Source of the DNA: Nodosilinea sp. | GTDB lineage: Bacteria; Cyanobacteriota; Cyanobacteriia; Phormidesmidales; Phormidesmidaceae | Assembly: GCA_040396995.1 (NCBI GenBank) | Contig: JBBAWV010000001.1 | Location: 35,258 to 99,257 of the forward strand | Reading direction: 5' to 3' | DNA length: 64,000 bases | Part shown: positions 1-64,000 of the stretch, in pieces | How positions within the stretch are numbered: position 1 is the stretch's first letter | Layout of the letters: every line of letters starts with the position of its first letter | Notes under the pieces: model-generated | The model's database searches: none | Told to the model about the DNA's origin: nothing | Seen by the model: only the letters and a program-made list of their open reading frames with translations | Made by a program: the position numbers and the translations under genes

Positions 1-423
1 TTCTTGAACGGTGACTTCGGTGATGGCGTCGTCTTCAAATTCCTGCACATCACCGCACTGTACACAAACCAGGTGGTGGTGCTGTTCCCAAATGGGGCTT
101 TTGAGTTCGTAGTATTTGCGCCCTTCTGCCAGTTCTAGCTCTTGCAAAAGGCCCAATTTCACCATCACATGTAGTGCGCGATACACGGTAGACACGCTGA
201 TTTTTTCACCCTGTTCCCCAAGATACTGGTGAACTTCCTCGGCACTGAGATGATGGCGACTGGCTTTTTCCTTAAACAGGGTGAGAATTTTTTGCCGCTG
301 TACCGTCAGCCGAAAGCCTTCCCGGTTAAGGGTTTTCTTCAACAGTCCAGGGCTAATCATATCCTGGGAATCTGGGGTGTCTGGTGGTTGTGTGTCGTGC
401 TCACCCATTCTGGCCTCTAGCAT
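1..423 (-). CDS. fur: Fur-family transcriptional regulator (3' end runs off window)
   Basis: Manual translation: GFRLTVQRQKIL...HLSAEEVHQYL...SVSTVYRALHVM...GRKYYEL...EQHHHLVCVQCGDVQEF. Start could be 423, 408 or 360. Divergent from dps. Confidence 0.9.
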   Translation of the reverse strand, partial: MLEARMGEHDTQPPDTPDSQDMISPGLLKKTLNREGFRLTVQRQKILTLFKEKASRHHLSAEEVHQYLGEQGEKISVSTVYRALHVMVKLGLLQELELAEGRKYYELKSPIWEQHHHLVCVQCGDVQEFEDDAITEVTVQE

Positions 424-514
424 GGATATCCTGGGCTACGTCTGCAAAGATTTGACCCTTTAGAGCGATTTGGTAAGGATTTGGGGTCGATTTGGGATGG
501 AGGATGTGATCGCT

Positions 515-533
515 ATTGAAAATTATTTTCGAT
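515..533. promoter_or_regulatory. Fur-box-like 9-1-9 palindrome ATTGAAAAT-T-ATTTTCGAT
   Basis: Near-perfect inverted repeat in the fur/dps intergenic region. Confidence 0.6.
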
Positions 534-579
534 ATTTAAGAAAGATGATTTCAGGCTACTTTCTTCGAGAAAAGCGGTT

Positions 580-598
580 GTTGAAAATCATTTTCGCT
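580..598. promoter_or_regulatory. Second Fur-box-like palindrome GTTGAAAAT-C-ATTTTCGCT
   Basis: Same motif as 515-533; a further half-site TTGAAAAT at 711-718. Confidence 0.55.
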
Positions 599-765
599 AG
601 GCAAAAATATCTCATTTATAGGGCCTTTCTCCTTGTGTTTCATCAGCAAAGAAACTATCATCAAAGTCCAGACATGCTGGTTCAACCGTCATCATGACCT
701 GATGTCACGGTTGAAAATATGACCGCTGGAATGGGCCAAAAACGCCAATTTTTAAGGAGAGTGTT

Positions 766-1302
766 ATGCCTATCACCGAAACTCTGCTGCAATCCTACGG
801 AGAGGTTGCGGATAACTGCATTGGGCTGGAAAAGTCGGTGACGGAGCCGATTATTGAGGGTCTGGGCACCGTTTATGCCAGCTTTATGGCCCTGTACATG
901 CAGTACCAAAAGCATCATTTTGTGGTGGAAGGTTCGGAGTATTACATGCTCCACGACTTTTTCTCGGAGAGCTATGAGGCCGTCCAAGAGCACGCCCATG
1001 AGGTGGGTGAGCGTCTGCACGGGCTGGGCGGTGTGCCTGCCGGACGACTGACCACCCTGGCCAATCTCTGCGCCTTCGAGCCAGAGGGGGATGACGTCTA
1101 CCGCTGCCGGGTGATGATTGCCAACGACCTGAAGGCTGAGCAGGCGATGATTGAGTTGATTCGTCGGTTGGCTTCCCAGGCAGAAAGTTTGGGTGACCGC
1201 GCCACCCGCTACCTCTACGAGCAAATTTTGCTGAAAACCGAGGAACGGGCCTACCACCTGGAGCACTTCCTCACCCCCGACAGCCTGAAACTGGCTTGGT
1301 AA
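766..1302 (+). CDS. dps: Dps/ferritin-like DNA-protecting protein
   Basis: [25 protein letters not shown] ferroxidase motifs; 178 aa; RBS AGGAG. Confidence 0.92.
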
Positions 1303-1356
1303 GCCAAGCCCATCGATCAAGCCCATTGGTCTATGCCGTTGCATCGTCAGGTTAGA

Positions 1357-1392
1357 ATCCATGTCACTGAGATCCATGTCACTGAGATCCAT
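1357..1392 (+). repeat. 15-bp tandem repeat ATCCATGTCACTGAG x2.4
   Basis: Read directly from sequence. Confidence 0.85.
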
Positions 1393-1448
1393 AGTGCTGG
1401 AAGCCATGGCGCAGAACGGTTTTGGGTGATATCTGTCCATCCGGCCCA

Positions 1449-2189
1449 TCATTGACAGTGGGCCAAGAGTGCGATTGCACGGTCGGGGGTGACTCGGCTG
1501 TGCATTTTTTTCTGGGGCATCACCCGCAGGTTTGGCCCCTGCTTGCAAGCTCCCATGCAGCCTGTGCCTTCTACGGTGATGTGTTGCAAATCGGGGTTGA
1601 TCTCGACTTCGGACTGGAGCGCTTGCAGGATATGTTGTCCACCTTGCCGAAAACATTTGCCCTTGCGGCACACCTGAATACAGGCGGGTTTTGTGGCGGC
1701 GGGCTTCGTCGAGGATAGTTGTTGGGATTTGTGCTTCGTTGATAACGGAAGATTCTGATCAGCTAAGCTATCCTGAGCCGGAACCAACGAGGGCAAAGCA
1801 TCCACATTTTTTCCTACAACCGTGGCAGATTCAGCCAGGGCATCCTTCAGGGCTTGGGGCACCTCGGTTGCGGGCCAGGGGATCAGGTTTAGGCCCCGCC
1901 AGCGGTCGTCGTCGCGGTAGGCCCACACCTGCACCCAGGTACCGGGTTGCAGTTCGCGTACCAGCATTGGACGTAAATATTTGGGCAGCTTAACCGCCAC
2001 CTCACCCTCGGCAGCGTGGAGGATGAGCCCCTTAATTTTGCCCTTGGCCGACCGCATTGGCCCAGTGTATTGCCCCCGCAGCACTTGACCTTGGGGCTTA
2101 GGACTAAATTGGGAAATCACAGGTTGAGGCGCAGGGGCCACCATCATCGCCGAAGCGGGCCGAGAAAAATGGGAGGCTTCATCACGCAT
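1449..2189 (-). CDS. (2Fe-2S) ferredoxin domain protein (thioredoxin-like 2Fe-2S C-terminus)
   Basis: CRKGKC...GCMGACKQGPNL. Start 2189 chosen because it overlaps the upstream stop (TAATG); 2147 is an alternative. ORF-track extension to 2600 is unlikely. Confidence 0.8.
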   Translation of the reverse strand: MRDEASHFSRPASAMMVAPAPQPVISQFSPKPQGQVLRGQYTGPMRSAKGKIKGLILHAAEGEVAVKLPKYLRPMLVRELQPGTWVQVWAYRDDDRWRGLNLIPWPATEVPQALKDALAESATVVGKNVDALPSLVPAQDSLADQNLPLSTKHKSQQLSSTKPAATKPACIQVCRKGKCFRQGGQHILQALQSEVEINPDLQHITVEGTGCMGACKQGPNLRVMPQKKMHSRVTPDRAIALLAHCQ

Positions 2190-2467
2190 TATTTGGAAAT
2201 CCTTTGCTGCCAGCAGCGGTTGAGGTGGGCGGCGAGGTCGGCCTTGGGGGCGGTTTGGGTTTTGATGACGCTCCAAATTTGAGCGAGGGCCAGGGGCGTT
2301 TCGGCGGAAACCCGCAGGGGTTGGTGCACCCCGCACTGGCAGGGAATGGCGAGATTCTGCAAACGGCGGTAGACCTCCCAGGTGGCGACCCGATCTAGGT
2401 CGAGGGGAAGGGTAAGCGCCGAGGGTGGGCCGTTGAGGACAGGGGGAGAAGAGAGCGGCATGGCCAT
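2189..2467 (-). CDS. Asr1405/Asl0597-family small protein
   Basis: RVATWEVYRRLQNLAIPCQC...PLRV...ALAQIWSV pattern typical of this iron-cluster-associated cyanobacterial family. Confidence 0.75.
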   Translation of the reverse strand: MAMPLSSPPVLNGPPSALTLPLDLDRVATWEVYRRLQNLAIPCQCGVHQPLRVSAETPLALAQIWSVIKTQTAPKADLAAHLNRCWQQRISK

Positions 2468-2718
2468 CGAAGCGACAGGACTTCGGAATTAGGGAATGAC
2501 AGCCAGGGCAAAACCCACCGCTGGCCCACGATCCTCTTGCCATTGGTTCTGAATAAAGGATTCCGGGGGGCTTCAACCAAAAGGCTAGAGTGACTCCCAA
2601 AGAAAACCCAAATTCTCTGCCAGCAATGGTTTGGTCGTTCTACAGCGCTGTGCTAGAGAGTTGGAGGAACCATCCTTAATGAAGATCGTTTCCACTAAGA
2701 TAACCAACCCCTGATTTT

Positions 2719-2737
2719 AATGCAATAGACTTTCAAT
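2719..2737. promoter_or_regulatory. Fur-box-like site
   Basis: Reverse complement ATTGAAAGT-C-TATTGCATT, upstream of the Asr1405/2Fe-2S operon. Confidence 0.4.
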
Positions 2738-2793
2738 AAGCAGATCCTATGAAGGTCAGGAAACCCTTGTATATCAGTCAATTCAAGCTTTAA

Positions 2794-2812
2794 TCTGAAA
2801 TTAACTCTCAAT
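2794..2812. promoter_or_regulatory. Fur-box-like site
   Basis: Reverse complement ATTGAGAGT-T-AATTTCAGA. Confidence 0.45.
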
Positions 2813-2889
2813 GAGCCGTCGCTACAGCTTGGATCAACTGTCGATAAGCCCAGTCCCCAATGCCCCTAATAAGGCCCCCTGATCAGGCT

Positions 2890-3699
2890 CTACAACGCCT
2901 GAAGCGCGACCAGTCGATCCTCGGTGAGGGGCGCGGGAGTGAGGCTGTAGAGAATGCCCTCGGTGACAGACACCAGGTTGAGGTAGTAGGGATCCTCCCC
3001 GTCCTTGGTGACTTGGTAAACCCGCACGCCCGTTTCCGTAGAAAGCACTTCCCCCGTGATGTTGCTGAGGGTATAGCCCTGGGCCTCCAAATTGTCCTGA
3101 AGGGATCCTGCCGCGCCGCGCCAGCCGCCTTCTACGGGGCTCGTCCAGCAGGTTTCACCGCCGCAATCGGCTTGTTGCGCTCCCTGAAAGTGGGGAAAAT
3201 CGGCGTAGGGCTGGGGTTCGGGTTCCGTAACGGGTTCTGTGACGGGTTCCGCGATGGGTTCCGGTTCTGGATCCGTAGAAATCGGTTCTGTGACGGGTGA
3301 CTCAGGGGCGGTGGCCAAGGGCTCGGCGGGGGCGGGAATGACTTCTGCGACAGGCTGCGGACTGGGGGGAATGGCCCTAGGCGATGGATTTACCGCTACG
3401 GCAGCGGGCCTCGTTGTAGCAGGGCGAGCCACTGGAAGGGGTGGCTCCGGTTCATCTGGGGCTGGGAGCGTCGGCAGCACCGCCACATCCATCGTCATTG
3501 TGGGTGGTTCTTCGAGGGCCGCGAAATCCTCGGTTTCGTTAGCGCTGGGCGACCAAGGTAGACCCAGCAACACCCCATGGGCACCCAAGGACGCCGCTAA
3601 ACACAGCCCCCCTAGCCAAGGCTTGAGCTTTGCAATCCCAAGTTGGTGGCCTGAGGTGCACGGGATCGGGGTGGAGTGGGGGGAAATCCGTAGAGTCAT
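2890..3699 (-). CDS. Membrane-anchored Pro/Glu-rich hypothetical protein (TonB-like anchor and spacer)
   Basis: N-terminal TM with S-x3-H (ASLGAHGVLL), long PEPEP/EPV spacer, small C-terminal domain with CGGETC. Confidence 0.7.
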   Translation of the reverse strand: MTLRISPHSTPIPCTSGHQLGIAKLKPWLGGLCLAASLGAHGVLLGLPWSPSANETEDFAALEEPPTMTMDVAVLPTLPAPDEPEPPLPVARPATTRPAAVAVNPSPRAIPPSPQPVAEVIPAPAEPLATAPESPVTEPISTDPEPEPIAEPVTEPVTEPEPQPYADFPHFQGAQQADCGGETCWTSPVEGGWRGAAGSLQDNLEAQGYTLSNITGEVLSTETGVRVYQVTKDGEDPYYLNLVSVTEGILYSLTPAPLTEDRLVALQAL

Positions 3700-3887
3700 T
3701 ATCGAAAAGCTTTGGCAGTAGTCTTGGCCAGGTAACGGGATCAGTTCACTATTAGCTTATGCCAAATTGGCCGGATAATCTACGAGTTCACTGGAAAATT
3801 AAGGATTCTCAAGCCTTTCGAGGGGCTTCGCTGCCCCTATTCCAGTTGCCACTAGACGCCACCTAAACCAGGTTGATTTTTGAATTT

Positions 3888-3906
3888 GTTGGGAAACTGT
3901 GTCAAT
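3888..3906. promoter_or_regulatory. Fur-box-like site upstream of futA, next to a -10-like TACAAT (3912-3917)
   Basis: GTTGGGAAA-C-TGTGTCAAT, about 12/18 match to ATTGAGAAT-N-ATTCTCAAT. Confidence 0.4.
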
Positions 3907-3982
3907 AAGCGCTACAATTCAATCGAAGTTGACGCCCGGAGGTATCTGCCTGAGGGCGTTTTGAAGGTTTGAGGTATTCAAC

Positions 3983-5056
3983 GTGTCAAGCAAATTAGGA
4001 AGACGTGTGTTTTTAGGGGCCGGAGCCGCCGCCGCCGTGGTTGCGGTAGGAGGGCTGAGGTCGAAATCTGCCCAGGCCCAGTTTCCGTGGAGCCGCAACC
4101 GGGGCCGCGTGGTCAATTTGTACTCGTCGCGCCACTACGATACCGATGAGGAACTCTACGAGGGTTTTCGAGAGGCCACGGGCATTCGGATCAACGTGGT
4201 GGAAGCCGAGGCCGACCAACTGATCGAGCGGATTAAAAGCGAAGGCCAAAACAGCCCCGCCGACCTGCTGATGACCGTGGATGCGGGGCGGCTGTGGCGG
4301 GCCGAACAGGAGGATCTCTTCCAGGCTGTGAATTCCTCGGTGTTGACGGGGGCCATTCCCGAAAACCTGCGTCATCCCGATGGGCTGTGGTTTGGCCTCA
4401 CCCAGCGGGCCAGGGTGTTGATGTACCACAAGGATCGGGTGAATCCCTCAGACCTTTCCACCTACGAAGACCTCGTTAATCCCAAGTGGCGGGGACGTCT
4501 GCTCACCCGTAGCTCCACCAATATCTACAGCCAGTCTTTGGTCGGATCCATGATTGCGGCCCACGGTGCAGCGGATACCGAAACCTGGGCACGGGGGTTG
4601 GTCGCCAACTTTGCCCGCGATCCCCAGGGTGGCGACACCGACCAAATCAAAGCCGTGGCGGCTGGTTTGGGTGACGTGGCCATTTCCAACACCTATTACT
4701 TGGCCCGTTTGATCAAGTCCGACAATGCCGAGGATCAAGCCGTGGCCGAAGCCATTGGTGTGTTCTTCCCCAACCAAAACGACCGGGGTACCCACGTCAA
4801 TATCAGTGGGGCTGGGTTGCTGAAAACCGCGCCCCATGCCGAGGACGCCATTGCCTTTCTAGAGTACTTGGTGAGTCCAGAGGCCCAGCGGATTTTTGCC
4901 GAAAGCAATAACGAGTACCCCGTGGTGGAAGGCGTGGCCATCGATTCTGTGGTGGCTGGATTTGGCGAATTTAAGGCCGATCCCCTCAATGCCGCCGTCT
5001 TTGGGCGCAACAACCCCGAAGCCCTACAAATTACCGACCGCGCAGGCTGGAAGTAG
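3983..5056 (+). CDS. futA: Fe(3+) ABC transporter substrate-binding protein FutA/IdiA, Tat-exported
   Basis: Twin-arginine leader GRRVFL; [38 protein letters not shown] motifs; GTG start. Confidence 0.92.
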
Positions 5057-5143
5057 GCTCTGTTGCCATTTGGCTAGGGTAGAGGGCATGCAGAACAACC
5101 CAAATTCGGAGAAGATGGGAAGCACTGAATCCCCCCTACCCCC

Positions 5144-5530
5144 ATGGCTGACATGCTGAAACTTGCGGTAAACGGTACCCTCATGCGAGGGCTAGAACTC
5201 AACCCCAACCTCATCCAGGCGGGGGCTGAGTTTTTGTATGAAACGACAACCACGCCCGACTATCGCCTATGGTCGATTCAAGATCGGCATCCGGCCATGG
5301 TGCGAGTCTCCACGGGCGGCGTGGCGGTGGCCCTAGAGGTGTGGCAAATGCCCGCCGCTGGCTTGGTGCAGGTGCTCTTGCAAGAACCGCCCGGATTGTC
5401 CATCGGTAAAGTTACCCTCAGCACAGGCGAAACGGTGTTGGGGGTGTTGGGAGAACCGATCCTCTGCGAAGGGCAGCGGGAAATTTCGGACTTTGGCGGC
5501 TGGCGGGCCTACCTGGCCCAGGGTGCCTAA
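5144..5530 (+). CDS. Gamma-glutamylcyclotransferase-like / allophanate hydrolase C-terminal-like protein
   Basis: LAVNGTLMRGLELN...YRLWSI...EVW...EPPGLSIGKVTL...ISDFGGWRAY. Confidence 0.7.
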   Translation: MADMLKLAVNGTLMRGLELNPNLIQAGAEFLYETTTTPDYRLWSIQDRHPAMVRVSTGGVAVALEVWQMPAAGLVQVLLQEPPGLSIGKVTLSTGETVLGVLGEPILCEGQREISDFGGWRAYLAQGA

Positions 5531-5540
5531 CCCATAACCG

Positions 5541-5600
5541 ATCACCCATCCCTATCACCCATCCCTATCACCCATACACCCTATCACCCATACACCCATG
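5541..5600 (+). repeat. Short tandem repeat ATCACCCATCCCT x2 then ATCACCCATACACCCT x~2
   Basis: Read directly; STRR-like intergenic repeat. Confidence 0.8.
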
Positions 5601-5877
5601 AGCCCAAGGCGGATTCGTGGAACGTTAGGACTTGGGCTAGATTGTCAGGGACGATACGATCATGGTGGCCTGTCCTTGCTAGGCTAGGTGGGTATTCTCT
5701 AGCCACAAAATACCTTTTGGCTCAGCTTTTTAATACCTCAGCAAGCTTTTGTTGTGTTCACTACATTTCTCGCGCATTGAGGTTCTCGCGCACATTGAAC
5801 TTTATTACGTTCTCTCCTGTGGATATTAAAACTAAAAAAGAGGGAACTATAACTGTGGTTGACCTTTCACTTCAGGA

Positions 5878-6135
5878 ATGCAGGTCATGGAAATTCCCCA
5901 AGCCATCATCGACGACCTTATTTTGACCCTCCACCAAGCCCAGCGATCCACGGTGTTGATTGGCGGCACCAGTGGCCAAGCTGCCGATGCGGTCTCTCTC
6001 CACAGCAATAACCGTCGCCATCGCCAGCAGCAGCAGGCCATTGCCTCCGTCATTGGCACGGTGCTAGAGTTCGCGAGCGAAGATGTGCAATCGCGATTGG
6101 CCTCCAGCTATCGCAAATCCGCCAGTTTGCCCTAG
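5878..6135 (+). CDS. Hypothetical small protein (85 aa; start may be 5887)
   Basis: Isolated ORF after an AT-rich promoter-like region; no family recognised. Confidence 0.5.
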   Translation: MQVMEIPQAIIDDLILTLHQAQRSTVLIGGTSGQAADAVSLHSNNRRHRQQQQAIASVIGTVLEFASEDVQSRLASSYRKSASLP

Positions 6136-6210
6136 GCTTGGTTCTTCCCGACCCCAAAGCGGTTAAGATGCCACGGTACTCTCTACCATCTCCCTAGGGG
6201 TTAGGGTTGC

Positions 6211-7428
6211 ATGGCAATGACTTCAACGCTTTGGCGTCAGGATTTGGGGCGCTTTGTTCGGCAATACTTGATTTATTTTTTGCCGATCACCTTTCTGATA
6301 TATCTCACCCTAGAAAGCTATCAGATCGACTTTCGGAGTTTTTATCTGGCTGGCAAATCGGTGCTGTTTGGGCTTGATCCCTACCTCAACTATGTAGGGA
6401 TACGGCCTGAGTTCTATGGCCCCATTAATGCCGAAACCGCTCCGTTTTCGGGATTTCGCTATCCGCCCTTTGCGGCCCTCATGTTTGCGCCCTTGGCCCT
6501 GTTTCCCTACGCCGTCGCCAAGGCCCTCTTTACCCTCGCCATGCTGATTAGCCTGGGCCTGCTGAGTTTTGGCCTGGTGCGGCGCAGTCGGTTTGCGATC
6601 CCCGGTGAGGCGCTACTGTTTATGATGGTCAGCTTTCCGGTGCTGGCCCTGGTGGAACGCGGCCAGGTAGATAGTGCCTTGGTTTATCTGGTGGCCTTGG
6701 CCTACTGGGCTAGTCAATATCGCTATGGCAGTTGGCTGACCGCGTTGTTGATTGGGGCGGCTGGAGCGTTCAAGATTTTCCCCATTGTGGCGCTGGTGTT
6801 CTATGCAATGCGCCGCCAGTACCGATTGGTGGCGGGAACGCTGCTGTGGGCGGCAGGGTTGGTGTTGCTGCCCTATGTCTACTTTGGCAACGAGGTCTAT
6901 AGCCACTTTTTGCAGCGAACGTTTCCCGCCTATTTGGGCGAAATCACCACCAATCTGCCGATGAGTTTGCACAATCAAGGGGTGGCGTTGAACAAGGTGG
7001 TGATCTCGATGGATGCCGATAACCTGATTGCCACCCACGATTTTGTCAATGGCTCTATGAATCCTTTGCTGAGTAGCAGCACCCTGGGAACGCTGATTTC
7101 TGGCACGGTGTTGACCATTCTGCTGCTGATTGCCCTGCACCGCTGCCCGGTGGATATGCAGTTCTACAGCTTGCTGAATGTCATCAATCTATTCAACCCG
7201 GTAGCCTGGATTATGGGCTTGGTATGGCATATTCCTCTGTTTCTATACCTATATCCCCGTTCAACTCGACTGGGGCAGTTTTTGCTGTTGCTACCGCTGT
7301 TTTTGCCGCCTTTTCTCAATGCAAGTGCCGTAGTGGCCTATGTCTTTACCATTGTGTTTGCCCTGGCCTATCGCTGGCCTCCCTTGGGCCGTCACCTGTT
7401 GATCCCCGCCCAAGACTATGTGGCTTAG
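6211..7428 (+). CDS. Glycosyltransferase family 87 / DUF2029 polytopic membrane protein
   Basis: IDFRSFYLAG, FRYPPFAAL, ERGQVD, FKIFP motifs; many TM helices. Confidence 0.8.
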   Translation: MAMTSTLWRQDLGRFVRQYLIYFLPITFLIYLTLESYQIDFRSFYLAGKSVLFGLDPYLNYVGIRPEFYGPINAETAPFSGFRYPPFAALMFAPLALFPYAVAKALFTLAMLISLGLLSFGLVRRSRFAIPGEALLFMMVSFPVLALVERGQVDSALVYLVALAYWASQYRYGSWLTALLIGAAGAFKIFPIVALVFYAMRRQYRLVAGTLLWAAGLVLLPYVYFGNEVYSHFLQRTFPAYLGEITTNLPMSLHNQGVALNKVVISMDADNLIATHDFVNGSMNPLLSSSTLGTLISGTVLTILLLIALHRCPVDMQFYSLLNVINLFNPVAWIMGLVWHIPLFLYLYPRSTRLGQFLLLLPLFLPPFLNASAVVAYVFTIVFALAYRWPPLGRHLLIPAQDYVA

Positions 7429-7456
7429 CCAGCACTCAGCCACAAGGAGAGGATCT

Positions 7457-7552
7457 GGGGGTGAGGGCTGCGGGGGACTTTGCGATCTACTGAGCCTGAC
7501 AAACCATAGGGGCGAGGTCTCCCGCTGATACCGGGGGCAAGCAAGCTGGATT
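7457..7552 (+). repeat. Composite repeat: one end of the 47020 MITE family (TTTGCGATCTACTG, 7479-7492) joined to a degenerate GTAGGGGCG-REP element
   Basis: 7465-7492 matches the reverse complement of 47020-47046; 7500-7552 matches 41870-41926. Confidence 0.75.
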
Positions 7553-7558
7553 ATGAGC

Positions 7559-8113
7559 CTAGGCCGTCTTTTGTTCGACGCCAAAGCCTACTAGCACCAG
7601 CGTATCCAGGGGTTGGCCCTCCGCTGGGCGCTGGTAGTTGAGGATGCGGCGAATGCGCATCTTGGGGTTGACCAACAGGATGGAATCCACGGAAACCACG
7701 CGGGTATAGGGGGTGGTCATCAGCAGTTCGCGATTTGTGGGGGCGTAGCGAAAGCTGGATACGATGGGACGCGCTTCTTCGTAGGCCCGATCCCGCAGAT
7801 AGTCGCCAGTAATCACGCCATCGGTTTGCTGTTTGGGCACAAATAAGGCCCGCAACTCCTGGGAGACCTCCTCGCCCTTGTCGGAAACGGTGTGAAATAC
7901 CAGATTGAACCCCGGCAGATCGTCGAGATCGTCGGGGATTGGGTAGGCGTTGTCGGTTAAGACCTTGCGCTTGAGGTCGGAACTGATGGCCTCTACCTGA
8001 AAATCGGTGTGGGAACGCTCGATTTCCTGGTGGGTGAGGTAGTGGTAGGTGCGCTCAATCGACCAGCGACCCAGGCAGCAGTCAAAAAAATAGTTGATAT
8101 CCGAGAGATCCAT
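7559..8113 (-). CDS. CpcS/CpeS-family phycobiliprotein lyase-like protein
   Basis: FFDCCLGRWSIERTYHYL...ERSHT lipocalin-type lyase pattern. Confidence 0.75.
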   Translation of the reverse strand: MDLSDINYFFDCCLGRWSIERTYHYLTHQEIERSHTDFQVEAISSDLKRKVLTDNAYPIPDDLDDLPGFNLVFHTVSDKGEEVSQELRALFVPKQQTDGVITGDYLRDRAYEEARPIVSSFRYAPTNRELLMTTPYTRVVSVDSILLVNPKMRIRRILNYQRPAEGQPLDTLVLVGFGVEQKTA

Positions 8114-8456
8114 CGTTCTTCATTTGCCCAGGGAAAGCCTCTCTGATCGTACCCCCAGGGCAACCTTTGGGCCGATGGATTTGCGCTAACAGGCAGATGC
8201 GTGACGGCTCCCAGCCTCAACGCCGATACAAAACGACCTGGGGATTGCCATTAAGTAAAAATGCTTACAGATTGCCCTGCCAGAATTCGTACAATCAGCC
8301 TCAATCCTGCCTATGCCAACGCCCAAGCCACCTTGCCGACCGATGGGGCAATCACTATAGTTAAGAAATGTAAATCAAAATTACGTTTTCCATCATTTAG
8401 TTGACTTTGCTCCAACGTCTTCAAGTCGCCCCTAGTCACAACCTGGATAGTCTCCT

Positions 8457-8993
8457 ATGCCTTTCTCCGTCGAAACCGCCCGCATTTTAGCCGAGCCCTT
8501 GGTGACGGCCTTTTTCCAGGAAACGGCTGGGGAATGGCGTTCTGAGCGTCGCTACTACACCCTCAGCAGCGGCGAAACCCAGGAAGTCGTCAGTCAGATC
8601 ACCATTGAGTTCCTGGAAGCAGGCCATCCGCAGCTCTTGCATTTGGCCGAATTGCACCACCTCACCGCCCATGCGCCCCTCATTTGTGGTACCGCCGTCT
8701 CCTGGGAAAGCGACTATGTGGGCACAGGCAAAAAGCCCGTCAAAGGCAGCACACTGTTTGGGGTGAGAGGAACGACGCTGTATCGAGATCGGGGCTTTGC
8801 CACCAGCAAACCCGTTACCGCCCAATACCTGTTTCCCGATAGCCGCACCCTCCAGCTCAAAACCGAGTACAACCAATCCTCCTTTGAGGAAGAAATTCGC
8901 CTGATTGGCCACCGCTACCGCACCCGCCAAACGGTCATCTCCCGCGCCGGAGAACAGGTGATGATCGGCCAATACCTCGAAACCCGCTGCTAA
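8457..8993 (+). CDS. CpcS/CpeS-family phycobiliprotein lyase (CpcV-like)
   Basis: FFQETAGEWRSERRYYTL...LYRDRGFATSKPV...FEEEIRL...RTRQTVISRAG. Confidence 0.8.
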   Translation: MPFSVETARILAEPLVTAFFQETAGEWRSERRYYTLSSGETQEVVSQITIEFLEAGHPQLLHLAELHHLTAHAPLICGTAVSWESDYVGTGKKPVKGSTLFGVRGTTLYRDRGFATSKPVTAQYLFPDSRTLQLKTEYNQSSFEEEIRLIGHRYRTRQTVISRAGEQVMIGQYLETRC

Positions 8994-9072
8994 GGAGGGG
9001 GGCGCAGGTTCCCTATAATGGGGTGTCGTCGGTAGCGGTGTTTCTGTTCCCGTTTATCCCATTTGTGTCCCT

Positions 9073-9666
9073 ATGTCCCCCCAATCGTCTGGCTCCAAGC
9101 CATCTGTGAATGTTGCCCCCGAGCTAGCTGCTCAGCCCCGCCAAGAGAGCCTTTGGAGCAATGTGCGGACCCTGTTGATTGCCCTGGTGGTGGCGCTGGT
9201 GGTGCGGGTGGCCATTGCCGAACCGCGCTACATTCCGTCAAATTCCATGGATCCGACCCTGCACATTAGTGATCGCCTGCTGGTGGATAAAATTAGCTAT
9301 CGCTGGCAGGCAGCGCATCGGGGCGATATTGTGGTGTTTAAACCGCCCGCCAAACTGGTGAAACTAGGCTATAAAAGCGACCAAGCCTTCATCAAACGCA
9401 TCATTGGCGAACCGGGCGATACCCTTCAAATCGCCGCCGGACAGGTGATCCTCAATGGACAGCCGCTACCGGAGCCCTACATTGCAGAATCCCCCCGGTA
9501 CGAAATGCCAGCGGTGACCGTTCCCTCTGGCTATGTGTTTGTCTTGGGCGACAACCGCAACGACAGCAACGATTCCCATGTTTGGGGGCCGCTCCCCCGG
9601 CAAAACTTAATTGGCAAAGCCCGCCTGCGGTTCTGGCCCTTAGATCGCCTTGGCCCGGTTTCCTAG
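9073..9666 (+). CDS. lepB: Signal peptidase I
   Basis: IPSNSMDPTL (catalytic Ser), FIKRIIG (catalytic Lys), GDNRNDSNDSHVWG. Confidence 0.95.
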   Translation: MSPQSSGSKPSVNVAPELAAQPRQESLWSNVRTLLIALVVALVVRVAIAEPRYIPSNSMDPTLHISDRLLVDKISYRWQAAHRGDIVVFKPPAKLVKLGYKSDQAFIKRIIGEPGDTLQIAAGQVILNGQPLPEPYIAESPRYEMPAVTVPSGYVFVLGDNRNDSNDSHVWGPLPRQNLIGKARLRFWPLDRLGPVS

Positions 9667-9678
9667 CGCTCCGATTTC

Positions 9679-10467
9679 CTAGCGCCCTATTTCCAGCCTT
9701 TCCCCCACGGTCTCAATTTGGGGCAAAGTGGGCAGTGGTTGATCAAAGTCATTCATAATCGGACTGGTCTCTAGGCGCTGGCGAAATTCCTCTGCTCCAA
9801 AGCGCCGCACCCGTCGTTGCAACTCGGCCACATCCACCTCCCCAGGACTCACCAAAAGCTGTTCCCCATCGCGAATCACCACCACGTCGGTCGCTCCGAT
9901 GGGCTGAAAGGTGACTTCCCCTTCCCAGGCGAAAAATTCGACGGGTGCTTGGGGATCCTCAGCAATGTTAATGAAAACCGTAGTACCGCGAATGCCCGCC
10001 GTACCGACGGGGGTTTGAATCGTTACCGGGCCGGGAGGCTGACCCTCAAGCCAGGTCAACATTTGCCCAGCCGCCATCTGAAGCTGCTGATTGGGGCGCA
10101 GGGTCAACGAGGCATTCCCCCCCAAACGAAAGACTAATGTGCCTAGGCTCACCTCCACTAGGGCCGGAGCTTCGGTGCGAACAGTGTCTTCGTATTGCAG
10201 CGCCGTACCCACCTGAGCCGCAACTTCCTCCCCCTGGGCGGGCTGCACCCACACGGGTTGGGTCACAATATCGCGAATGGTGGCGATAGCTTTTGCCAAG
10301 GGGGCTGGTGTCTCGGTTGATGGCGAACTGCTAGGTACAGTAGGGGCAGTCGTTGGGGGGACGACCGTGCCGCGACACCCGACTAGTACCAGTCCGAGCA
10401 AGCCCCAGCCTAGCCCCCATCGCAACGGTTGCAGCCAACTGACGTAAGACAGGAACGCATGTTTCAT
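9679..10467 (-). CDS. FecR-domain lipoprotein
   Basis: Lipobox LVGC; DTVRT, IQTPVGTAGIRGTTV, EGEV FecR signatures. Confidence 0.8.
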   Translation of the reverse strand: MKHAFLSYVSWLQPLRWGLGWGLLGLVLVGCRGTVVPPTTAPTVPSSSPSTETPAPLAKAIATIRDIVTQPVWVQPAQGEEVAAQVGTALQYEDTVRTEAPALVEVSLGTLVFRLGGNASLTLRPNQQLQMAAGQMLTWLEGQPPGPVTIQTPVGTAGIRGTTVFINIAEDPQAPVEFFAWEGEVTFQPIGATDVVVIRDGEQLLVSPGEVDVAELQRRVRRFGAEEFRQRLETSPIMNDFDQPLPTLPQIETVGERLEIGR

Positions 10468-10529
10468 GACCTAGGGCTGTTCAGTAGGATCAGCGGTAAG
10501 AATGGAGCAGTCTTCACCAGCCTAGGCGG

Positions 10530-11549
10530 CTATTCCGGAACGGTGGCGTTCTTCAATCGTTCTAGGGTGGCCATGACGGGCAAATGGTCGGACGCTTGGG
10601 CGGCAGCTTCCACCACCTGCCAATTGCGCAAGGTCAGGGTAGACGGGGTATAAAAGATATAGTCCAAGCTGTATTGGGGGCTATCGGCAGGAAACGTAGC
10701 CGCATTCGTCTGCATCGGAACCGCACTAGCTAAAACTGGGGAATCCAGCAAAATTTGAATCGAAGGCGTTTCCCCAGCTTCCGACTCCGCCGCTCGGTCG
10801 AGGTCGCTGTTAAAGTCCCCCAGCAGCAGCACGGGCATGGTGGCGGCATACCGTTCGGCCAATTGCCGCACAAAGGTGGTTTGGCGGCTACGAGTGGGGC
10901 CGTCAAAAGCCTCCAGGTGAACGTTAATCACCATCAGCGGCTGTCCCGATAGGTCAAGCTCCGTCACCTGGGCTACCCGGTCGAGGTAGAGGGCGTTGTA
11001 GTAAAAGGGATTTGTAGGCACCCGTTCCAGGACAAGGCGCTGGTTATCGCGGATGGGGTAGCGGCTCAGCACCGCTTGGCCAGAGGTGACGGCCTGGTAA
11101 TGGGCTTGGGGTGGCCAGTAGGGAAAGGGCACATAGCGCTTATCCCAGTTCACGACCAGGGCAGCAAAGGGCAGAGTCAACGCCTTGGACAGAGCATACT
11201 GCTGGTTGAGGTGGAAGGATCGGTAGGCATCAAAATCCACCTCTTGCAGGGCCAGCACATCCAGCTTCAGCGGCTGCAACGCGGATATCGCCGTGGCCTG
11301 GTTGGCCTCCAACAATGCTCGATCTCGCACCACCGCCTGCTGATTCGTCATCCCCGACAGATAGCCCAGGTTGTAGGTGGCCACGGTGAGAGTTTCGGGA
11401 TTGTCCGGGCCGGGGGAATCGTCGTAGGTGATGGTGTTGTCGTAGTCGGCCTCGGCCCATCGGGGGCCACTGATGTAGAAAAAAGTCGCCACCAACAGTA
11501 CCAGGGGCAGGTCAATGGCCAGGGTCACGATCCAGAAGATTTTTTTCAC
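10530..11549 (-). CDS. Endonuclease/exonuclease/phosphatase family protein
   Basis: VATYNLGY, LALQEVD, NVHLEA, LLGDFN, LDYIF, SDHLPV; N-terminal TM. Confidence 0.9.
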   Translation of the reverse strand: MKKIFWIVTLAIDLPLVLLVATFFYISGPRWAEADYDNTITYDDSPGPDNPETLTVATYNLGYLSGMTNQQAVVRDRALLEANQATAISALQPLKLDVLALQEVDFDAYRSFHLNQQYALSKALTLPFAALVVNWDKRYVPFPYWPPQAHYQAVTSGQAVLSRYPIRDNQRLVLERVPTNPFYYNALYLDRVAQVTELDLSGQPLMVINVHLEAFDGPTRSRQTTFVRQLAERYAATMPVLLLGDFNSDLDRAAESEAGETPSIQILLDSPVLASAVPMQTNAATFPADSPQYSLDYIFYTPSTLTLRNWQVVEAAAQASDHLPVMATLERLKNATVPE

Positions 11550-11594
11550 CTTGGCATTATTCCCCCGGCGATGGCCTGCGATTCACAGCATTTC

Positions 11595-12434
11595 CTACGA
11601 TTCACGAGGCTTGGCCAACTTAGCCTTGGCCTGTTGCCAAAAAGCTTCCAACTCCTCCACAGAGAGATCGGTGAGGGGCTTGTCGGCGACGGCTTCCACC
11701 AGTTCAAAGCGACGAATGAAGCGCTGGTTAGTGCCGTGAAGCGCCGCTGAAGGATCCAACCCATGCCAACGGGCAATATTGACCAGGGTAAACAGCAAAT
11801 CCCCCAGTTCGGCCTCTTGATTTTCCTTCGGTTCGTGGGCGACGGCCTGGTGAAATTCTTCTAGTTCTTCGTGGAATTTGGCCCACACGCCCTCCACATC
11901 GTCCCACTCAAACCCAGCCTTGGCGGCTTTGGCAGAAATTTTGCTGGCGGCCATCAGCGGCGGCAGGGTGCGATTATACTTGGCCAACTTGGGCGATAGG
12001 CGATCCGGTTCGTGGGGGATGCCTTTCTCCTCGGCCTTGATCCGATCCCAGTTGCGATGCACCTCTTCCGTATCGGCCACGGTCACATCGCCAAACACAT
12101 GGGGATGGCGGCGAATTAGCTTATCGGCAATGCCGTTGGCCACCGTCGCCAAGTCAAAATCCCCCGCATCACTCGCCACCTGGGCCTGCAAAACCACCTG
12201 CAACAACAGATCACCCAGCTCTTCTGCCATGGCCGTAGTATCGCCACTGTGGATGGCATCCACCACCTCATAGGCTTCCTCCACCACGTAGGGAATCAGG
12301 CTTTCAGCGGTTTGCTCCAAATCCCACGGACAACCCGTTTCAGGATGGCGTAGATCGGCCACCACCGCCACCAATCGCCCTAGGGCCGACAAAATTTGGG
12401 CACGACCCGCCTCCGTTGCAAAGGAAGACACCAT
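11595..12434 (-). CDS. mazG: Nucleoside triphosphate pyrophosphohydrolase MazG
   Basis: GCPWDLEQT, EEAYEV, EELGDLLLQV, KLIRRHPHVF; tandem MazG domains. Confidence 0.95.
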   Translation of the reverse strand: MVSSFATEAGRAQILSALGRLVAVVADLRHPETGCPWDLEQTAESLIPYVVEEAYEVVDAIHSGDTTAMAEELGDLLLQVVLQAQVASDAGDFDLATVANGIADKLIRRHPHVFGDVTVADTEEVHRNWDRIKAEEKGIPHEPDRLSPKLAKYNRTLPPLMAASKISAKAAKAGFEWDDVEGVWAKFHEELEEFHQAVAHEPKENQEAELGDLLFTLVNIARWHGLDPSAALHGTNQRFIRRFELVEAVADKPLTDLSVEELEAFWQQAKAKLAKPRES

Positions 12435-12556
12435 GGCACACTCGCAGTAACACCCTTGCAGTCTATAGCGGCTGAGTAGACTTGTCATATCCAAAGTCCA
12501 ACGGCCTCATGCCCGAATTCCGTATCGATCTATGCCCTATGTGTTGCGCCATGGCA

Positions 12557-14344
12557 TTACTCAAAAAGAATGGCGTCCTGCTGTTGTTTGAGTTGCTTTT
12601 GCTCTCGTTTGGTAAGGGGGCGCTGGACATCATCTAGCTGTTGCTGGAGGCGCTCACGGTGGTCAATTTCGGGCAGTTTAAGCACGATGCCTGCGGCTAA
12701 CCAGTAGTAGACGTTCACGGGATCCACATCCAGGGGATAGTAGTAGGGAAAAATGCTGATGAACAGCACAAACACCCACATGGCCGCCCCATAGCCTCTG
12801 AGGCTAGGGTCTTGGATGGATCGGTAGGCTTTGAAGGTGGCAGCGGTGAGGGTGAGGTATAGCGCCAGGGTGGCTAGCAGCCCAAGGGGGCCAATTTCGT
12901 AGAGCAGTTTGGGATGGTAGGTTTCCACTAGTTCCGTTTGGCCGAAGATGCGGGCGGAGTTGGTGGCACGGCCTACCCCTCGGCCCAAAAAGCCTTCCTG
13001 CTGCCGTTGTGCCCATTGAAATTGCTGAAGGATAAATGCATGGGGGGGCGAGGCCGCCCAGCGACCCTGAAAGCTGGTCACACGTTCATTGACGACGTCG
13101 GGGTTTTGAACGATGAAAACGCCGATTAAAAAGACTAGGCCCAGGCCCACGGGCAGAAAGCGCTTTAGGTTGACCACTTGGCCCGTGAGGATGAGCAGCC
13201 CTGCGATGGTGGTGGGCACTAGGGCAAGGGCAATCCGCTGACCCGACACCACGGCCATAATCCCCACCGCAGCCAGGGCGGCTAGGCCAATAACGCGCCA
13301 AATCGTAGATCGGTCGTTGAAGGCGGTGCCAAAGGCGAAAAAACTACTAGAAATGAGAAACCAGCCCCATTGCCAGGGGGCATTAAAGGTGCCCGGTAGC
13401 CGAATTTGGCCTTGGGAGGGGGCATAGAGTAGAGAGCCACCGACTAGGCAGCGGGCTTCTAGGGAGGCCCTGAACAGATCGGCTCCTGTCCCCACCGTGC
13501 CCCGGCAAATGCCCGTCCGCAGCATCAAAAACTGGGCGAACCCTAGCAAACAGCAGATTAAGATTACGACTACCTGCGCCCGCAGCAGCCAATACACATC
13601 CTGCCGATTCCTCAGTAAGTAATAGATGCAGGGAATCAGCAGCACATAGCCCAGCAACACCTTGAGCCCTAACACGCCAATGAGAATGGGAATTTCGCCG
13701 GAGGCGGAGAGTTGTTGACTGCCGTTGACCACCAGCATGGTTAAACCACACAATGCAAGCAACACAATCAGCGGCCCCTTGATGGCAGGAGGGATGATGA
13801 GGGGCTGTCGGGTTTTGCGGCAAAACTGCACCACACCCAGCAGAGCCGGGAAGAAAATGGCATCCTTCGCCAGTTGCAAAATGCCGCTGCCGCCCAGGGC
13901 ATAGACCACCGTGCCACCGAAGGGGACATAGAAAATGAAGGCATAGATAGCCTGTCGGGGATAGCGATAGGCCATGGCCATGGTGACGATAGCCGCCGGG
14001 GCCGCTAACCCCACCTTTGGCCCTGCCACGAGGGCGGCCAGCACTCCTAGCACTCCTGCCGCAAATAGGATCGTCGAGAGGTAGCTAATGAGCGCTTGCC
14101 GTTCTTTTTTGATCTGGCGCTGTCTGGCCCGTTCCTCTCGGCGGGCTTGTTTGGGGTCGAGGGTTTCTGAATCCGCCGTTGCGGTGTGGGTGCCTGCCCC
14201 CGGGTTACCTGCGTTATTTTTCCCTGACCGTTTTTTGCCCGCTGTTTTTTTAGCCGCTCGTTTCTTGCCCAACCGTTTTGCTCCCTCGGCTGAGGAGGGA
14301 GGCACCGCGTGAGACGCTTTGGGGGAACGGGTAGCTTTGGCCAT
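12557..14344 (-). CDS. hpsL: Hormogonium polysaccharide biosynthesis protein HpsL (O-antigen ligase/Wzy-like)
   Basis: Lys-rich N-terminus, RLPGTF..PWQW, SGQRIAL, GRGVGRATNSAR, ETYHPKLLYEIG, YYPLDVDPVNVYYW. Confidence 0.8.
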   Translation of the reverse strand: MAKATRSPKASHAVPPSSAEGAKRLGKKRAAKKTAGKKRSGKNNAGNPGAGTHTATADSETLDPKQARREERARQRQIKKERQALISYLSTILFAAGVLGVLAALVAGPKVGLAAPAAIVTMAMAYRYPRQAIYAFIFYVPFGGTVVYALGGSGILQLAKDAIFFPALLGVVQFCRKTRQPLIIPPAIKGPLIVLLALCGLTMLVVNGSQQLSASGEIPILIGVLGLKVLLGYVLLIPCIYYLLRNRQDVYWLLRAQVVVILICCLLGFAQFLMLRTGICRGTVGTGADLFRASLEARCLVGGSLLYAPSQGQIRLPGTFNAPWQWGWFLISSSFFAFGTAFNDRSTIWRVIGLAALAAVGIMAVVSGQRIALALVPTTIAGLLILTGQVVNLKRFLPVGLGLVFLIGVFIVQNPDVVNERVTSFQGRWAASPPHAFILQQFQWAQRQQEGFLGRGVGRATNSARIFGQTELVETYHPKLLYEIGPLGLLATLALYLTLTAATFKAYRSIQDPSLRGYGAAMWVFVLFISIFPYYYPLDVDPVNVYYWLAAGIVLKLPEIDHRERLQQQLDDVQRPLTKREQKQLKQQQDAILFE

Positions 14345-14648
14345 CGGCAAACGAGGGGGGGAACAACGGCGAGGGCGATTCCACTCTAGCGAAATCCTGC
14401 GTTATGGCGCGTCCTAGGGCTGGGGTGCGGTATCCTTTTGCTCGATTGGCAAACGAGACGCCTAGGGGTGATTACCGCTCGATGATGGCCCTATCGCCCA
14501 ATGTATCGACAATATTTTTAAGCCCTATGGTGAGTTCAAAGCTCTGGATAGCTAGTCCATGATTTTCCTAGGTTATTCTAACGGCAGATCCCCGATCCAC
14601 AATTTTCCCTAGCGATCTCTCAATCCGCCCACACGCTGCCCCCTTGCC

Positions 14649-16310
14649 ATGCCTCACCATGCCCACCAGTCCCCTAGCGCCAGCACCCTTCTCGCTGAGC
14701 TCGTGGCCATCGTCACCGACCTGCCCAGCTATGCATCCCTGGAGGACGGTCTTCAGCAGGTTGTCCAGCGGGTTAGACCCTTGCTGGGGGTAGATCGGCT
14801 GTTGATCTATCGCTTTTTGCCCGACCAAGATGCCATGATTGCAGCGGAAGCGGTAGGGGCAGAGGTGCGGCCCCTGCGGGGAGAGTTGATCTATGACCCC
14901 TGTTTTGAGGCGGATTGGGTGACCCGCTACCGCCAGGGCCACATCAGCCGGGTGGATGATGTGCGCCACAGCCATCTCAACCCTTGCTATGTGGAGTTGC
15001 TAACGCGACTCCAGGTGCAGGCCAACTTAGCTGTCCCCCTCTTCTGTGGCCATCGGCTGTGGGCGTTGTTAATTGCCCACCAATGCTGCCCTCCTCGCCC
15101 TTGGCAAGATCTCGACGTGGCGGTGATGCAGCATTTGGCCCACCACCTGGGCCAGACCATCGAGCGCGATTGCCTCCAGCGGCAAATGCAGACCGAACGG
15201 GAACTGTGGATCTTGGCCCTACAATCCGCCGAAACGGCCCTGCGCCGCCGCATCGATCAAGAGGCGCTGCTGAATACCATTACCCTACGGATGCGGTCGA
15301 GCCTCGATTTAGCCGAGGTCTTAGCCAACACCGCCGCTGAGGTACGCGACCTCTTTGAGGCGGATCGAGCCGTGATCTATCAACTCTGTGGCGATGGCCA
15401 GCGGCGGGTGGTGCAGCAGGCGATCCAGTCTCCCTGCTCTGCGGTGGATCTAGGGCTGTTGCTGCCCGAAGCCCTTCCTGCCGTCTTTTGGGATCGCTTT
15501 CGCCAGGGGCACCCCTGCGTTGTGGATGATGTGGATCAGGTGCCATGGGCCGGAGAAGTGGCCACCTTTCTACGCACCTTTCAGGTGAAGTCGGCCATGA
15601 TCGCTCCTATTAGCAGCTATAACCAAGGCCGCAACCACACCCTTTGGGGGATCCTGGCCATCCACGCCTGCCAACGACGGCCCTGGCAACCCCAGGAAGC
15701 CGATATGCTGCAACAGGTGGCCAACCAACTGGCCATCGCCATCCACCAGGCCGAACTCTATGGCCAACTGGCCCAGGCTAACCAAGAACTGAACCGCCTC
15801 GCTCGCATCGATGCCCTCACCCAACTGGCCAACCGCCGCTGGCTCGATGAATACCTGCGGCAGGAGTGGTATCGCTTGGCCCGCCTAGGGCAATCCCTCA
15901 GCGTGGTGCTGATTGACGTAGACCACTTCAAAGCCTACAACGACACCTACGGCCATGCCGCTGGAGATCAAGTCCTCAGCGCCATTGCCCGATCAATCAA
16001 AACCTCTGTGCGGCGATCTACCGATCTGGCCGCCCGCTATGGGGGCGAAGAATTTGCCCTCGTGCTGCCCAACACCGAGACCGCTGGTGCTATTCAGGTC
16101 GTTGAGACCATCCGCAAAACCCTGCAAAAGCTGGCCCTACCCCACGGAGCCCAGGCCCAGCAGCCCTTTGTCACCCTTAGCTTTGGCCTTGCGACCCAGC
16201 CCCCCACCCCCACCGAACCCTGGGAACAACTCATGCACCAGGCGGATATTGCCCTCTACGCGGCCAAGACCAAAGGCCGCAATCGCTACGAAGTCTTTGG
16301 AACCCAATAG
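14649..16310 (+). CDS. GAF-GAF-GGDEF diguanylate cyclase; first GAF cyanobacteriochrome-like
   Basis: DPCF and LNPCY in GAF1; DVDHFKAYNDTYGH, RYGGEEF. Confidence 0.9.
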   Translation: MPHHAHQSPSASTLLAELVAIVTDLPSYASLEDGLQQVVQRVRPLLGVDRLLIYRFLPDQDAMIAAEAVGAEVRPLRGELIYDPCFEADWVTRYRQGHISRVDDVRHSHLNPCYVELLTRLQVQANLAVPLFCGHRLWALLIAHQCCPPRPWQDLDVAVMQHLAHHLGQTIERDCLQRQMQTERELWILALQSAETALRRRIDQEALLNTITLRMRSSLDLAEVLANTAAEVRDLFEADRAVIYQLCGDGQRRVVQQAIQSPCSAVDLGLLLPEALPAVFWDRFRQGHPCVVDDVDQVPWAGEVATFLRTFQVKSAMIAPISSYNQGRNHTLWGILAIHACQRRPWQPQEADMLQQVANQLAIAIHQAELYGQLAQANQELNRLARIDALTQLANRRWLDEYLRQEWYRLARLGQSLSVVLIDVDHFKAYNDTYGHAAGDQVLSAIARSIKTSVRRSTDLAARYGGEEFALVLPNTETAGAIQVVETIRKTLQKLALPHGAQAQQPFVTLSFGLATQPPTPTEPWEQLMHQADIALYAAKTKGRNRYEVFGTQ

Positions 16311-16356
16311 CCCAATTCAACGACATAGGAACGAGGAGCTTTTTCGTTTACGGCTC

Positions 16357-18225
16357 ATGCCGGGAGAATCTGCTGTGGTACGCAAAACTGCTCAACGCTT
16401 TTTGGCCCTCGCCCTGGCCGCCTACAGTGTAGCTATGGTGGGGAACTTGGCCCATGGCCTTAACCGTGCGGCTTGGGCGGTCGATCCTGACGGGGTAGCC
16501 GATACCTCGGCGATAATCGAGTTCCCGGCGATAGTCGAGCCTACAGCAACACCGTCGGCAACGATACCGTATACCGCTGAATACGGGGCTCCTGAACACG
16601 GGGCTCCCCCCATCGAGGCGTTGGCCCCATTCCTAGGAATGGGTGAGGATGCAGACAACGGCTGGGTATTGGCCACCGATCCAGAGGCAAACCCCAGCGA
16701 AGTCACGGGATCGGTCGCAGCGCCAGAACTAGAGGTCACCACCCCAGAAGACACCCCAGAAGACACCCCGGAAGACACCCCGGAAGACACCCCGGAATCG
16801 GAACCTTCGGTGGCGATGGCGGGTTTGTTGCGAGGGCTGTCCCCCGATCAGGTCAAGCGCAGCCAGTTACTCATGGAGGCGGATCGCCATCTGTTAGCGG
16901 GAGATCGGGAGGCGGCGGACGCCCTCTATCGCCAGGCCAAGGAGGCGAAGTGGTTGGCGGAAATGACCAGCCGCACAGCCATTATCCCCATCACCAACCC
17001 GGAGGAACTGCCCGCAGCGGGTCGGGTCTATTGGCGAGAGGCCCAGGCAGGCTTAGCGTCTGGATTCCCAAACCGGGTGTTGGTACCCCTGGAACTGTTG
17101 GTGAAGGACTATCCCGAATTTTTGCCCGCCCAATCGCTGTACGTGCGCTACCTCATTCAGCAGGAACGCATGGATGAGGCGCGGCAGTTGTTGGAGGCGG
17201 TGGCTCTGCAGTTCCCCTATCATCCCGATGTTCTGCGGGCGGAAATTCAGCTTCAGATGGCCCAGGAACAATGGATTGAGGCCGCTATCACCGCCAATCA
17301 GTTTGCCTTGCTCAACCCAGATCACCCCGACGCCGCTGCCATGGAGCAACTAGCCCAGGACAATTTCAACCGTTTTCGGGGCCAAGTGAACGCTAACCTC
17401 ACCCGCAATTTAGTGGGCAATATCATCACCGGAGCCGCCAGCTATTTTCTCACGGGGGGGCTGTTTGGGCCATTCACCGCCATCAATTCTGGCATTTTGC
17501 TGATGCAGGGGGAAAGCGCCCTCGGTCAACAAGCGGCGGATCAGGTGAAACGACAGTTGCCCATCGTCACCGACCCGGAGGTGCGGAACTACGTCAACGA
17601 CATTGGCCACAAGCTAGCCGCCCTAGCTGGACGTGAGGAGTTTGACTACACCTTTGAGGTAGTGATGGACGACAGCCTCAACGCCTTTGCGCTACCGGGG
17701 GGCAAAATCTTCATCAATGCTGGAGCGATCACCAACAGCTACTCCGAAGCCGAACTGGCCGGACTGCTGGGCCACGAAATTTCCCATGCGGTGCTGTCCC
17801 ACGGGTTCCAAATGGTCACCCAGGGCAACCTCACAGCCAGTCTCGCGGCCTTCATCCCGATTCCAGAGGTGGCCAGCCTCACCGCCAACCTGATTGTGGC
17901 CGGATATTCCCGCGACATGGAACGCCAGTCCGATATTTTGGGCACAAAACTGCTGTCCACGGGCCACTATGCTGCCGATGGTCTCCATAACCTGATGGCC
18001 ACCCTAGAGGAAACCTACGGTAACCAGAGCGTCACCTGGTTTTCCTCCCACCCTAATCCTAGGGATCGGATTAACTACCTAAAGCAGTTGATCGACCAAG
18101 GGGGCTTTGACCGCTACACCTACGAGGGGGTGGAAAAGCACCTAGCGATGCGTCAAAAAACCATCCAACTCATCAACGAATACAGACTGGAGCAAAATCG
18201 CCCAGACAAGCTACCCCGCCGCTAG
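16357..18225 (+). CDS. M48-family metallopeptidase with TPR-like region and acidic linker
   Basis: Signal-like N-terminus; LNAFALPGG, GHEISH (HExxH), YSRDMERQSD, SSHP; start moved from 15955. Confidence 0.88.
   Translation: MPGESAVVRKTAQRFLALALAAYSVAMVGNLAHGLNRAAWAVDPDGVADTSAIIEFPAIVEPTATPSATIPYTAEYGAPEHGAPPIEALAPFLGMGEDADNGWVLATDPEANPSEVTGSVAAPELEVTTPEDTPEDTPEDTPEDTPESEPSVAMAGLLRGLSPDQVKRSQLLMEADRHLLAGDREAADALYRQAKEAKWLAEMTSRTAIIPITNPEELPAAGRVYWREAQAGLASGFPNRVLVPLELLVKDYPEFLPAQSLYVRYLIQQERMDEARQLLEAVALQFPYHPDVLRAEIQLQMAQEQWIEAAITANQFALLNPDHPDAAAMEQLAQDNFNRFRGQVNANLTRNLVGNIITGAASYFLTGGLFGPFTAINSGILLMQGESALGQQAADQVKRQLPIVTDPEVRNYVNDIGHKLAALAGREEFDYTFEVVMDDSLNAFALPGGKIFINAGAITNSYSEAELAGLLGHEISHAVLSHGFQMVTQGNLTASLAAFIPIPEVASLTANLIVAGYSRDMERQSDILGTKLLSTGHYAADGLHNLMATLEETYGNQSVTWFSSHPNPRDRINYLKQLIDQGGFDRYTYEGVEKHLAMRQKTIQLINEYRLEQNRPDKLPRR
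16741..16797 (+). repeat. In-frame 12-bp tandem repeat encoding (TPED)x4
   Basis: ACCCC(A/G)GAAGAC x4.75. Confidence 0.9.
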
Positions 18226-18649
18226 GCAGAGAGCCACCGATGCAACGGCGGTTTCCCGTGGTGTAGGGCGTATTGGGGGGATTTTCTAGGCGGTTTTATG
18301 GATCGTGGTGAGAGGTGGATCACCCTGATCAACCCCAGAAAGAGGGAGGGAGTAGGCCGTTGCGAGGGTCTCAGTCGTAACCCTGAAGGGCTAGATCAGA
18401 CCTCCTCCGTAAAATTGACAGGGTTGGCTGTCGCTAACCCGGAACCTGCTGCTAAATCGCCATGAAACTCATCCATTGTGGCAGGATATCTTCACATAAA
18501 ATTCATGATTGCGCTTATAATCCTGGCAAGGCATCTATCAAACATCAGTGGTTATACCGTGATTGTTGTGATCGGCATCACCAAACTCAAAGCGTTCTGT
18601 GCGTATTGTGTTGGTTGATGAAGGCTTCAGTATTGTAGGAAGGCTGGCC

Positions 18650-19027
18650 ATGGATCAGGGGTCGAAATCGCTACGTATCGTGGGTCACCTTGTGCGCGGA
18701 GTGTGCTATGGGAGTTCCTCCCTCCCAGGTCATCATGCTCAGCTCACGACGATTCCTCCAGAGCGGGTGGGCTTACAGGGTGAGTATGATTACTATGGTC
18801 TCGCTAAGCGCATCCAGGCTGAGTTTAAAAACCGCCTAGGTCGGATCGATGCTGCCAAGGTCAGCATTAAACAGCGGGGCGGGGTGATTATCCTCAGCGG
18901 GCAGGTGGACTGCCACGATGTTCTCGACGACCTAATCGCCATTGCCCTTCGCACCGAAGGCAGCACCCACGTTGAAGTGTGCGATATGGTGATTTCCGCC
19001 CTAGCGACCGGATTGCAAGTCGCCTAG
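18650..19027 (+). CDS. BON-like (phospholipid-binding) small protein
   Basis: DYYGLAKRIQ...VSIKQRGGVIILSGQV...IALRTEG..HVEV; RBS AGGAAGG. Confidence 0.65.
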   Translation: MDQGSKSLRIVGHLVRGVCYGSSSLPGHHAQLTTIPPERVGLQGEYDYYGLAKRIQAEFKNRLGRIDAAKVSIKQRGGVIILSGQVDCHDVLDDLIAIALRTEGSTHVEVCDMVISALATGLQVA

Positions 19028-19076
19028 GCTACGCCAAAGCGTAACCTTAACGCTATCGTCAAGTATCCGAAAATCC

Positions 19077-19568
19077 CTAATTCTCTTCCTCAGCCGCCAC
19101 CGTCTGGGTCATGTCTGCTGCCTTTTGTTTAAGGGCATCCCAGCGCTGCTCCAGTTCTTCCCGCTCCTGTTTTAGGTTGCGTTCCAGCTCTTGAATTTCA
19201 TCACGACGGGCGGCGGTTTCTAGGGCGCGTCGGTCTACCTCTTGGCTTTTCAGCGTAAGGGACTGTCGCCACCGTTCGGCCCGTTCAATTTCCTGCTCTA
19301 GGGCTTCGGGGGTTACCCCATAGCTGAGGTAGTGATCCACTAAATCGAGCACCCAAGGGGTTGCATCTTCAACGGTGCCCACTTGATTCAAGCCGTCTAG
19401 TTCCACCAACACCAGGGCTCCTTCCTGGAAGGCTAACACGCGGGTGGTTTCGACTAAACGCTCGGTCGCGATCCGTTCCCAGGTGGCTTCGGAGGTGCGC
19501 ACCGCTAGCAGCGCCAATTCGGCCCCGCCAAGGAATGCTTTTTTTTGCACCTTCGCCAGATATTGCAT
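19077..19568 (-). CDS. Conserved cyanobacterial coiled-coil protein with HmpF-like N-terminus
   Basis: MQYLAKVQKK...LALLA..EATW, GALVLVEL, EIERAERWRQSLTLKSQEVDRR. Confidence 0.65.
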   Translation of the reverse strand: MQYLAKVQKKAFLGGAELALLAVRTSEATWERIATERLVETTRVLAFQEGALVLVELDGLNQVGTVEDATPWVLDLVDHYLSYGVTPEALEQEIERAERWRQSLTLKSQEVDRRALETAARRDEIQELERNLKQEREELEQRWDALKQKAADMTQTVAAEEEN

Positions 19569-19617
19569 GGGCGGATATGGGGATACCTATGGCTTGAGTA
19601 TACCGCTAGAGTTTGCC

Positions 19618-20598
19618 TTACCGTAGGGTGGGCTGGGAACTTATGGCCAAGGGCAATTCCAGCGGCTCTCGACTGTCCATGGCCTGAACCTCGATGGCCT
19701 CCACTAGCCCCTGCTGATCATCGACCCACACCTGGCGAGCACGGATCACCTGGTTGGACTGAAGGGTGACGAGGGCAAAGTGGCGCTGGGTTTGGCCATG
19801 GTGCTGTCGCCAGCGGGGCACCCTAGCGGCATTGAGGTACAGGGTGGAGCCATCGCTGTGGGCTTGGCGGCGCAGTTGATCCTTGCGGTGGCGCAGGGTG
19901 TGGTGCATGTGGCCAAAGGCGACCAGGGGCACCGCCTTACCGCGATCCTTGGCGTAGGCAATGGCCGCGGCCAGATCGGGATCGCCAAAGTCGCCGCCGA
20001 GGGGGCTCCAGTCGCGCCCACAGGGGTCTTCGGGCGCATCCCCCAAGCCCTTGGGGCCACAGTGGCCGATAAAAATCAGATCATTGTAGCGGGTAGCATC
20101 CACCGCCTGACAAATCCGCTCAATGGAATCCTGAAAGTGTTGCACCCCGTAGCGCTCGGCATAAAAGGAGGTGTTTGTCCACTCCGATCCCCCCCAGCTA
20201 AAGGGCCGTCCTCCCACCACCGACAGGCCAAACTGGGGCAAGTCCACATGGCCATAGCCCACATGGCAGTCGCCCAAGTCCTGCAACTGCTGAGCCACCC
20301 AATCTTCCTGCTGGCGGTTGTAGGGGCATTTTTTGCGGCCCCAAGGTGTGGCGGTATACCAGGCATCGTGGTTGCCCAGAATCACCGCTTTGGGCAGATC
20401 CAGCGCGGCCACCTGACGCACCACATCCACCACCTCGTTGCCAAAATCCCCCACAAATAGCACCATATCCACCCCTAATCGATGCAGAGCTAGGGCATCG
20501 GCTTCGCTCCATTGATCATGGACATCCCCCACAATGGCCAGGGTGAGCGGGGTGGGATCGGTGGCGGGGCGCACAGGGGATGGGGCAAGGGAGGTCAT
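19618..20598 (-). CDS. TIGR04168-family metallophosphoesterase
   Basis: VGDVH, FVGDFGNE, LGNHDAWY, HCGP, FGHMHH. Confidence 0.85.
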   Translation of the reverse strand: MTSLAPSPVRPATDPTPLTLAIVGDVHDQWSEADALALHRLGVDMVLFVGDFGNEVVDVVRQVAALDLPKAVILGNHDAWYTATPWGRKKCPYNRQQEDWVAQQLQDLGDCHVGYGHVDLPQFGLSVVGGRPFSWGGSEWTNTSFYAERYGVQHFQDSIERICQAVDATRYNDLIFIGHCGPKGLGDAPEDPCGRDWSPLGGDFGDPDLAAAIAYAKDRGKAVPLVAFGHMHHTLRHRKDQLRRQAHSDGSTLYLNAARVPRWRQHHGQTQRHFALVTLQSNQVIRARQVWVDDQQGLVEAIEVQAMDSREPLELPLAISSQPTLR

Positions 20599-20699
20599 GG
20601 GCTGGCCGGGAAAGGAATGGGAGAGACGGCTTTGATGGACTTCTTTTATTAAAAGCCAAAATTAAAAGACAATAAACGGGTATCAACCGGGCAAAAGCG

Positions 20700-21515
20700 A
20701 TGCCTTACCTGATTTTTACCGACCTCGACGGCACCCTCTTAAATGCGGAAACCTACGATTATCAGGCGGCTCGGCCTGTGCTGAGCACCCTGGCGGAGTG
20801 GTATATTCCCGTCATCCCGGTGACCAGCAAAACCCGTGCCGAGGTCGATCATCTGCGGCAGGATTTGGGCCTGCGGGATCCCTTTGTGGTGGAAAACGGT
20901 AGCGCTATCTATCTACCCAGAACGGGGCTACCCTTTGACCTGCCGGAAGGGGAAGACGAAGGCGACTATCGCGTCATTCGCCTAGGTTGCAACTATGTGA
21001 CAGCGAGGGCGGGGCTGAAGGCCATTGCCCAGGATCTGGGCCGTCCCCTCAAGGGCTTTGGCGATTGGAGTGTTGACCAAGTGGTGCAGAACACGGGATT
21101 GTCTCCCGAATCTGCGAAACAGGCCAAAGCCAGGGACTTCAGTGAACCCTTTATGACCCCCAAGAATGTGTCCGCCGAGGATCTCCAAGCCGCTGTCGAG
21201 GCTATGGGGTTTCGGGTCGTGCTGGGGGATCGCTTCTCCCACCTGATCGGCAGCGAGGCAGACAAGGGGGAAGCCGTGCGGCAACTGACGGCCCTGTACC
21301 AAACCGCCCATCCCAACGAACCCCTAATTACCGTGGGCTTGGGTAACAGCCCCAACGACATCCCCATGCTGGCAGCGGTGGATTACCCGATCATTCTGCC
21401 CGGAACCGCTGGCCCCCATCCCCAACTAGCCGAATGGGGTTGGCCCGTAGCCCCAGCCCCAGCCCCAGCGGGTTGGGCCGCTGCGGTGAAGGATCAGCTT
21501 GGCCTGGAGATTTAG
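20700..21515 (+). CDS. HAD-IIB mannosyl-/glucosyl-3-phosphoglycerate phosphatase
   Basis: FTDLDGTLL, TSKTRAE, ENGSAI, ARDFSEPF, GNSPNDIPML. Confidence 0.85.
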   Translation: MPYLIFTDLDGTLLNAETYDYQAARPVLSTLAEWYIPVIPVTSKTRAEVDHLRQDLGLRDPFVVENGSAIYLPRTGLPFDLPEGEDEGDYRVIRLGCNYVTARAGLKAIAQDLGRPLKGFGDWSVDQVVQNTGLSPESAKQAKARDFSEPFMTPKNVSAEDLQAAVEAMGFRVVLGDRFSHLIGSEADKGEAVRQLTALYQTAHPNEPLITVGLGNSPNDIPMLAAVDYPIILPGTAGPHPQLAEWGWPVAPAPAPAGWAAAVKDQLGLEI

Positions 21516-21545
21516 GGATTAACGAGGCTTTGGGATTGGCTAGGC

Positions 21546-22775
21546 TTAGGGATCGACCCAGCGATCATCGGACTTGATCAGGTTAATCAGTTCCTCAACC
21601 CCTTGGTCTTCCGGCACTTTCTTGATCTCATCCCGGCCCCGGTACAGAGAAATGTAACCGGGGGTTTTGCCCACATAGCCATAGTCGGCGTCGGCCATCT
21701 CCCCAGGGCCATTGACGATGCAGCCCATCACTGCAATATCTAGCCCGGTGAGATGCTTAGTGGCTTCGCGAACTTTGTGCAGCACTTCTTCCAAATTAAA
21801 CAGGGTGCGCCCACAGGAGGGACAGGCGACGTATTCCACCATGGTTTTGCGAAGCCCCAACGCCTGCAAAATGCTGTAGCAGACGGGGATTTCCTTCTCT
21901 GGCGCTTCGGTGAGGGAGACGCGAATGGTGTCGCCGATGCCCTCGGCCAGCAGGGTGGCGATGCCAGCAGTGGATTTAATCCGGCCATACTCGCCGTCCC
22001 CCGCTTCGGTGACGCCCAGGTGTAGGGGGTAGTCCATGCCAAGGTCATCCATGCGCTTGGCCATCAGGCGGTAGGCGGCTAGCATCACGGGCACCCGTGA
22101 GGCTTTCATGGAAATCACCAGGTTACGGAAGTCCAGGGATTCACAGATATGGAGAAATTCCAGAGCCGATTCCACCATACCTTCGGGGGTGTCGCCGTAG
22201 GTAAACAGCATCCGCTCGGCCAAAGAACCGTGGTTGACGCCAATCCGCATGGATTTACCCTGGTCGCGCAGGGATTCTACCAGGGGCTTGAGGGTGTCGC
22301 GAATTTTGCTGCCGATATCGTCGAATTCTTCTTGGGTGTATCCGGTTCGGTCGGCCTGGGGCTTTTCAAACACATAGAGGCCGGGATTGATGCGCACTTT
22401 ATCGACGTGCTTGGCCACTTCCAGGGCGATTTTCATGCCGTTGTGGTGAACGTCGGCCACCAGGGGCACGGGCTGGTAGGTGTCTTCAAGAATTGTGCGA
22501 ATGTCCGCCAAGGCTTTGGCGTGGGCCATGCTGGGCACCGTGACGCGGACGATCTCGCAGCCAATTTCGTGCAGGCGGCGGATGGCAGCGGCGGAACCCT
22601 GAATATCTAGGGTGTCCTCGTTAATCATGGACTGCACCACCACGGGATGGCCACCACCAATGGTGACGCTGCCCACGGGCACCGGACGAGTTTTGCGACG
22701 GTGGATAGTGGTATCGAAGGGGTCAAAGGCAGGGGTAGTCGAAGCCTGGGACACAGGATTGGGAAGGGTTTGCAT
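21546..22775 (-). CDS. ispG: (E)-4-hydroxy-3-methylbut-2-enyl diphosphate synthase
   Basis: [53 protein letters not shown]. Confidence 0.97.
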
Positions 22776-23084
22776 AGCCTTTGCTCTAGGGTTGCCGGAG
22801 GTTTGCCGATACAGAAACACCGAATTAGACCAATCGCCCCTAGGACGACCCTAACCGGGTTCCGATGTGCCACAACATGGGTTTATAGTTATCTCCCAGA
22901 GTGCCATAGAATGGCCTCTTTGCAGCTTAACTTGCGTCGATGGTAGGGATTGATGGTCAGCAAGGCATCCATTGACTGAGGATGGATTTGACTGAGGATG
23001 GATTCAACCCGTTTCTGTCGCTTGGCATCCCGACAGAAAGACCTTCCAAAGGGATTATTTTTTGCTATGCTAAAACAGCAATAC

Positions 23085-23166
23085 GCGGATGTGGCGGAAT
23101 TGGTAGACGCGCTAGATTTAGGTTCTAGTTTCGCAAGAAGTGAAGGTTCAAGTCCTTTCATCCGCA
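23085..23166 (+). tRNA. trnL: tRNA-Leu (UAG)
   Basis: GCGGATG acceptor stem pairs with CATCCGC; anticodon stem CTAGA/TCTAG with loop TTTAGGT; long variable arm; GGTTCAAGTCC T-loop; CCA not encoded. Confidence 0.97.
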
Positions 23167-23234
23167 TGATTACAATCCAACTCCTACGCCCAAAGACGAG
23201 CTTTATGGCCGCTTAAGGGTTTGAGATCTTTATA

Positions 23235-24989
23235 TCACGGCCAGCGGGAGGCAATCGGCATTCGCCAGCCCATGCCAAAGGCGCGGTCGGTGACTTTGAG
23301 GACGGGGGGCGCTTGGCGGCGTTTGAATTCAGCCCTAGCCACCAGGCGCGTGACCCGATCCACCACCGCCTGATCATGGCCAGCGGCGACGATATCAGCG
23401 GTGGATTGGTGGCGCTGCACTAGGCGTTCCAGAATGTCATCCAGCACCTCGTAGGGCGGCAGAGAATCTTGATCCACCTGGCCCGGTTTGAGTTCGGCAC
23501 TGGGGGGCTTGGTGAGAATGTGGGTAAGAATCAAGCCCTGGGGAGCCTGACCGCGCAAGTGGGCCAGGGCACCGAGGGGATCGTGGTTGGGGTCAGTAGC
23601 AGTAGATTGGACACTTTGCCCCTGCTGATTCAGCCAGTGACAGAGGGCATAGACCCGCGTTTTGGGCACATCGGCAATTACCGCTAGGCCACCGTTCATA
23701 TCGCCGTAGAGGGTGCAGTAACCCACCGCCATTTCGGATTTGTTGCCCGTAGACAGCAGCAGGTGGCCAAATTTGTTGGAAATCCCCATCAACAAATTGC
23801 CCCGAATGCGGGACTGGATATTTTCCTCGGCAATGCCGGATTCGGTACCTGCAAACAGGGGATCAAGCACCTGGTCGTAGTCGGCCATCAGGGGGCCGAT
23901 GGCGAGGGTGTGGTGGGCAAGGCCGAGGGTGTCGCAGAGGGCGAGGGCATCGCTGACCGAGTGATCGGAACTGTAGGGAGAAGGCATCAGCACGGCCAGC
24001 ACCTGCTCTGGGCCGAGGGCCGCCGCCGCAATGGCCGCCACCAGGGCCGAATCTACCCCACCGCTGAGGCCCACCACCGCTTTGCGAAAACCGCACTTCC
24101 GGGCATAGTCTTGCACCCCCAGCACCAGAGCCAGCCAGAGGGCTTCGTTATCATCAGCAGGCAAAGGGGCGACGGTTCCCGGCAGTAGGTCGGCCTTGGC
24201 GAGATCGTACTCCACCACCATCAGCCCCCTTTGGCAAGAGGGCAACCGCGCCACCAGTTCGCCCTGGCGATTAACGGCCATGCTGGTGCCGTCAAAAATC
24301 AAATCATCGTTGGCCCCCACCTGGTTGGCGTAGAGAATCGGGCAGCGAAACCGAGTGGCACTGTGGGTCAGCATGGCGGCTCGCAGTTGGGGCTTTTGCA
24401 CCGAAAAGGGCGAGGCCGACAGGTTAATCACCAAGTCCACCCCCGCTTCAGCCAAATCCGCAATGGGGTTGCGGGGATAGCTGCGTCCGCCCCAAAATTC
24501 CTCGTCGTTCCACAGGTCTTCGCAGATGGTGATGCCAATGTTCAGATCCCCCTCGGCGGTATTCAGCACAAAGCGGCTCGGCCCCCTCCCTGGGGCAAAG
24601 TAGCGGTCTTCATCAAACACATCGTAGGTGGGCAAAAGCTGTTTATGGAACACCTGCTGCACCATGCCCCCCTGCACCAAAGCTGTGCTGTTGAACAGGG
24701 GCTTTTCTCCCCGCTGCAGGGCCTTGGGATTGGCCGCTGCAAACCCCACCAGCACCGATAATTCTGGGGGCAATTCCGTGGCCAAATCCTCCAATCGCTG
24801 GGCCATCGCCGCAATAAATCCAGGCCGCAGCAGCAAATCACGGGGCGGATAGCCACAGAGCGCCAGTTCCGTCGTCACCAAGACCTGCGCCCCTTGCGCG
24901 TGGGCTTCCTGGGCAGTAGCCACAATCTGCTGGGCATTGTGGGACAGGTCGCCGATGGTGGGATTGAGTTGGGCGATGGCGATTTTCAT
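23235..24989 (-). CDS. nadE: Glutamine-dependent NAD+ synthase
   Basis: MKIAIAQLNP, nitrilase domain (TELAL, KQLLP, ICEDLW), GLSGGVDS, ENIQSRIRG, GNKSE, PPSAEL. Confidence 0.96.
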   Translation of the reverse strand: MKIAIAQLNPTIGDLSHNAQQIVATAQEAHAQGAQVLVTTELALCGYPPRDLLLRPGFIAAMAQRLEDLATELPPELSVLVGFAAANPKALQRGEKPLFNSTALVQGGMVQQVFHKQLLPTYDVFDEDRYFAPGRGPSRFVLNTAEGDLNIGITICEDLWNDEEFWGGRSYPRNPIADLAEAGVDLVINLSASPFSVQKPQLRAAMLTHSATRFRCPILYANQVGANDDLIFDGTSMAVNRQGELVARLPSCQRGLMVVEYDLAKADLLPGTVAPLPADDNEALWLALVLGVQDYARKCGFRKAVVGLSGGVDSALVAAIAAAALGPEQVLAVLMPSPYSSDHSVSDALALCDTLGLAHHTLAIGPLMADYDQVLDPLFAGTESGIAEENIQSRIRGNLLMGISNKFGHLLLSTGNKSEMAVGYCTLYGDMNGGLAVIADVPKTRVYALCHWLNQQGQSVQSTATDPNHDPLGALAHLRGQAPQGLILTHILTKPPSAELKPGQVDQDSLPPYEVLDDILERLVQRHQSTADIVAAGHDQAVVDRVTRLVARAEFKRRQAPPVLKVTDRAFGMGWRMPIASRWP

Positions 24990-25015
24990 GGGGAGATGGG
25001 GAGTGGGGAGTCGGG
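24989..25015 (+). repeat. STRR-like heptamer TGGGGAG x3-4
   Basis: Immediately upstream of the nadE start. Confidence 0.7.
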
Positions 25016-25200
25016 CGTAGGGTGCATAACGCCAAGGCGAGGCTAGCGCCAACGCGAAGCAATGCACCAACTGATCAATTTTAAGAACCACAAAATTGTT
25101 AACACATATTACAGGTTTATGAGGGAATTTATGGTGATGGGAACCCTTGGTTAAATAGCCAAGATGCCGTGAGTAAAACCTGATTGGAGTAGATAACCTT

Positions 25201-25494
25201 ATGAATCCAGCCAAAGTTCATTACGTTCACAATGGTTGGACGGCCTGTGGACAGGTTTCTCTTGAAACAATGTATACCCAAGATGTCAGTACAGTTACCT
25301 GTAAATCCTGTCTGAAGTCCCTGGAGAAGGTCAAGCCTATTAAAATTCACTTAGCCCACAACGGCTGGGCAGCATGTAGCAACGTTTCACTCGAAGCAAC
25401 CTATACCCAAGATATTAGTGTAGTGAATTGTAAGTCTTGCTTAAAATCACGAGTAGGAAAGACTGCTTTACAAGAATTCTCAGCAGATCGCTGA
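25201..25494 (+). CDS. Small protein with two tandem His/Cys (Zn-finger-like) repeats
   Basis: H-x2-H-x5-C-x17-C-x2-C twice, 26/38 aa identical between copies; RBS GGAG; about 40-45% GC. Confidence 0.75.
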   Translation: MNPAKVHYVHNGWTACGQVSLETMYTQDVSTVTCKSCLKSLEKVKPIKIHLAHNGWAACSNVSLEATYTQDISVVNCKSCLKSRVGKTALQEFSADR

Positions 25495-25554
25495 GATTAT
25501 TTTCAGGTCATATAATACATTATGCCAACATATTCTACAAACTCAATAGACTTA

Positions 25555-25620
25555 GGGCGAGGAGACTCGCCCCTACGGTTTGCTGGGCTGGGAATCGGGG
25601 TTATTCGATTAGGATTTGGT
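25555..25620 (-). repeat. REP-like element (GTAG + GGGCGAGG/CCTCGCCC hairpin + 44-bp tail)
   Basis: 66/67 identical to the reverse complement of 41831-41897. Confidence 0.92.
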
Positions 25621-25646
25621 ATTACTAAAGAGGCTGACAGCTGGTT

Positions 25647-25782
25647 GCCTGACACATCTCCAAAGTAGGTTGGGTGCAGCAAAGCGGAACCCAACACTTA
25701 CCGAGAATTTTGGGCTTGTTGGGTTTTGCTATCGCGCCACCCAACCTACGAGAAATCAAGGCTTTTCAGCGTTGTGTCAGGC
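25647..25782 (+). mobile_element. REPIN-like doublet (25665-25749) inside 10-bp inverted repeats GCCTGACACA/TGTGTCAGGC; MITE-like
   Basis: GTAGGTTGGG...CCCAACCTAC; 25665-25780 is about 90% identical (11 mismatches/116) to 26261-26376. Confidence 0.8.
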
Positions 25783-25801
25783 AGTCAGGGCTAATAATTC
25801 C

Positions 25802-26143
25802 TTGGATGAAAAAGTACCTGTTCTATATTATGCAGTCAGATCTCACTCTGATGAGAAAGTAAAGGTAATGTTGGAATCCGGTGCTACGTGGGATCAGCTA
25901 TCTCAAGAACAACTAGATGATGCTTTGCAAGGGGCGTCTTGTGATGGTTATTTGTTCACCGTTGAAGAACTGTTGAACGCAGGAGCAAATCCCAATAGCT
26001 CTAATGATCACAATGAGACTCCGCTGTTATTAGCTCAAGATGCTACTTGTAGGACAGTTGACGGTGACGGAGGGAGAATTGTCGATGAACGTCAGCATAA
26101 TGAAGTTGCAAATTTATTGAGAGAGAAGGGAGCACTTCAATAA
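25802..26143 (+). pseudogene. Ankyrin-repeat protein, probably 5'-truncated
   Basis: VLYYAV, ELLNAGANPNSSNDHNETPLLLA, VANLLREKGA. The ORF-track N-terminus (25616-25801) is repeat DNA. About 40% GC. Confidence 0.65.
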
Positions 26144-26151
26144 AAGGGGAC

Positions 26152-26227
26152 GTAGGATTGACGAGCGAAGCAGAATCCTCACTGGACAAGGATTGGGATG
26201 CGTTACGCTGTCGCTAACACATCCTAC
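26152..26227 (+). repeat. REPIN-like doublet GTAGGATTG...CATCCTAC
   Basis: Two GTAG-led hairpins in inverted orientation. Confidence 0.75.
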
Positions 26228-26260
26228 GAACTTTGCAAATTTTTCAAGGATTTAGCGCTC

Positions 26261-26376
26261 GTAGGTTGGGTGCAGCGAAGCGGAACCCAACACCCGCCGA
26301 GGATTTAAGGCTTGTTGGGTTCTGCTATCGCGCCACCCAACCTACGAGATATCAAGGCTTTTCGACGTTGTGTCAG
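26261..26376 (+). repeat. Second copy of the GTAGGTTGGG REPIN-like element
   Basis: Direct repeat of 25665-25780. Confidence 0.9.
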
Positions 26377-26415
26377 TCAGATGGGCGGCTCTGGTTGAAG
26401 CTGAGCCTCTCTATT

Positions 26416-27009
26416 TCACGAACCGGAGTTGGGTTTCCGGCGCTGGCTGAGCAGATACCCCAGGGCTCCGGGCATGGCCAGCAGGGTAATCAAAATTGTG
26501 GTCGAAACACTGAGGCGGCTGGAGAGGGTGCGGGCCGGGTCTAGGCCATCCACAATGAAGCGCCCGGTGACGATGACGGCATAGAGGCTGACGGTGACGG
26601 CACTGAGGCTAGAAATAAAGTCTTTGAGGGTGGGCAGGTGGGCCTGGGGGATGCGGCGACCCAGCAGGATTCCAGAGATAAATCCCGCCAGGGCTTGGCC
26701 CACCACCACAATCAGCCGCAGTTGGATACTAATCGGCTCTTTTTCGGCGGCCAGATGTCCGGCCATGATGCCGCCCAGGCCGATGATCATCCCCGCAATC
26801 GCCCCCACCCCAATCCACCAGTGGATCGGCTTGGAGAGGTAGGAGCAGGCCACAATTAAACTGGCCAACCCCAGGGAACTGGCCACGGCGGCCTGACCCA
26901 GGGGCAACTGGGTAATGATCACCAGGGTCAGGGCCACCCCAACCCCGGTACCGAGCAGTAGTGGCAGCGATTGTCTGAGGCCAGAAATTTTGGGGTAGTT
27001 TTGAATCAT
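26416..27009 (-). CDS. Hypothetical integral membrane protein
   Basis: About 5-6 hydrophobic segments; start moved to MIQNYPK. Confidence 0.7.
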   Translation of the reverse strand: MIQNYPKISGLRQSLPLLLGTGVGVALTLVIITQLPLGQAAVASSLGLASLIVACSYLSKPIHWWIGVGAIAGMIIGLGGIMAGHLAAEKEPISIQLRLIVVVGQALAGFISGILLGRRIPQAHLPTLKDFISSLSAVTVSLYAVIVTGRFIVDGLDPARTLSSRLSVSTTILITLLAMPGALGYLLSQRRKPNSGS

Positions 27010-27016
27010 GGTGAGC

Positions 27017-27190
27017 TCAAACCTGTTGAATAGCTGGGGGTGTCCATCGGCCATCCAACACCTCGGATTTGGGTGCATAGAGGCCCATGGTAATGTCCAA
27101 GCTGCCCTAATCGGGGGAGGTGAACTAGTTGGATGCCCGGTTCGGCGACTTGGCTTGGATGGAGAGGTCGAGGGAGCCGTTCGCGCCCTC
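27017..27190 (-). pseudogene. Degenerate 3' remnant of a DUF1254/DUF1214 gene
   Basis: ANGSLDLSIQAKSPNRASN*FTSPD*GSLDITMGLYAPKSEVLDGRWTPPAIQQV* aligns by eye with the C-terminus of 36312-37649; two in-frame stops. Confidence 0.75.
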
Positions 27191-27824
27191 AAGCGACGCA
27201 CGACTTGGCCATTGGAATCCTCATGTAGTATTGCTCAAATTCATCTCCTACGGCATAAATTGTTTGATCTGGGCCAAGATCCATGACCAGATCCTCGGTC
27301 AAAATGCGGGTGCGGTATTCCCAGCCATCGGGCAGTTTTAGTTGATCGGCAAGGCTGGCGAGCGACTCCATTGAGAACTCCTTACCATGAGCTTGCATAA
27401 CGTAACTGTTGCCGTCGGGATCGATGAGTTCGTAAACAGCCCTGCCCTTGGCGTAAACCATTGTCTGAGTTTTTTTCGGAGTAAAAACGGTGTAAGGTGC
27501 GGTTCCATGGGACTGTTTCCCAACGAGAGCCGCGTCTAGCGTAGCCGCCCACCGGGCTTCAAGTCCTCCAAACGAAACCGTCTCTCCGAAAGAAAGGGTT
27601 TGGGAATCCATCATCCAGAACTTAGGGCCGTTTAGTTGGACGGCTTGGGCATCAAACTGGGTTTTAATGGCCTCTAGATCAAGGGCATCCCAGAGCTGGA
27701 GAGGACAGTCGTTTAAACCCGTAGTGTTGTAGATTTCAATGTCAACTCCCTTAACCAGAAAAATCTCACCGAAACGCAAATCCCGTGTTTCAGTAACCGT
27801 CACTTCAGTCAGAATTCTATCCAT
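27189..27824 (-). CDS. Hypothetical protein (211 aa)
   Basis: Good ORF, RBS GGAG, globular composition (YNTTGLNDCP, NGPKFWMMD, YELIDPDGNSYVMQ); no family name recognised. Confidence 0.75.
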   Translation of the reverse strand: MDRILTEVTVTETRDLRFGEIFLVKGVDIEIYNTTGLNDCPLQLWDALDLEAIKTQFDAQAVQLNGPKFWMMDSQTLSFGETVSFGGLEARWAATLDAALVGKQSHGTAPYTVFTPKKTQTMVYAKGRAVYELIDPDGNSYVMQAHGKEFSMESLASLADQLKLPDGWEYRTRILTEDLVMDLGPDQTIYAVGDEFEQYYMRIPMAKSCVA

Positions 27825-27931
27825 TATGTTCTCCGAACTTATGGTTTATTGGGTTGGACTAGATTTTTGGTTGAGATTCGATCAGTTCTAGAAGGAATCA
27901 AAGGAGGGTGTAACCCAGGCTTATTAGCCAC

Positions 27932-29365
27932 CTAGATTTGGGTGCCCTTGGCCTCAAATTCTTCCTTGGTTGTGTAATACCCCTGAGGGTAGTAAGGCCC
28001 CATAATGGCTTCCTCCAGGCTAGGTTGAGAGATCTTGTCAGGGCTTTGCAGCCAACTGGGATGATTACCCATCATCCGCATAATCAGCATGCCAAAGTCG
28101 GGACGGTTCCTAGGATCATCGAGTCCTTCACCGAGCGGACTCCATTCGACCCATGCCACGCCATTTTCGAGTGTCGCATTCTTCGGCTTATCTTCCTGGC
28201 GGCTGACCACAATCGTATAATTGCGATCTCCATCCAGAGGCACCTGCATATCAGTCACGCCATCTACAACGCGGCCAGAGGGAGGGGCCTCGCAACTGAC
28301 GAGCGACCAGTACTGAGTTTGTGCTTCTGGCATCACTTCCAGACCCTTACCCTCTGCACCCGCGTAAGTATTCGGGAAAATCGGCATCTTGCCTCGGACG
28401 ACATAGACCGAACCGAACTGACGCGAGAGATAGGTCAGCAGATAGGGCCCATCGCCGCCCCCCTCCATTGCCCCAGCGTAAGGAATTTTTGCCCGTTCTT
28501 CTGGTGTTTTGAACGCGCCAACCACCGAATATCTGATTGTCCAGAATTTCTCCCACGTTGGTACCTGGCGTGCGGGTGCCGTCGCAGGGTCAAGTTCGGG
28601 GTCGTTGTCCTCGGCCTGAACCAGCTTTACCCATTGTTCGGCGGTCAACGGCGGCTGGGTATTCTCTTCCATTTTCTGCACAAACTGCCTGACAAACTCC
28701 TCCGATGACAAACGGGTGCCATCGGCGAGGGTGACTTCGTAGCTCGGCAGCCCTGGTCCGTTGAAGGGCGATAATGCCGTACCCCATCCGGCCCCGTCTC
28801 TGCCCTGATCGGCTAGATAGATGCGAATCGCCATCTGGATCTTTTTACCGTCCCTGCCCACGTATAGCGTGTTGGGCTTACGGTCTTTGGGTTCGATTGG
28901 CGGAGCCTCGGCTAGAATTCGTAGCGTGAAGTTTCGTGGCTCGGCGAGACGGTCAGCACCGACCAAAAACGGATTGCTGGAGCCGGGATCTGGCTCGATC
29001 TCCTGCCCAGTGAATGCCTCGCCGATAGAAACATAGGTATCGCGTTCTTCTCTATATAACGCAAACTGGAAGTAGCGCACATGGGGATAGGTGGCCCGTA
29101 AAGTCAGGGTACTCCCAGCCGGCATGGTCAACTGACTTAAGAAGAAAGTCGATGCCATATCTGGCCAAAGGTTGGGATTTTGGAACGGTTTTGGCTGGGC
29201 CAGATAGTTCCAGTAGTGCCACCCACGCGGCCCTTGGAATAGGCTGTCACTGCCGTAGCGCTCGTCGGTGCGGATGACGGCTTCCATCGATAGATTGCCA
29301 TAGCGTTCGGCAGTCTTGGCTAGATCCTTGTTGTTGCTAGTAAAAGCCGTTTCCATAACGCTCAT
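27932..29365 (-). CDS. Hypothetical protein, possibly DUF1214-related
   Basis: QNPNLWPD, YPHVRYFQFALY, PDPGSSNPF, QYWSLVSC, VPLDGDRNYTIVVS; start moved from 29758. Confidence 0.7.
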   Translation of the reverse strand: MSVMETAFTSNNKDLAKTAERYGNLSMEAVIRTDERYGSDSLFQGPRGWHYWNYLAQPKPFQNPNLWPDMASTFFLSQLTMPAGSTLTLRATYPHVRYFQFALYREERDTYVSIGEAFTGQEIEPDPGSSNPFLVGADRLAEPRNFTLRILAEAPPIEPKDRKPNTLYVGRDGKKIQMAIRIYLADQGRDGAGWGTALSPFNGPGLPSYEVTLADGTRLSSEEFVRQFVQKMEENTQPPLTAEQWVKLVQAEDNDPELDPATAPARQVPTWEKFWTIRYSVVGAFKTPEERAKIPYAGAMEGGGDGPYLLTYLSRQFGSVYVVRGKMPIFPNTYAGAEGKGLEVMPEAQTQYWSLVSCEAPPSGRVVDGVTDMQVPLDGDRNYTIVVSRQEDKPKNATLENGVAWVEWSPLGEGLDDPRNRPDFGMLIMRMMGNHPSWLQSPDKISQPSLEEAIMGPYYPQGYYTTKEEFEAKGTQI

Positions 29366-29435
29366 TGGTAGGGAATAAAAGCTGGACTTGAAACCGCAGG
29401 GTAAAATCACCGGCGTTATCGGGTCTGACCGCATT

Positions 29436-29479
29436 CCAGTACAACGGCTAATCATCTTGCTGATCAGCCGTTGTACTGG
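29436..29479. terminator. Perfect 14-bp hairpin CCAGTACAACGGCT/AGCCGTTGTACTGG
   Basis: Just downstream of the 29485 stop on the minus strand; no U-tract, so terminator or processing/stability hairpin. Confidence 0.5.
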
Positions 29480-29484
29480 CTTGG

Positions 29485-30813
29485 CTAAACTCGCTGCAGG
29501 GCGGGGGCTTGCCAGGTGCCGTCGAGGGCTTCGGCCTGGGGCCAATAGAGCCGCATGGCACAGAAGAATGGCCCTGTCGGAGCCGGGAGCCAGTTGGCCT
29601 CTAGATCTGCACCGGGGGATTCGGGCTGGATGTAGAAGGTGAGCCCGCCATCGGCATCGCACTGGAACTGGGGCAGCATGGGCGAGTTGAGCAGGTAGCG
29701 GTTGAGCGGATTGGCCACCAACAGACTGGAGGGTAGTTCGTACATCGTCAACGACCAAAAGGCATTCACGGGGGGCAGTTGATCCGCCGCGAAGTGAAGC
29801 GTGTAACGGTTTGCTCCACTCAAGGGCTGGCCCTCGCCATCCACGGTGTAGAAGGGATACATCGCCTCCTGCTTGGAGTTGCCAAAGATACCCAGTACCG
29901 CGCCCGCCATGCGGTAGAGGTAGTTGTTCTGCAAATAGTCGCGGGTGCCGAACAGATCGCTGGGGGTTACTTGTCCGGCATCAACCTGTTTTTTCAAGGC
30001 GGCAAATTCGGCCCAGGCATCGGCCATGCCCTGGGTCATCGCTTCCTGCACCTCGGAAGAAAGGGTATCCGCTACGAAGCCCTGCCCTGTCCCTACGCCA
30101 ATCTGGGCAAACCGGGAGCGCAGATCCACCTCGGAGGGCACCGGGGGACAACATTGCAGCAGAAAATCCAAAATGCCGAAAAACCCTAGGGAGGTCTTTT
30201 GGGTATCGGGCGTGAGGGGCGGCACAAACTCAATCGCTGGGGCACTTTCCGGAGCCGATTGACCCAAAAATTCTGAAAGTGGCTGTAGCTGGTAGCTGGC
30301 CTGAATTTCCTTCACCCGGTCGAGATCGTCAGGGCTAAACAGTTGGGTGCGATAGATCGCCAGGACAAACTCGGTTTCGGCACGAATCACTTTGCTCACG
30401 CCGCTGGGGGTCTCGCCTTGCCAACTGGGGCCAGCAATCACAAAAACACCGCCGCCATTGCCCGTCGTGCGGCTCCCGATGTACTCAAAATTGAACGTAT
30501 ACAAATCCACCAACTGGATGCTGAAATAGCGATTCGCCTCTAGCGCTGGCACGGTGAGCACCATTGGCTCTGTCCGCAAATCTAGCCCCGCCATGGAGTA
30601 GGGCGTGTCGGAGTTAGGTGTCTGGACGGCCTTATCCTCTGGCGTAAATACCCGTGCAATGTTGCGCAGGTGGTTCCAAGACGCTTTGTACTCAGGGTTT
30701 TGGGTATCGACAAAGTAGGCGTGCTGGATGCGGTAGCTATCGACCATAGGATAGCCGTAAATATAGGCTTCCTTCGCGATAGCGCGGGCTTCTACGGGGC
30801 TAGTGGTTGGCAT
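29485..30813 (-). CDS. DUF1254/DUF1214 domain protein
   Basis: AKEAYIYGYPMV, TPNSDTPYS, LDLRTEPMVL, YFSIQLVD, PPVNAFWSLTMY, NWLPAP, MRLYWP; RBS AAGGAG. Confidence 0.9.
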   Translation of the reverse strand: MPTTSPVEARAIAKEAYIYGYPMVDSYRIQHAYFVDTQNPEYKASWNHLRNIARVFTPEDKAVQTPNSDTPYSMAGLDLRTEPMVLTVPALEANRYFSIQLVDLYTFNFEYIGSRTTGNGGGVFVIAGPSWQGETPSGVSKVIRAETEFVLAIYRTQLFSPDDLDRVKEIQASYQLQPLSEFLGQSAPESAPAIEFVPPLTPDTQKTSLGFFGILDFLLQCCPPVPSEVDLRSRFAQIGVGTGQGFVADTLSSEVQEAMTQGMADAWAEFAALKKQVDAGQVTPSDLFGTRDYLQNNYLYRMAGAVLGIFGNSKQEAMYPFYTVDGEGQPLSGANRYTLHFAADQLPPVNAFWSLTMYELPSSLLVANPLNRYLLNSPMLPQFQCDADGGLTFYIQPESPGADLEANWLPAPTGPFFCAMRLYWPQAEALDGTWQAPALQRV

Positions 30814-30838
30814 CGGGGTTCTCCTTGAGGGCAAAGGT

Positions 30839-31498
30839 CTAACTGCCGAGAATATTGATGGCGCGGGAGACCACGACCAGAATGGTGGCCAGGGAAATGC
30901 TACTTTCGAGCATCATCCACAGCTTGGCCCGTGTCGTTAGTGGTAGGGCATCGGTGGGGCTAAAGGCGGCGGCGGTGGTGTAGGCCAAAAACAGGTAGTC
31001 CACATAGGTGGGTCGCCAGTGGGGCATCAGATCTTCGAGATCGGCTTGGGGAAAGAGCCAATCGGGAGCCTGAGTCTGGGGTTTTAGTCGGGCTTCGGGG
31101 CCACCCCGATCAATCTGCCAGTACAGCAGGGAGAATAGCAGCACGTTGTCAATCCACACGGTGAGGCTAGAGGTTAGCAGTTGCAGCCCACCCAGATCGG
31201 TGGAGTGGTTGATCATCTCGTCGATCAGGTAGACCAGGCTGATCAGCGTACCCACCCCAACGATCAGGCAAAACAACAGGAGCGTGAGGCGCTCGATGCG
31301 CAAAGCACGCGCCTTGCCCCCCGACAGTGGCACCAGGGCCAGGGCCACCAGCATGATGAACCCCAGCAGATAGGGTACCCCCACGGGCACCAGCCGAATG
31401 CGATCCGGCAGCACCGTCAGCAGCACCAGCACCACCCCAATGGTCAGAGCCACGGGCCAGCGCGGTTCAAGGGTTGGGGGCGGTGGGGCGGGCTGCAT
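30839..31498 (-). CDS. DUF1345-family membrane protein
   Basis: NVLLFSLLYWQID, PDWLFPQ, WRPTYVDYLFLAYT..AFSPTD..LT..AK..MMLES. Confidence 0.8.
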   Translation of the reverse strand: MQPAPPPPTLEPRWPVALTIGVVLVLLTVLPDRIRLVPVGVPYLLGFIMLVALALVPLSGGKARALRIERLTLLLFCLIVGVGTLISLVYLIDEMINHSTDLGGLQLLTSSLTVWIDNVLLFSLLYWQIDRGGPEARLKPQTQAPDWLFPQADLEDLMPHWRPTYVDYLFLAYTTAAAFSPTDALPLTTRAKLWMMLESSISLATILVVVSRAINILGS

Positions 31499-31528
31499 AG
31501 CTGTTAAGCTCCTGTTTTCTGCAAAACC

Positions 31529-31843
31529 CTAGTCCACATACACCACCACATACTGGGTGCCGTAGGGCTGGTAGTAGGTGCCACCACAGGAGTAGAGGGA
31601 AACCCCGTCGATGTAGACCGTGCTACAGCCCACGGGCAGGGTGGTGGCGTAGATGGCCGATCGACGGATCACCCGCCGCGTGGTGCGCCGAGCTGCTCCT
31701 GCCACGCTCACCGGGGTGGCGGGCCGCCCCACAATCGCCGCCGCTGGCTGCATTACCAGCTTGCCGCCCCACAGTCCATCGGTCACCGCGCCCGCCGCCA
31801 GTAGGCCACAGGCTCCAATCATCAAACGCTGCATTAAGTTCAT
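31529..31843 (-). CDS. Small secreted Arg-rich protein (DUF6515-like, uncertain), paralog 2
   Basis: Signal-like N-terminus ending PAAA; GRPATPVSVAGAARRTTRRVIRR; LPVGC...YSCGGTYYQP...YVVVYVD; RBS GGAGG. Confidence 0.8.
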   Translation of the reverse strand: MNLMQRLMIGACGLLAAGAVTDGLWGGKLVMQPAAAIVGRPATPVSVAGAARRTTRRVIRRSAIYATTLPVGCSTVYIDGVSLYSCGGTYYQPYGTQYVVVYVD

Positions 31844-31870
31844 GGCTCAAACCTCCAAGGTTGAGGGTCG

Positions 31871-32212
31871 TTAATCCACATACACCACGACGTATTGGTT
31901 GTTGTAGGGCTCGTAGTAGGTGCCACCACAGGAGTAGAGGCTTGTCCCTTCGATCACCACGGTGGTACATCCCACGGGCAGACTGGCGACGTAGACAGTG
32001 GAACGCCGAATTACCCGTCGGGTGGTGCGTCGGGCGGTTCCGGCGACGCTGACGGGGGTGGCGGGTCTACCCACCACAGCCTCAGCCCGCTGGGTGACTA
32101 GGAGGCGGCTGTTAAACAGGCCATCGGCCACGGCACTCACCGCCAGCAGGGCCACGGTGCCTACCATTACGGACTTCACAGATTTCACAGATTTCATCGA
32201 TTGCCTTGGCAT
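31871..32212 (-). CDS. Small secreted Arg-rich protein (DUF6515-like, uncertain), paralog 1
   Basis: Same motifs; start overlaps the DUF2092 stop (TAATG); ORF-track extension to 32434 is unlikely. Confidence 0.8.
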   Translation of the reverse strand: MPRQSMKSVKSVKSVMVGTVALLAVSAVADGLFNSRLLVTQRAEAVVGRPATPVSVAGTARRTTRRVIRRSTVYVASLPVGCTTVVIEGTSLYSCGGTYYEPYNNQYVVVYVD

Positions 32213-33003
32213 TATTGGGCCTCCTGATAGTCTTCGAGTTCGCTGGGGGGCAGAGCTTCCAGCAGGGTGGCTCCGGCGGGGGGGGTAAAGGTGAAGCGGT
32301 TGGCGGGAATCTGGGGGCTGGTGTTCCAGTCGCGCAGACGAATGGAATATTCCGGCGCACCCGTTACCCATTTGGTGGTGATCACATACTTCATAGGTAG
32401 GGGGACATCCCCGGTTTGCACCCAGATTTGCCAATCCACATCAGCTTCGCGGAAGGCCAGGTGATGCACTTCCACGCCATCGATGTAGGCCGTGCCCAGG
32501 TAAAGGCTGCTCTCCACCCCTTCCATCAGCACCTCGTAGGGGTTGCTAAACATTAAATCTGCCCCCGGAAAGGGCAGGCCCGTCTCGGCTTCCATGGTGA
32601 GAATGGCATCGTCGATGGTGCCGCTGAGGGGGATGTTGGCATAGGCGTTAATCCGCCGCCCAAAAATAGTGATCTGGTTGCCGTTGAAGAAAACTTCGGC
32701 ATCGGCCAGTGGCCCCTGCCGCTGCAAAAAGAACCCCGTGGGCCGCTGCATTACCATGGAGGCATAGCTGCTGAATTGCAGTTTTTGACCACTTCTAGCC
32801 ACCACTTCAAAATCAATATCGGCGTTGACGCTAAAGGCTTCGGTTTCCGCCAGGTAGTCTGACATAAATTGCAGAACTTCCGTGGCGTTGGGGTCTAGCT
32901 CTTGGGCCTGGGCCGACATCGGCGCGATGGCCCCCACCGTAAGGGCCATACCGAGGGCGAGGGAGACTCCGCCGATGGGGTTTAGAAAATAGTTGTTGTT
33001 CAT
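32212..33003 (-). CDS. DUF2092 periplasmic protein
   Basis: Signal peptide ending AQA; MSDYLA, GQKLQFS, HHLAFRE.DVDWQIWV.TGD.PLP.KYVIT. Confidence 0.85.
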   Translation of the reverse strand: MNNNYFLNPIGGVSLALGMALTVGAIAPMSAQAQELDPNATEVLQFMSDYLAETEAFSVNADIDFEVVARSGQKLQFSSYASMVMQRPTGFFLQRQGPLADAEVFFNGNQITIFGRRINAYANIPLSGTIDDAILTMEAETGLPFPGADLMFSNPYEVLMEGVESSLYLGTAYIDGVEVHHLAFREADVDWQIWVQTGDVPLPMKYVITTKWVTGAPEYSIRLRDWNTSPQIPANRFTFTPPAGATLLEALPPSELEDYQEAQ

Positions 33004-33038
33004 CGTTATGCTCGTTAAGGAAAGATGATGAGGGCTTT

Positions 33039-33071
33039 AGATCCCTGGGTTCTTCGAGAACCCAGGGATCT
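33039..33071. repeat. 15-bp-arm palindrome AGATCCCTGGGTTCT-TCG-AGAACCCAGGGATCT
   Basis: Perfect arms; followed by a degenerate extra unit. Confidence 0.9.
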
Positions 33072-33125
33072 GGGAGAAGAAACCGGGGTTCTGGGAGACC
33101 CCTTAAAATTGAAAGGGCCGGGGTA

Positions 33126-33785
33126 ATGCGACTCGTGGAGGAAAGACCCTTGTACCTAGAGGCTTCGCCCCCGCTCATGGGGGAAAATCGAATGGTGTTT
33201 CGATCATTAGATTGGTCGGCCTTTCAACAAATTCGCCAGCTTTTGGCAGAGCGCACCCATGCGCGTTTTACCTACGACAATGGGACCTTAGAAATCACCA
33301 TGCCGCTAGAGGGACATGAGCGTTTGGCGCGGTTAATTGAACTGTTCATTCGCATTTTGGTGGTGGAACTAGGGTTAAAAATGAAATCCATGGGCTCGAC
33401 AACTCTGGGGCGGGCCGACCTGCATAAAAGTGCTGAACCCGATAACGGCTATTACCTTCAAAACTACGCCCTGGTGGCCGATCATGAAGTGGACTTGGCG
33501 GTGGATCCGCCCCCGGATTTGGTTGTAGAAGTCGATATTACCCATACCGATATCCAGAAAAATGACCTCTATGCCAGCTTGGGAGTCCCGGAGTTTTGGC
33601 GGTTTAATGGCCGCCAGTGGACGATTTTTCAGCTTGTGGAGGGACGATACGAGGAATGTGATGTTTCTCCTACCTTTTCCCTTGTGACGAAGGCCGATCT
33701 GTACGATTTTTTGCAGACAGCTATGACAGATGAAGTCGCCGCAGAAATCAACTTTCGCCAGTGGGTACGGGATCAGGGTTCTTGA
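33126..33785 (+). CDS. Uma2-family (restriction endonuclease-like) protein
   Basis: RFTYDNGTLEITMP..GHE, GSTT, AEPDNGYY, PPDLVVEVD, YASLGVPEFWRF. Confidence 0.92.
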   Translation: MRLVEERPLYLEASPPLMGENRMVFRSLDWSAFQQIRQLLAERTHARFTYDNGTLEITMPLEGHERLARLIELFIRILVVELGLKMKSMGSTTLGRADLHKSAEPDNGYYLQNYALVADHEVDLAVDPPPDLVVEVDITHTDIQKNDLYASLGVPEFWRFNGRQWTIFQLVEGRYEECDVSPTFSLVTKADLYDFLQTAMTDEVAAEINFRQWVRDQGS

Positions 33786-33834
33786 GATCCCAGGGTTCTT
33801 GAGATCCCAGGGTTCTTCAAGAACCCTGGGATCT
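33770..33834. repeat. Tandem GATCCCAGGGTTCTTGA units ending in palindrome AGATCCCAGGGTTCT-TCA-AGAACCCTGGGATCT (33802-33834)
   Basis: Same family as 33039-33071; supplies the Uma2 stop codon. Confidence 0.9.
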
Positions 33835-33841
33835 AACGCTC

Positions 33842-36214
33842 CTACTGCCGTGCCATGGCCACCCGCAGCCGCTCGTCGGGCGAAATTAGGTGGTCGTGGT
33901 CGTCCTTGCCCACATCCAACTGCACCCAGTGGAGTTTGCCCGTGAACTTGCTGCTGTGGGCGCTGTAGTCGGGGGTGACGCAGGTGCCCGACTCGTAGCC
34001 GATGTCGGTGGTTTCATCCGCCGAGAAAATCATCGGCTGGGTGGCCTCGACCCGACCCGACCCGACGGGCTGACCATCGTAGTAGAGGTTCACATTGCCG
34101 CCCTTGGCCAAGCCGCCGCCATCGTAGGCAAACTCCATTCGCACCTGGTGCTTGCCCTGGGGAATGGGAGCCGTCGCCTCGGTGTAAAACTCCTGAATGC
34201 CCAGCACGTTGTAGACAAACTTGAGCTTGCCCTCCTTGGTGTAGACGCTCCAGCCACCGAACTTGCCGCCTTGGGCGATGATCACGCCCTCGGCAGGTTT
34301 GTCCGCCTTAATTTCCACCTCGGCGGTGATGGAGAAGGACTTGTTCTTGATGTTAATGACGCTGTTTTCCGACAGACGGCCCATGCCCGCAAAGAAAATT
34401 TGCGAATCTCCCTTCACCAGGGAGGGACGACCAGCGGTGGTGGGGTCGATGCGCTCGGTCTGGCGATCATCCAGGGGCAGCACGTTGTACTTCACGGCTT
34501 CAATCAAAAACTGGCGCTGAAGTTCAAGCAGTTTCTCTGGCATCTCCTGGGCCAGGTTGTGGAATTGCGTCCAGTCTTTGCTGCCGTCGTAGAGTTCCCA
34601 CACGTCTTGATCAAAGGGCGGCATGGTTTGACCCACCATCACCCAGGGGGTGCGGTGCTTGGTGATGGCGCTCCAGCCCTTGTAGTAGATGCCCCGGTTG
34701 CCAAACATCTCAAAGTATTGGATTTCGTGGCGTTCCGGCGCATTGGCCTCGTTAAAGCTGTAGACCATGCTGGTGCCCTCGTAGGGGCTTTGCAGCACGC
34801 CGTTTACCATCGTCGGCTCAGGAATACCCGCGACTTCCAGGACTGTAGGAGCCACGTCAATCACATGGCTAAACTGGTGCCGGATGCCACCCTTGTCTTG
34901 AATCCCCTTGGGATAGCGGACGATGGTGCCGTTGCGGGTGCCGCCCCAGTGGGAGGCCACTTGCTTCGTCCATTGGTAGGGCGTATCCATGGCCCAGGCC
35001 CAGCCCACAGCATAGTGGTTGTAGGAATCGGGGCCGCCAAATTCCTCCAGTTTGGACTGCATGAATTCCGGGGTTTCTAGCCCTGCCATGCCGTTGAAGT
35101 TGGCCATTTCGTTGAAGGCTCCGTGGATGGTGCCCTCGGCGGATGCGCCATTGTCGCCGATGATCACGTAGATCAGGGTGTCGTCCAGAATTTCCAGATC
35201 CTCTAGGGCGTCAATCACCTGCCCCACGGCGTAGTCGGTGTGCTCCAGGAACCCGGCGTAGACCTCCATCTGCCGCTCTAGCACCGGCTTGTAGGCGGCA
35301 TCCATCTCATCCCAGGCGGGAATTTCGGCATGGCGGGGGGTGAGTTCGGCATCGGGGCCAATCACGCCCAGTTCCTTCTGCTTGGCAAAGGTGATCTCCC
35401 GCTGGCGATCCCAGCCGTGGGCAAATTGACCTTTGTATTTATCAGCCCATTCCTTCGGCACATGGTGCGGTGCGTGGGTGGCACCGGGGGCAAAGTACAT
35501 AAAGAAGGGCTTGTCGGGCATGAGCGCCTTTTGCTGGCTGATCCAGCCAATTGCCTTCTCCGCCAAATCCTCGGTCAGGTGGTAGCCCTCCTCAAAGGTG
35601 GCGGGGGGCTCGATGGGGGTGGTGCCTTCGTAGAGGGCCGGATCCCACTGGTTGTTTTCGCCGCCAATGAAGCCATAGAAATACTCGAAACCGCCGCCCC
35701 CGGTGGGCCACGCATCAAACGGCCCCATCGGCGAGGTCTGCCATACGGGCACCTCGTGGCACTTGCCCAGCATGGCGGTGGAGTAGCCGTTCAGCTTTAG
35801 GGTCAACGGGAGGGGCGCTTTGGTGTTGGGCCGCACCGAGCATTGCCCTGGTGCGGCGGTGGCGGTTTCGGTGATGTTGCCCATGCCCACCGAGTGGTGG
35901 TTGCGCCCGGTCAACAACGCCTGCCGGGTGGGGGCACAGAGGGCGGTGGTGTGGAAACGGGTGTACTTCAGCCCTTGTCCGGCTAGCTTCTCGAAGGTTG
36001 GCGTATGGCAAGGCCCACCAAAGGCGCTAGAGGCTCCAAAGCCCACATCATCCAGCAGCACCACCAACACGTTGGGGGCATCCGCTGGCGGACGCAGATC
36101 GCGAATCGGGGGATATTTCGTATCGGGATCCTTGGCATCGTAGGTGGTAATGCCAAAGTGGGTTTGGTCGGGAATGGGCAGAATCTGTCTTGGCACCGTG
36201 TGGTTTGAAGTCAT
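33842..36214 (-). CDS. Arylsulfatase (Cys-type, formylglycine-dependent), no signal peptide
   Basis: PNVLVVLLDDVGFG, ALCAPTRQALLTGRNHH (CxPxR), GKCHE, IGDNGAS, HQFSHVIDVAPT. Confidence 0.95.
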   Translation of the reverse strand: MTSNHTVPRQILPIPDQTHFGITTYDAKDPDTKYPPIRDLRPPADAPNVLVVLLDDVGFGASSAFGGPCHTPTFEKLAGQGLKYTRFHTTALCAPTRQALLTGRNHHSVGMGNITETATAAPGQCSVRPNTKAPLPLTLKLNGYSTAMLGKCHEVPVWQTSPMGPFDAWPTGGGGFEYFYGFIGGENNQWDPALYEGTTPIEPPATFEEGYHLTEDLAEKAIGWISQQKALMPDKPFFMYFAPGATHAPHHVPKEWADKYKGQFAHGWDRQREITFAKQKELGVIGPDAELTPRHAEIPAWDEMDAAYKPVLERQMEVYAGFLEHTDYAVGQVIDALEDLEILDDTLIYVIIGDNGASAEGTIHGAFNEMANFNGMAGLETPEFMQSKLEEFGGPDSYNHYAVGWAWAMDTPYQWTKQVASHWGGTRNGTIVRYPKGIQDKGGIRHQFSHVIDVAPTVLEVAGIPEPTMVNGVLQSPYEGTSMVYSFNEANAPERHEIQYFEMFGNRGIYYKGWSAITKHRTPWVMVGQTMPPFDQDVWELYDGSKDWTQFHNLAQEMPEKLLELQRQFLIEAVKYNVLPLDDRQTERIDPTTAGRPSLVKGDSQIFFAGMGRLSENSVINIKNKSFSITAEVEIKADKPAEGVIIAQGGKFGGWSVYTKEGKLKFVYNVLGIQEFYTEATAPIPQGKHQVRMEFAYDGGGLAKGGNVNLYYDGQPVGSGRVEATQPMIFSADETTDIGYESGTCVTPDYSAHSSKFTGKLHWVQLDVGKDDHDHLISPDERLRVAMARQ

Positions 36215-36311
36215 TGTTAGTGTTCCTTATTGTTGTTTGCTAACTCAGGTCGCGAAACCATGCAACGGCGTGAGACAGGCCCCACTGAGCGACGATGGCA
36301 CAACCCTTGGG

Positions 36312-37649
36312 CTATCGCTTCTTGACCGCCGGGGGCACCCAGCGACCATCGAGCGCTTCTGCTTTGGGGGCATAGAGGCGCATCGTTACCCCCAGTGCCC
36401 CTTGGGCCGGGGAGGGTAGCCAGTTCGAGACCTTGTCGGCACCGGGCGACTCGTGCTGAATGTAAATATCGAGGGAACCATCGGCGTTGTAGGTGAGGTC
36501 ATCACGATCCCCAATGGCGAAGCGATCCAAGGGGTTCGCGACCTGAAAGCCCTCGGCGTCGTACATGGTGATCGACCAAAAGGCCTCCACTGGGGGGAGT
36601 TCCGCTTTTTCAAAGTGCAGCACGTAGCTGTGGGTGCCATCCATCGGTTGGCCATCGGCATCGACCACATTCAGCGGATAGATCGCATCCTGGGGCTGGT
36701 TGGCACCGAGGCCAACCATGGCCACGATGGCCCGCTTCAGGTAGTAGTTGCCGTAAACCCCCATGGTGTCGGTGTTCATCTGCCAGCCGTTGACCACCTT
36801 GGCCAGGGTGGGCAGCTTTTCGACCATCAGCTTGAGGCCGTCTACCACAGCCCGATTGAGGCCCGCTTGCACGGCGGGATCGGCGCTGTTTAGGTCAAAG
36901 CTTTCGCCCACCACAATTCCTAGACGGCCCAGGCGGGCAATGGTAGACCAGTCGGTGATGTGGGGCGGGTGGATCTTCATCAGGTCTGCCCCGTAGCCAA
37001 AGTACTGGGCAGCGGTCATGGTGTTGACCTGCTGCAAGGGCGGCGTCTTCATGTCTACGCTGGGGTCTATGACCGCTGCCGCAGGCTCGACGGGCTTGCC
37101 CCACTGGGACAGCGGTGTCACCCGATAACCATCCTGCACCTGGTGAACCGCTGCGTAGTCTTGGGGGCCATTGGTCTGGGTGCGCCCGATGACCCACAAA
37201 TAGGCGGTGGGGGCTTGGATGGCTTCCACCCCGGCGGGCAGTTGCCCCTGCCACCCCGGCGGCACAATGGCATAGTTGGCGGCACTGGTACCGCTGGTGC
37301 GCTTGCCAGGAACCGCAAACACGTCAGACCACATATTGAGCATGGGCAGCAGATAGTAGCGCCCGTCGGTATCGGGGGCCGATACGATCATGGGTTCCTG
37401 GGTCAGGTCGAGCCAGAGGCTAGAGTAGAGGGTGTCGAAGTTGGGCCGCACCACCTCGCGGAAATCGGCGGTCGGAAAGGCTCGCATGTGGTGAAAGGCA
37501 TTCATCGGCCCCATACCGGGCTTGGCATCGGCGGCATAGTTGGTGGTAATGCGCCGGGTCACGTCCATCGTGATCAGCGGGTACAGGTATTGGTAAGCCT
37601 CAATCCCGATCTCGTAGGCGGTTTGTTCGTTAATCATGGAATTCTCCAT
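36312..37649 (-). CDS. DUF1254/DUF1214 domain protein
   Basis: EAYQYLYPL, RPNFDTLYSSLWLDL.QEP, YYLLPML, PPVEAFWSITMY, NWLPSP, MRLYAP. Confidence 0.9.
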   Translation of the reverse strand: MENSMINEQTAYEIGIEAYQYLYPLITMDVTRRITTNYAADAKPGMGPMNAFHHMRAFPTADFREVVRPNFDTLYSSLWLDLTQEPMIVSAPDTDGRYYLLPMLNMWSDVFAVPGKRTSGTSAANYAIVPPGWQGQLPAGVEAIQAPTAYLWVIGRTQTNGPQDYAAVHQVQDGYRVTPLSQWGKPVEPAAAVIDPSVDMKTPPLQQVNTMTAAQYFGYGADLMKIHPPHITDWSTIARLGRLGIVVGESFDLNSADPAVQAGLNRAVVDGLKLMVEKLPTLAKVVNGWQMNTDTMGVYGNYYLKRAIVAMVGLGANQPQDAIYPLNVVDADGQPMDGTHSYVLHFEKAELPPVEAFWSITMYDAEGFQVANPLDRFAIGDRDDLTYNADGSLDIYIQHESPGADKVSNWLPSPAQGALGVTMRLYAPKAEALDGRWVPPAVKKR

Positions 37650-37867
37650 CGTTTTTGAACGGTCGGAGGTGGGTCAGGTCATTGGTCTATCGGTGATGCT
37701 TGCCGATGATGGCCTCTAGGCGGCGTTACCTAGCCCTTGATCCAGTAGCCCAGACGAAAAAGGGCGGAGCGCAAACGGCTTGTTTCCGGTGGGCAGGGGA
37801 TAGCCGATCCCACCCCCTATCCCTCCCAAGCCCAGGCATTCAGCCTCCACCTCCGCCCCATCGCCCC

Positions 37868-39202
37868 TTAAAAGCGGAAGCCAATATTGACGTAGGGGCC
37901 ATGCTGATCGACGTTGATGTCAACCAGGTTCGCGTTGTAGTCGGTGAAACCGAAGCGATACCCCGCCCCCAGGGTGGTGTTGCCGGAGAACATCCAATCA
38001 ACCCCGCCCTGGATGCCGTACTGCATCAGGCCACTAATGCCAAAGCCAGAGATAGTACCCATTCCGACTACGGCTAACTTAGGGTTGGCATTCCAGCGCA
38101 CCCGCCCGCCAATCAACGGCGATACGACGGTGCGACTGTTGTTAAACTGGCCCGATCCACCCAAATTGGTGCTCAACCCAAGCCGGGTATTCACTTGGGT
38201 TAAGCTCAGGCCACCCAAGGCATCAAACACAAACGGCCCTAGGTCGAACTCGGAAAGAACACCCTCCGGGTTCACTCGCGCTGGATCATAAAAGCGGTAG
38301 CTGCCCACTAGGTCGGCACGCATCAGTTGGGTCGTTAGACCTGCATTAATTTGGGTGGGAACGAAGGCCGCAGCACCTGGAATGCGCACATCCCGGTTGA
38401 TGGTGCTATCCGTGGATAGGGAAATGTAGTCGAAATTGCCAACAACGCCCCATTTATAGTTTGGGTTCCAGGCTTCAAATCCGCTAAGAAAGGCAAAATT
38501 TAGGCTATTGCGCAGCGCTGTTGTAATCTGGCTGGGGCTAAAGTCAAAGTCGCGGCTAGGATTACTAAAATCTCCAACGAAATCATCCCTGAAACCTTCA
38601 CCCTGAAAGGTGGCTGAGCCCGAAATACTAAAGGGAAGATAGATATAGGGCGCGAGCAAAAAGTGCCATTTATCCGACTGGGACGATTCCGAGGTCGTTT
38701 GGGCCACATCAAGGGACTGGCCGAGGGGCGTTTGGAGGAAGTCCTCACTCGCGAGGGAAGCCTCCGTCCGTTGCAGATCGCGGCTGGTGGTGGAGATCGG
38801 CAGCAAGGGATCCTCCGCCACCAGCGAATCCGCCGCTTGGGTCTCGTCGTTGGGGACAGCACTAGGGTGAGTCTCAGGATGAATGGCCTCTCCAGCGGTG
38901 GCATCAGCCGTCTGGGGCGATTCAGTAACCTGGGCTTCCGAAGGCATCGCGTCCGCTGAGAGGATGGCGGATGACTCATCCTCAGCCATTCCCTCAGCCC
39001 CTTCCATCGACATTTCCTCAGAAACCTCAGCCTCGACCACCGCTTCTAGAACGACCTCTGGCAAGGGTTCCAGACTGGTAGATGGGTCGTTGCCCCCCTC
39101 CAGAGAGGGAAGTGCGCTGGCTGGGGCGGGCAACAGCAGCGCGATGGCGGCGAGGGTACTCAGGCTCATTAATCCAGTTTTATCGTTCATCGAAGTGCTC
39201 AT
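37868..39202 (-). CDS. Putative outer-membrane beta-barrel protein with long acidic N-terminal extension
   Basis: Signal-like LAAIALLLPAPASA; Glu/Ser-rich linker; amphipathic strands (WHFLLAPYIYLP, LIGGRVRW, LGAGYR); C-terminal YVNIGFRF; start uncertain. Confidence 0.7.
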   Translation of the reverse strand: MSTSMNDKTGLMSLSTLAAIALLLPAPASALPSLEGGNDPSTSLEPLPEVVLEAVVEAEVSEEMSMEGAEGMAEDESSAILSADAMPSEAQVTESPQTADATAGEAIHPETHPSAVPNDETQAADSLVAEDPLLPISTTSRDLQRTEASLASEDFLQTPLGQSLDVAQTTSESSQSDKWHFLLAPYIYLPFSISGSATFQGEGFRDDFVGDFSNPSRDFDFSPSQITTALRNSLNFAFLSGFEAWNPNYKWGVVGNFDYISLSTDSTINRDVRIPGAAAFVPTQINAGLTTQLMRADLVGSYRFYDPARVNPEGVLSEFDLGPFVFDALGGLSLTQVNTRLGLSTNLGGSGQFNNSRTVVSPLIGGRVRWNANPKLAVVGMGTISGFGISGLMQYGIQGGVDWMFSGNTTLGAGYRFGFTDYNANLVDINVDQHGPYVNIGFRF

Positions 39203-39245
39203 CACAATCAGGTGTTGTTCAACGTCTCTATCCCCATCGCTGGGT

Positions 39246-40127
39246 CTAAGCCTCCGGTGCATCCTGGGGCTGTGCGCCCTGGGCCAGTTGCTTTTGGTAG
39301 AGATGCGTGTAGATTTTAGCGGCAATGCCCGAGATCACCGCGTAGGAGGCAATGGTGATTAGCACCTCATGGGCCACCGTCGGAAAGTTGAGGGTAATCA
39401 ACGCCAGGGCTAGACCTGCATTGCGCGATCCATTGGCCATCGCTAGGGTTTGCCGCACCACCGGGTCTGTACCCGCCAGGTAGTGGCCACTCACCAGCCC
39501 CGCCGCCGCCATTAGCACCACCGCCAAGATGGGCAAGGGGCCAGCCTTGAGCACCAGCGACAGCCCCATCACCACCACCAGCAACACCACCCCGATCAGC
39601 ATGGCGCTGCTGATGCGGTTAAGGGGTTCGCTAAACTCCTCCGTTAAATCGGGCAACCAATGGGCTATGGCCGCCCCCACCAACAGCGGGAGGCCCTGCA
39701 CCGCCATGATTTGCTTAAACACTACCGCCAGCGGAGCCTCGGCCCCAATGGGGTAGATCGCCGTAATAATGCCAAACCACAGGGGCACCAGCACCACCGA
39801 CAGCAGTGCCATCGTGGCCTGAAAACTGCCCGCCAGTTCCGCATCCCCTGGCCCCTTCAGCATTTTGCGATAGATCACCGGAGCCCCTGGGATCACCGCC
39901 ATGGCCGCAATGCCCGCCCGCACCTCAAAGGTCAGGGGCAGCACCTTCGTCACCACCATGGCCGCTAGGGGCACCAACACAAAGGCCGCCACAATGCACC
40001 GCGCCAGCAACGCCGGACTGCGCCACAGACGACTGATGCCCGCAAACCCCAAGGCCATCCCCATGGACAGCATGACGGCAAACAGGGTGAGCTGGGCAAA
40101 ACTGCTGAGCAATTCCTTCAAATCCAT
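39246..40127 (-). CDS. Bile acid:sodium symporter (BASS/SBF) family transporter
   Basis: VMLSMGM, FVLVPL, PGAP, LLSVVLVPLW, ANGSRNAGLAL. Confidence 0.85.
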   Translation of the reverse strand: MDLKELLSSFAQLTLFAVMLSMGMALGFAGISRLWRSPALLARCIVAAFVLVPLAAMVVTKVLPLTFEVRAGIAAMAVIPGAPVIYRKMLKGPGDAELAGSFQATMALLSVVLVPLWFGIITAIYPIGAEAPLAVVFKQIMAVQGLPLLVGAAIAHWLPDLTEEFSEPLNRISSAMLIGVVLLVVVMGLSLVLKAGPLPILAVVLMAAAGLVSGHYLAGTDPVVRQTLAMANGSRNAGLALALITLNFPTVAHEVLITIASYAVISGIAAKIYTHLYQKQLAQGAQPQDAPEA

Positions 40128-40742
40128 CTTATGATCACCCCTCTCAATAAGCGGTTAACCCAAACAGCGAGCCAATTATCCTAGTTCGCCACTCCAAACA
40201 GAGATACCTTAAACAAAGCGTTACAACCGTGCGTTTAACCCTAAGATTAACGGCGACAAGAAGAATATATCGGCAAAGATCTAGCTTTTCTTAATATTTA
40301 GATGATTTTCTTCAAGTGGCTTTATAGATTGCTCAACCCATCAAGAAGTTGCTTCTATTTACCACGGCTTTAACAATCCTTAAAGATGCGCTAAAATTGG
40401 TAAGCCGATGACTTCTTGGTGGCTTTGCTGGCAAGGCGCATCCATGTCTTCTAGGCCTTTACTCCAAGGGTTTAAGCTTACTTCCACATCAGGAAACTCG
40501 ATAGCATCTGTGAATCTAGTAGCAATAAGAACCTCAAAAAAATAAAATGCACTTAGTAAATGTTGTCCTTTCAACAAGTCACATTACGAGCCATTCTTCA
40601 GTAATACCATCTGAAATTCTGAAGTTCTGGTCATTTCGCGCCAACCTGACTAAGAATATTTAATTCTTTGATACCCTAGGGGAGATGGCATCTACCTAAG
40701 CTAAAGCCTTGTCCCCCTTGGATCCCTTGCTCCACAGCCGCA

Positions 40743-41759
40743 ATGAAATCCATCCCCCTGATTAGAGTTGGTCTGCTGCTGCCCGTTGTGGAATTTCTTG
40801 ACCACATCGGCTCACCTACAGATCGTCTGTTAGCGCAAGTGAACCTGTCGCCAGCGGTCTTAGAACATTCAGACCGTCTGCTAACGCTCTATCAGGGAGT
40901 TGCCCTAGCCGAAAAGGCAGCGGCTTTGGAGGGCCTGGAGACCTTAGGGTTTCTGGTCGGCGGCCAGACTCCACTACCTCGGCTAGGCAGCTTAGGCAAA
41001 ATTGTGCACCATTCCCTCTCCCTGTTCGATTTGCTAACCACCCTTGAGCAGGTGTTAGGCATGGCCAATTCGGGCCAACAGGTGAACCTGCGATGGGATG
41101 GCGACTGGGTTTGGTGGCAGTTTAATTGCCAAAGCCCAGGTCAGATCAGCAACCTACAAAATCATCGCTACGACCTTGGTCTTTATCTCAATGCGCTGCG
41201 CCAGGTGCTAGGGCCAGATTGGCGACCCACCGAGGTGCACCTCAAGGGGCCACACTGCCAAGCTATGGTGGATTTGGACGATTTTGCGGGCACCACGATG
41301 CACTTTTTGCGCCCCTGCAATGCCATCAAAATCCCTCGATCCGCCCTGAGCTTGCCCTACAACCCCAAGGCCAAGGGGACGGATCTCCACAGCCACCCCG
41401 ACTACGACCGCTTTCAGCAAACGGCCCCCGCCCAAACCTTCTTCGACTCGTTGCAGCAGTGCATTCAGGCCCAGTTGCCCTTCGGCTGTCCTGATATCAC
41501 CCTGATAGCCTCTGCTTCGGGACTCAGTGTGCGAACCCTGCAACGACACCTAGGCGAAACGGGGCTAACCTACTCCAAATTGGTGGATCAGGTGCGGTTT
41601 AACCAAGCCGTGGCGCTGCTTCGGCAATCCGATACCAAACTGTTGGACATTGCCACTGAGCTAGGCTACACCGACCCCGCCAACTTTGGTCGTGCCTTTC
41701 GCCGCTGGGCGGGCATGTCCCCCAGAGAATTTCGCGCCACCTATCAACGCCAAGGGTAA
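40743..41759 (+). CDS. AraC-family transcriptional regulator (N-terminal ligand-binding domain, VirS/OruR-like)
   Basis: C-terminal SVRTLQRHL.E.GL.YS.LVDQVRF...IATELGY.DPANF.RAFRRW.G.SP.EFR. Confidence 0.92.
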   Translation: MKSIPLIRVGLLLPVVEFLDHIGSPTDRLLAQVNLSPAVLEHSDRLLTLYQGVALAEKAAALEGLETLGFLVGGQTPLPRLGSLGKIVHHSLSLFDLLTTLEQVLGMANSGQQVNLRWDGDWVWWQFNCQSPGQISNLQNHRYDLGLYLNALRQVLGPDWRPTEVHLKGPHCQAMVDLDDFAGTTMHFLRPCNAIKIPRSALSLPYNPKAKGTDLHSHPDYDRFQQTAPAQTFFDSLQQCIQAQLPFGCPDITLIASASGLSVRTLQRHLGETGLTYSKLVDQVRFNQAVALLRQSDTKLLDIATELGYTDPANFGRAFRRWAGMSPREFRATYQRQG

Positions 41760-41830
41760 ACGCCCCTTATACACTGGCCGCGATGACCTGGATGCCCCTG
41801 AAAGCAGATACTTCACCGTTGCTGACTCAC

Positions 41831-41926
41831 ACCAAATCCTAATCGAATAACCCCGATTCCCAGCCCAGCAAACCGTAGGGGCGAGGTCTCCTCGCCCGCT
41901 GATACCGGGGGCAAACAAGTCGGATT
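41831..41926 (+). repeat. REP-like element (tail + GTAG + hairpin + GCTGATACCGGGGG extension)
   Basis: Inverted copy of 25555-25620; extension shared with 7523-7552. Confidence 0.92.
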
Positions 41927-41939
41927 TGTATCATACAGG

Positions 41940-44117
41940 TTAGCCATTAGGCCCAAGGGGTGACCTAGCGGTAAGGCCAGGTTTGGCCTCCACGAGCCAG
42001 CGTTCGGCGTCGGGGGCGGCTAGGGGAGGGGTAAGCCAATAGCCCTGGGCCAGTTCGCAGCCTAACCCGTGGAGTTGCTGCCATTGATGCTCGGTTTCTA
42101 CGCCTTCGGCGACGGCTTCTAGACCCAGGCGGTTGCTGAGGGTAATCAGGGTCTCCACGATGTTGGCGCTGGGGCCATGGGTTTCCATGGTGGTCACAAA
42201 GGTGCGGTCAATTTTGAGGGCGCTCACCGGAAGCTGGTGCAGGTAGCTGAGGGAGGAATAGCCCGTCCCGAAGTCGTCGATGGTGAGGCTGAGGCCCAGG
42301 TCTCGCAGTTGTTGGAGCCGCACGGCCATGGCCTGAATATTTTGGATCAGCGTACTTTCGGTAATTTCTAGGTTGAGGCAGCAGGGCGATAGGGCTGACT
42401 GGGCCAGAATTGTTTGGAGGTGGGGGATCAGATCGTCGCGCCACAGGTCTTGGATGGAAACATTAAAGCTGAGGGTGAGGTGGGCGAGGTAGGGATAGTG
42501 GCGCTGCCAGAGGGCCAGTTGTTGCAGCCCCGTCTCCAACACCCAGCGATCTAAGGGAACGATCAGTCCGGTTTCCTCGGCAATGGGAATGAATTCCAGC
42601 GGTGACAGCAGCCCCCGCTGGGGATGGTTCCAGCGCACCAGCACCTCGAAGCCACAGATAAGCCCCGTGGCCAGTCGCAGAATGGGCTGATAGTGAAGCA
42701 CCAGTTCCCGTTGGTCGATGGCTCGCCGCAAATCTTGCTCAAGCTGAAGGCGATCTAGCACCTGTTGTCGCATCGAGTCATCAAATACCACGAAGCAGCC
42801 CCGGCCCCGTGCCTTGGCGCGATACATGGCAATGTCGGCATCGCGGAGGGGTTCGGTGGGGTCTTGGTAGTGGGCAAGGCTGGTGACGATGCCCAGGCTG
42901 GCGTTGAGAAACACCTCCCGCCCCTGCACCAGAAAGGGTTTTTGGAGTTCCTCTAGCAGTCGCTCCGCCACGGTCTCTACCGCCTGAAAACTATCCACCT
43001 CTTCCAGCAACAGCACAAACTCATCGCCCCCCAGCCGAGCGGCCATGTCGCTGGCTCGTACCATTCCCCCCAAGGTGTTGGCCACCGCGACCAAGATGTC
43101 GTCTCCGGCCTGGTGGCCTAGGCTGTCGTTGATCACCTTGAAGTGGTCGAGATCTAAAAATAGCACCGCAAACTGGGCCTGGGGATAGCGACAGGATCGC
43201 TGGATGGCCAGGTCAAGGCGCTGCTTCAGGAAGGTGCGGTTGGGCAACCCGGTCAGAGCGTCATGGAGGCTGCTGTGGAGGATTTCGGCGGCAGCTTGGT
43301 GGCGCTCTTCCTCGGCCCGTTTGCGCTCGGTGATATCGGTGAGGGTGCCGCTCAGGCGTTGGGGCTTGCCGTCGGCATCCCATTCCACCACCTTGCCCCG
43401 TTCCATGGCCCAAACCCAGTGCCCCTGCCGATGGCGCAGTCGGATCTCGCTGTCAAAGGTGGGGGTGAGGTTTTCCAGATGGGCGGCGAGGGCGGCGAGG
43501 TGTTTGTCGTGGTCGTTGGGGTGGATGAGCTGCCCCCAGGTCTCGCTGCGGGTGAAGTCGAGGGCGGTAGGGGAATAATCCAGCATTTGGATGCAGCGGT
43601 CATTCACCCACATCGTGCCGCTTGGGAGGTGCCAGTTCCACAGGCCAATGCCCGATCCTTCGATGGCCAGTTTCAGCAGTTCACGGGTGCGCTCTAGGTC
43701 GTCCTGGGCCTGCTGGCGTTCTCGGCGATCCTGGGCGTCGCGCAGTTCCCGCCGCACCGCTTCCCCCAGGCGCGATAGGTTGTCCTTCATTACATAGTCG
43801 CAAGCTCCGGCCCGCATGAGTTCCACGGCGGTGGCCTCGCCCACGGTGCCCGACACCACGATAAAGGGAATATCCTGACCGCTCTGCTTCAGCAAATCGA
43901 GGGCAGCAGGGGCGCTGAAGTGGGGCAGTTTATAGTCCGATAGCACCACATCCCAGCGTTGGGCCTGGAGGGTTGCGTTAAAGTCATCGGCGGTTTGCAC
44001 CTGAGCCCAGGTCAAATCCTCAAACCCGGCTCGCTTCAGTTCGCGCCGCAGCAATACGGCGTCGTCATCGGAGTCTTCAACAATTAAGACGCGGAGGGCA
44101 GCATCGGCGATGTTCAT
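41940..44117 (-). CDS. REC-PAS-GGDEF-EAL c-di-GMP enzyme
   Basis: VLIVEDS receiver; PAS/PAC; RASD I-site + GGDEF; EVL, DDFGTGYSSL. Confidence 0.92.
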   Translation of the reverse strand: MNIADAALRVLIVEDSDDDAVLLRRELKRAGFEDLTWAQVQTADDFNATLQAQRWDVVLSDYKLPHFSAPAALDLLKQSGQDIPFIVVSGTVGEATAVELMRAGACDYVMKDNLSRLGEAVRRELRDAQDRRERQQAQDDLERTRELLKLAIEGSGIGLWNWHLPSGTMWVNDRCIQMLDYSPTALDFTRSETWGQLIHPNDHDKHLAALAAHLENLTPTFDSEIRLRHRQGHWVWAMERGKVVEWDADGKPQRLSGTLTDITERKRAEEERHQAAAEILHSSLHDALTGLPNRTFLKQRLDLAIQRSCRYPQAQFAVLFLDLDHFKVINDSLGHQAGDDILVAVANTLGGMVRASDMAARLGGDEFVLLLEEVDSFQAVETVAERLLEELQKPFLVQGREVFLNASLGIVTSLAHYQDPTEPLRDADIAMYRAKARGRGCFVVFDDSMRQQVLDRLQLEQDLRRAIDQRELVLHYQPILRLATGLICGFEVLVRWNHPQRGLLSPLEFIPIAEETGLIVPLDRWVLETGLQQLALWQRHYPYLAHLTLSFNVSIQDLWRDDLIPHLQTILAQSALSPCCLNLEITESTLIQNIQAMAVRLQQLRDLGLSLTIDDFGTGYSSLSYLHQLPVSALKIDRTFVTTMETHGPSANIVETLITLSNRLGLEAVAEGVETEHQWQQLHGLGCELAQGYWLTPPLAAPDAERWLVEAKPGLTARSPLGPNG

Positions 44118-44135
44118 AAATGGCAGCGGCAACGT

Positions 44136-44558
44136 TCAGAGGTAGGAACTAACCTGATTAATCTGTGTCCAATACATCCCCAAGCGCTCGACGGCGGCGG
44201 TAAATTCGTTTATGGATACAGGCTTGCGCACGTAGCTATTGGCCCCTAGATGGTAACTGTTGACAATATCACTCTCCTCGCTGGAAGAGGTGAGCACGAC
44301 GACGGGGATGGCCTGCGTGGCCTCGCGGCTGCGAACCTGACGCAGAACCTCCAGACCGTCAACCTTGGGTAGTTTTAGGTCTAAAAGCACGACGCAGGGC
44401 AAAGGCGACATGGCCCCTAGCCGTTGCAACGCTTCCTCCCCATTGTGGGCCACAATCACAGGATTGGTGATGTTGCCCCGGCGCAGGGCACGTAGGGTAA
44501 GGCGTTCGTCGTCGGGGTTGTCTTCCACGAGCAAAATACTGCGTAGGTCGGTGGTCAT
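44136..44558 (-). CDS. Single-domain response regulator (Rcp1-like)
   Basis: ILLVEDNPDD, LLDLKLPKVDG, VVLTSS, ANSYVRKP; ATGA overlap with kinase stop. Confidence 0.93.
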   Translation of the reverse strand: MTTDLRSILLVEDNPDDERLTLRALRRGNITNPVIVAHNGEEALQRLGAMSPLPCVVLLDLKLPKVDGLEVLRQVRSREATQAIPVVVLTSSSEESDIVNSYHLGANSYVRKPVSINEFTAAVERLGMYWTQINQVSSYL

Positions 44559-46897
44559 GGCCTTGCCTCCGCTGGAGCCGACCACAGGGGTAGGGTAAAG
44601 GACAGGGTAGCGCCCTGCTCCACCGTCGCCTCGGCCCAAACCCGCCCCCCGTGGCGATGGATAATCCGCTGTACCGTGGCTAGCCCAATGCCCGTACCGG
44701 GGAACTCATCAGTATTGTGGAGACGCTGGAACACGCCAAAAAGCTGGTTGGCGTAGGCCATGTCAAACCCGGCCCCATCGTCTTGCAGAAAATAGACGGT
44801 TTCGCCATTCTGCTGGGTTTGGCTAAAGGTGATGTGGGCCTGGGGATGGTGGCTGGTAAATTTCCAGGCATTTTGCACCAGGTTGATGATCACTACCTGC
44901 ATCAAGGTTTGATCCGCCCAGGCCGTGAGATTCGGCGTTAGGTGGAGGTCAACGCAACGTTCTGGCTCATCCCGCTGAAGTTCCGCCACCTGTTCCTGGA
45001 CTAAAGCGCTCAGATCCACCCATTGATAGTGCATCGCCGAACGCGACACCCGCGACAGCCGCAGCAGATCATCAATGAGTTGGCCCATCCGCTGAATGTT
45101 GTGGCGGATGCGGCGAAAGTAATCCTGCCCCTCCTCGTCCACCCGGTCGCCATAGTCTTCTAGGAGAGCCTGACTAAAGCCATCGATGGCCCGCAAGGGG
45201 GCGCGTAAATCGTGGGAGACCGAGTAGGCAAAGGCTTCCAGCTCCCGGTTCGAGGCTTCCAGTTGAGCCGAGGTTTGGCGAAGTTGCTCCTCCGCCAGCT
45301 TGGTTTCGGTAATGTCTACCAGGGTGCCGATCATGCGCCAGGGTTGCCCGTCGGCGTCGGTTTCCATCAGGGCGGTGGCCCGCACCCAGCGCAATTCGCC
45401 ATCCTGTCGCAAAAACCGCAGGGTTTGGGAGGTAGGCTGGGCACCGGAGAGCACCCGCACCAGATCGGCCTCCACCAGGGGCAAATCCTCTCGGTGGAAG
45501 GTCCCCAGCCATTCCCCTAGACTGGTGGGAGCGTGGTCTAGGCCATAGATTTGCAACAGCCGATCATCCCAGGTCACGGCCTCAGTTTGGAGGTCAATCG
45601 TCCAGGTGCCAATGCGACCAGAGTCTAGGGCCACACTCAATCGCAGGGAGAGATCCTGCATCTGACGTTCTGCCCGTTTGCGCTGGGTAACGTCCTGGGC
45701 CGTGCCCGTGAGGTGAGTCACCACGCCTTGATCGTTGCAGAGGGTTTCTCCGCGCACGTTAATCATGACTTCGGTCCCATCGGAGCGCACAATCCTAAAT
45801 TCCTCATCGTAGGGCTCCTGGGTCGATAGGATCTGCTCTACCACTAGACGATGGCGTTCCCGATCCTCTGGATGAAAACGCTGTTGTAGATCCTCAAAAT
45901 TGGCTAGGGATGTCTCAACGGGCAGGCCGAAAATGCGGTAGAGCTGATCCGACCAAATAATCCGCTCCGTGGCCAGTTCAAAGGTCCAACTACCCAGGTT
46001 GCCGATGCGCTGGGCCTCCCGCAGGTGGGCTTCGCTCCGTTGTAGCTTGGCTTCGGCCTCTTTCAGCCGGGTAATATCCACATGGCATCCCACCATATAC
46101 AGGGGGTTCCCAGCTTCGTCCCACTCAATCACCCGTCCGGCGCAAATCACCCACACCGTCGATCCATCTTTGTGGTGATAGCGCACCTCGTTGTAGTAGG
46201 GCTCTAGGCCGTGGCTGGCGATGTGCCGATCCATACAGGCCAGGGTAGGGGGCAAGTCCTCCGCAAAAATCAGCCGCTGCCAGGTGTCTAGCTCCGTGGG
46301 CAGGTTGGCATCGTCATAGCCAAACATCCGCTTCAGGCCGGGGCTCATGTAGTTCGTGCCCTGGGCAAAATCAATATCCCAATAACCCGCCAGAATCGAT
46401 TCCAGGGTGGTCTCCAACAGATTCAGTTCCACCCGCAGTTGCTCGGTTTGTTGCCGTTCCTGCGCCGCCTGCTGGTGTTCCGTCACATCCGTAAAGTAGA
46501 AGGTGAGACCATCGTGGCTGGGGTAGATGCGGTTCTCAAACCAGCGGCCAAACGGGGGATAAAAAAAGGTCGCATTGATGGGACGCTGCTCCGCCATGGC
46601 CTGTTGCGCCTGGGCATAGACCGGGTGGTCTACGGCTTCTGGAAATTCTGCCCAAACGTTTTTCCCCCGCAGTTCCGCCAGGGATCGCTGGAGAATTTGC
46701 GTCGCCCGTAGGTTGAGATAAACCACTCGGCTCTGAGTATCTAGGGCCAGCACCCCATCGTTAATTCGATCGAGCACGCTGGCCAAAAGATCCTGGGCCT
46801 CAACGCCCTGGGAGTTCGGCTGGGGGCCATCCTGATCCTCGCCTCTCACCGAGTTCCCTGGCGAATCATCGATGGCAGCAGCGGGTACGTTTACCAT
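44555..46897 (-). CDS. Multi-PAS sensor histidine kinase
   Basis: Four PAS/PAC modules; YSVSHDLRAPLR, NAWKF, DDGAGF, GTGIGLA; start uncertain (up to 46966). Confidence 0.92.
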   Translation of the reverse strand: MVNVPAAAIDDSPGNSVRGEDQDGPQPNSQGVEAQDLLASVLDRINDGVLALDTQSRVVYLNLRATQILQRSLAELRGKNVWAEFPEAVDHPVYAQAQQAMAEQRPINATFFYPPFGRWFENRIYPSHDGLTFYFTDVTEHQQAAQERQQTEQLRVELNLLETTLESILAGYWDIDFAQGTNYMSPGLKRMFGYDDANLPTELDTWQRLIFAEDLPPTLACMDRHIASHGLEPYYNEVRYHHKDGSTVWVICAGRVIEWDEAGNPLYMVGCHVDITRLKEAEAKLQRSEAHLREAQRIGNLGSWTFELATERIIWSDQLYRIFGLPVETSLANFEDLQQRFHPEDRERHRLVVEQILSTQEPYDEEFRIVRSDGTEVMINVRGETLCNDQGVVTHLTGTAQDVTQRKRAERQMQDLSLRLSVALDSGRIGTWTIDLQTEAVTWDDRLLQIYGLDHAPTSLGEWLGTFHREDLPLVEADLVRVLSGAQPTSQTLRFLRQDGELRWVRATALMETDADGQPWRMIGTLVDITETKLAEEQLRQTSAQLEASNRELEAFAYSVSHDLRAPLRAIDGFSQALLEDYGDRVDEEGQDYFRRIRHNIQRMGQLIDDLLRLSRVSRSAMHYQWVDLSALVQEQVAELQRDEPERCVDLHLTPNLTAWADQTLMQVVIINLVQNAWKFTSHHPQAHITFSQTQQNGETVYFLQDDGAGFDMAYANQLFGVFQRLHNTDEFPGTGIGLATVQRIIHRHGGRVWAEATVEQGATLSFTLPLWSAPAEARP

Positions 46898-47019
46898 AAC
46901 TCTAGCCCTGCGTTTTTTTAATCGAACGGCACCCTGCCTCTCCCTGTACATCTTAGAGTGCCCCAATTCCTTCGTTTTAGTCTGTTTTGTCGCTAAAGTT
47001 CAGCATTAATTTGTATCCT

Positions 47020-47136
47020 CAGTAGATCGCAAAGTCCCCGCAGCCCACCCTGACGGGAAGCCAGCTACACCCTCAGCCCCTCGCCCAGGGGGGTGAGGGC
47101 TAGATCACGGCAAAAGAGCGTGTTTGTGATCTACTG
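47020..47136. mobile_element. 117-bp MITE with 14-bp TIRs and 5-bp TSD
   Basis: TIRs CAGTAGATCGCAAA / TTTGTGATCTACTG (13/14); ATCCT at 47015-47019 and 47137-47141. Confidence 0.85.
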
Positions 47137-47262
47137 ATCCTCCGTAACGCGCTCCCCGTAGTTTCCCCGCTGTTGATGTCTAGGCTGAACGGTGGACTGG
47201 GTTTAGCGCTGGTCTAGGTTTAAAGGGCGTTTATCGATCTGCGGTAGCTTGAATCATCTGCC

Positions 47263-47328
47263 GATCCCCCCGCCCCCCTCACTGAGGGGGGTAGAAGTCT
47301 TCCTTGTTAAGGGGGATTGAGGGGGATC
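47263..47328. repeat. C/G-run palindromic repeat (GATCCCCC...GGGGGATC), common cyanobacterial intergenic type
   Basis: Terminal inverted repeats with internal CCCCCTC/GAGGGGG hairpin. Confidence 0.65.
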
Positions 47329-47339
47329 CCCACGTTGGG

Positions 47340-49136
47340 TCATTCCTCGCTGATCTGGAGTTCGTGGATATTCCAGAATGCGCCGCCGATGGCCGTGTAT
47401 TGCACCCCTTCCACCGTGTTCCGCACCGCCGCCAGGGAAAGGTTATTAATAAGGTAGATGAAGGGGAGGTATTCCTGGGTGAGTTGCTGGGTTTCTTTGT
47501 AGAGTTCAAAGCGGTTTTCCTCGTCGATTTCCTGGGCGGCTTGGATGTAGAGATCGGCGATGCGGCGTTCCCAATCGGCGGCCTGCCATCCTTCTAGGGG
47601 CGTTTGGCTGGGGCCAGCCTGTTGGTTAAAGGCATGGAGGGCACCATCCAGCAGCCACACGTTTGCGCCGCCGTTGGGTTCTAGGCCACCCGTCAGGCCC
47701 AGGATGCAGGCTTCCCACTCCAGGCTATCGGTGAGGCGATCCACCAGCACGTTGAAGGCGAGGGGTTGGAAGTCTACCTGAATGCCCAAGCGCTCTAGGT
47801 CGGTTTTAATTTGGGCTCCGATGGCTTCCCGAATGCGGTTGCCGGAGTTGGTGATCAGGGTGAACCGCACTCGGTTGCTGTCGGGGTCTACTAATTGACC
47901 AGAACTATCCAGGGAAAAACCCGCTGAGGTCAGGAGTTTCTGGGCTTTTTCGGGATCGTAGTCGTAGGTACGGATGCCCATTTCTGGGGGAGCAAAGAAG
48001 GGGCTAGGGACGGAAATTGGGGAGGTTTGGGGAGATCCTAGTCCTTGAAAAATGTTGTTGATCAGGGTGTTTCGGTCGATGCCGTAGGAAATGGCCTGCC
48101 GGAAGGCGATATCGTTAAACCAACGAGATCGGATGGGATCGACCAGGGGTTTGCCGTTGCGGCTCGCCTGATTGAGGTTGAAGAAGAAGAAGTTGGTGCC
48201 CAGGTCGGGGCCACCGTTGTAGATGGTGAAATTGCCGCGTTCCTCCTCTTGTTTCAGCAGGGAAAAGAAACTGGGCTGCACCCCAACGGAATCGAGGCCA
48301 CCGGATCGAAACTGCAAAAAGGCCGTATCCGTAGACGCAACAATTTGCCAGACAACTTGCTCGATGTGAGGCTGAGGATTGCCCGCGTCATCCTTGCGCC
48401 AATAGTGGGGATTGCGCTCGAAAATAACGCGCTCGCCGGGGATATATTGCCCTAGGCGATAAGGGCCATTGGTAATAATTTGTTCAGGAGGTGTATCGGT
48501 ACCCCAGGTGGAGAGAAACAGCGGCGTCCCGTCGGCCCCTGTGGTCTCCACCGATGGTCGCAGGATGTGGGCCGGGATGATTTCGGTCGCCGTGTTGCGC
48601 AGAATGGGGGCAAAGGGTTCTGGCAACGAGAACTGCACCCGCCGATCATCTACCGCCGTCACCGTTGGCAGCAAGCCCTGGGTGCCAATGCGGAAGCTAT
48701 CGCGGCCATTGGTAGGGATATCGGGGTTAAACAGCACCCCGTAGGTGAAGACCACGTCCTCCACCGTTAGCGGTTCCCCATCCGACCACTGCAACCCCTC
48801 CCGCAGGGTAAACACAATGGTTTTGCCATCCTCAGAAATGTCCCAGCTTTCCGCCAGGGCCGGAATTACGTCTCCGGTCAAGCCATCGGTGCCCGTCAGC
48901 CCCTCAAAGGTCCAGCTAAAAATGTTGGGCGATTCTTGGCTCAAGATCGGGTTAAAGGTTTTGGGATCGCTGAGGGTACTGAGCACCAAGCGGGGAATAT
49001 TGGCTTCGGCCTTGGCAAATTGCTCCAGGCTGCATCCCCCCAGGGGCAGCATCAGAACGAGGATCAGCAGCGCTACCAGACCGCCCCGCCCCCAACCCCG
49101 ATGCAACCGGGCTATCTGTAACCAAAATCGGCTCAT
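47340..49136 (-). CDS. ABC transporter substrate-binding lipoprotein, peptide/nickel family 5
   Basis: Lipobox LGGC; DPKTFNP, ALAESW, WSDGEPLT.EDV.FT, FRQAISYGIDR; start uncertain (49136/49208). Confidence 0.92.
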   Translation of the reverse strand: MSRFWLQIARLHRGWGRGGLVALLILVLMLPLGGCSLEQFAKAEANIPRLVLSTLSDPKTFNPILSQESPNIFSWTFEGLTGTDGLTGDVIPALAESWDISEDGKTIVFTLREGLQWSDGEPLTVEDVVFTYGVLFNPDIPTNGRDSFRIGTQGLLPTVTAVDDRRVQFSLPEPFAPILRNTATEIIPAHILRPSVETTGADGTPLFLSTWGTDTPPEQIITNGPYRLGQYIPGERVIFERNPHYWRKDDAGNPQPHIEQVVWQIVASTDTAFLQFRSGGLDSVGVQPSFFSLLKQEEERGNFTIYNGGPDLGTNFFFFNLNQASRNGKPLVDPIRSRWFNDIAFRQAISYGIDRNTLINNIFQGLGSPQTSPISVPSPFFAPPEMGIRTYDYDPEKAQKLLTSAGFSLDSSGQLVDPDSNRVRFTLITNSGNRIREAIGAQIKTDLERLGIQVDFQPLAFNVLVDRLTDSLEWEACILGLTGGLEPNGGANVWLLDGALHAFNQQAGPSQTPLEGWQAADWERRIADLYIQAAQEIDEENRFELYKETQQLTQEYLPFIYLINNLSLAAVRNTVEGVQYTAIGGAFWNIHELQISEE

Positions 49137-49294
49137 CCAAGACAGCCGAAACCAGCCCCTAGAGCCCTGCCGAGGAACGTGCCAGCCCAGGATAGACGAT
49201 TGCGCCATGGAAAATCTCCCCTTTGCCGAAGATAGCCCTCCCAACCCAAGCGGGAAAACCACGATTGCTTCTCAATTACTATACCGACTAGGCA

Positions 49295-49340
49295 CTCTGT
49301 CGCCTGAGAACTCTGTCGCCTGAGAACTCTGTCGCCTGAG
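49295..49340 (+). repeat. 16-bp tandem repeat CTCTGTCGCCTGAGAA x~2.9
   Basis: Read directly. Confidence 0.9.
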
Positions 49341-49456
49341 CACCCCATCGCCTGGGCACAAGACCCCTGATCTCAATCCGAACTGAGGTTAACGAAGGTG
49401 TCCGTTCAGTTGCGAAGCATTAACAACCGTTGCTTTTTGTGACAGCTTTTAATTTT

Positions 49457-49470
49457 GTAGTATTTTATAC
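49457..49470. promoter_or_regulatory. NtcA-binding site GTA-N8-TAC upstream of gifA
   Basis: TGTAGTATTTTATACA; NtcA repression of gifA is established in cyanobacteria. Confidence 0.85.
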
Positions 49471-49557
49471 AGTTTTTCAATTATTTTGATTATTAGAGGG
49501 AGCAAGGCCATCTCCCCACCCCTGCTACTCCGCCCAAGCTTACTGAGAGGTTCCGCC

Positions 49558-49755
49558 ATGTCTGCCCAAGATCAAGCCCGTGCGCTCATGATGCGTCATC
49601 ACCACATGATTAAGAACCGCCAGCAATCCATGCTGCGCCGTACCAACGAAGAAGTGGGACTACCCGGTGAAACCCATGCCTGGAGCGCCATCCAAGGCAA
49701 GCCCTCCGCCAATGCCGCCCGCAGCTACGACCGCAGTGGCTCGGCCATGAGCTAG
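49558..49755 (+). CDS. gifA: Glutamine synthetase inactivating factor IF7
   Basis: QARALMMRHHHMIKNRQQSMLRR...IQGKP...SYDRS; start moved from 49486. Confidence 0.92.
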   Translation: MSAQDQARALMMRHHHMIKNRQQSMLRRTNEEVGLPGETHAWSAIQGKPSANAARSYDRSGSAMS

Positions 49756-49833
49756 ATTTCCCGTTGGTCTATCCATCTTGGCGTTGGTGTTGAATTCGTT
49801 GGTCTTGAACCCGTTGCTTGAACCCGTTGGTCG

Positions 49834-51702
49834 TTAATCCGCCCCCACGGCTGAATATCCCCCGCTAACCTGGCTGGCACAGTCCCCAGGGGCGGGGGTG
49901 TTTTGTGGGGGGTGGGATGATGGGGGCTTTGGCCCGCGCAACCAGTAGGTTTCCATGGTGCCTCGGCCCTTTACGGGAATAGTGCCCCTGGGCTCGAGGT
50001 GATAGCGATCCTTGAGGCGTTCGTAGGTGCTGGTGGTAACTTGAATGCGGCCCGGTTCCCCCAGCGATTCCATGCGGCTGGCCACGTTCACCGCATCGCC
50101 CCAAAGGTCGTAGATAAATTTCTTGGTGCCAATTACCCCGGCCACCACCACCCCAGTGTTGATGCCAACGCGAATACGAATGGGGGCATCTTCGCCCAGA
50201 TCAAAGCTGTTCACCACATGCTGCATCGCTAGGGCCATTTCGGCAATCGCCTCGGCATGGTCGGGGCGGGGGGTGGGCAGGCCCGCCGCCACCATGTAGG
50301 CATCGCCAATGGTTTTGATTTTTTCGAGATCAAACTGCTCCGCGAGGGCGTCAAAGCTAGAGAAAATATCGTTGAGGAGCTGCACTAAGCGAATCGGCGA
50401 CAGACGGCTCGACAACTGGGTAAAGCCCACGATGTCGGCAAAGAGAATGGTCACCTCGTCAAAGTGCTGGGGTACCGAGGTGCTGGTGTGCATCAACTCG
50501 TCGGCGATGGGCTGGGGCAGGATGTTCAGCAGTAGGGTTTCGGCCCGCTGTTGCTCCGCTTGCAGCTTTTTAGAACTCTCCTGAATCTCATCCAGCATGG
50601 CGTTCACCCGCTGGCTCAGGTGGCTGAGTTCGTCCTCCCCCTGCACCGCCACCCGCTGGGTTAAATCGTTGGTGCGCCCAATGTGCTCCACGTCCTGGCT
50701 GAGGGTGACGACCCGCCGCAAAATTACCCGATCCAGCAGCAGCAAAATGGCCCCCGTGGAAATGATGCAAGCCCCCAACAGCGCTAAGCCAAGGGAACGC
50801 TGACTCAGTTGTCCCTGACGATAAATGTCGCGGGGCAAGGTTACGTCCAAGAGCGCTTGGGGTTGGCCATAGATATCGGGCCATAGGGCATAGCCCTTCA
50901 GCAGGTTTCGGTCTTGGGCTTGCAACCGAGTCGGAGAGGGGACACGGCCCAGGGTTGGGATTTGGACTCGGTTAGCGACGCGGCGTTCGTCAATCTCGGC
51001 CATCATGGGCCCTAGCAAAACCTGAAGGTCGGCATTTAGGGATCCACTGCCCCCTGGGTTCCCCAGTTCGCCAACATCAGGATGAACGGTGAGGCTAACC
51101 TGGGTACGGCGCGAGAGATCCGCCACCATCGCCTGATTCATGTAGCGCCCCATCAGCATGGCTCCCCTTGGTGGGCCAGTGGCATCGCTCCGCAAAATTG
51201 GCTCTACCACCGTGAGCATGAGTTGTTCATCCACGCGCATCAACCCCTGATGGTGATAGGCCACATGGGGAAACCGGAGCAGTGGACTATCGGCCTCCAG
51301 TTGGGCCAGAACGTCGGGAGGAACCGGAGCAAACTCGCCCCTCTCCAGGTCGTAGGCGTTGCTATAGATCACCTCGCCCTCGGTGTTCACCAGCACCAAC
51401 ACATTCAACCGCAGACTTTCAAAGGCATATTTCTGAAAGTTGGAAGCCACGTAGGTGGCGTTGCCGTCTCGAATAAATTGATAGGTGTCATCCCAGGCGG
51501 CCCAGTCCTCTGTCAGGCTATGCAACTGGTTGAGATCGCTGATCAGGGCTTCCTCCACCCGCTGCACATTGCGCTGGGCGTCCTCTTGTTCGAGGCGGTG
51601 ATAGCTGCGCTGCAAAACCACAGATAGACTGGCGTAGACAAGCACCAGAAACCCCAGCAGGGGAACCGTCGTCAACAGCAGCGTTTTATGGCGTAGGTTC
51701 AT
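49834..51702 (-). CDS. CHASE4-HAMP class III adenylate cyclase
   Basis: DWAAWDDTY (CHASE4), two TMs, HAMP DELSHL, FADIVGFT, EKIKTIGDAY, YDLWGDAVNVASRME. Confidence 0.92.
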   Translation of the reverse strand: MNLRHKTLLLTTVPLLGFLVLVYASLSVVLQRSYHRLEQEDAQRNVQRVEEALISDLNQLHSLTEDWAAWDDTYQFIRDGNATYVASNFQKYAFESLRLNVLVLVNTEGEVIYSNAYDLERGEFAPVPPDVLAQLEADSPLLRFPHVAYHHQGLMRVDEQLMLTVVEPILRSDATGPPRGAMLMGRYMNQAMVADLSRRTQVSLTVHPDVGELGNPGGSGSLNADLQVLLGPMMAEIDERRVANRVQIPTLGRVPSPTRLQAQDRNLLKGYALWPDIYGQPQALLDVTLPRDIYRQGQLSQRSLGLALLGACIISTGAILLLLDRVILRRVVTLSQDVEHIGRTNDLTQRVAVQGEDELSHLSQRVNAMLDEIQESSKKLQAEQQRAETLLLNILPQPIADELMHTSTSVPQHFDEVTILFADIVGFTQLSSRLSPIRLVQLLNDIFSSFDALAEQFDLEKIKTIGDAYMVAAGLPTPRPDHAEAIAEMALAMQHVVNSFDLGEDAPIRIRVGINTGVVVAGVIGTKKFIYDLWGDAVNVASRMESLGEPGRIQVTTSTYERLKDRYHLEPRGTIPVKGRGTMETYWLRGPKPPSSHPPQNTPAPGDCASQVSGGYSAVGAD

Positions 51703-51913
51703 TAGTCAACGCAAGCTTGGAGCAAGCTGGGGGAGGTTCCCTAAGAATCCAGTAAGAACAAACCAGAGGACTCCCCTGTAGCCTACTGTGTGACTACCCA
51801 ATCCGGCGAGGAAAATCCGGATAATCTAGGGCCAAAGGACGATAGGTGAGGGCAACCGAACCAAGATTCGCAGTACCACTACAAAAACAAAAACGCAACA
51901 TAGCTTTACATTC

Positions 51914-51931
51914 TGTAACTATTGCGTTACA
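51914..51931. promoter_or_regulatory. Palindrome TGTAAC-N6-GTTACA in a divergent promoter region
   Basis: Perfect 6-bp arms; flanking (T/G)TTACATT octamers. Confidence 0.4.
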
Positions 51932-52031
51932 TTGGTACACATACAAAGCAAGCGCACCTTCGCCATCGTGCAAATCTCGGTTCATCGGCGGTGCTTTTGC
52001 CCATGAACATTAACCTTCTAGGAGGTCTTCC

Positions 52032-52259
52032 ATGTTTGCCATTCTGATTTCTCTCTTCGTCGTCGGTTGGGTTGCGGTTGCGCTAATCGGCACCCAAGCC
52101 TACTTCCGGGGCGAACAAACCAAGCCCATCCACGAGCGTAACTGGAACTCCAAGTCCTTCGAGCAACTGGCCCAGAGCGTGACTGGCCAAGCCACGGATT
52201 TCTCCGACCGCGTGCCTGCCTACTCTGGCGATGCCTACTCCAGCGGCAACCTGAGCTAG
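52032..52259 (+). CDS. Small single-TM protein, Psb35-like
   Basis: VGWVAVALIGTQAYFRGEQTKPIHERNW; RBS AGGAGG; exact orthology not established. Confidence 0.7.
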   Translation: MFAILISLFVVGWVAVALIGTQAYFRGEQTKPIHERNWNSKSFEQLAQSVTGQATDFSDRVPAYSGDAYSSGNLS

Positions 52260-52342
52260 GTCTGGTATCCCAACCTAAAAAATCTCTGTTCTGACTCAAC
52301 TCTCCTCTTTCTCTAGGGATTGTCTCCCAACAGTGAATGAAC

Positions 52343-52370
52343 GACCCGGCCTCCGCTGGGTCTTTTTTTT
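52343..52370 (+). terminator. Rho-independent terminator
   Basis: GACCCGGC-CTCC-GCTGGGTC followed by T8. Confidence 0.85.
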
Positions 52371-52500
52371 AGGCCTCCTGTTTTTGCGACGGCCTGTTTT
52401 TTAGGCGTTCCGTTTTTCAGACTTCTCGTTTGATGAGGATGACACTTTTTTAGGCATTCTTTTTTTTAGATGTTCTGTTTTTTAGACTTCTTTTTAGACT
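52371..52500 (-). repeat. Degenerate array of (G/C)YCTAAAAAA-like units after the sbcC stop
   Basis: About 6-7 T-tract+AGAC/AGGC units on the plus strand; GAAGTCTAAAAA occurs twice. Confidence 0.5.
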
Positions 52501-55256
52501 TCCCGTTCAACGAGAATGATGTTTTCGGTGATGCTTTCAAAGGTGTCGTCGTGGCTGATAACGAACAGTTGTTTGAAGGATTTAATCCGGCTGATGGCTT
52601 CCGCAAGGCCCTGACGACGGGGTTTGTCCATGTTGGTGGTGGGTTCGTCAAAAAAGGCGATGTCGATGTCGGCCAGCACCTTCAGCAGGGCAAGGCGAAC
52701 GGCGAGGGCCGCACACATTTGTTCGCCGCCAGAGAGGTTGATAAATCGCCGCTGGTGGGGGCCATCTTGCACCAGAATGTCGTAGTCGCGAGTCCATTCT
52801 AGGGCCACGTCAGGACGGTTGAGTAATTCCCGAAACAGCCGATCTGCCTGCACCGAAATACTGCGAACATACTGCTCGGTAATGCGGGGGCCAGCATCTT
52901 TGTAAGCACTGCGGGCAAAGTTAACGAAGCGCTTGATTTTTTCCTTGGCCTTGAGTTCGGCCTGGGCGGCGTCGCGTTTTTCGGCCAGGGTGGCGAGGCC
53001 CGCCAGTTGTTGATCCAAATCCGCAAGGCGTTGGCGCTGCTGGGGGAGGCTACCCGCCAGTTGGTCGGCCTCGGTTTTGAGGGTGGCGTAGCGAGTTTCT
53101 AGGGCTTCGGCCTGGGCGGGGTCGTAGGTGGCGATGGCCTCGGCGTAGCGGGTTTCGAGATCAAGGCGCTGGGCTTCGAGTTGCTCCAAATCGGTTTCGG
53201 TGGTGCCCAGTTCTCGTTTTAGGGCGGCGCATTGGTTGGCCTGGTCGCGGTTGCGGAGGTATTGCTCGTAGGGGGCTTGGTAGGTGCTGCGCTGGGCCTG
53301 CTGGGCGGCAATGTCGGCCTCAAGGGATTGAAACGCCTCCAGTTGCGCGGTGAGGTCGGCCATTTGCTGGGTGATGGCTTGCTGCTGGGCGGTCAATTCA
53401 GCACAGGTTTTCTCTACTTTGGCCCGGTCTTGCAGGGTGCGTTGCAAAATAGCCTGCTTCTGGCGAGGATGGCCGAGGGCTTCCAGCGCTTTAGCGAGGT
53501 CTTGCAGGGCGGACTCCACCGTGACCCGTTGTTCTAGCTGCTGGGTGAGGGCGGCGATCTGCTCGGTCAACGTAACCTGTTCTCGCTGAAGCTGGTCAGC
53601 CTGGGCGCGAAGGGCGTCTTCTTGATCCAGTTCAGCCCGCCAACCGTAGCGCTTTTGCAAATCGCTGGTCAGACCTTTCAGGTTGTTTTGAAGGCTGGCT
53701 TCGTCGGTTTGGTCGGCTAAATCTTGCAGAATGCTATCCAGGGCAGACAGCAGTTCCCCATGGAGATCCGAGGCGTTTTGCAGAGCCGTTTGCAGCTTTT
53801 GGACGACTTCCCCAGAAATCAGCGGCACACTGCGAACAAGCGTCTCAAATTCTGCCAAAATCTCCTGAATATCCCCCGCCTGGGCCTGTTGCTGCTGGCG
53901 GCTGTGGGCCACAAGGGTTTGAATATCCGCCTCGAACTGGCGGGCGGCGGCAAGACGGCTGAGCTGTTGCTGAAGGCGATCCCGCTGTTCTTCCAGTTTG
54001 GCGATGTCCTGAACCGCAGGCCGAAGCTGGGCCAATCGTGCTTGGGCTTGGACGACTTGACGCTGCTGCTGTTCCAAGCGCTTTTGCTGCTGTTGAAGCC
54101 CCTGGATCTGCACCTCCACCGCCTGAAGCTGATCCCGCTGAGCCTGGTAGTCTCGCTGCTGGACTTCGATCTGCTCTTGCTGGGCCACCAGGGGCTTTAG
54201 GGATTCCACCTCACGGGCGGTTTGCTCCAGGGCTTCGATCTGGGTTTGCCAGCGGGCTAGTTCTGCCTGTTTTTGGCCGTAGGTAGTTTGCAGGGTTTGG
54301 TAGCGGCGTTGTAGGGTTTGGCGCTGGCCTTGGCGCTGGTTCAGTTCCACTAGGGCTTTTTCAGCAGCTTGATAACCCTCGTAGGCCGCACGGTTGGCCG
54401 TACAAATCTCCACCGCCTGCTGAGCCTGCTGCACCAATCCCTGAAGCCGAGCCAACTCCTTTTCCTTGGCCTGCCGCTGGAGGGCGAGGGTTTGGCGCTG
54501 CTGACTAAGGGTTTGCACCTGCTGGGCCTGGGCCTTCACCGCATCCCGTTTAGCCTGGAGAGCCTGGAGATCCGCATGGAGCCCCATCAAGCGCTGCTCG
54601 GCGGTTTGGATGTCCTGGGTCAACCCCTGCTGACGTTGGGCCAATTCCTCCCACAGGGTTAGCGACTCTTCGTACTGCTCAATCTGGCGCTTCACCTGAT
54701 CGATTTGATCCTCGGCGTAGCGGCGCAGGGTGTTCATTTGTTTGTAGGCCTGCTTATACTCCTCCACCTTGAGGATGGCGTCGAAGACGGCCTTGCGCTG
54801 CTCGGCGGTTTGCAGAAAGTCTGCCGTGAAGGTGCCTTGAGGGACGCCCACAGTCCGCGCAAATAACTGGGGCAGGTTCGTCGTCGGGCTCACCCCCAAA
54901 TGCTGCCGCAGCCAGGGCAACACCTCGTCCTTAATGCGCGTGTAGGGCAGGCGCTCGTTGATCTGAGGGTCGAACAGGAGATAGCCCTTTTGGGTGCAGC
55001 GCTGCACCGAGTAGGTGCGGTTGTCGAAGTTCGACACGAAGGACACCGTCACTTGGGCGCTACTGCTGCCGTTGCGAATCAGGTCTTCCTTGGCATAGTC
55101 GCCCTGGTAGTTGAATAAAGCCCAGGCGATGGCCTCCAAAATGCTGGTTTTTCCGGCCCCGTTTTCGCCGCAGATAGCGTTGGTGCCCGGTTGAAACTCA
55201 AAGAACCGATCTTGGTGGGCTTTGAAATTTTGGAGGCTGACGGACAAAATCTGCAT
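52494..55256 (-). CDS. sbcC: SbcC/Rad50-like SMC ATPase
   Basis: GENGAGKT, long coiled coil, LSGGE, FFDEPT, ISHD. Confidence 0.9.
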   Translation of the reverse strand: MQILSVSLQNFKAHQDRFFEFQPGTNAICGENGAGKTSILEAIAWALFNYQGDYAKEDLIRNGSSSAQVTVSFVSNFDNRTYSVQRCTQKGYLLFDPQINERLPYTRIKDEVLPWLRQHLGVSPTTNLPQLFARTVGVPQGTFTADFLQTAEQRKAVFDAILKVEEYKQAYKQMNTLRRYAEDQIDQVKRQIEQYEESLTLWEELAQRQQGLTQDIQTAEQRLMGLHADLQALQAKRDAVKAQAQQVQTLSQQRQTLALQRQAKEKELARLQGLVQQAQQAVEICTANRAAYEGYQAAEKALVELNQRQGQRQTLQRRYQTLQTTYGQKQAELARWQTQIEALEQTAREVESLKPLVAQQEQIEVQQRDYQAQRDQLQAVEVQIQGLQQQQKRLEQQQRQVVQAQARLAQLRPAVQDIAKLEEQRDRLQQQLSRLAAARQFEADIQTLVAHSRQQQQAQAGDIQEILAEFETLVRSVPLISGEVVQKLQTALQNASDLHGELLSALDSILQDLADQTDEASLQNNLKGLTSDLQKRYGWRAELDQEDALRAQADQLQREQVTLTEQIAALTQQLEQRVTVESALQDLAKALEALGHPRQKQAILQRTLQDRAKVEKTCAELTAQQQAITQQMADLTAQLEAFQSLEADIAAQQAQRSTYQAPYEQYLRNRDQANQCAALKRELGTTETDLEQLEAQRLDLETRYAEAIATYDPAQAEALETRYATLKTEADQLAGSLPQQRQRLADLDQQLAGLATLAEKRDAAQAELKAKEKIKRFVNFARSAYKDAGPRITEQYVRSISVQADRLFRELLNRPDVALEWTRDYDILVQDGPHQRRFINLSGGEQMCAALAVRLALLKVLADIDIAFFDEPTTNMDKPRRQGLAEAISRIKSFKQLFVISHDDTFESITENIILVEREV

Positions 55257-55275
55257 GGCGCTGTGGGGACTGGGT

Positions 55276-57192
55276 TTAGCTCGCTTTCACCAGAAACTTT
55301 TCAGGGATTTCGGTGTGTTGGCTGACAATTTGGCGGAATTCTTCGCCATCGATGGTTTCCCGTTCCATCAGTAGGTCTACCAGGTTGTCCATCAGCACGC
55401 GGTTGTCGCGTAATACCTGACGGGCACGGTCGAGGCAGGTGAGGGCAATTTCGCGCACCTTGGCGTCGATTTTGCTGGCCATTTCCTCGGAGACTTCGCT
55501 GCGGGGCATCAGGTTGCGGCCTAGGAAAACCTGGTTATCCATGCTTTCGAGGGCGACGGGGCCGAGGTCGGTCATGCCGTAGAGGGTCACCATTTGGCGG
55601 GCCAGGTTGGTGACTTGCTGGATGTCGCCGCTGGCTCCGGTGGAAGTTTCGTCGTCGCCAAACACTTCGGCTTCGGCGGCAAAGCCCCCCAGGGCCACGG
55701 TGATGCGGTCGATAATCCAGTTGCGGGTGTAGAGGCCGCTGTCGATGATGTCTTCGTTGGGGAGGGATTGGGTGAAGCCCTCGATGCCGCCGGAGCGGGG
55801 GATGATCGTCACCTTGTTTAGCTCGTCGGAGTGGGTGAGCAGGGTGGTGAGTAGGGCGTGGCCGACTTCGTGGTAGGCGGTCATGCGTTTGCGGCTGCTA
55901 TCCAGCAGGGGGGTGAGGCTAAGGCCGATGGTGATGCGGTCGATGGCGTCCTCAATTTCCTGCATGGTGACGGCCTCCTTGCGGCGGCGGGCGGTGAGGA
56001 TGGCGGCTTCGTTGAGCAGGTTGGCCAGTTCGGCCCCGGAGAACCCAGGGGTGCGGCGGGCAACGGCTTCTAGGGACACCTCCGGCTCAATTTTTTTGTT
56101 GCGGGCATGAACTTCCAAAATCGACAGCCGCCCTTTGTAGGTGGGCAAGTCCACAATCACCTGACGGTCGAAGCGTCCGGGCCGCAGCAGGGCCGTATCC
56201 AGCACATCCACGCGGTTGGTGGCGGCGATCACGATGATGCCGCTGTTGCCCTCAAAGCCGTCCATTTCGGTGAGGAGTTGGTTGAGGGTTTGTTCGCGTT
56301 CGTCGTTGCCGCCGCCAATGCCTGCCCCCCGCTGGCGACCCACGGCATCAATTTCGTCGATGAACACAATGCAGGGGGCATTGTCCTTGGCCTTGCGGAA
56401 CAGGTCGCGTACGCGGGACGCACCTACCCCCACAAACATTTCCACGAATTCTGAACCGGAAATGCTGAAGAAGGGAACCCCCGCCTCTCCAGCAATCGCC
56501 TTGGCTAAAAGGGTTTTCCCGGTGCCCGGTTGGCCAATCAGCAGCACGCCCTTAGGAATGCGTGCCCCAATGGCCGTAAACTTTTCGGGACTTTTGAGGA
56601 AGGACACCACCTCTTGCAGTTCTTCCTTGGCTTCTTCGATTCCGGCCACATCGTCGAACACGACCCCGGTTTTGGCCTCCATCTGGAAGCGAGCTTTGGA
56701 ACGACCAAAGTTCATGGCGTTTCCGGCCCCGGCGGCTCCCCGGCGCAGCAGCATCAGCAGGCCCAAAATCAAAATCAGCGCCAGCAGAGAGTTCGTCGCC
56801 AACCAAGCCAGGGCCGAACTGCCGCTGGTGTCGCGGATGTTCACATCTACCTGATTCTCGCGCAGGGTGCGGATCAGTTCCGGGTTGTTTTCCCCCGGAA
56901 ATAACAGCACCTCATGGGGGGGCTGATCCTCGGCATCGGTTTCGAGGGTGACGTAGGCGATGCCACGGGTTTCGTCCAGCTCAACGCTTTCCACCAAACC
57001 TTCATTGATGTTGCTCAAGAACGCGCCGTAGGACATCTGCTCCTCCTCGGCGGGGGCTTGAGCGAGGGCAGCGGGCAGCGGCATGAGGCTTTGTAGCAGC
57101 AGCCAACCTACCGTGAAGGCCCCCGTGGCCTTGGTGCGCAGGGAAGAACGACGACGAGCAGAGCGGGACTGACCAGAAAAGCGCATGGGCAT
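55276..57192 (-). CDS. ftsH: ATP-dependent zinc metalloprotease FtsH
   Basis: [35 protein letters not shown]; paralog number not assigned. Confidence 0.97.
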
Positions 57193-57397
57193 AGGGCGAT
57201 ATCAACAAGCAACAACCCAGGCCCATGACTAGGAGAGCCTGGGGGCTGTGTTCTAGTCTAACCTCCTCGCCCAGAAATCGGATTCTTAAGGATGTTCACA
57301 GAGAACTTGCCGCTTTCAGAGCCAGCGTTTAGCATGGCTTCAATCATTTTTTGAAACCTTTTTACTACTAGCTACCCCTAGGGAGGTGCAGCCGTTC

Positions 57398-57553
57398 GGT
57401 TGGGCCTAGTTTGGGCATCCATGAGGTTGGCAGAGTCTTGAATAGGATGGGTTAGGCAAAGCCGTAACAGGTCAAAGCCTTGGCCAGCATGGGTTACGCT
57501 CCGCTCATTCACCCTACGAGGTCTGTCTTGCCCAAACATCCTAGGAACCAACC
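57398..57553. mobile_element. REPIN-like doublet (57442-57517) inside an imperfect inverted-repeat shell
   Basis: GTTTGGGCA/TGCCCAAAC and CCTAG arms; inner reverse-complement GTAGGGTGAATGAGCGGAGCGTAACCCAT. Confidence 0.6.
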
Positions 57554-57556
57554 CCG

Positions 57557-57584
57557 AATAACCAATAACCAATAACCAATAACC
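57557..57584 (+). repeat. STRR heptamer AATAACC x4
   Basis: Read directly. Confidence 0.9.
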
Positions 57585-57623
57585 ACCCCCCATAACAAAC
57601 CCCGTTGAGTTCCCGTTTTCACC

Positions 57624-57968
57624 ATGTCCTACAGCTTTGATATCATTGGTGTTGCTCCGGTGCTGGAGTTTTTCACCCATCAGCAGCGGATGGAAACCAA
57701 ACCCCAGCGCAGCCAAGCCTTTCTGGGCAGTCCCATCTGCACCTTGGATGCCTTCATTAGCGCCACGGAGGCCGTTCACCGCAAGCCTGACTGGGATTGG
57801 GACGAGATTGTCGGCAAAATTGTGGAGTTTTGGCTGCACCAAGAAGACGACGTGCGCCACTGGAAGCAGCAGTTTGAATCCACCCAAGGACAGGACAAGC
57901 TGCTGGTGGGGCGTGTGGTCAACTACACCTCCCTGCGCCAGGAGTTTGAGGGGCTGTTTGAAGGCTAA
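57624..57968 (+). CDS. Conserved cyanobacterial hypothetical protein
   Basis: MSYSFDIIGVAPVLEFF...FLGSPICTLDAFI...FWL...VRHWKQQF; intact ORF with coding-like composition. Confidence 0.75.
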   Translation: MSYSFDIIGVAPVLEFFTHQQRMETKPQRSQAFLGSPICTLDAFISATEAVHRKPDWDWDEIVGKIVEFWLHQEDDVRHWKQQFESTQGQDKLLVGRVVNYTSLRQEFEGLFEG

Positions 57969-58038
57969 CGGGCGGCGAACTGGGCGAGATCGTGCCAGAA
58001 TATAGGCTAACTTGCGCGTCTAGTCTTCCAGGGCACCC

Positions 58039-60030
58039 TTGATCAGGCTACTTCTTAAGATCCAAGAACTGTTCCTCCGCTGGTGGGGCGACTTCACCCT
58101 GCAAACCCGGCTGATGGCGGGGGCGACGTTGGTGGTGTCGCTAATTACCAGCGGCCTCACCTTTTGGGCGGTGAACACGATTCAGTACGATGCGCGACTG
58201 AACGATACCCGCTTTGCTAGGGACTTGGGCCTGCTGCTGGCGGCGAATGTGGCCCCCCTAGTGAACGAAACCGACCGCACGGAACTGGCCCGCTTCTCCT
58301 ACAGTTTCTACCAAAGCACCTCTAGCGTGCGGTATATGCTCTATGCCGACGAGAACGGCGACATTTTCTTTGGTATTCCCTTCTCGGAAGCGGCGGTGCA
58401 GAACTCCCTCACCCTGCGGCGGCGGATGCAGTTGCCAGAGGGCTATGCCGAAACCACCGACCGTCCCCTGGTGCGCCAGCATTTGACCCCCGCCGGGGAA
58501 GTGACCGATGTGTTTGTGCCCCTGAACTACAACGGCAAGCATTTGGGCGTGTTGGCCATGGGCATTAACCCCAACCCCACGGTGGTCGCCTCGTCCCACC
58601 TGACGCGGGATGTCACCATTGCGGTGTTTGTCTCCATTTGGGTGATGGTGATTTTGGGGGCGGTGTTCAACGCGCTCACCATTACCCAGCCCATCAAAGA
58701 ACTGCTGCTGGGGGTGAAAAACATCGCCGCCGGAAACTTTAAGCAGCGGATTGACCTACCCCTGGGCGGCGAACTGGGCGAACTGATCTACAGCTTCAAC
58801 GACATGGCCGAGCGTCTAGAGCGCTATGAAGAGCAAAATATCGAAGAGCTCACTGCCGAAAAGGCCAAGCTCGAAACCCTGGTGTCCACCATTGCCGATG
58901 GGGCGATTTTGCTGGACAGCGACATGCACGCCGTGCTGGTGAACCCCACTGCCCGCCGCCTATTTGGCTGGGAGAACCAAACCCTGGATGGCGAAAATAT
59001 TCTCGAACACCTGCCCAGCCCCGTGCGGGTGCAGCTCACTCGGCCCCTGTTCCAAGCCGTCCAGGGCGAGGCCGAGGCCATGGAATTCCGCATTCCCCTG
59101 ACGGAACCCAGCCACCGTACCCTGCGGATTCTCTTAAATACGGTGCTGGATCAGGCTAAGGAAAACGTGAAGGGGCTGGCGATTACGGTGCAGGACATCA
59201 CCCGCGAAGCTGCCCTCAACGAGGCCAAGGCTCAGTTCATCAGCAACGTCTCCCACGAACTGCGGACGCCGCTGTTCAACATCAAATCCTTCATCGAAAC
59301 CCTGCACGAGTACGGCGAAGACCTGAGCGAAACCGAGCGCAAGGAATTTCTCGAAACCGCCAACCACGAAACCGACCGACTCACTCGCCTGGTCAACGAT
59401 GTGCTCGACCTGTCGCGACTGGAATCGAGCCGTCAGTACGTCATCGACGCTGTGGATATCGTGCAGCCCATCGAGCAAACCCTCCGCACCCACCGCCTCC
59501 ACGCCAGGGACAAGCAGATTGAGTTGTTGCAAGATATTGAACCGAATCTGCCCCCGGTGCTGGGCAACTACGATCTACTGCTACAAGTATTCACCAACCT
59601 GGTGGGGAACGCCCTGAAATTCACCGAACCCGGTGGCCAAGTCACCCTCCGCGCCCGCCGTGTGCCCTGCCAAACCAAGGACGGTAGCCCCGATGAGACC
59701 CAAGCTGACTGCATCCGGGTAGAAGTGGCTGATACCGGAATCGGCATTGCCCCCGAAGACCAGCAGGCCATTTTCGACCGCTTCTTCCGCGTCGAAAACC
59801 GCGTCCATACCTTAGAGGGAACCGGGCTAGGGCTGTCCATCGTCAAAAACATCATTGAGAAGCACAACAGCCAGGTTCACCTAGAAAGTGAGGTTGGCGT
59901 CGGTACGACCTTCTGGTTCGACCTCGCCATTCAGCCGTCAGTCGATGACACGCCCAGCCCATCCGATCCATCCCTGGTTGCTGTCGCTGATTCCGCTCCT
60001 GCGACCCAAACGGTTCTCAGCGCCAATTAG
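58039..60030 (+). CDS. nblS: Sensor histidine kinase NblS/Hik33 (DspA)
   Basis: FTLQTRLMAGATLVVSL, DTRFARDLGLLLA, HAMP, PAS, SNVSHELRTPLFNIKSFIETL, RFFRVENRVHTLEGTGLGL. Confidence 0.95.
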   Translation: MIRLLLKIQELFLRWWGDFTLQTRLMAGATLVVSLITSGLTFWAVNTIQYDARLNDTRFARDLGLLLAANVAPLVNETDRTELARFSYSFYQSTSSVRYMLYADENGDIFFGIPFSEAAVQNSLTLRRRMQLPEGYAETTDRPLVRQHLTPAGEVTDVFVPLNYNGKHLGVLAMGINPNPTVVASSHLTRDVTIAVFVSIWVMVILGAVFNALTITQPIKELLLGVKNIAAGNFKQRIDLPLGGELGELIYSFNDMAERLERYEEQNIEELTAEKAKLETLVSTIADGAILLDSDMHAVLVNPTARRLFGWENQTLDGENILEHLPSPVRVQLTRPLFQAVQGEAEAMEFRIPLTEPSHRTLRILLNTVLDQAKENVKGLAITVQDITREAALNEAKAQFISNVSHELRTPLFNIKSFIETLHEYGEDLSETERKEFLETANHETDRLTRLVNDVLDLSRLESSRQYVIDAVDIVQPIEQTLRTHRLHARDKQIELLQDIEPNLPPVLGNYDLLLQVFTNLVGNALKFTEPGGQVTLRARRVPCQTKDGSPDETQADCIRVEVADTGIGIAPEDQQAIFDRFFRVENRVHTLEGTGLGLSIVKNIIEKHNSQVHLESEVGVGTTFWFDLAIQPSVDDTPSPSDPSLVAVADSAPATQTVLSAN

Positions 60031-60050
60031 TTCCCTGTTGCCATCTAGCT

Positions 60051-61172
60051 ATGCCCCCATCGTCTTCCTCCCCGACCCCAGCGGTCTTGTCCTCTGAGGC
60101 TTCTGGGGCCACGTCGCCCGCAGTTCAGCCCTCCCCCGAACAGGATAGCCATGGGGATCACCTACATCATCATTCCCACGGGCACCATCACCACGGGCAT
60201 TCCCATGGGCACGAGGGCCATAGCCACGTCCATGGCGCGATTGACCCTGAAATTGCCGCCTCAGAGCAGGGCCTTTGGGCGGTGACATGGTCGCTGGTGG
60301 GGCTGGTGATTACGGCGGTGCTTCAGGCGGGGGTGTTCTGGCTTTCTGGCAGCGTGGCCCTGCTGGCGGATCTCATCCACAACGTTGGTGATGCCCTAAC
60401 GGCCCTGCCCCTGGGGGTGGCGTTTTTGATTTCCCGTCGCCCACCCACCGAGCGCTTTGCCTACGGCTTTGGGCGGCTAGAAGACTTGGCGGGATTGGCC
60501 ATCGTGGGGGTGGTGCTGGCTAGTGCGCTAATTACCGCCTACGAATCCATCGAACGCTTTTACCACCCCGAACCCCTCAGCCACTTGGGAGCCTTGGCGG
60601 CGGCGGCCTTGGTGGGATTTGTCGGCAATGAATTAGTGGCCCTATTTCGGATGCAGGTGGGCCGACGGATCAACAGTGCTGCCCTCATTGCTGATGGCCA
60701 ACACGCCATGGCCGATGGGCTGGTGAGTTTGGCGGTGTTGATCAGCGCCCTTGGGGTAAGCCTGGGTTACGCCTGGGCTGATCCGGTGATTGGCCTGGTG
60801 ATCACCGCCGTGCTGCTGAAGATTGTCTGGGAGTCGGGCCAAACCGTGTTTACTCGCCTGCTGGATGGGGTGGAGCCAGAATTTTTGGAAGCGGTGGATC
60901 ACGCCCTGGAGCATGTCCCCGCAGCGCAGACCACCGAAAACCTCAAAGCCCGCTGGTTGGGCCATCGGCTGTATGTGGAGTTAGACGTGGCCCTTGCCCC
61001 CGAATTATCCCTAGCCGCTAGCCAAGCCGTCCTCACCGAGGTCGAAACCGCCCTGAAGCAGCATCTTCCTTACCTAGGTTGGGTTAGGGTGCGCGGCATT
61101 CCGGCAACCCCCGATCAACCCTCCCCGAATCGGTTGGACAGTGGCACACTAGAAACCGACGCCCCTGTTTAG
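60051..61172 (+). CDS. Cation diffusion facilitator (Zn/Co/Cd-type) with His-rich N-terminus
   Basis: SVALLADLIHN.GDA, FAYGFGRLE, ALIADGQHAMAD, ADPV. Confidence 0.92.
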   Translation: MPPSSSSPTPAVLSSEASGATSPAVQPSPEQDSHGDHLHHHSHGHHHHGHSHGHEGHSHVHGAIDPEIAASEQGLWAVTWSLVGLVITAVLQAGVFWLSGSVALLADLIHNVGDALTALPLGVAFLISRRPPTERFAYGFGRLEDLAGLAIVGVVLASALITAYESIERFYHPEPLSHLGALAAAALVGFVGNELVALFRMQVGRRINSAALIADGQHAMADGLVSLAVLISALGVSLGYAWADPVIGLVITAVLLKIVWESGQTVFTRLLDGVEPEFLEAVDHALEHVPAAQTTENLKARWLGHRLYVELDVALAPELSLAASQAVLTEVETALKQHLPYLGWVRVRGIPATPDQPSPNRLDSGTLETDAPV

Positions 61173-61183
61173 AAGGATCTGTA

Positions 61184-61675
61184 ATGGCCATTGACGATTC
61201 CCTGCTAGAGCTGATTTTTAGCGGTGCTAACCTGTTTGTGCTGCCCTTTTGGACGCTGATGGTGCTGGTGCCCAACGCTAAACTCACCCGCACGCTTATG
61301 GCTTCCCTGTGGCCCGTAGCGGCTTTGGCGAGTTTGTACCTGTTCCTGTTTGTGGCTAGCTTTGGCAACGTGGAGGGCATCGAAGCCTTTTCCGATCCCA
61401 ACCTGAAGTTAGCGGACTTGGCCAACCTTTTCGCCATCCCCTTCGTCACGGCTACGGGCTGGGTGCATTACCTGGCGTTTGACCTGTTTGTGGGTCGCTG
61501 GATTTACCTGCAAGGTCAGGAAACCGGGGTCTTCACCCGCCACTCCCTCGCCCTTACCCTGTTTGCGGGGCCGATGGGGCTGTTGTCTCACCTCGTTACG
61601 ACGGCTATCTGGCAGCGGCTAGCTAAACCAACCCCAAACGCCCCCAGCATTGATGCCCCTGATGCTTCCGCCTAA
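61184..61675 (+). CDS. ABA4-like (DUF4281) membrane protein
   Basis: FVLPFWTLM..PN...T, GWVHYLAFDLFVGRWI, LFAGPMGLL.H. Confidence 0.9.
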   Translation: MAIDDSLLELIFSGANLFVLPFWTLMVLVPNAKLTRTLMASLWPVAALASLYLFLFVASFGNVEGIEAFSDPNLKLADLANLFAIPFVTATGWVHYLAFDLFVGRWIYLQGQETGVFTRHSLALTLFAGPMGLLSHLVTTAIWQRLAKPTPNAPSIDAPDASA

Positions 61676-61719
61676 GCCTTGCCTCAGCGCTTCAGCGGTA
61701 AGCAAATTACAATTCCCGG

Positions 61720-62322
61720 TTAGGATTCTTGATCCACAACCTTTAGGGCAAAGGCGGCTAGGGTCAGGCTAAGGCGTGCCCGCTCGATATCTGAGAGGTT
61801 TTGCCAGTCGGCTTGGGGGATGGATTGCAGGTTGAGATCGAGGATTTCGCTATGGCCATCCCGAAGAGAGTAGACCAGGGGGCGAGCTAACACGGCCAAA
61901 TCTCCGGCATCCCAGGTGGGTAGAACGGCTTGGGCACAGGCTACGAGGCGATCTAGGTAGGTTTGACGGTTGGCTTCTAGGGTGGCCACCGCTGTGGCTA
62001 GGGTGTGAAGCAGATCGTCGGATAGGGAAATCTGAAGTTGGGTTTTCAGACGTTGGATGATGGTGGCTACTCTAGGGGCCGAGGCGTTGGCCCACTGGCT
62101 GGTCATCTGGGCCGAAAACCGCTGCCAGCCTTCCGCCAGGGCCGATTCAATCAATGGGTCGTCGTCCCCTAGGGGATCATCGGCAAAGTAGGCTTCTGAG
62201 TCTTCGTGATGGGGCAGCCAAGGGTAGATTGGCGGCGGGCTGACCAGGGCCGAAAGGAGGTCGGCCTTGGCCTGGTCGAGGATCTGGAAATCGGAGTGGG
62301 AAGACGACATGGGCGAGGTCAT
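61720..62322 (-). CDS. Conserved cyanobacterial hypothetical protein
   Basis: YPWLP...YF, DL.VLARPL.YSLR, W..LSDIERARLSL; start moved from 62409. Confidence 0.7.
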   Translation of the reverse strand: MTSPMSSSHSDFQILDQAKADLLSALVSPPPIYPWLPHHEDSEAYFADDPLGDDDPLIESALAEGWQRFSAQMTSQWANASAPRVATIIQRLKTQLQISLSDDLLHTLATAVATLEANRQTYLDRLVACAQAVLPTWDAGDLAVLARPLVYSLRDGHSEILDLNLQSIPQADWQNLSDIERARLSLTLAAFALKVVDQES

Positions 62323-62380
62323 AGCTCTACAGGGAAGATGCACAGGACAGTGATGGATCTTGGTAAAGACTACAGTACCG

Positions 62381-64000
62381 TCAGCAGCCATTCCGTATCC
62401 TATCCTCACTCGGTGTGCCTTCCAGGGTGAATTCCATCAGTTGGCCCTCAGGGCTACCAAAGCGTAGGGCGGTGCCTAGGGCGAGGGGAATTTCTGCCCG
62501 ATGAACATGCTGCCAAGCGGAGCCATCGAAATAGTAGGATCCAAATCGGGATCGATCCCGTAGGTAGTAGGTGGGTTGCTCAGGATTGGGTCCTAGGCCA
62601 TTACGGCAGAAAATTTCCGCATGTTGGCCGGATACCCAGGGCTCTGGGATGACCAAATCATTGTCTGGTAGACGCCCCACCCGCAGCAGCCCGCCGCCCA
62701 TGCGCCAGATCCGGTTGGGATGGTCGGCGCAGCGCATTACTGGGGTTGGGGCATGGGGGAGATCTTGACCAGGCAGTTGGGTCACCGCTGGGTCAATGGG
62801 GTGCAGGAGGGTGCCCTCAAACTGGGGATGCTGGTAGAGCACGGGCAGCGTCCAAGCCGGATGGTTAAACCGATAGACGGTGAGTAGGTGTTGGCGGGCG
62901 GTGGCCATGGCCTGGGCCACACATTGCCGCTGGGCAAGACTCTGGGCCAACACCTGGATAAAACTCAACGCCTCCTCATCGGCAATGGAATCGCGCATGG
63001 CGAGCACCGCTGGTACTCCGTGGTGTAGCAACACCTCCGCCAAGCTACTGCGTGGAATCACTTGGCTTTGGCGTTGATCGGGCTGTGCCCCCCAGCAGGT
63101 ATTAAACACCGCTAGCCGCAGACGACAGCGGGCCAACACCTGGGCCAACTCCATGCCGCTGAGGGTCATCTCTGGGCTCAAAAACAGCAGCCCCCCATCC
63201 GGGGCCGGAACCCCATGCCCTGCGTAGAAAAAGACATTGAACTGGCCCTGCTCTAGGGTGGAGACCAGGGTTTTGGTGTCGGGTTCCACCAGGGTACTCA
63301 CCTGGCAAGGCACCGCCGAGGGGGACGATCCAATCCGCGAGGCACTCTGTTCTAGCAGGTGCTTGAGGACAGCCGCCTCCTGGGCCAGTTGCAGCGTCGC
63401 CGCCGATACCCCCCCCCGGCCCACCGCCTCCTGACCCAGCACCAACAAAATTCGCAGCGATGAATTAAGGGCAAGTGGCGGCAGGGTATCGACGGCGCTG
63501 GTGGTGCGGCTAAATAAAATCTGCGGCCCTAGAGACACCGCCGGACGACCGGGCTCTGGCTGCATAATTTCCCAGGGCAGGCTAATTAGTTCTGGAGCCC
63601 GAATTTCGAGCTGAAGGTGCAGGGGACAGCCTAGGCCCATGGCCATACCCAAACTGCGTTCTAGGGTAGATCGCAGGGGGCCATCGAACAACCAGTTCCA
63701 CAGACTGACCCCTAGCCCCTGCATCAGCCGTCCGGTTTGCCCTCCTGTCTCCAGGGGTGGCCCCACCTGATCTAGCAGGGCATCAAGGTCAAACTGGGGC
63801 ACGTAGGTTGAGGGGACGTGGGGCACCAGGGGCAGGCCGCGCAGGGAGAAAAAATCCTGCCATCTGGCCCATAGTTGAGACATGGCCTCATCCCATACCC
63901 GGTCGTGGTGGGCGTAGCCATCGGGGAAGGGGCTATTGAGCACCCAAATGGCATAGTGGTTGGCATCCGCCTTGGTCAGTCGATCTAGGGCAAGGCGTAG
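62381..64000 (-). CDS. CHAT-domain protein with C-terminal FHA domain (5' end outside window)
   Basis: Frame open to the window edge; LPWE, FFYAGHG, VFNTCWG, VLAMR (CHAT); LRVGR..NDL...VSGQHA...RSRFGS (FHA). Confidence 0.88.
   Translation of the reverse strand, partial: LRLALDRLTKADANHYAIWVLNSPFPDGYAHHDRVWDEAMSQLWARWQDFFSLRGLPLVPHVPSTYVPQFDLDALLDQVGPPLETGGQTGRLMQGLGVSLWNWLFDGPLRSTLERSLGMAMGLGCPLHLQLEIRAPELISLPWEIMQPEPGRPAVSLGPQILFSRTTSAVDTLPPLALNSSLRILLVLGQEAVGRGGVSAATLQLAQEAAVLKHLLEQSASRIGSSPSAVPCQVSTLVEPDTKTLVSTLEQGQFNVFFYAGHGVPAPDGGLLFLSPEMTLSGMELAQVLARCRLRLAVFNTCWGAQPDQRQSQVIPRSSLAEVLLHHGVPAVLAMRDSIADEEALSFIQVLAQSLAQRQCVAQAMATARQHLLTVYRFNHPAWTLPVLYQHPQFEGTLLHPIDPAVTQLPGQDLPHAPTPVMRCADHPNRIWRMGGGLLRVGRLPDNDLVIPEPWVSGQHAEIFCRNGLGPNPEQPTYYLRDRSRFGSYYFDGSAWQHVHRAEIPLALGTALRFGSPEGQLMEFTLEGTPSEDRIRNGC

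What the first reader, a model, noticed from the sequence alone, without database searches (positions are those of the whole stretch)
25555..41897. 16.3-kb accessory island bounded by near-identical inverted REP-type repeats, with no transposase or integrase
25555-25620 and 41831-41897 are reverse complements at 66/67 nt. They sit just outside the ankyrin fragment on the left and 71 bp after the AraC stop on the right, enclosing the whole sulfatase cluster. Each has a GTAG-led hairpin pointing outward. GTAG-hairpin REPs are substrates of RAYT/HUH nucleases (established). Acquisition, mobilisation or inversion of cargo through these ends is inference. No TSD is visible, and a third degenerate copy exists at 7500, so chance is possible.
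Basis: partly seen in the sequence, partly recalled or inferred. Interest (0 to 1): 0.7.

Follow-up and report, generated by a model that had tools for sequence, protein, structure and literature searches.

The report
Common genome repeat flanking sulfatase cluster
The two near-identical inverted repeats are real, but they are just two of several hundred copies of a small hairpin repeat scattered through this cyanobacterium's genome, so they happen to sit either side of a horizontally acquired sulfatase gene cluster and are not its mobile ends.

Summary
25566-25620 and 41831-41885 are 55/55 reverse complements, 66/67 over 25555-25620 and 41831-41897, and each carries a GTAG-led GC hairpin at its outer end.

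The interpretation as island termini does not hold.
- The arms belong to a ~100-nt palindromic REP/MITE-like element. The right arm is full length (41828-41931). The left arm is truncated at the hairpin. A third partial copy lies at 7495-7553.
- Summed contig depth in four lake and freshwater metagenomes is 300-1000 times the unique flanks, which implies a few hundred copies per genome at 95% identity or more.
- The closest genome, Phormidium sp. FACHB-1136, has 4 copies in the 52 kb I hold. One is 100% identical over 89 nt at an unrelated locus. Two lie inverted 17.6 kb apart.
- Synteny with FACHB-1136 ends at the nadE start codon (about 25015), 540 nt before the left arm. The REC-GGDEF-EAL gene beyond the right arm is also missing there.

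The enclosed AraC, SBF, sulfatase, DUF1254/DUF1214 and DUF2092 cluster does look horizontally acquired. Its sulfatase is 95% identical in a Spirulina MAG. The DNA shared with that MAG spans only 26442-40118, and none of the other hosts carries the repeat.

Verdict: a new member of the known GTAG-REP kind next to an ordinary accessory cluster. Low interest.

The parts
41828..41931 (+). Full-length copy (~100 nt) of the dispersed palindromic element. It has outer stem CAAATCC/GGATTTG, middle stem CCCCG/CGGGG, and an apical GTAG + GGGCGAGG-TCT-CCTCGCCC hairpin. It lies between the convergent stops of AraC (41759) and REC-PAS-GGDEF-EAL (41940).
   Evidence: nhmmer 41825-41933, E 7e-33; folds (z about -3); summed depth 2800-15700x against 9-16x flanks.
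25555..25626 (-). Truncated copy of the same element: the 5' half plus the GTAG hairpin. It lacks the 3' GCTGATACCGGGGGCAAACAAG..GGATT part. It lies in the nadE upstream intergenic region.
   Evidence: profile positions 3-75 only; summed depth 2300-6100x against 5-15x flanks.
7495..7553 (+). Third, partial and degenerate copy: hairpin with a 5-nt deletion plus the 3' half.
   Evidence: (D10, D12).
26416..41759 (.). Accessory gene cluster. It holds a 212-aa membrane protein, unknown 211-aa and 474-aa proteins, DUF1254/DUF1214 (twice), a 219-aa protein, DUF6515-like paralogues, DUF2092, Uma2, a 790-aa sulfatase with a LamG-like C-terminus, a 440-aa putative outer-membrane protein, an SBF transporter and a divergent AraC regulator.
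   Evidence: Pfam and NCBIfam; gene calls on Logan contigs; the same cluster in L291, a Spirulina MAG, with 26442-40118 similar at DNA level.
25665..25749 (+). REPIN-like doublet of a second GTAG repeat family (GTAGGTTGGGT...ACCCAAC, two inverted units). A second copy lies at 26261-26345. Both sit just inside the left arm and flank the ankyrin fragment.
   Evidence: searches (D2, 120 nt, 90%; long hairpin, z -4.6), summed depth 270-2500x against about 5-16x flanks.
23235..24989 (-). nadE (glutamine-dependent NAD synthetase). It is the last gene syntenic with Phormidium sp. FACHB-1136. Synteny ends within about 25 nt upstream of its ATG.
41940..44132 (-). REC-PAS-GGDEF-EAL gene, the last gene of an HK-REC-GGDEF/EAL operon. 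It has no orthologue in FACHB-1136 (best hit 50%) and is 63-65% identical in more distant Nodosilinea.

Best explanation
The two arms are independent copies, one full and one truncated, of a lineage-specific ~100-nt palindromic REP/MITE-like element. Its apex is a GTAG-tagged GC-rich hairpin. The element is scattered through the intergenic DNA of this Nodosilinea-like cyanobacterium at roughly one copy per 13-20 kb, a few hundred per genome. At that density, two neighbouring copies 16 kb apart in opposite orientation are expected by chance.

The DNA between them holds an AraC-regulated sulfatase, DUF1254/DUF1214, DUF2092 and SBF cluster that was probably acquired horizontally. The repeats belong to the host genome, not to the cluster.

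Shown:
- the anatomy of the repeat
- its abundance
- its presence at unrelated loci
- its absence from the cluster in other hosts
- boundaries that do not match the arms

Inferred:
- The element spreads through a RAYT-type (Y1/HUH) nuclease acting in trans on the single-stranded hairpin.
- It may act as an RNA or DNA structural element downstream of genes.
For: - Abundance. In four metagenomes from different studies, summed contig depth on the element is 2800-15700x against 9-16x on unique flanks. The ratio is similar in every run. Many contigs run from the element into unrelated flanks. Logan contigs break 28 nt into the repeat.
- Copies elsewhere. FACHB-1136 has copies downstream of an alaS-like gene (L001) and three in L094. 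Two of those are inverted and 17.6 kb apart.
- Family homogeneity. The right arm is 100% identical over 89 nt to the L001 copy, while genes of the two genomes are only 88-91% identical. Near-identity is therefore a property of the family, not of this pair.
- Unequal arms. One is a full element and the other is truncated at the hairpin.
- Boundaries. Synteny with FACHB-1136 ends at about 25015. DNA homology with the L291 cluster spans 26442-40118.
- Absence in other hosts. L287-L291, which carry the sulfatase cluster, have no copy of the element.
- Known kind. GTAG-tagged REPs are described in cyanobacteria and lie mostly downstream of ORFs (PMC3733652). The same hairpin motif gave at least 120 hits in varied metagenomes. 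Ten of those loci carry Y1_Tnp (RAYT-like) ORFs.
Against: - The copy number comes from summed k-mer depth of metagenome contigs. Overlapping unitigs can inflate it about twofold, and related organisms in the same samples could add to it.
- The window's own complete genome was not available, so no exact count was made.
- No RAYT gene was located for this organism.
- Short-read contigs break at the repeat, so rare inversion or excision cannot be excluded.
- No relative with an intact empty site was found, so how the cluster arrived is unknown.
Confidence: 0.85

Rival explanations
1. One reading: the 16.3-kb segment is a composite mobile island. Its inverted REP-type ends are cut and joined by a RAYT/HUH nuclease supplied in trans, which moves or delivered the cargo.
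For: The inverted arms are 66/67 identical, with GTAG hairpins at their outer ends. The cargo is accessory and lacks its own mobility gene. GTAG hairpins of this type lie next to Y1_Tnp ORFs in metagenomes.
Against: - There are hundreds of equally similar copies.
- The arms are unequal, one full and one truncated.
- No target-site duplication is visible.
- Boundaries in FACHB-1136 and in the L291 cluster do not coincide with the arms.
- The cluster in four other cyanobacterial hosts lacks the element.
- From my own knowledge, not tested here: RAYTs are not known to move multi-kb cargo.
Confidence: 0.04
2. The two arms act as substrates for RecA-dependent homologous recombination. The 16-kb segment would then invert at low frequency, or have been inverted, flipping the cluster relative to nadE and the GGDEF operon.
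For: 55 nt of perfect inverted identity is long enough for rare homologous recombination; that step is inference. The left junction is a variable nest of repeats, and 25811-26160 is missing in the strains of runs X3-X5.
Against: JGI contigs L084 and L085 read from AraC into or through the right element in the window's orientation, though L085 reaches only about 10 nt of unique flank beyond it. No strand-changing joints were seen at the arms, although k-mer contigs cannot span the repeat. No relative shows the inverted order.
Confidence: 0.08
3. The conserved repeats served as homology anchors. The cluster would have entered by recombination with DNA from a related strain that already carried it between the same two element copies.
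For: The element is more conserved between species than genes are: 100% over 89 nt against about 90%. Strains in runs X3 and X4 that differ by about 2-4% carry the cluster.
Against: No donor or recipient allele was found. Homology with the closest genome already ends at nadE, outside the left arm. 55-100 nt anchors are short.
Confidence: 0.03

Closest known systems
GTAG-tagged REPs (repetitive extragenic palindromes) associated with RAYT / TnpA-REP Y1 HUH nucleases; cyanobacterial families GTAG-12, -15 and -16 of Di Nocera et al. 2013 (PMC3733652)
   Same: GTAG tetranucleotide directly 5' of a short GC-rich imperfect palindrome. Copy number in the hundreds. Intergenic position, mostly just downstream of genes. 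Several GTAG families coexist in one genome: here the GGGCGAG hairpin, the GTAGGTTGGGT doublets and the GTAGGATTG doublets.
   Different: The hairpin is not free-standing and not arranged as a simple REP doublet. It forms the apex of a ~100-nt element whose two flanks pair with each other. Truncated halves are also abundant. The cognate RAYT was not found with the data available. The sequence differs from the published cyanobacterial families, which were described in Nostocales and Cyanothece.
REPINs (REP doublets forming hairpins; Bertels and Rainey 2011, PMC3116915) and bacterial MITEs such as Nezha, ERIC and NEMIS/Correia
   Same: About 100 nt and non-coding. The whole unit folds into one long imperfect hairpin with terminal inverted repeats. 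It is highly homogeneous within a lineage, which suggests recent spread.
   Different: There is only one GTAG unit per element, not two inverted REPs. The neighbouring GTAGGTTGGGT family at 25665-25749 does have the REPIN layout. No clear target-site duplication and no parent IS were identified.
Composite transposons and integrative genomic islands
   Same: An accessory gene cluster of patchy phylogenetic distribution lying between inverted repeats.
   Different: No transposase or integrase, and no direct repeats or attachment sites. The nearby tRNA-Leu is separated from the cluster by syntenic nadE. The flanking repeats are generic host repeats and are absent from the cluster in other hosts.

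Membership tests
GTAG-tagged REP (RAYT-associated) | Short (20-40 nt) imperfect palindrome tagged at one end by GTAG | tested here: met
   GTAG + GGGCGAG(G)-loop-(C)CTCGCCC in both arms. The stem is predicted in the DNA and RNA folds.
GTAG-tagged REP (RAYT-associated) | High copy number (over 100 per genome), dispersed | tested here: met
   Depth ratio 300-1000x in four metagenomes. 4 copies in 52 kb of FACHB-1136 and 3 in this 64-kb window. Caveat: this is an estimate from k-mer depth, not a count on a finished genome.
GTAG-tagged REP (RAYT-associated) | Extragenic, typically downstream of ORFs | tested here: met
   The right copy lies between convergent stop codons. The 7495 copy lies in an apparently non-coding stretch after a TAG at about 7427. 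The L001 copy lies about 5 nt after the stop of an alaS-like gene. The left copy is in the nadE upstream spacer. The L094 copies were not checked.
GTAG-tagged REP (RAYT-associated) | A cognate RAYT (Y1_Tnp) gene in the same genome, usually flanked by the REPs | not testable with these tools
The window has no Y1_Tnp ORF. Indirect support: 10 of 120 metagenome loci with the same hairpin motif carry RAYT-like ORFs, and one was confirmed as PF01797.
REPIN / BIME | Two REPs in inverted orientation at a fixed short spacing | tested here: not met
   The element has a single GTAG hairpin at its apex. The criterion is met by the separate family at 25665-25749 and 26261-26345.
MITE | 70-300 bp, non-coding, terminal inverted repeats | tested here: met
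   About 100 nt, with ends (AT)ACCAAATCC ... GGATTTG(GTAT) that pair in the fold.
MITE | Target-site duplication, and a parent IS with the same ends | tested here: inconclusive
   No consistent duplication appears in the seven aligned copies. A parent IS was not searched for genome-wide.
Composite transposon / mobile genomic island | Terminal repeats specific to the element, delimiting a unit that is present or absent as a whole | tested here: not met
   The repeats are generic. Breakpoints in relatives are at about 25015 and at 26442/40118, not at the arms.
Composite transposon / mobile genomic island | Encoded transposase, integrase or recombinase, or attachment at a tRNA | tested here: not met
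   No such domain in Pfam or NCBIfam scans of the ORFs. tRNA-Leu at 23085-23166 lies beyond syntenic nadE.

The most novel reading that the evidence does not exclude
The ~100-nt GTAG-hairpin element is an actively spreading family in this clade, kept 100% identical across species. Its inverted copies might then mediate inversion or inter-strain exchange of the DNA between them. The sulfatase cluster would be one cassette shuffled through recombination at these repeats.
Probability: 0.06. Interest if true: 0.5.

Novelty: new member of a known kind. Interest (0 to 1): 0.15.

Why it matters
For the scan, this shows that a striking 66/67 inverted pair around an accessory cluster can be a by-product of a REP-rich genome. 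It should not be read as a mobile-element boundary.

The positive result is modest. A very abundant, unusually homogeneous hybrid of REP and MITE in Nodosilinea-like freshwater cyanobacteria adds a member to the GTAG-REP kind. It could be useful for strain typing, or for studying RAYT-driven repeat spread in cyanobacteria.

The sulfatase cluster is a clear case of gene-cluster exchange among distant cyanobacteria.

Tried and rejected
- **Empty or inverted alleles.** nadE loci of 80 genomes and REC-GGDEF-EAL loci of 80 genomes never show nadE next to GGDEF, or any island gene next to either. The ancestral arrangement could not be reconstructed.
- **Exact-protein look-ups.** Look-ups for nadE (start 24989), GGDEF (start 44117) and the 197-aa form of the 26416 gene found nothing. 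The 211-aa gene gave only the window's own strain. No metagenome contig crossing the left arm was obtained.
- **tRNA-Leu as an integration site.** Rejected, because nadE lies between it and the cluster and is syntenic in FACHB-1136.
- **Known RNA family, terminator or promoter.** No Rfam match even at E up to 1, and no terminator or promoter consensus at the right copy.
- **Joints reported by read laying.** The joints 25070>26260, 25622>33802 and 25768>41833 are best explained by other loci where the same multi-copy repeats lie next to each other. Their short sides are only 26-36 nt and fall in high-depth repeats. I rejected them as evidence of deletion or excision.
- **Base composition.** Island GC equals flank GC (0.57). 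Tetranucleotide distance is only mildly raised, 0.116-0.12 against 0.07-0.09. This is not decisive either way.
Full report
**Observation**

The inverted repeat is real. The repeat finder gives arms 25566-25620 and 41831-41885, 55 nt and 100% complementary. blastn extends this to 66/67 for 25555-25620 against 41831-41897. The one difference is a 1-nt indel in the hairpin loop.

GTAGGGGCGAG-N3-7-CTCGCCC occurs exactly twice in the window, once in each arm on opposite strands. None was expected in shuffles. The hairpins lie at the outer ends of the arms. The degenerate third copy is at 7495-7553.

**Anatomy of the repeat**

The right copy does not stop at 41897. It shares a further 30 nt (GCTGATACCGGGGGCAAACAAG..GGATT) with the 7500 copy and with copies in another genome.

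The full unit, 41828-41931, folds into one long imperfect hairpin (z about -3):
- outer stem CAAATCC/GGATTTG
- middle stem CCCCG/CGGGG
- apical hairpin GGGCGAGG-TCT-CCTCGCCC, preceded by GTAG

The left arm is a copy truncated exactly at the end of the hairpin. The 7500 copy lacks the 5' half. The two 'ends' of the proposed island are therefore not equivalent.

No Rfam family matches the element. It has no terminator or promoter consensus.

**Organism and relatives**

NadE and GcpE place the window in a Nodosilinea-like cyanobacterium. The closest genome is Phormidium sp. FACHB-1136, with NadE 94% and GcpE 98% identical at protein level and 88-91% DNA identity over window 12554-25015. The window's own genome is not in the genome collection. 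It does occur in many lake and freshwater metagenomes.

**Copy number**

| Evidence | Result |
|---|---|
| Unique flanks, Logan contigs of four metagenomes | 9-16x |
| Right element, summed depth | 2800-15700x |
| Left arm, summed depth | 2300-6100x |
| FACHB-1136, 52 kb held | 4 copies |
| This window, 64 kb | 3 copies (2 near-identical, 1 partial) |

- The depth ratio is 300-1000 and stays similar in runs whose coverage of the organism differs about twofold.
- Dozens of contigs run from the element into unrelated sequence.
- Contigs carrying the identical AraC gene break 28 nt into the repeat.
- Overlapping unitigs may inflate the depth about twofold. Allowing for that, this still means a few hundred copies at 95% identity or more.
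- The FACHB-1136 copies comprise one just downstream of an alaS-like gene and three in L094. Two of the L094 copies are inverted and 17.6 kb apart.
- Together these give a density of one copy per 13-20 kb.
- The right arm is 100% identical over 89 nt to the alaS-side copy of FACHB-1136, although the two genomes differ by about 10% in genes. Near-identity is therefore a property of the family and says nothing special about this pair.
- Other Nodosilinea loci and all the sulfatase loci hold no copy.

**Is it REP-type?**

Yes, in the sense of Di Nocera et al. 2013 (PMC3733652). That paper describes GTAG-tagged palindromes, including families in cyanobacteria, that lie mostly downstream of ORFs.

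Ten of those loci carry RAYT-like ORFs. One of them matches Pfam Y1_Tnp above its cut-off. In two of these loci (L180, L186) the hairpin lies inside the ORF, between the HUH motif and the C-terminal part.

Two further GTAG families lie just inside the left arm. REPIN-like doublets sit at 25665-25749 and 26261-26345. A GTAGGATTG doublet sits at 26152-26228. Both are multi-copy by depth.

I could not look for a RAYT gene in this organism.

**The 'island'**

The interval holds these genes:
- an ankyrin fragment
- several proteins of unknown function
- two DUF1254/DUF1214 proteins
- DUF2092
- Uma2
- a 790-aa sulfatase
- a putative outer-membrane protein
- an SBF transporter
- a divergent AraC regulator

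It holds no transposase or integrase.

The sulfatase's closest relatives are as follows:

| Relative | Protein identity |
|---|---|
| Spirulina MAG (L291) | 95% |
| A Leptolyngbyaceae MAG, Planktothrix PCC 9631, [Phormidium] LEGE 05292 | 88-89% |
| Rhizobium MAG, Chloroflexi, Actinobacteria | 73-83% |
| Nodosilinea relatives | not detected |

L291 carries almost the whole cluster. In Planktothrix the gene has 52% GC against flanks of 36-42%. Horizontal acquisition of the cluster is therefore well supported.

**Boundaries**

- Synteny with FACHB-1136 ends within about 25 nt of the nadE start codon, at about 25015. That is 540 nt left of the left arm.
- The REC-PAS-GGDEF-EAL gene just outside the right arm has no orthologue in FACHB-1136. 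The best hit there is 50%, against 63-65% in more distant Nodosilinea, where the HK-REC-GGDEF/EAL operon is conserved.
- DNA similarity to the L291 cluster covers only 26442-40118.
- No relative has nadE beside GGDEF, or the island in inverted order.
- None of these limits coincides with 25555 or 41897.

**Conclusion**

The arms are two of several hundred copies of a host-specific REP/MITE-like element. At that density, an inverted neighbouring pair 16 kb apart is expected. They sit either side of an ordinary horizontally acquired cluster without defining it.

Rare recombination between the 55-nt arms cannot be excluded with k-mer contigs. JGI contigs read into or through the right element in the window's orientation, and one reaches about 10 nt of flank beyond it.

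Noticed in passing
window 25665-25749 and 26261-26345 (plus 26152-26228): Two further GTAG-tagged repeat families, arranged as inverted doublets (REPIN-like long hairpins), lie just inside the left arm. They flank the ankyrin fragment and are multi-copy by metagenome depth.
   Followed up: partly
window 25811-26160: The ankyrin-repeat fragment has zero or near-zero contig depth in three of four metagenomes (X3-X5) that otherwise carry the locus. This stretch between the two REPIN-like copies varies between strains.
   Followed up: partly
window 33842-36214; loci L287-L366: The 790-aa sulfatase with a LamG-like C-terminus is unusually conserved across phyla: 95% in a Spirulina MAG and 73-83% in Chloroflexi, Actinobacteria and a Rhizobium MAG. 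Its GC content is discordant with its flanks in Planktothrix, which suggests wide horizontal spread.
   Followed up: partly
L180 about 1307-1336, L186 about 772-799 (metagenome loci): The GTAG-GGGCGAG hairpin lies inside RAYT-like (Y1_Tnp) ORFs, between the HUH motif (MPNHVHGII / MPNHVHCIL) and the C-terminal half, where it encodes peptides such as VGARHRLAP and RRGEVASPL. Ten of 120 hairpin loci carry such ORFs.
   Followed up: partly
window 33786-33834: Between the Uma2 and sulfatase stop codons lies about 2.5 tandem copies of an 18-nt unit, followed by a perfect palindrome CCCAGGGTTCTTCAAGAACCCTGGG. Depth is mildly raised there and contigs break at 33834.
   Followed up: no
window 25011-25071: A 55-60-nt stretch directly upstream of the nadE start is about 10-fold over-represented in metagenome depth. 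It coincides with the point where synteny with FACHB-1136 ends.
   Followed up: no
window 31530-31759 and 31872-32101: A 230-nt direct repeat at 75% identity. It reflects two adjacent paralogous small genes (104 aa, and 187 aa with weak DUF6515 similarity) within the cluster.
   Followed up: no
window 52361-52487 and 49278-49341: Short tandem arrays with a 16-nt period: T-rich units at about 52.4 kb and ACTCTGTCGCCTGAGA units at about 49.3 kb.
   Followed up: no
window 33126-33785, 27932-29356, 27189-27824: Uma2 (a putative restriction-endonuclease-like protein) and two genes of unknown function are present in the window's cluster but absent from the otherwise collinear Spirulina MAG cluster. 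The order of the sulfatase and DUF1254b genes is also swapped.
   Followed up: no

Follow-up and report, generated by a model that had tools for sequence, protein, structure and literature searches.

A locus in Nodosilinea sp. in which a gene of the DUF2092 family is followed by two tandem genes for small, Arg-rich proteins raises the question of what the small proteins do, and whether they act together with the protein encoded upstream of them. We refer to the small proteins as mini1 and mini2, and to the whole 64,000-nt stretch of DNA that was analysed as the window. Features of the locus are collected in Table 1.

Table 1. Features of the DUF2092 locus, in coordinates of the window.
Feature	Coordinates	Strand	Remarks
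DUF2092 gene	32212..33003	-	263 aa; Pfam PF09865
mini1	31871..32212	-	113 aa; ATG overlapping DUF2092 stop
mini2	31529..31843	-	104 aa; tandem paralogue of mini1
mini1 Shine-Dalgarno AGGAGG	32220..32225	-	7 nt 5' of ATG, within DUF2092 3' end
mini2 Shine-Dalgarno GGAGG	31852..31856	-	8 nt 5' of ATG
mini1 signal peptide, aa 1-45	32078..32212	-	ends RAEA at putative signal peptidase I site
mini1 core motif VVGRPATPVSVAGTARRTTRRVIRR, aa 46-70	32003..32077	-	conserved columns, alignment A3
mini1 C-terminal beta unit with Cys pair	31874..32002	-	one DUF6515 repeat unit
mini2 signal peptide, aa 1-36	31736..31843	-	ends PAAA; from AF2 helix and Ala-x-Ala statistics
mini2 core motif IVGRPATPVSVAGAARRTTRRVIRR, aa 37-61	31661..31735	-	extreme conservation, low AF2 confidence
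mini2 C-terminal beta unit, aa 62-104, Cys73 and Cys86	31532..31660	-	AF2 strands
Downstream membrane protein	30839..31498	-	219 aa; weak sub-threshold DUF1345 match

The DUF2092 and mini1 genes meet in a 1-nt overlap, TAATG, in which the final A of the DUF2092 TAA is also the A of the mini1 ATG; a preliminary description of this DNA had read the junction in the same way, and it is seen both in the open reading frames and in the sequence. Spacings further along are 27 nt between mini1 and mini2, 30 nt between mini2 and the gene for the DUF1345-like membrane protein, and 4 nt between that gene and a DUF1254/DUF1214 gene, and no convincing terminator was found between any of the genes from DUF2092 to DUF1254/DUF1214. 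On the basis of this tight spacing and the lack of a convincing terminator, we consider the genes to form a compact operon. Further members of the cluster in the window are an AraC regulator, a BASS transporter, a 790-aa cytoplasmic arylsulfatase and a second DUF1254/DUF1214 gene. The DUF1345-like protein is an operon neighbour in cyanobacterial versions only; homologues lie directly downstream in three of the surveyed loci (L005, L009 and L011) and within ~1.2 kb in a fourth (L007). The cluster is also carried, on a plasmid (NZ_CP046157), by the isolate Leptolyngbya sp. BL0902, where a hypothetical gene occupies the position of the membrane protein and RefSeq labels the genes as DUF2092, then DUF6515, then hypothetical. 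Near-identical short contigs covering DUF2092, mini1 and the downstream gene are present in a freshwater metatranscriptome, and these provide weak evidence of transcription in nature, DNA carry-over being possible.

Comparison of the two mini-proteins identifies them as products of an old tandem duplication. They are 68% identical overall (BLASTP, E 2e-41), with divergent N-terminal regions of 36–45 residues followed by 68-residue stretches, beginning after an Ala-x-Ala site, in which 55 of 68 positions (81%) are identical. The signal peptides are thus divergent, as had been noted at the outset, and the accompanying statement that the ~68-aa mature parts are near-identical was slightly generous. 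The shared elements named in the same description, the GRPATPVSVAG-x-ARRTTRRVIRR core, both Cys residues and the YVVVYVD end, are all identical between the copies. With dS of 0.79, dN of 0.15 and dN/dS of 0.19, both copies are under purifying selection, and the duplication is confined to one clade comprising the window, Phormidium FACHB-1136 and Leptolyngbya BL0902.

Linkage between the mini-proteins and DUF2092 was surveyed from both sides. In the forward survey, a pattern was run against a single genome for each species; it recovered at least 452 loci with relatives of the mini-proteins, of which the best 80 were kept, and DUF2092 was detected with an HMM built from its homologues. These best 80 loci come from Cyanobacteriota, from alpha-, beta-, gamma- and deltaproteobacterial lineages, and from Myxococcota, Acidobacteriota and Gemmatimonadota; in 68 of them the gene immediately upstream, in the same orientation, is DUF2092, and in 12 the partner has no adjoining DUF2092. 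For the reverse survey, metagenome contigs were scanned with a pattern drawn from DUF2092 only, yielding 80 loci. An open reading frame with the core motif occurs at or just past the DUF2092 stop in 65 of these, 10 contigs run out less than 200 nt beyond the stop, and 4 of the other 5 have a degenerate Arg-rich, exported small reading frame at the same place, so that 65 to 69 of 70 evaluable metagenome DUF2092 genes have an Arg-rich exported partner directly downstream. The linkage, for which the preliminary description had suggested an HMM survey, is conserved in six or more phyla and comes close to obligate from either side. Translational coupling was also proposed there; the partner start overlaps the DUF2092 stop, as ATGA or as TAATG/TGATG, in 58 of 86 partner genes and in 49 of 66 of the type found in the window. 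More than 1,000 close homologues of the mini-proteins were found, and a profile of the family matches 2,329 cluster representatives at 50% identity (E <= 0.001), numbers that place the family far beyond chance. On a maximum-likelihood tree of 124 DUF2092 sequences, proteins cluster by the type of partner they accompany, with 9 changes compared with a mean of 46.8 when labels are shuffled and no shuffle of 200 as low as 9. Such clustering shows long, stable co-inheritance; it is expected of any stably linked pair and is no proof of contact.

Features typical of exported proteins are found throughout the family. The n- and h-regions are those of typical signal peptides (the best 12-residue hydrophobic stretch has a mean Kyte-Doolittle value of 2.5), AF2 predicts a helix at residues 3–25 of mini2, and at the putative signal peptidase I site Ala occupies position -3 in 84 of 87 family members and position -1 in all 87. 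Exactly two Cys residues are present in 79 of the 87 mature parts, which fits a periplasmic disulfide. Together these features support the secretion predicted in the preliminary description. In members with short signal peptides, Ala-x-Ala directly follows the h-region, as in L067 (MKRAHFSALTLTLVLAAGEVLA before the site, VVGRP after it), L151 and L153. Most members, including both window copies, have a spacer between the h-region and Ala-x-Ala with a median of 19 residues, which is long for signal peptidase I, and some may for this reason remain anchored in the membrane. Cleavage after Ala-x-Ala is nonetheless plausible from the residue pattern. Two other routes were considered and rejected. 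A lipoprotein is not indicated, since the IGAC of mini2 is preceded by just 8 residues, Cys is absent from this place in mini1 and in most homologues, and no lipobox is conserved; nor is a Tat substrate, since the RR clusters sit past the h-region and past the Ala-x-Ala site.

The DUF2092 protein of the window matches Pfam PF09865 over profile positions 1–208 of 212 (E 7e-69, 231.9 bits against a GA of 21.2) and starts with a classical signal peptide (...APMSAQA, followed by QE). An AF2 model built from a 62-sequence alignment has a pLDDT of 88 and a pTM of 0.81. When this model was compared with the PDB using Foldseek, the top matches were LolA proteins from many species (8v1k, E 3.6e-11; 4mxt, TM 0.77), followed by LolB, LprG, LppX and RseB, with 73 PDB matches at E <= 0.001. 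The modelled structure confirms for DUF2092 a LolA/LolB superfamily fold, an unclosed antiparallel beta-barrel with a helical plug, and a published remote-homology study likewise places DUF2092 as LolA-like (PMC4520260). The preliminary description had given this fold, and model, structure search and literature now agree on it. Orthology with LolA itself was rejected: matches to TIGR00547 (23.7 bits versus an equivalog cut-off of 112) and NF000661 (17 versus 255) involve the last ~30 residues only. No lol genes adjoin DUF2092, and neither DUF2092 nor the mini family had a match in searches of PDB sequences. Residues R87, D149 and D190 of DUF2092 are invariant, and the protein has a WQxW segment.

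We then asked which part of the small protein accompanies DUF2092. The element that travels with it consists of a signal peptide, the Ala-x-Ala site and a core, [RIV][VI]GRPxTPxSxAGVARRTxRR, and this core is the sole part common to all partner types. What follows it varies: a ~45-residue beta unit with two Cys in type A, the type found in the window; a short CAVGVYxC loop in type B; a G/A-rich stretch and then a Cys loop in type C; and a Gly/Val/Pro-rich tail in type D. Type E has nothing past the core, and its predicted mature peptide is only ~22 aa long, for example IVGRPATPVSVAGVARRTVRRW, ending ...ARRTVRRW. All five types were seen directly 3' of DUF2092 genes. The core retains 60% or more identity from cyanobacteria to proteobacteria, with invariant or near-invariant columns at G39, R40, P41, T43, P44, S46, A48, G49, R52, R53, T54, R56 and R57 of alignment A3, and it is covered by no Pfam or NCBIfam model. 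From these patterns, the determinant linked to DUF2092 appears to be the N-terminal core motif, and the Cys-pair, Tyr/Val-rich domain appears replaceable or absent in other lineages. Two DUF2092-linked members (L111 and L113) have lost GRPxTPxS and keep the Arg-rich segment and the beta unit, which makes the exact extent of the recognition element less certain. The core peptide also occurs in multi-copy precursors with acidic spacers, in the eukaryotic-looking proteins P0130 and P0265. We would liken the TPVSVAG stretch, near the mature N-terminus, to the strands formed by TonB boxes; no TonB or ExbBD gene is linked to the pair.

The C-terminal unit of the window proteins corresponds to a known but uncharacterized domain. 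Residues 74–111 of mini1, and no others, match Pfam DUF6515 (PF20125) at 25.4 bits, just past the GA of 24.9, and mini2 scores 22.5 bits, under it. The matches span profile positions 92/94–129 of 179, equivalent to one repeat unit; by comparison, a protein with five tandem DUF6515 units matches the profile over five stretches, at 138 bits. Mini1 is not a member of the NCBIfam VPA0510 family (NF052668; 16.6 bits, E 0.009, cut-off 95), and mini2 gave no match to it. An AF2 model of mini2, based on a 68-sequence alignment, places five strands within residues 59–103 at a pLDDT of about 90 (59–66, 74–78, 81–86, 89–94 and 97–103; pLDDT 88–93). Confidence is much lower around the core, with block means of 50–59 over residues 21–50 and 67 over residues 51–60. 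To be extremely conserved and yet lack predicted structure in isolation is typical of a segment that would fold on a partner. Foldseek found no match for the whole mini2 model (best E 1.3), and the disordered half lowers its scores.

The charges of the two proteins are complementary. Mature partners have a median pI of 10.2 and a median net charge of +6, as opposed to a median pI of 4.7 and a median net charge of -11.5 for DUF2092; the mature DUF2092 of the window is more acidic still, at a net charge of about -20 and a pI of 4.2. No natural fusion of DUF2092 with a mini-protein was found; one candidate, P0258, seems to be an artefact of truncation or fusion and was set aside.

Based on these results, we propose that DUF2092, mini1 and mini2 would be made from one operon as an exported two-component module. 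DUF2092 would be a soluble, very acidic periplasmic protein and the mini-proteins its Sec-exported, strongly basic partners, and the stop/start overlap would tie their synthesis to that of DUF2092, with a fixed stoichiometry as the simplest explanation. A segment of ~20 residues with which the predicted mature protein begins (xVGRPxTPxSxAG-x-ARRTTRR) would dock onto or into DUF2092, as we infer from the fact that the core alone is common to all partner types and is predicted to be unstructured by itself. Within it, the alternating TPVSVAG stretch could supply DUF2092 with an extra strand or occupy the opening of its barrel, and acidic residues that are conserved could be the counterpart of the RRxxRR cluster. 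The C-terminal beta unit, a single DUF6515 repeat with a probable disulfide bond, is a lineage-specific addition, and the two isoforms in the window stem from the old tandem duplication. The suggestion in the preliminary description that the small proteins are cargo or partners of DUF2092 thus proves to be the right frame, given the linkage, the LolA fold and the export features. Within that frame, we lean, with some reserve, towards an obligate periplasmic pair in which a LolA-fold carrier, DUF2092, would bind a small basic partner through its core motif.

If the mini-proteins were cargo instead, DUF2092 would be a dedicated periplasmic chaperone that shields these small hydrophobic or basic proteins and ferries them from the inner to the outer membrane, much as LolA does with lipoproteins, in a transient complex, and the delivered proteins would act alone, for example with the Arg cluster binding LPS or another surface polyanion. 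This is compatible with a LolA fold with a hydrophobic cavity, as found by Foldseek and in PMC4520260, and with the hydrophobic C-terminal segments of many partners, Val/Tyr-rich in the beta unit and G/A/V-rich in type C. Alphaproteobacterial type A partners, moreover, end in ...VVVYF, resembling the C-termini of outer-membrane proteins, and the long spacer before Ala-x-Ala could be an anchor that needs extraction from the membrane. Minimal partners, however, with ~22 aa in the mature form, have no hydrophobic extension, so shielding in a cavity is not general. In addition, the genes have no consistent neighbour that encodes a receptor or release factor, and 1:1 translational coupling would be unusual for a chaperone that is recycled. 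We regard delivery as unlikely, while giving it real weight.

Contact between the proteins could also be denied altogether, the mini-proteins being independent envelope proteins that merely share an operon with DUF2092. The 12 of the best 80 of at least 452 loci that have a mini-protein but no adjoining DUF2092 would then be readily explained. Near-obligate adjacency in both directions, an overlap that is kept across six or more phyla as other neighbours change, complementary charges, and a conserved core that is predicted to be unstructured alone all argue the other way, and co-expression without contact seems to us quite improbable. A bacteriocin-like system, with the mini-protein as a Sec-exported cationic antimicrobial peptide and DUF2092 as its immunity or neutralizing protein, would account for products that are small, cationic, predicted to be disulfide-bonded and exported, and encoded next to an acidic protein. 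The core, however, is almost invariant, unlike fast-diversifying bacteriocins, no genes for export, processing or outer-membrane release are linked, and there were no matches to PADLOC or other defence families; we reject this explanation as highly improbable. A further proposal takes the core as a self-contained, ribosomally made cationic peptide and DUF2092 as its dedicated receptor or carrier, the minimal form being a 22-aa peptide plus DUF2092. We consider it doubtful; if true, the periplasm would have carriers of a new class, loaded with a peptide that gates or plugs them.

The genes within 8 kb of the best 80 of at least 452 loci bear on what an obligate DUF2092–mini pair would carry. 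No third gene is consistently linked to the pair in this sample. The most frequent neighbours are a sulfatase (25–27 of 80), a YfaZ-like outer-membrane protein (22) and another outer-membrane-like protein (19), followed by DUF1254/DUF1214 (15), an MscS-type channel (15–16), AraC (12), a DUF900 hydrolase (7), BASS (6–7) and Patatin-Omp85 (6). By a rough estimate of sulfatase gene density, sulfatases near the pair are well above expectation, and the pair is also present without any sulfatase nearby. The LolA fold of DUF2092 suggests a hydrophobic ligand, and the Arg cluster, along with sulfatase, BASS and outer-membrane-channel neighbours, suggests an anionic, possibly sulfated amphiphile. The complex would probably bind or transfer an amphiphilic, anionic envelope ligand, the identity of which is a guess. 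In the window, the arylsulfatase, BASS, DUF1254/DUF1214 and AraC neighbours would fit a sulfated hydrophobic compound; sulfatases in about a third of loci point indirectly to a sulfated ligand for the pair.

Several known systems resemble parts of this arrangement. LolA/LolB carriers have the same unclosed beta-barrel-plus-helices fold as DUF2092, which is likewise soluble and periplasmic with a signal peptide, but DUF2092 is coupled to a small basic non-lipoprotein partner rather than to LolCDE/LolB. Mycobacterial LprG and LppX also share the LolA-like fold, bind lipids in the envelope and act together with a partner in the membrane; they differ in being lipoproteins of monoderm-like envelopes that bind glycolipids and have no coupled small basic partner. 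The Pfam DUF6515 profile describes several tandem ~40-aa units, one of which corresponds to the C-terminal beta unit of the mini-proteins, and RefSeq calls the BL0902 orthologue of mini1 a 'DUF6515 family protein'; the mini-proteins have a single copy, and the profile misses the core motif. In the RseB-RseA (MucB-MucA) system, as here, a LolA-like fold (RseB, 2v42, E 3.5e-7) is combined with a partner segment that is disordered alone and with adjacent genes, RseB being a periplasmic binder of the unstructured, Arg-containing periplasmic segment of RseA. RseA differs in having a cytoplasmic anti-sigma domain, whereas no sigma factor or regulator is linked to the DUF2092–mini pair. The part of RseB to which RseA mainly binds is its small C-terminal domain, and DUF2092 does not have this domain.

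Among the soluble proteins that carry hydrophobic cargo in the bacterial envelope, those with a LolA fold are the main group and, to our knowledge, their partners are largely uncharacterized except for those of LolA/LolB, RseB and the mycobacterial Lpr proteins. Both genes of the pair are known only as DUFs or hypothetical proteins. Our literature search found no paper on the pair or on the core motif and no match for VPA0510; it found DUF2092 only in the remote-homology survey and DUF6515 without a functional paper. LolA-like proteins with protein partners are known, but we found no earlier description of one that has a small cationic partner of its own under translational coupling. In nearly all of the loci examined, DUF2092, a whole Pfam family, comes with such a dedicated small partner, and together the two make up a module of the cell envelope that is widespread and as yet unstudied. 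A 22-residue peptide, a pair that can be co-expressed and an isolate, Leptolyngbya sp. BL0902, offer a testable handle on DUF2092. Should the frequent sulfatase, outer-membrane-channel and BASS genes nearby be a sign of its function, the pair could serve as the periplasmic leg of sulfated-amphiphile uptake.

Two proteins retrieved in the profile search with the mini-protein family carry the core peptide, the ~20-residue motif common to DUF2092-linked partners, in several copies. P0130 (286 aa) lies on an ENA contig of 1.9 kb and P0265 (273 aa) on a Logan contig of 1 kb; with four and three copies, respectively, of the unit [IVR][VI]GRPLTPVSVAG[VS]ARRxxRR..., separated in both by Asp/Glu-rich spacers, they are multi-copy precursors. 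In P0130 the copies follow a eukaryote-looking signal peptide, and Pfam DUF5848 matches across one copy at 23.3 bits, below its gathering threshold of 26.9. Judged from this repeat pattern, the sequences suggest that the core forms a peptide module in its own right. In a third protein, P0258 (238 aa, Logan), the N-terminal third of a DUF2092 continues in frame into a mini-type protein; the arrangement is probably artefactual, from a deletion or from assembly, and not a fusion that occurs naturally. Within the window, the KSV expansion in the signal peptide of mini1, encoded by AAATCTGTG AAATCTGTG AAGTCCGTA, is absent from the orthologues.

Two kinds of gene near the DUF2092/mini-protein pair suggest a genomic context connected with lipids. 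One, encoding a patatin-POTRA-Omp85 (PlpD-like) phospholipase, is found in several beta- and gammaproteobacterial loci (L014, L020, L022, L024, L030 and L060); the other, encoding DUF900 alpha/beta hydrolases, occurs in seven others. In two cyanobacteria and Mesorhizobium, the gene immediately after the mini-protein gene encodes a large MscS-family channel of 627–700 aa that is extended considerably at its N-terminus; among the best 80 of at least 452 loci, 15–16 have an MscS-family gene within 8 kb.

Features of the window and of loci carrying mini-protein relatives
Feature	Location	Strand	Remark
KSV x3, mini1 signal-peptide n-region	window 32168-32194	-	9-bp tandem repeat
Arylsulfatase	window 33842-36214		~790 aa, C-terminal Laminin_G_3 domain
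MscS-family channel	L003 8369-10177		
MscS-family channel	L008 8806-10686		
MscS-family channel	L045/L055/L058 about 8532-10682		
MscS-family channel	L061 8380-10536		

The window arylsulfatase was compared with those of L022, L030, L038, L045, L055 and L073, in all of which the gene lies near the pair. Identity between cyanobacteria and alpha- and betaproteobacteria is 60–75%, which, together with this proximity, suggests that the module was passed jointly between phyla. The same cluster as in the window is present at 3665-11725 of a 93.5-kb plasmid of the isolate Leptolyngbya sp. BL0902 (NZ_CP046157.1; L081), with genes for AraC, BASS, a hypothetical protein, DUF2092, mini1 (named DUF6515), mini2 (hypothetical), a membrane protein and a sulfatase-like protein. 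Given this plasmid location, the DUF2092/mini-protein module may therefore be mobile, and in BL0902 a culturable strain with the module exists.
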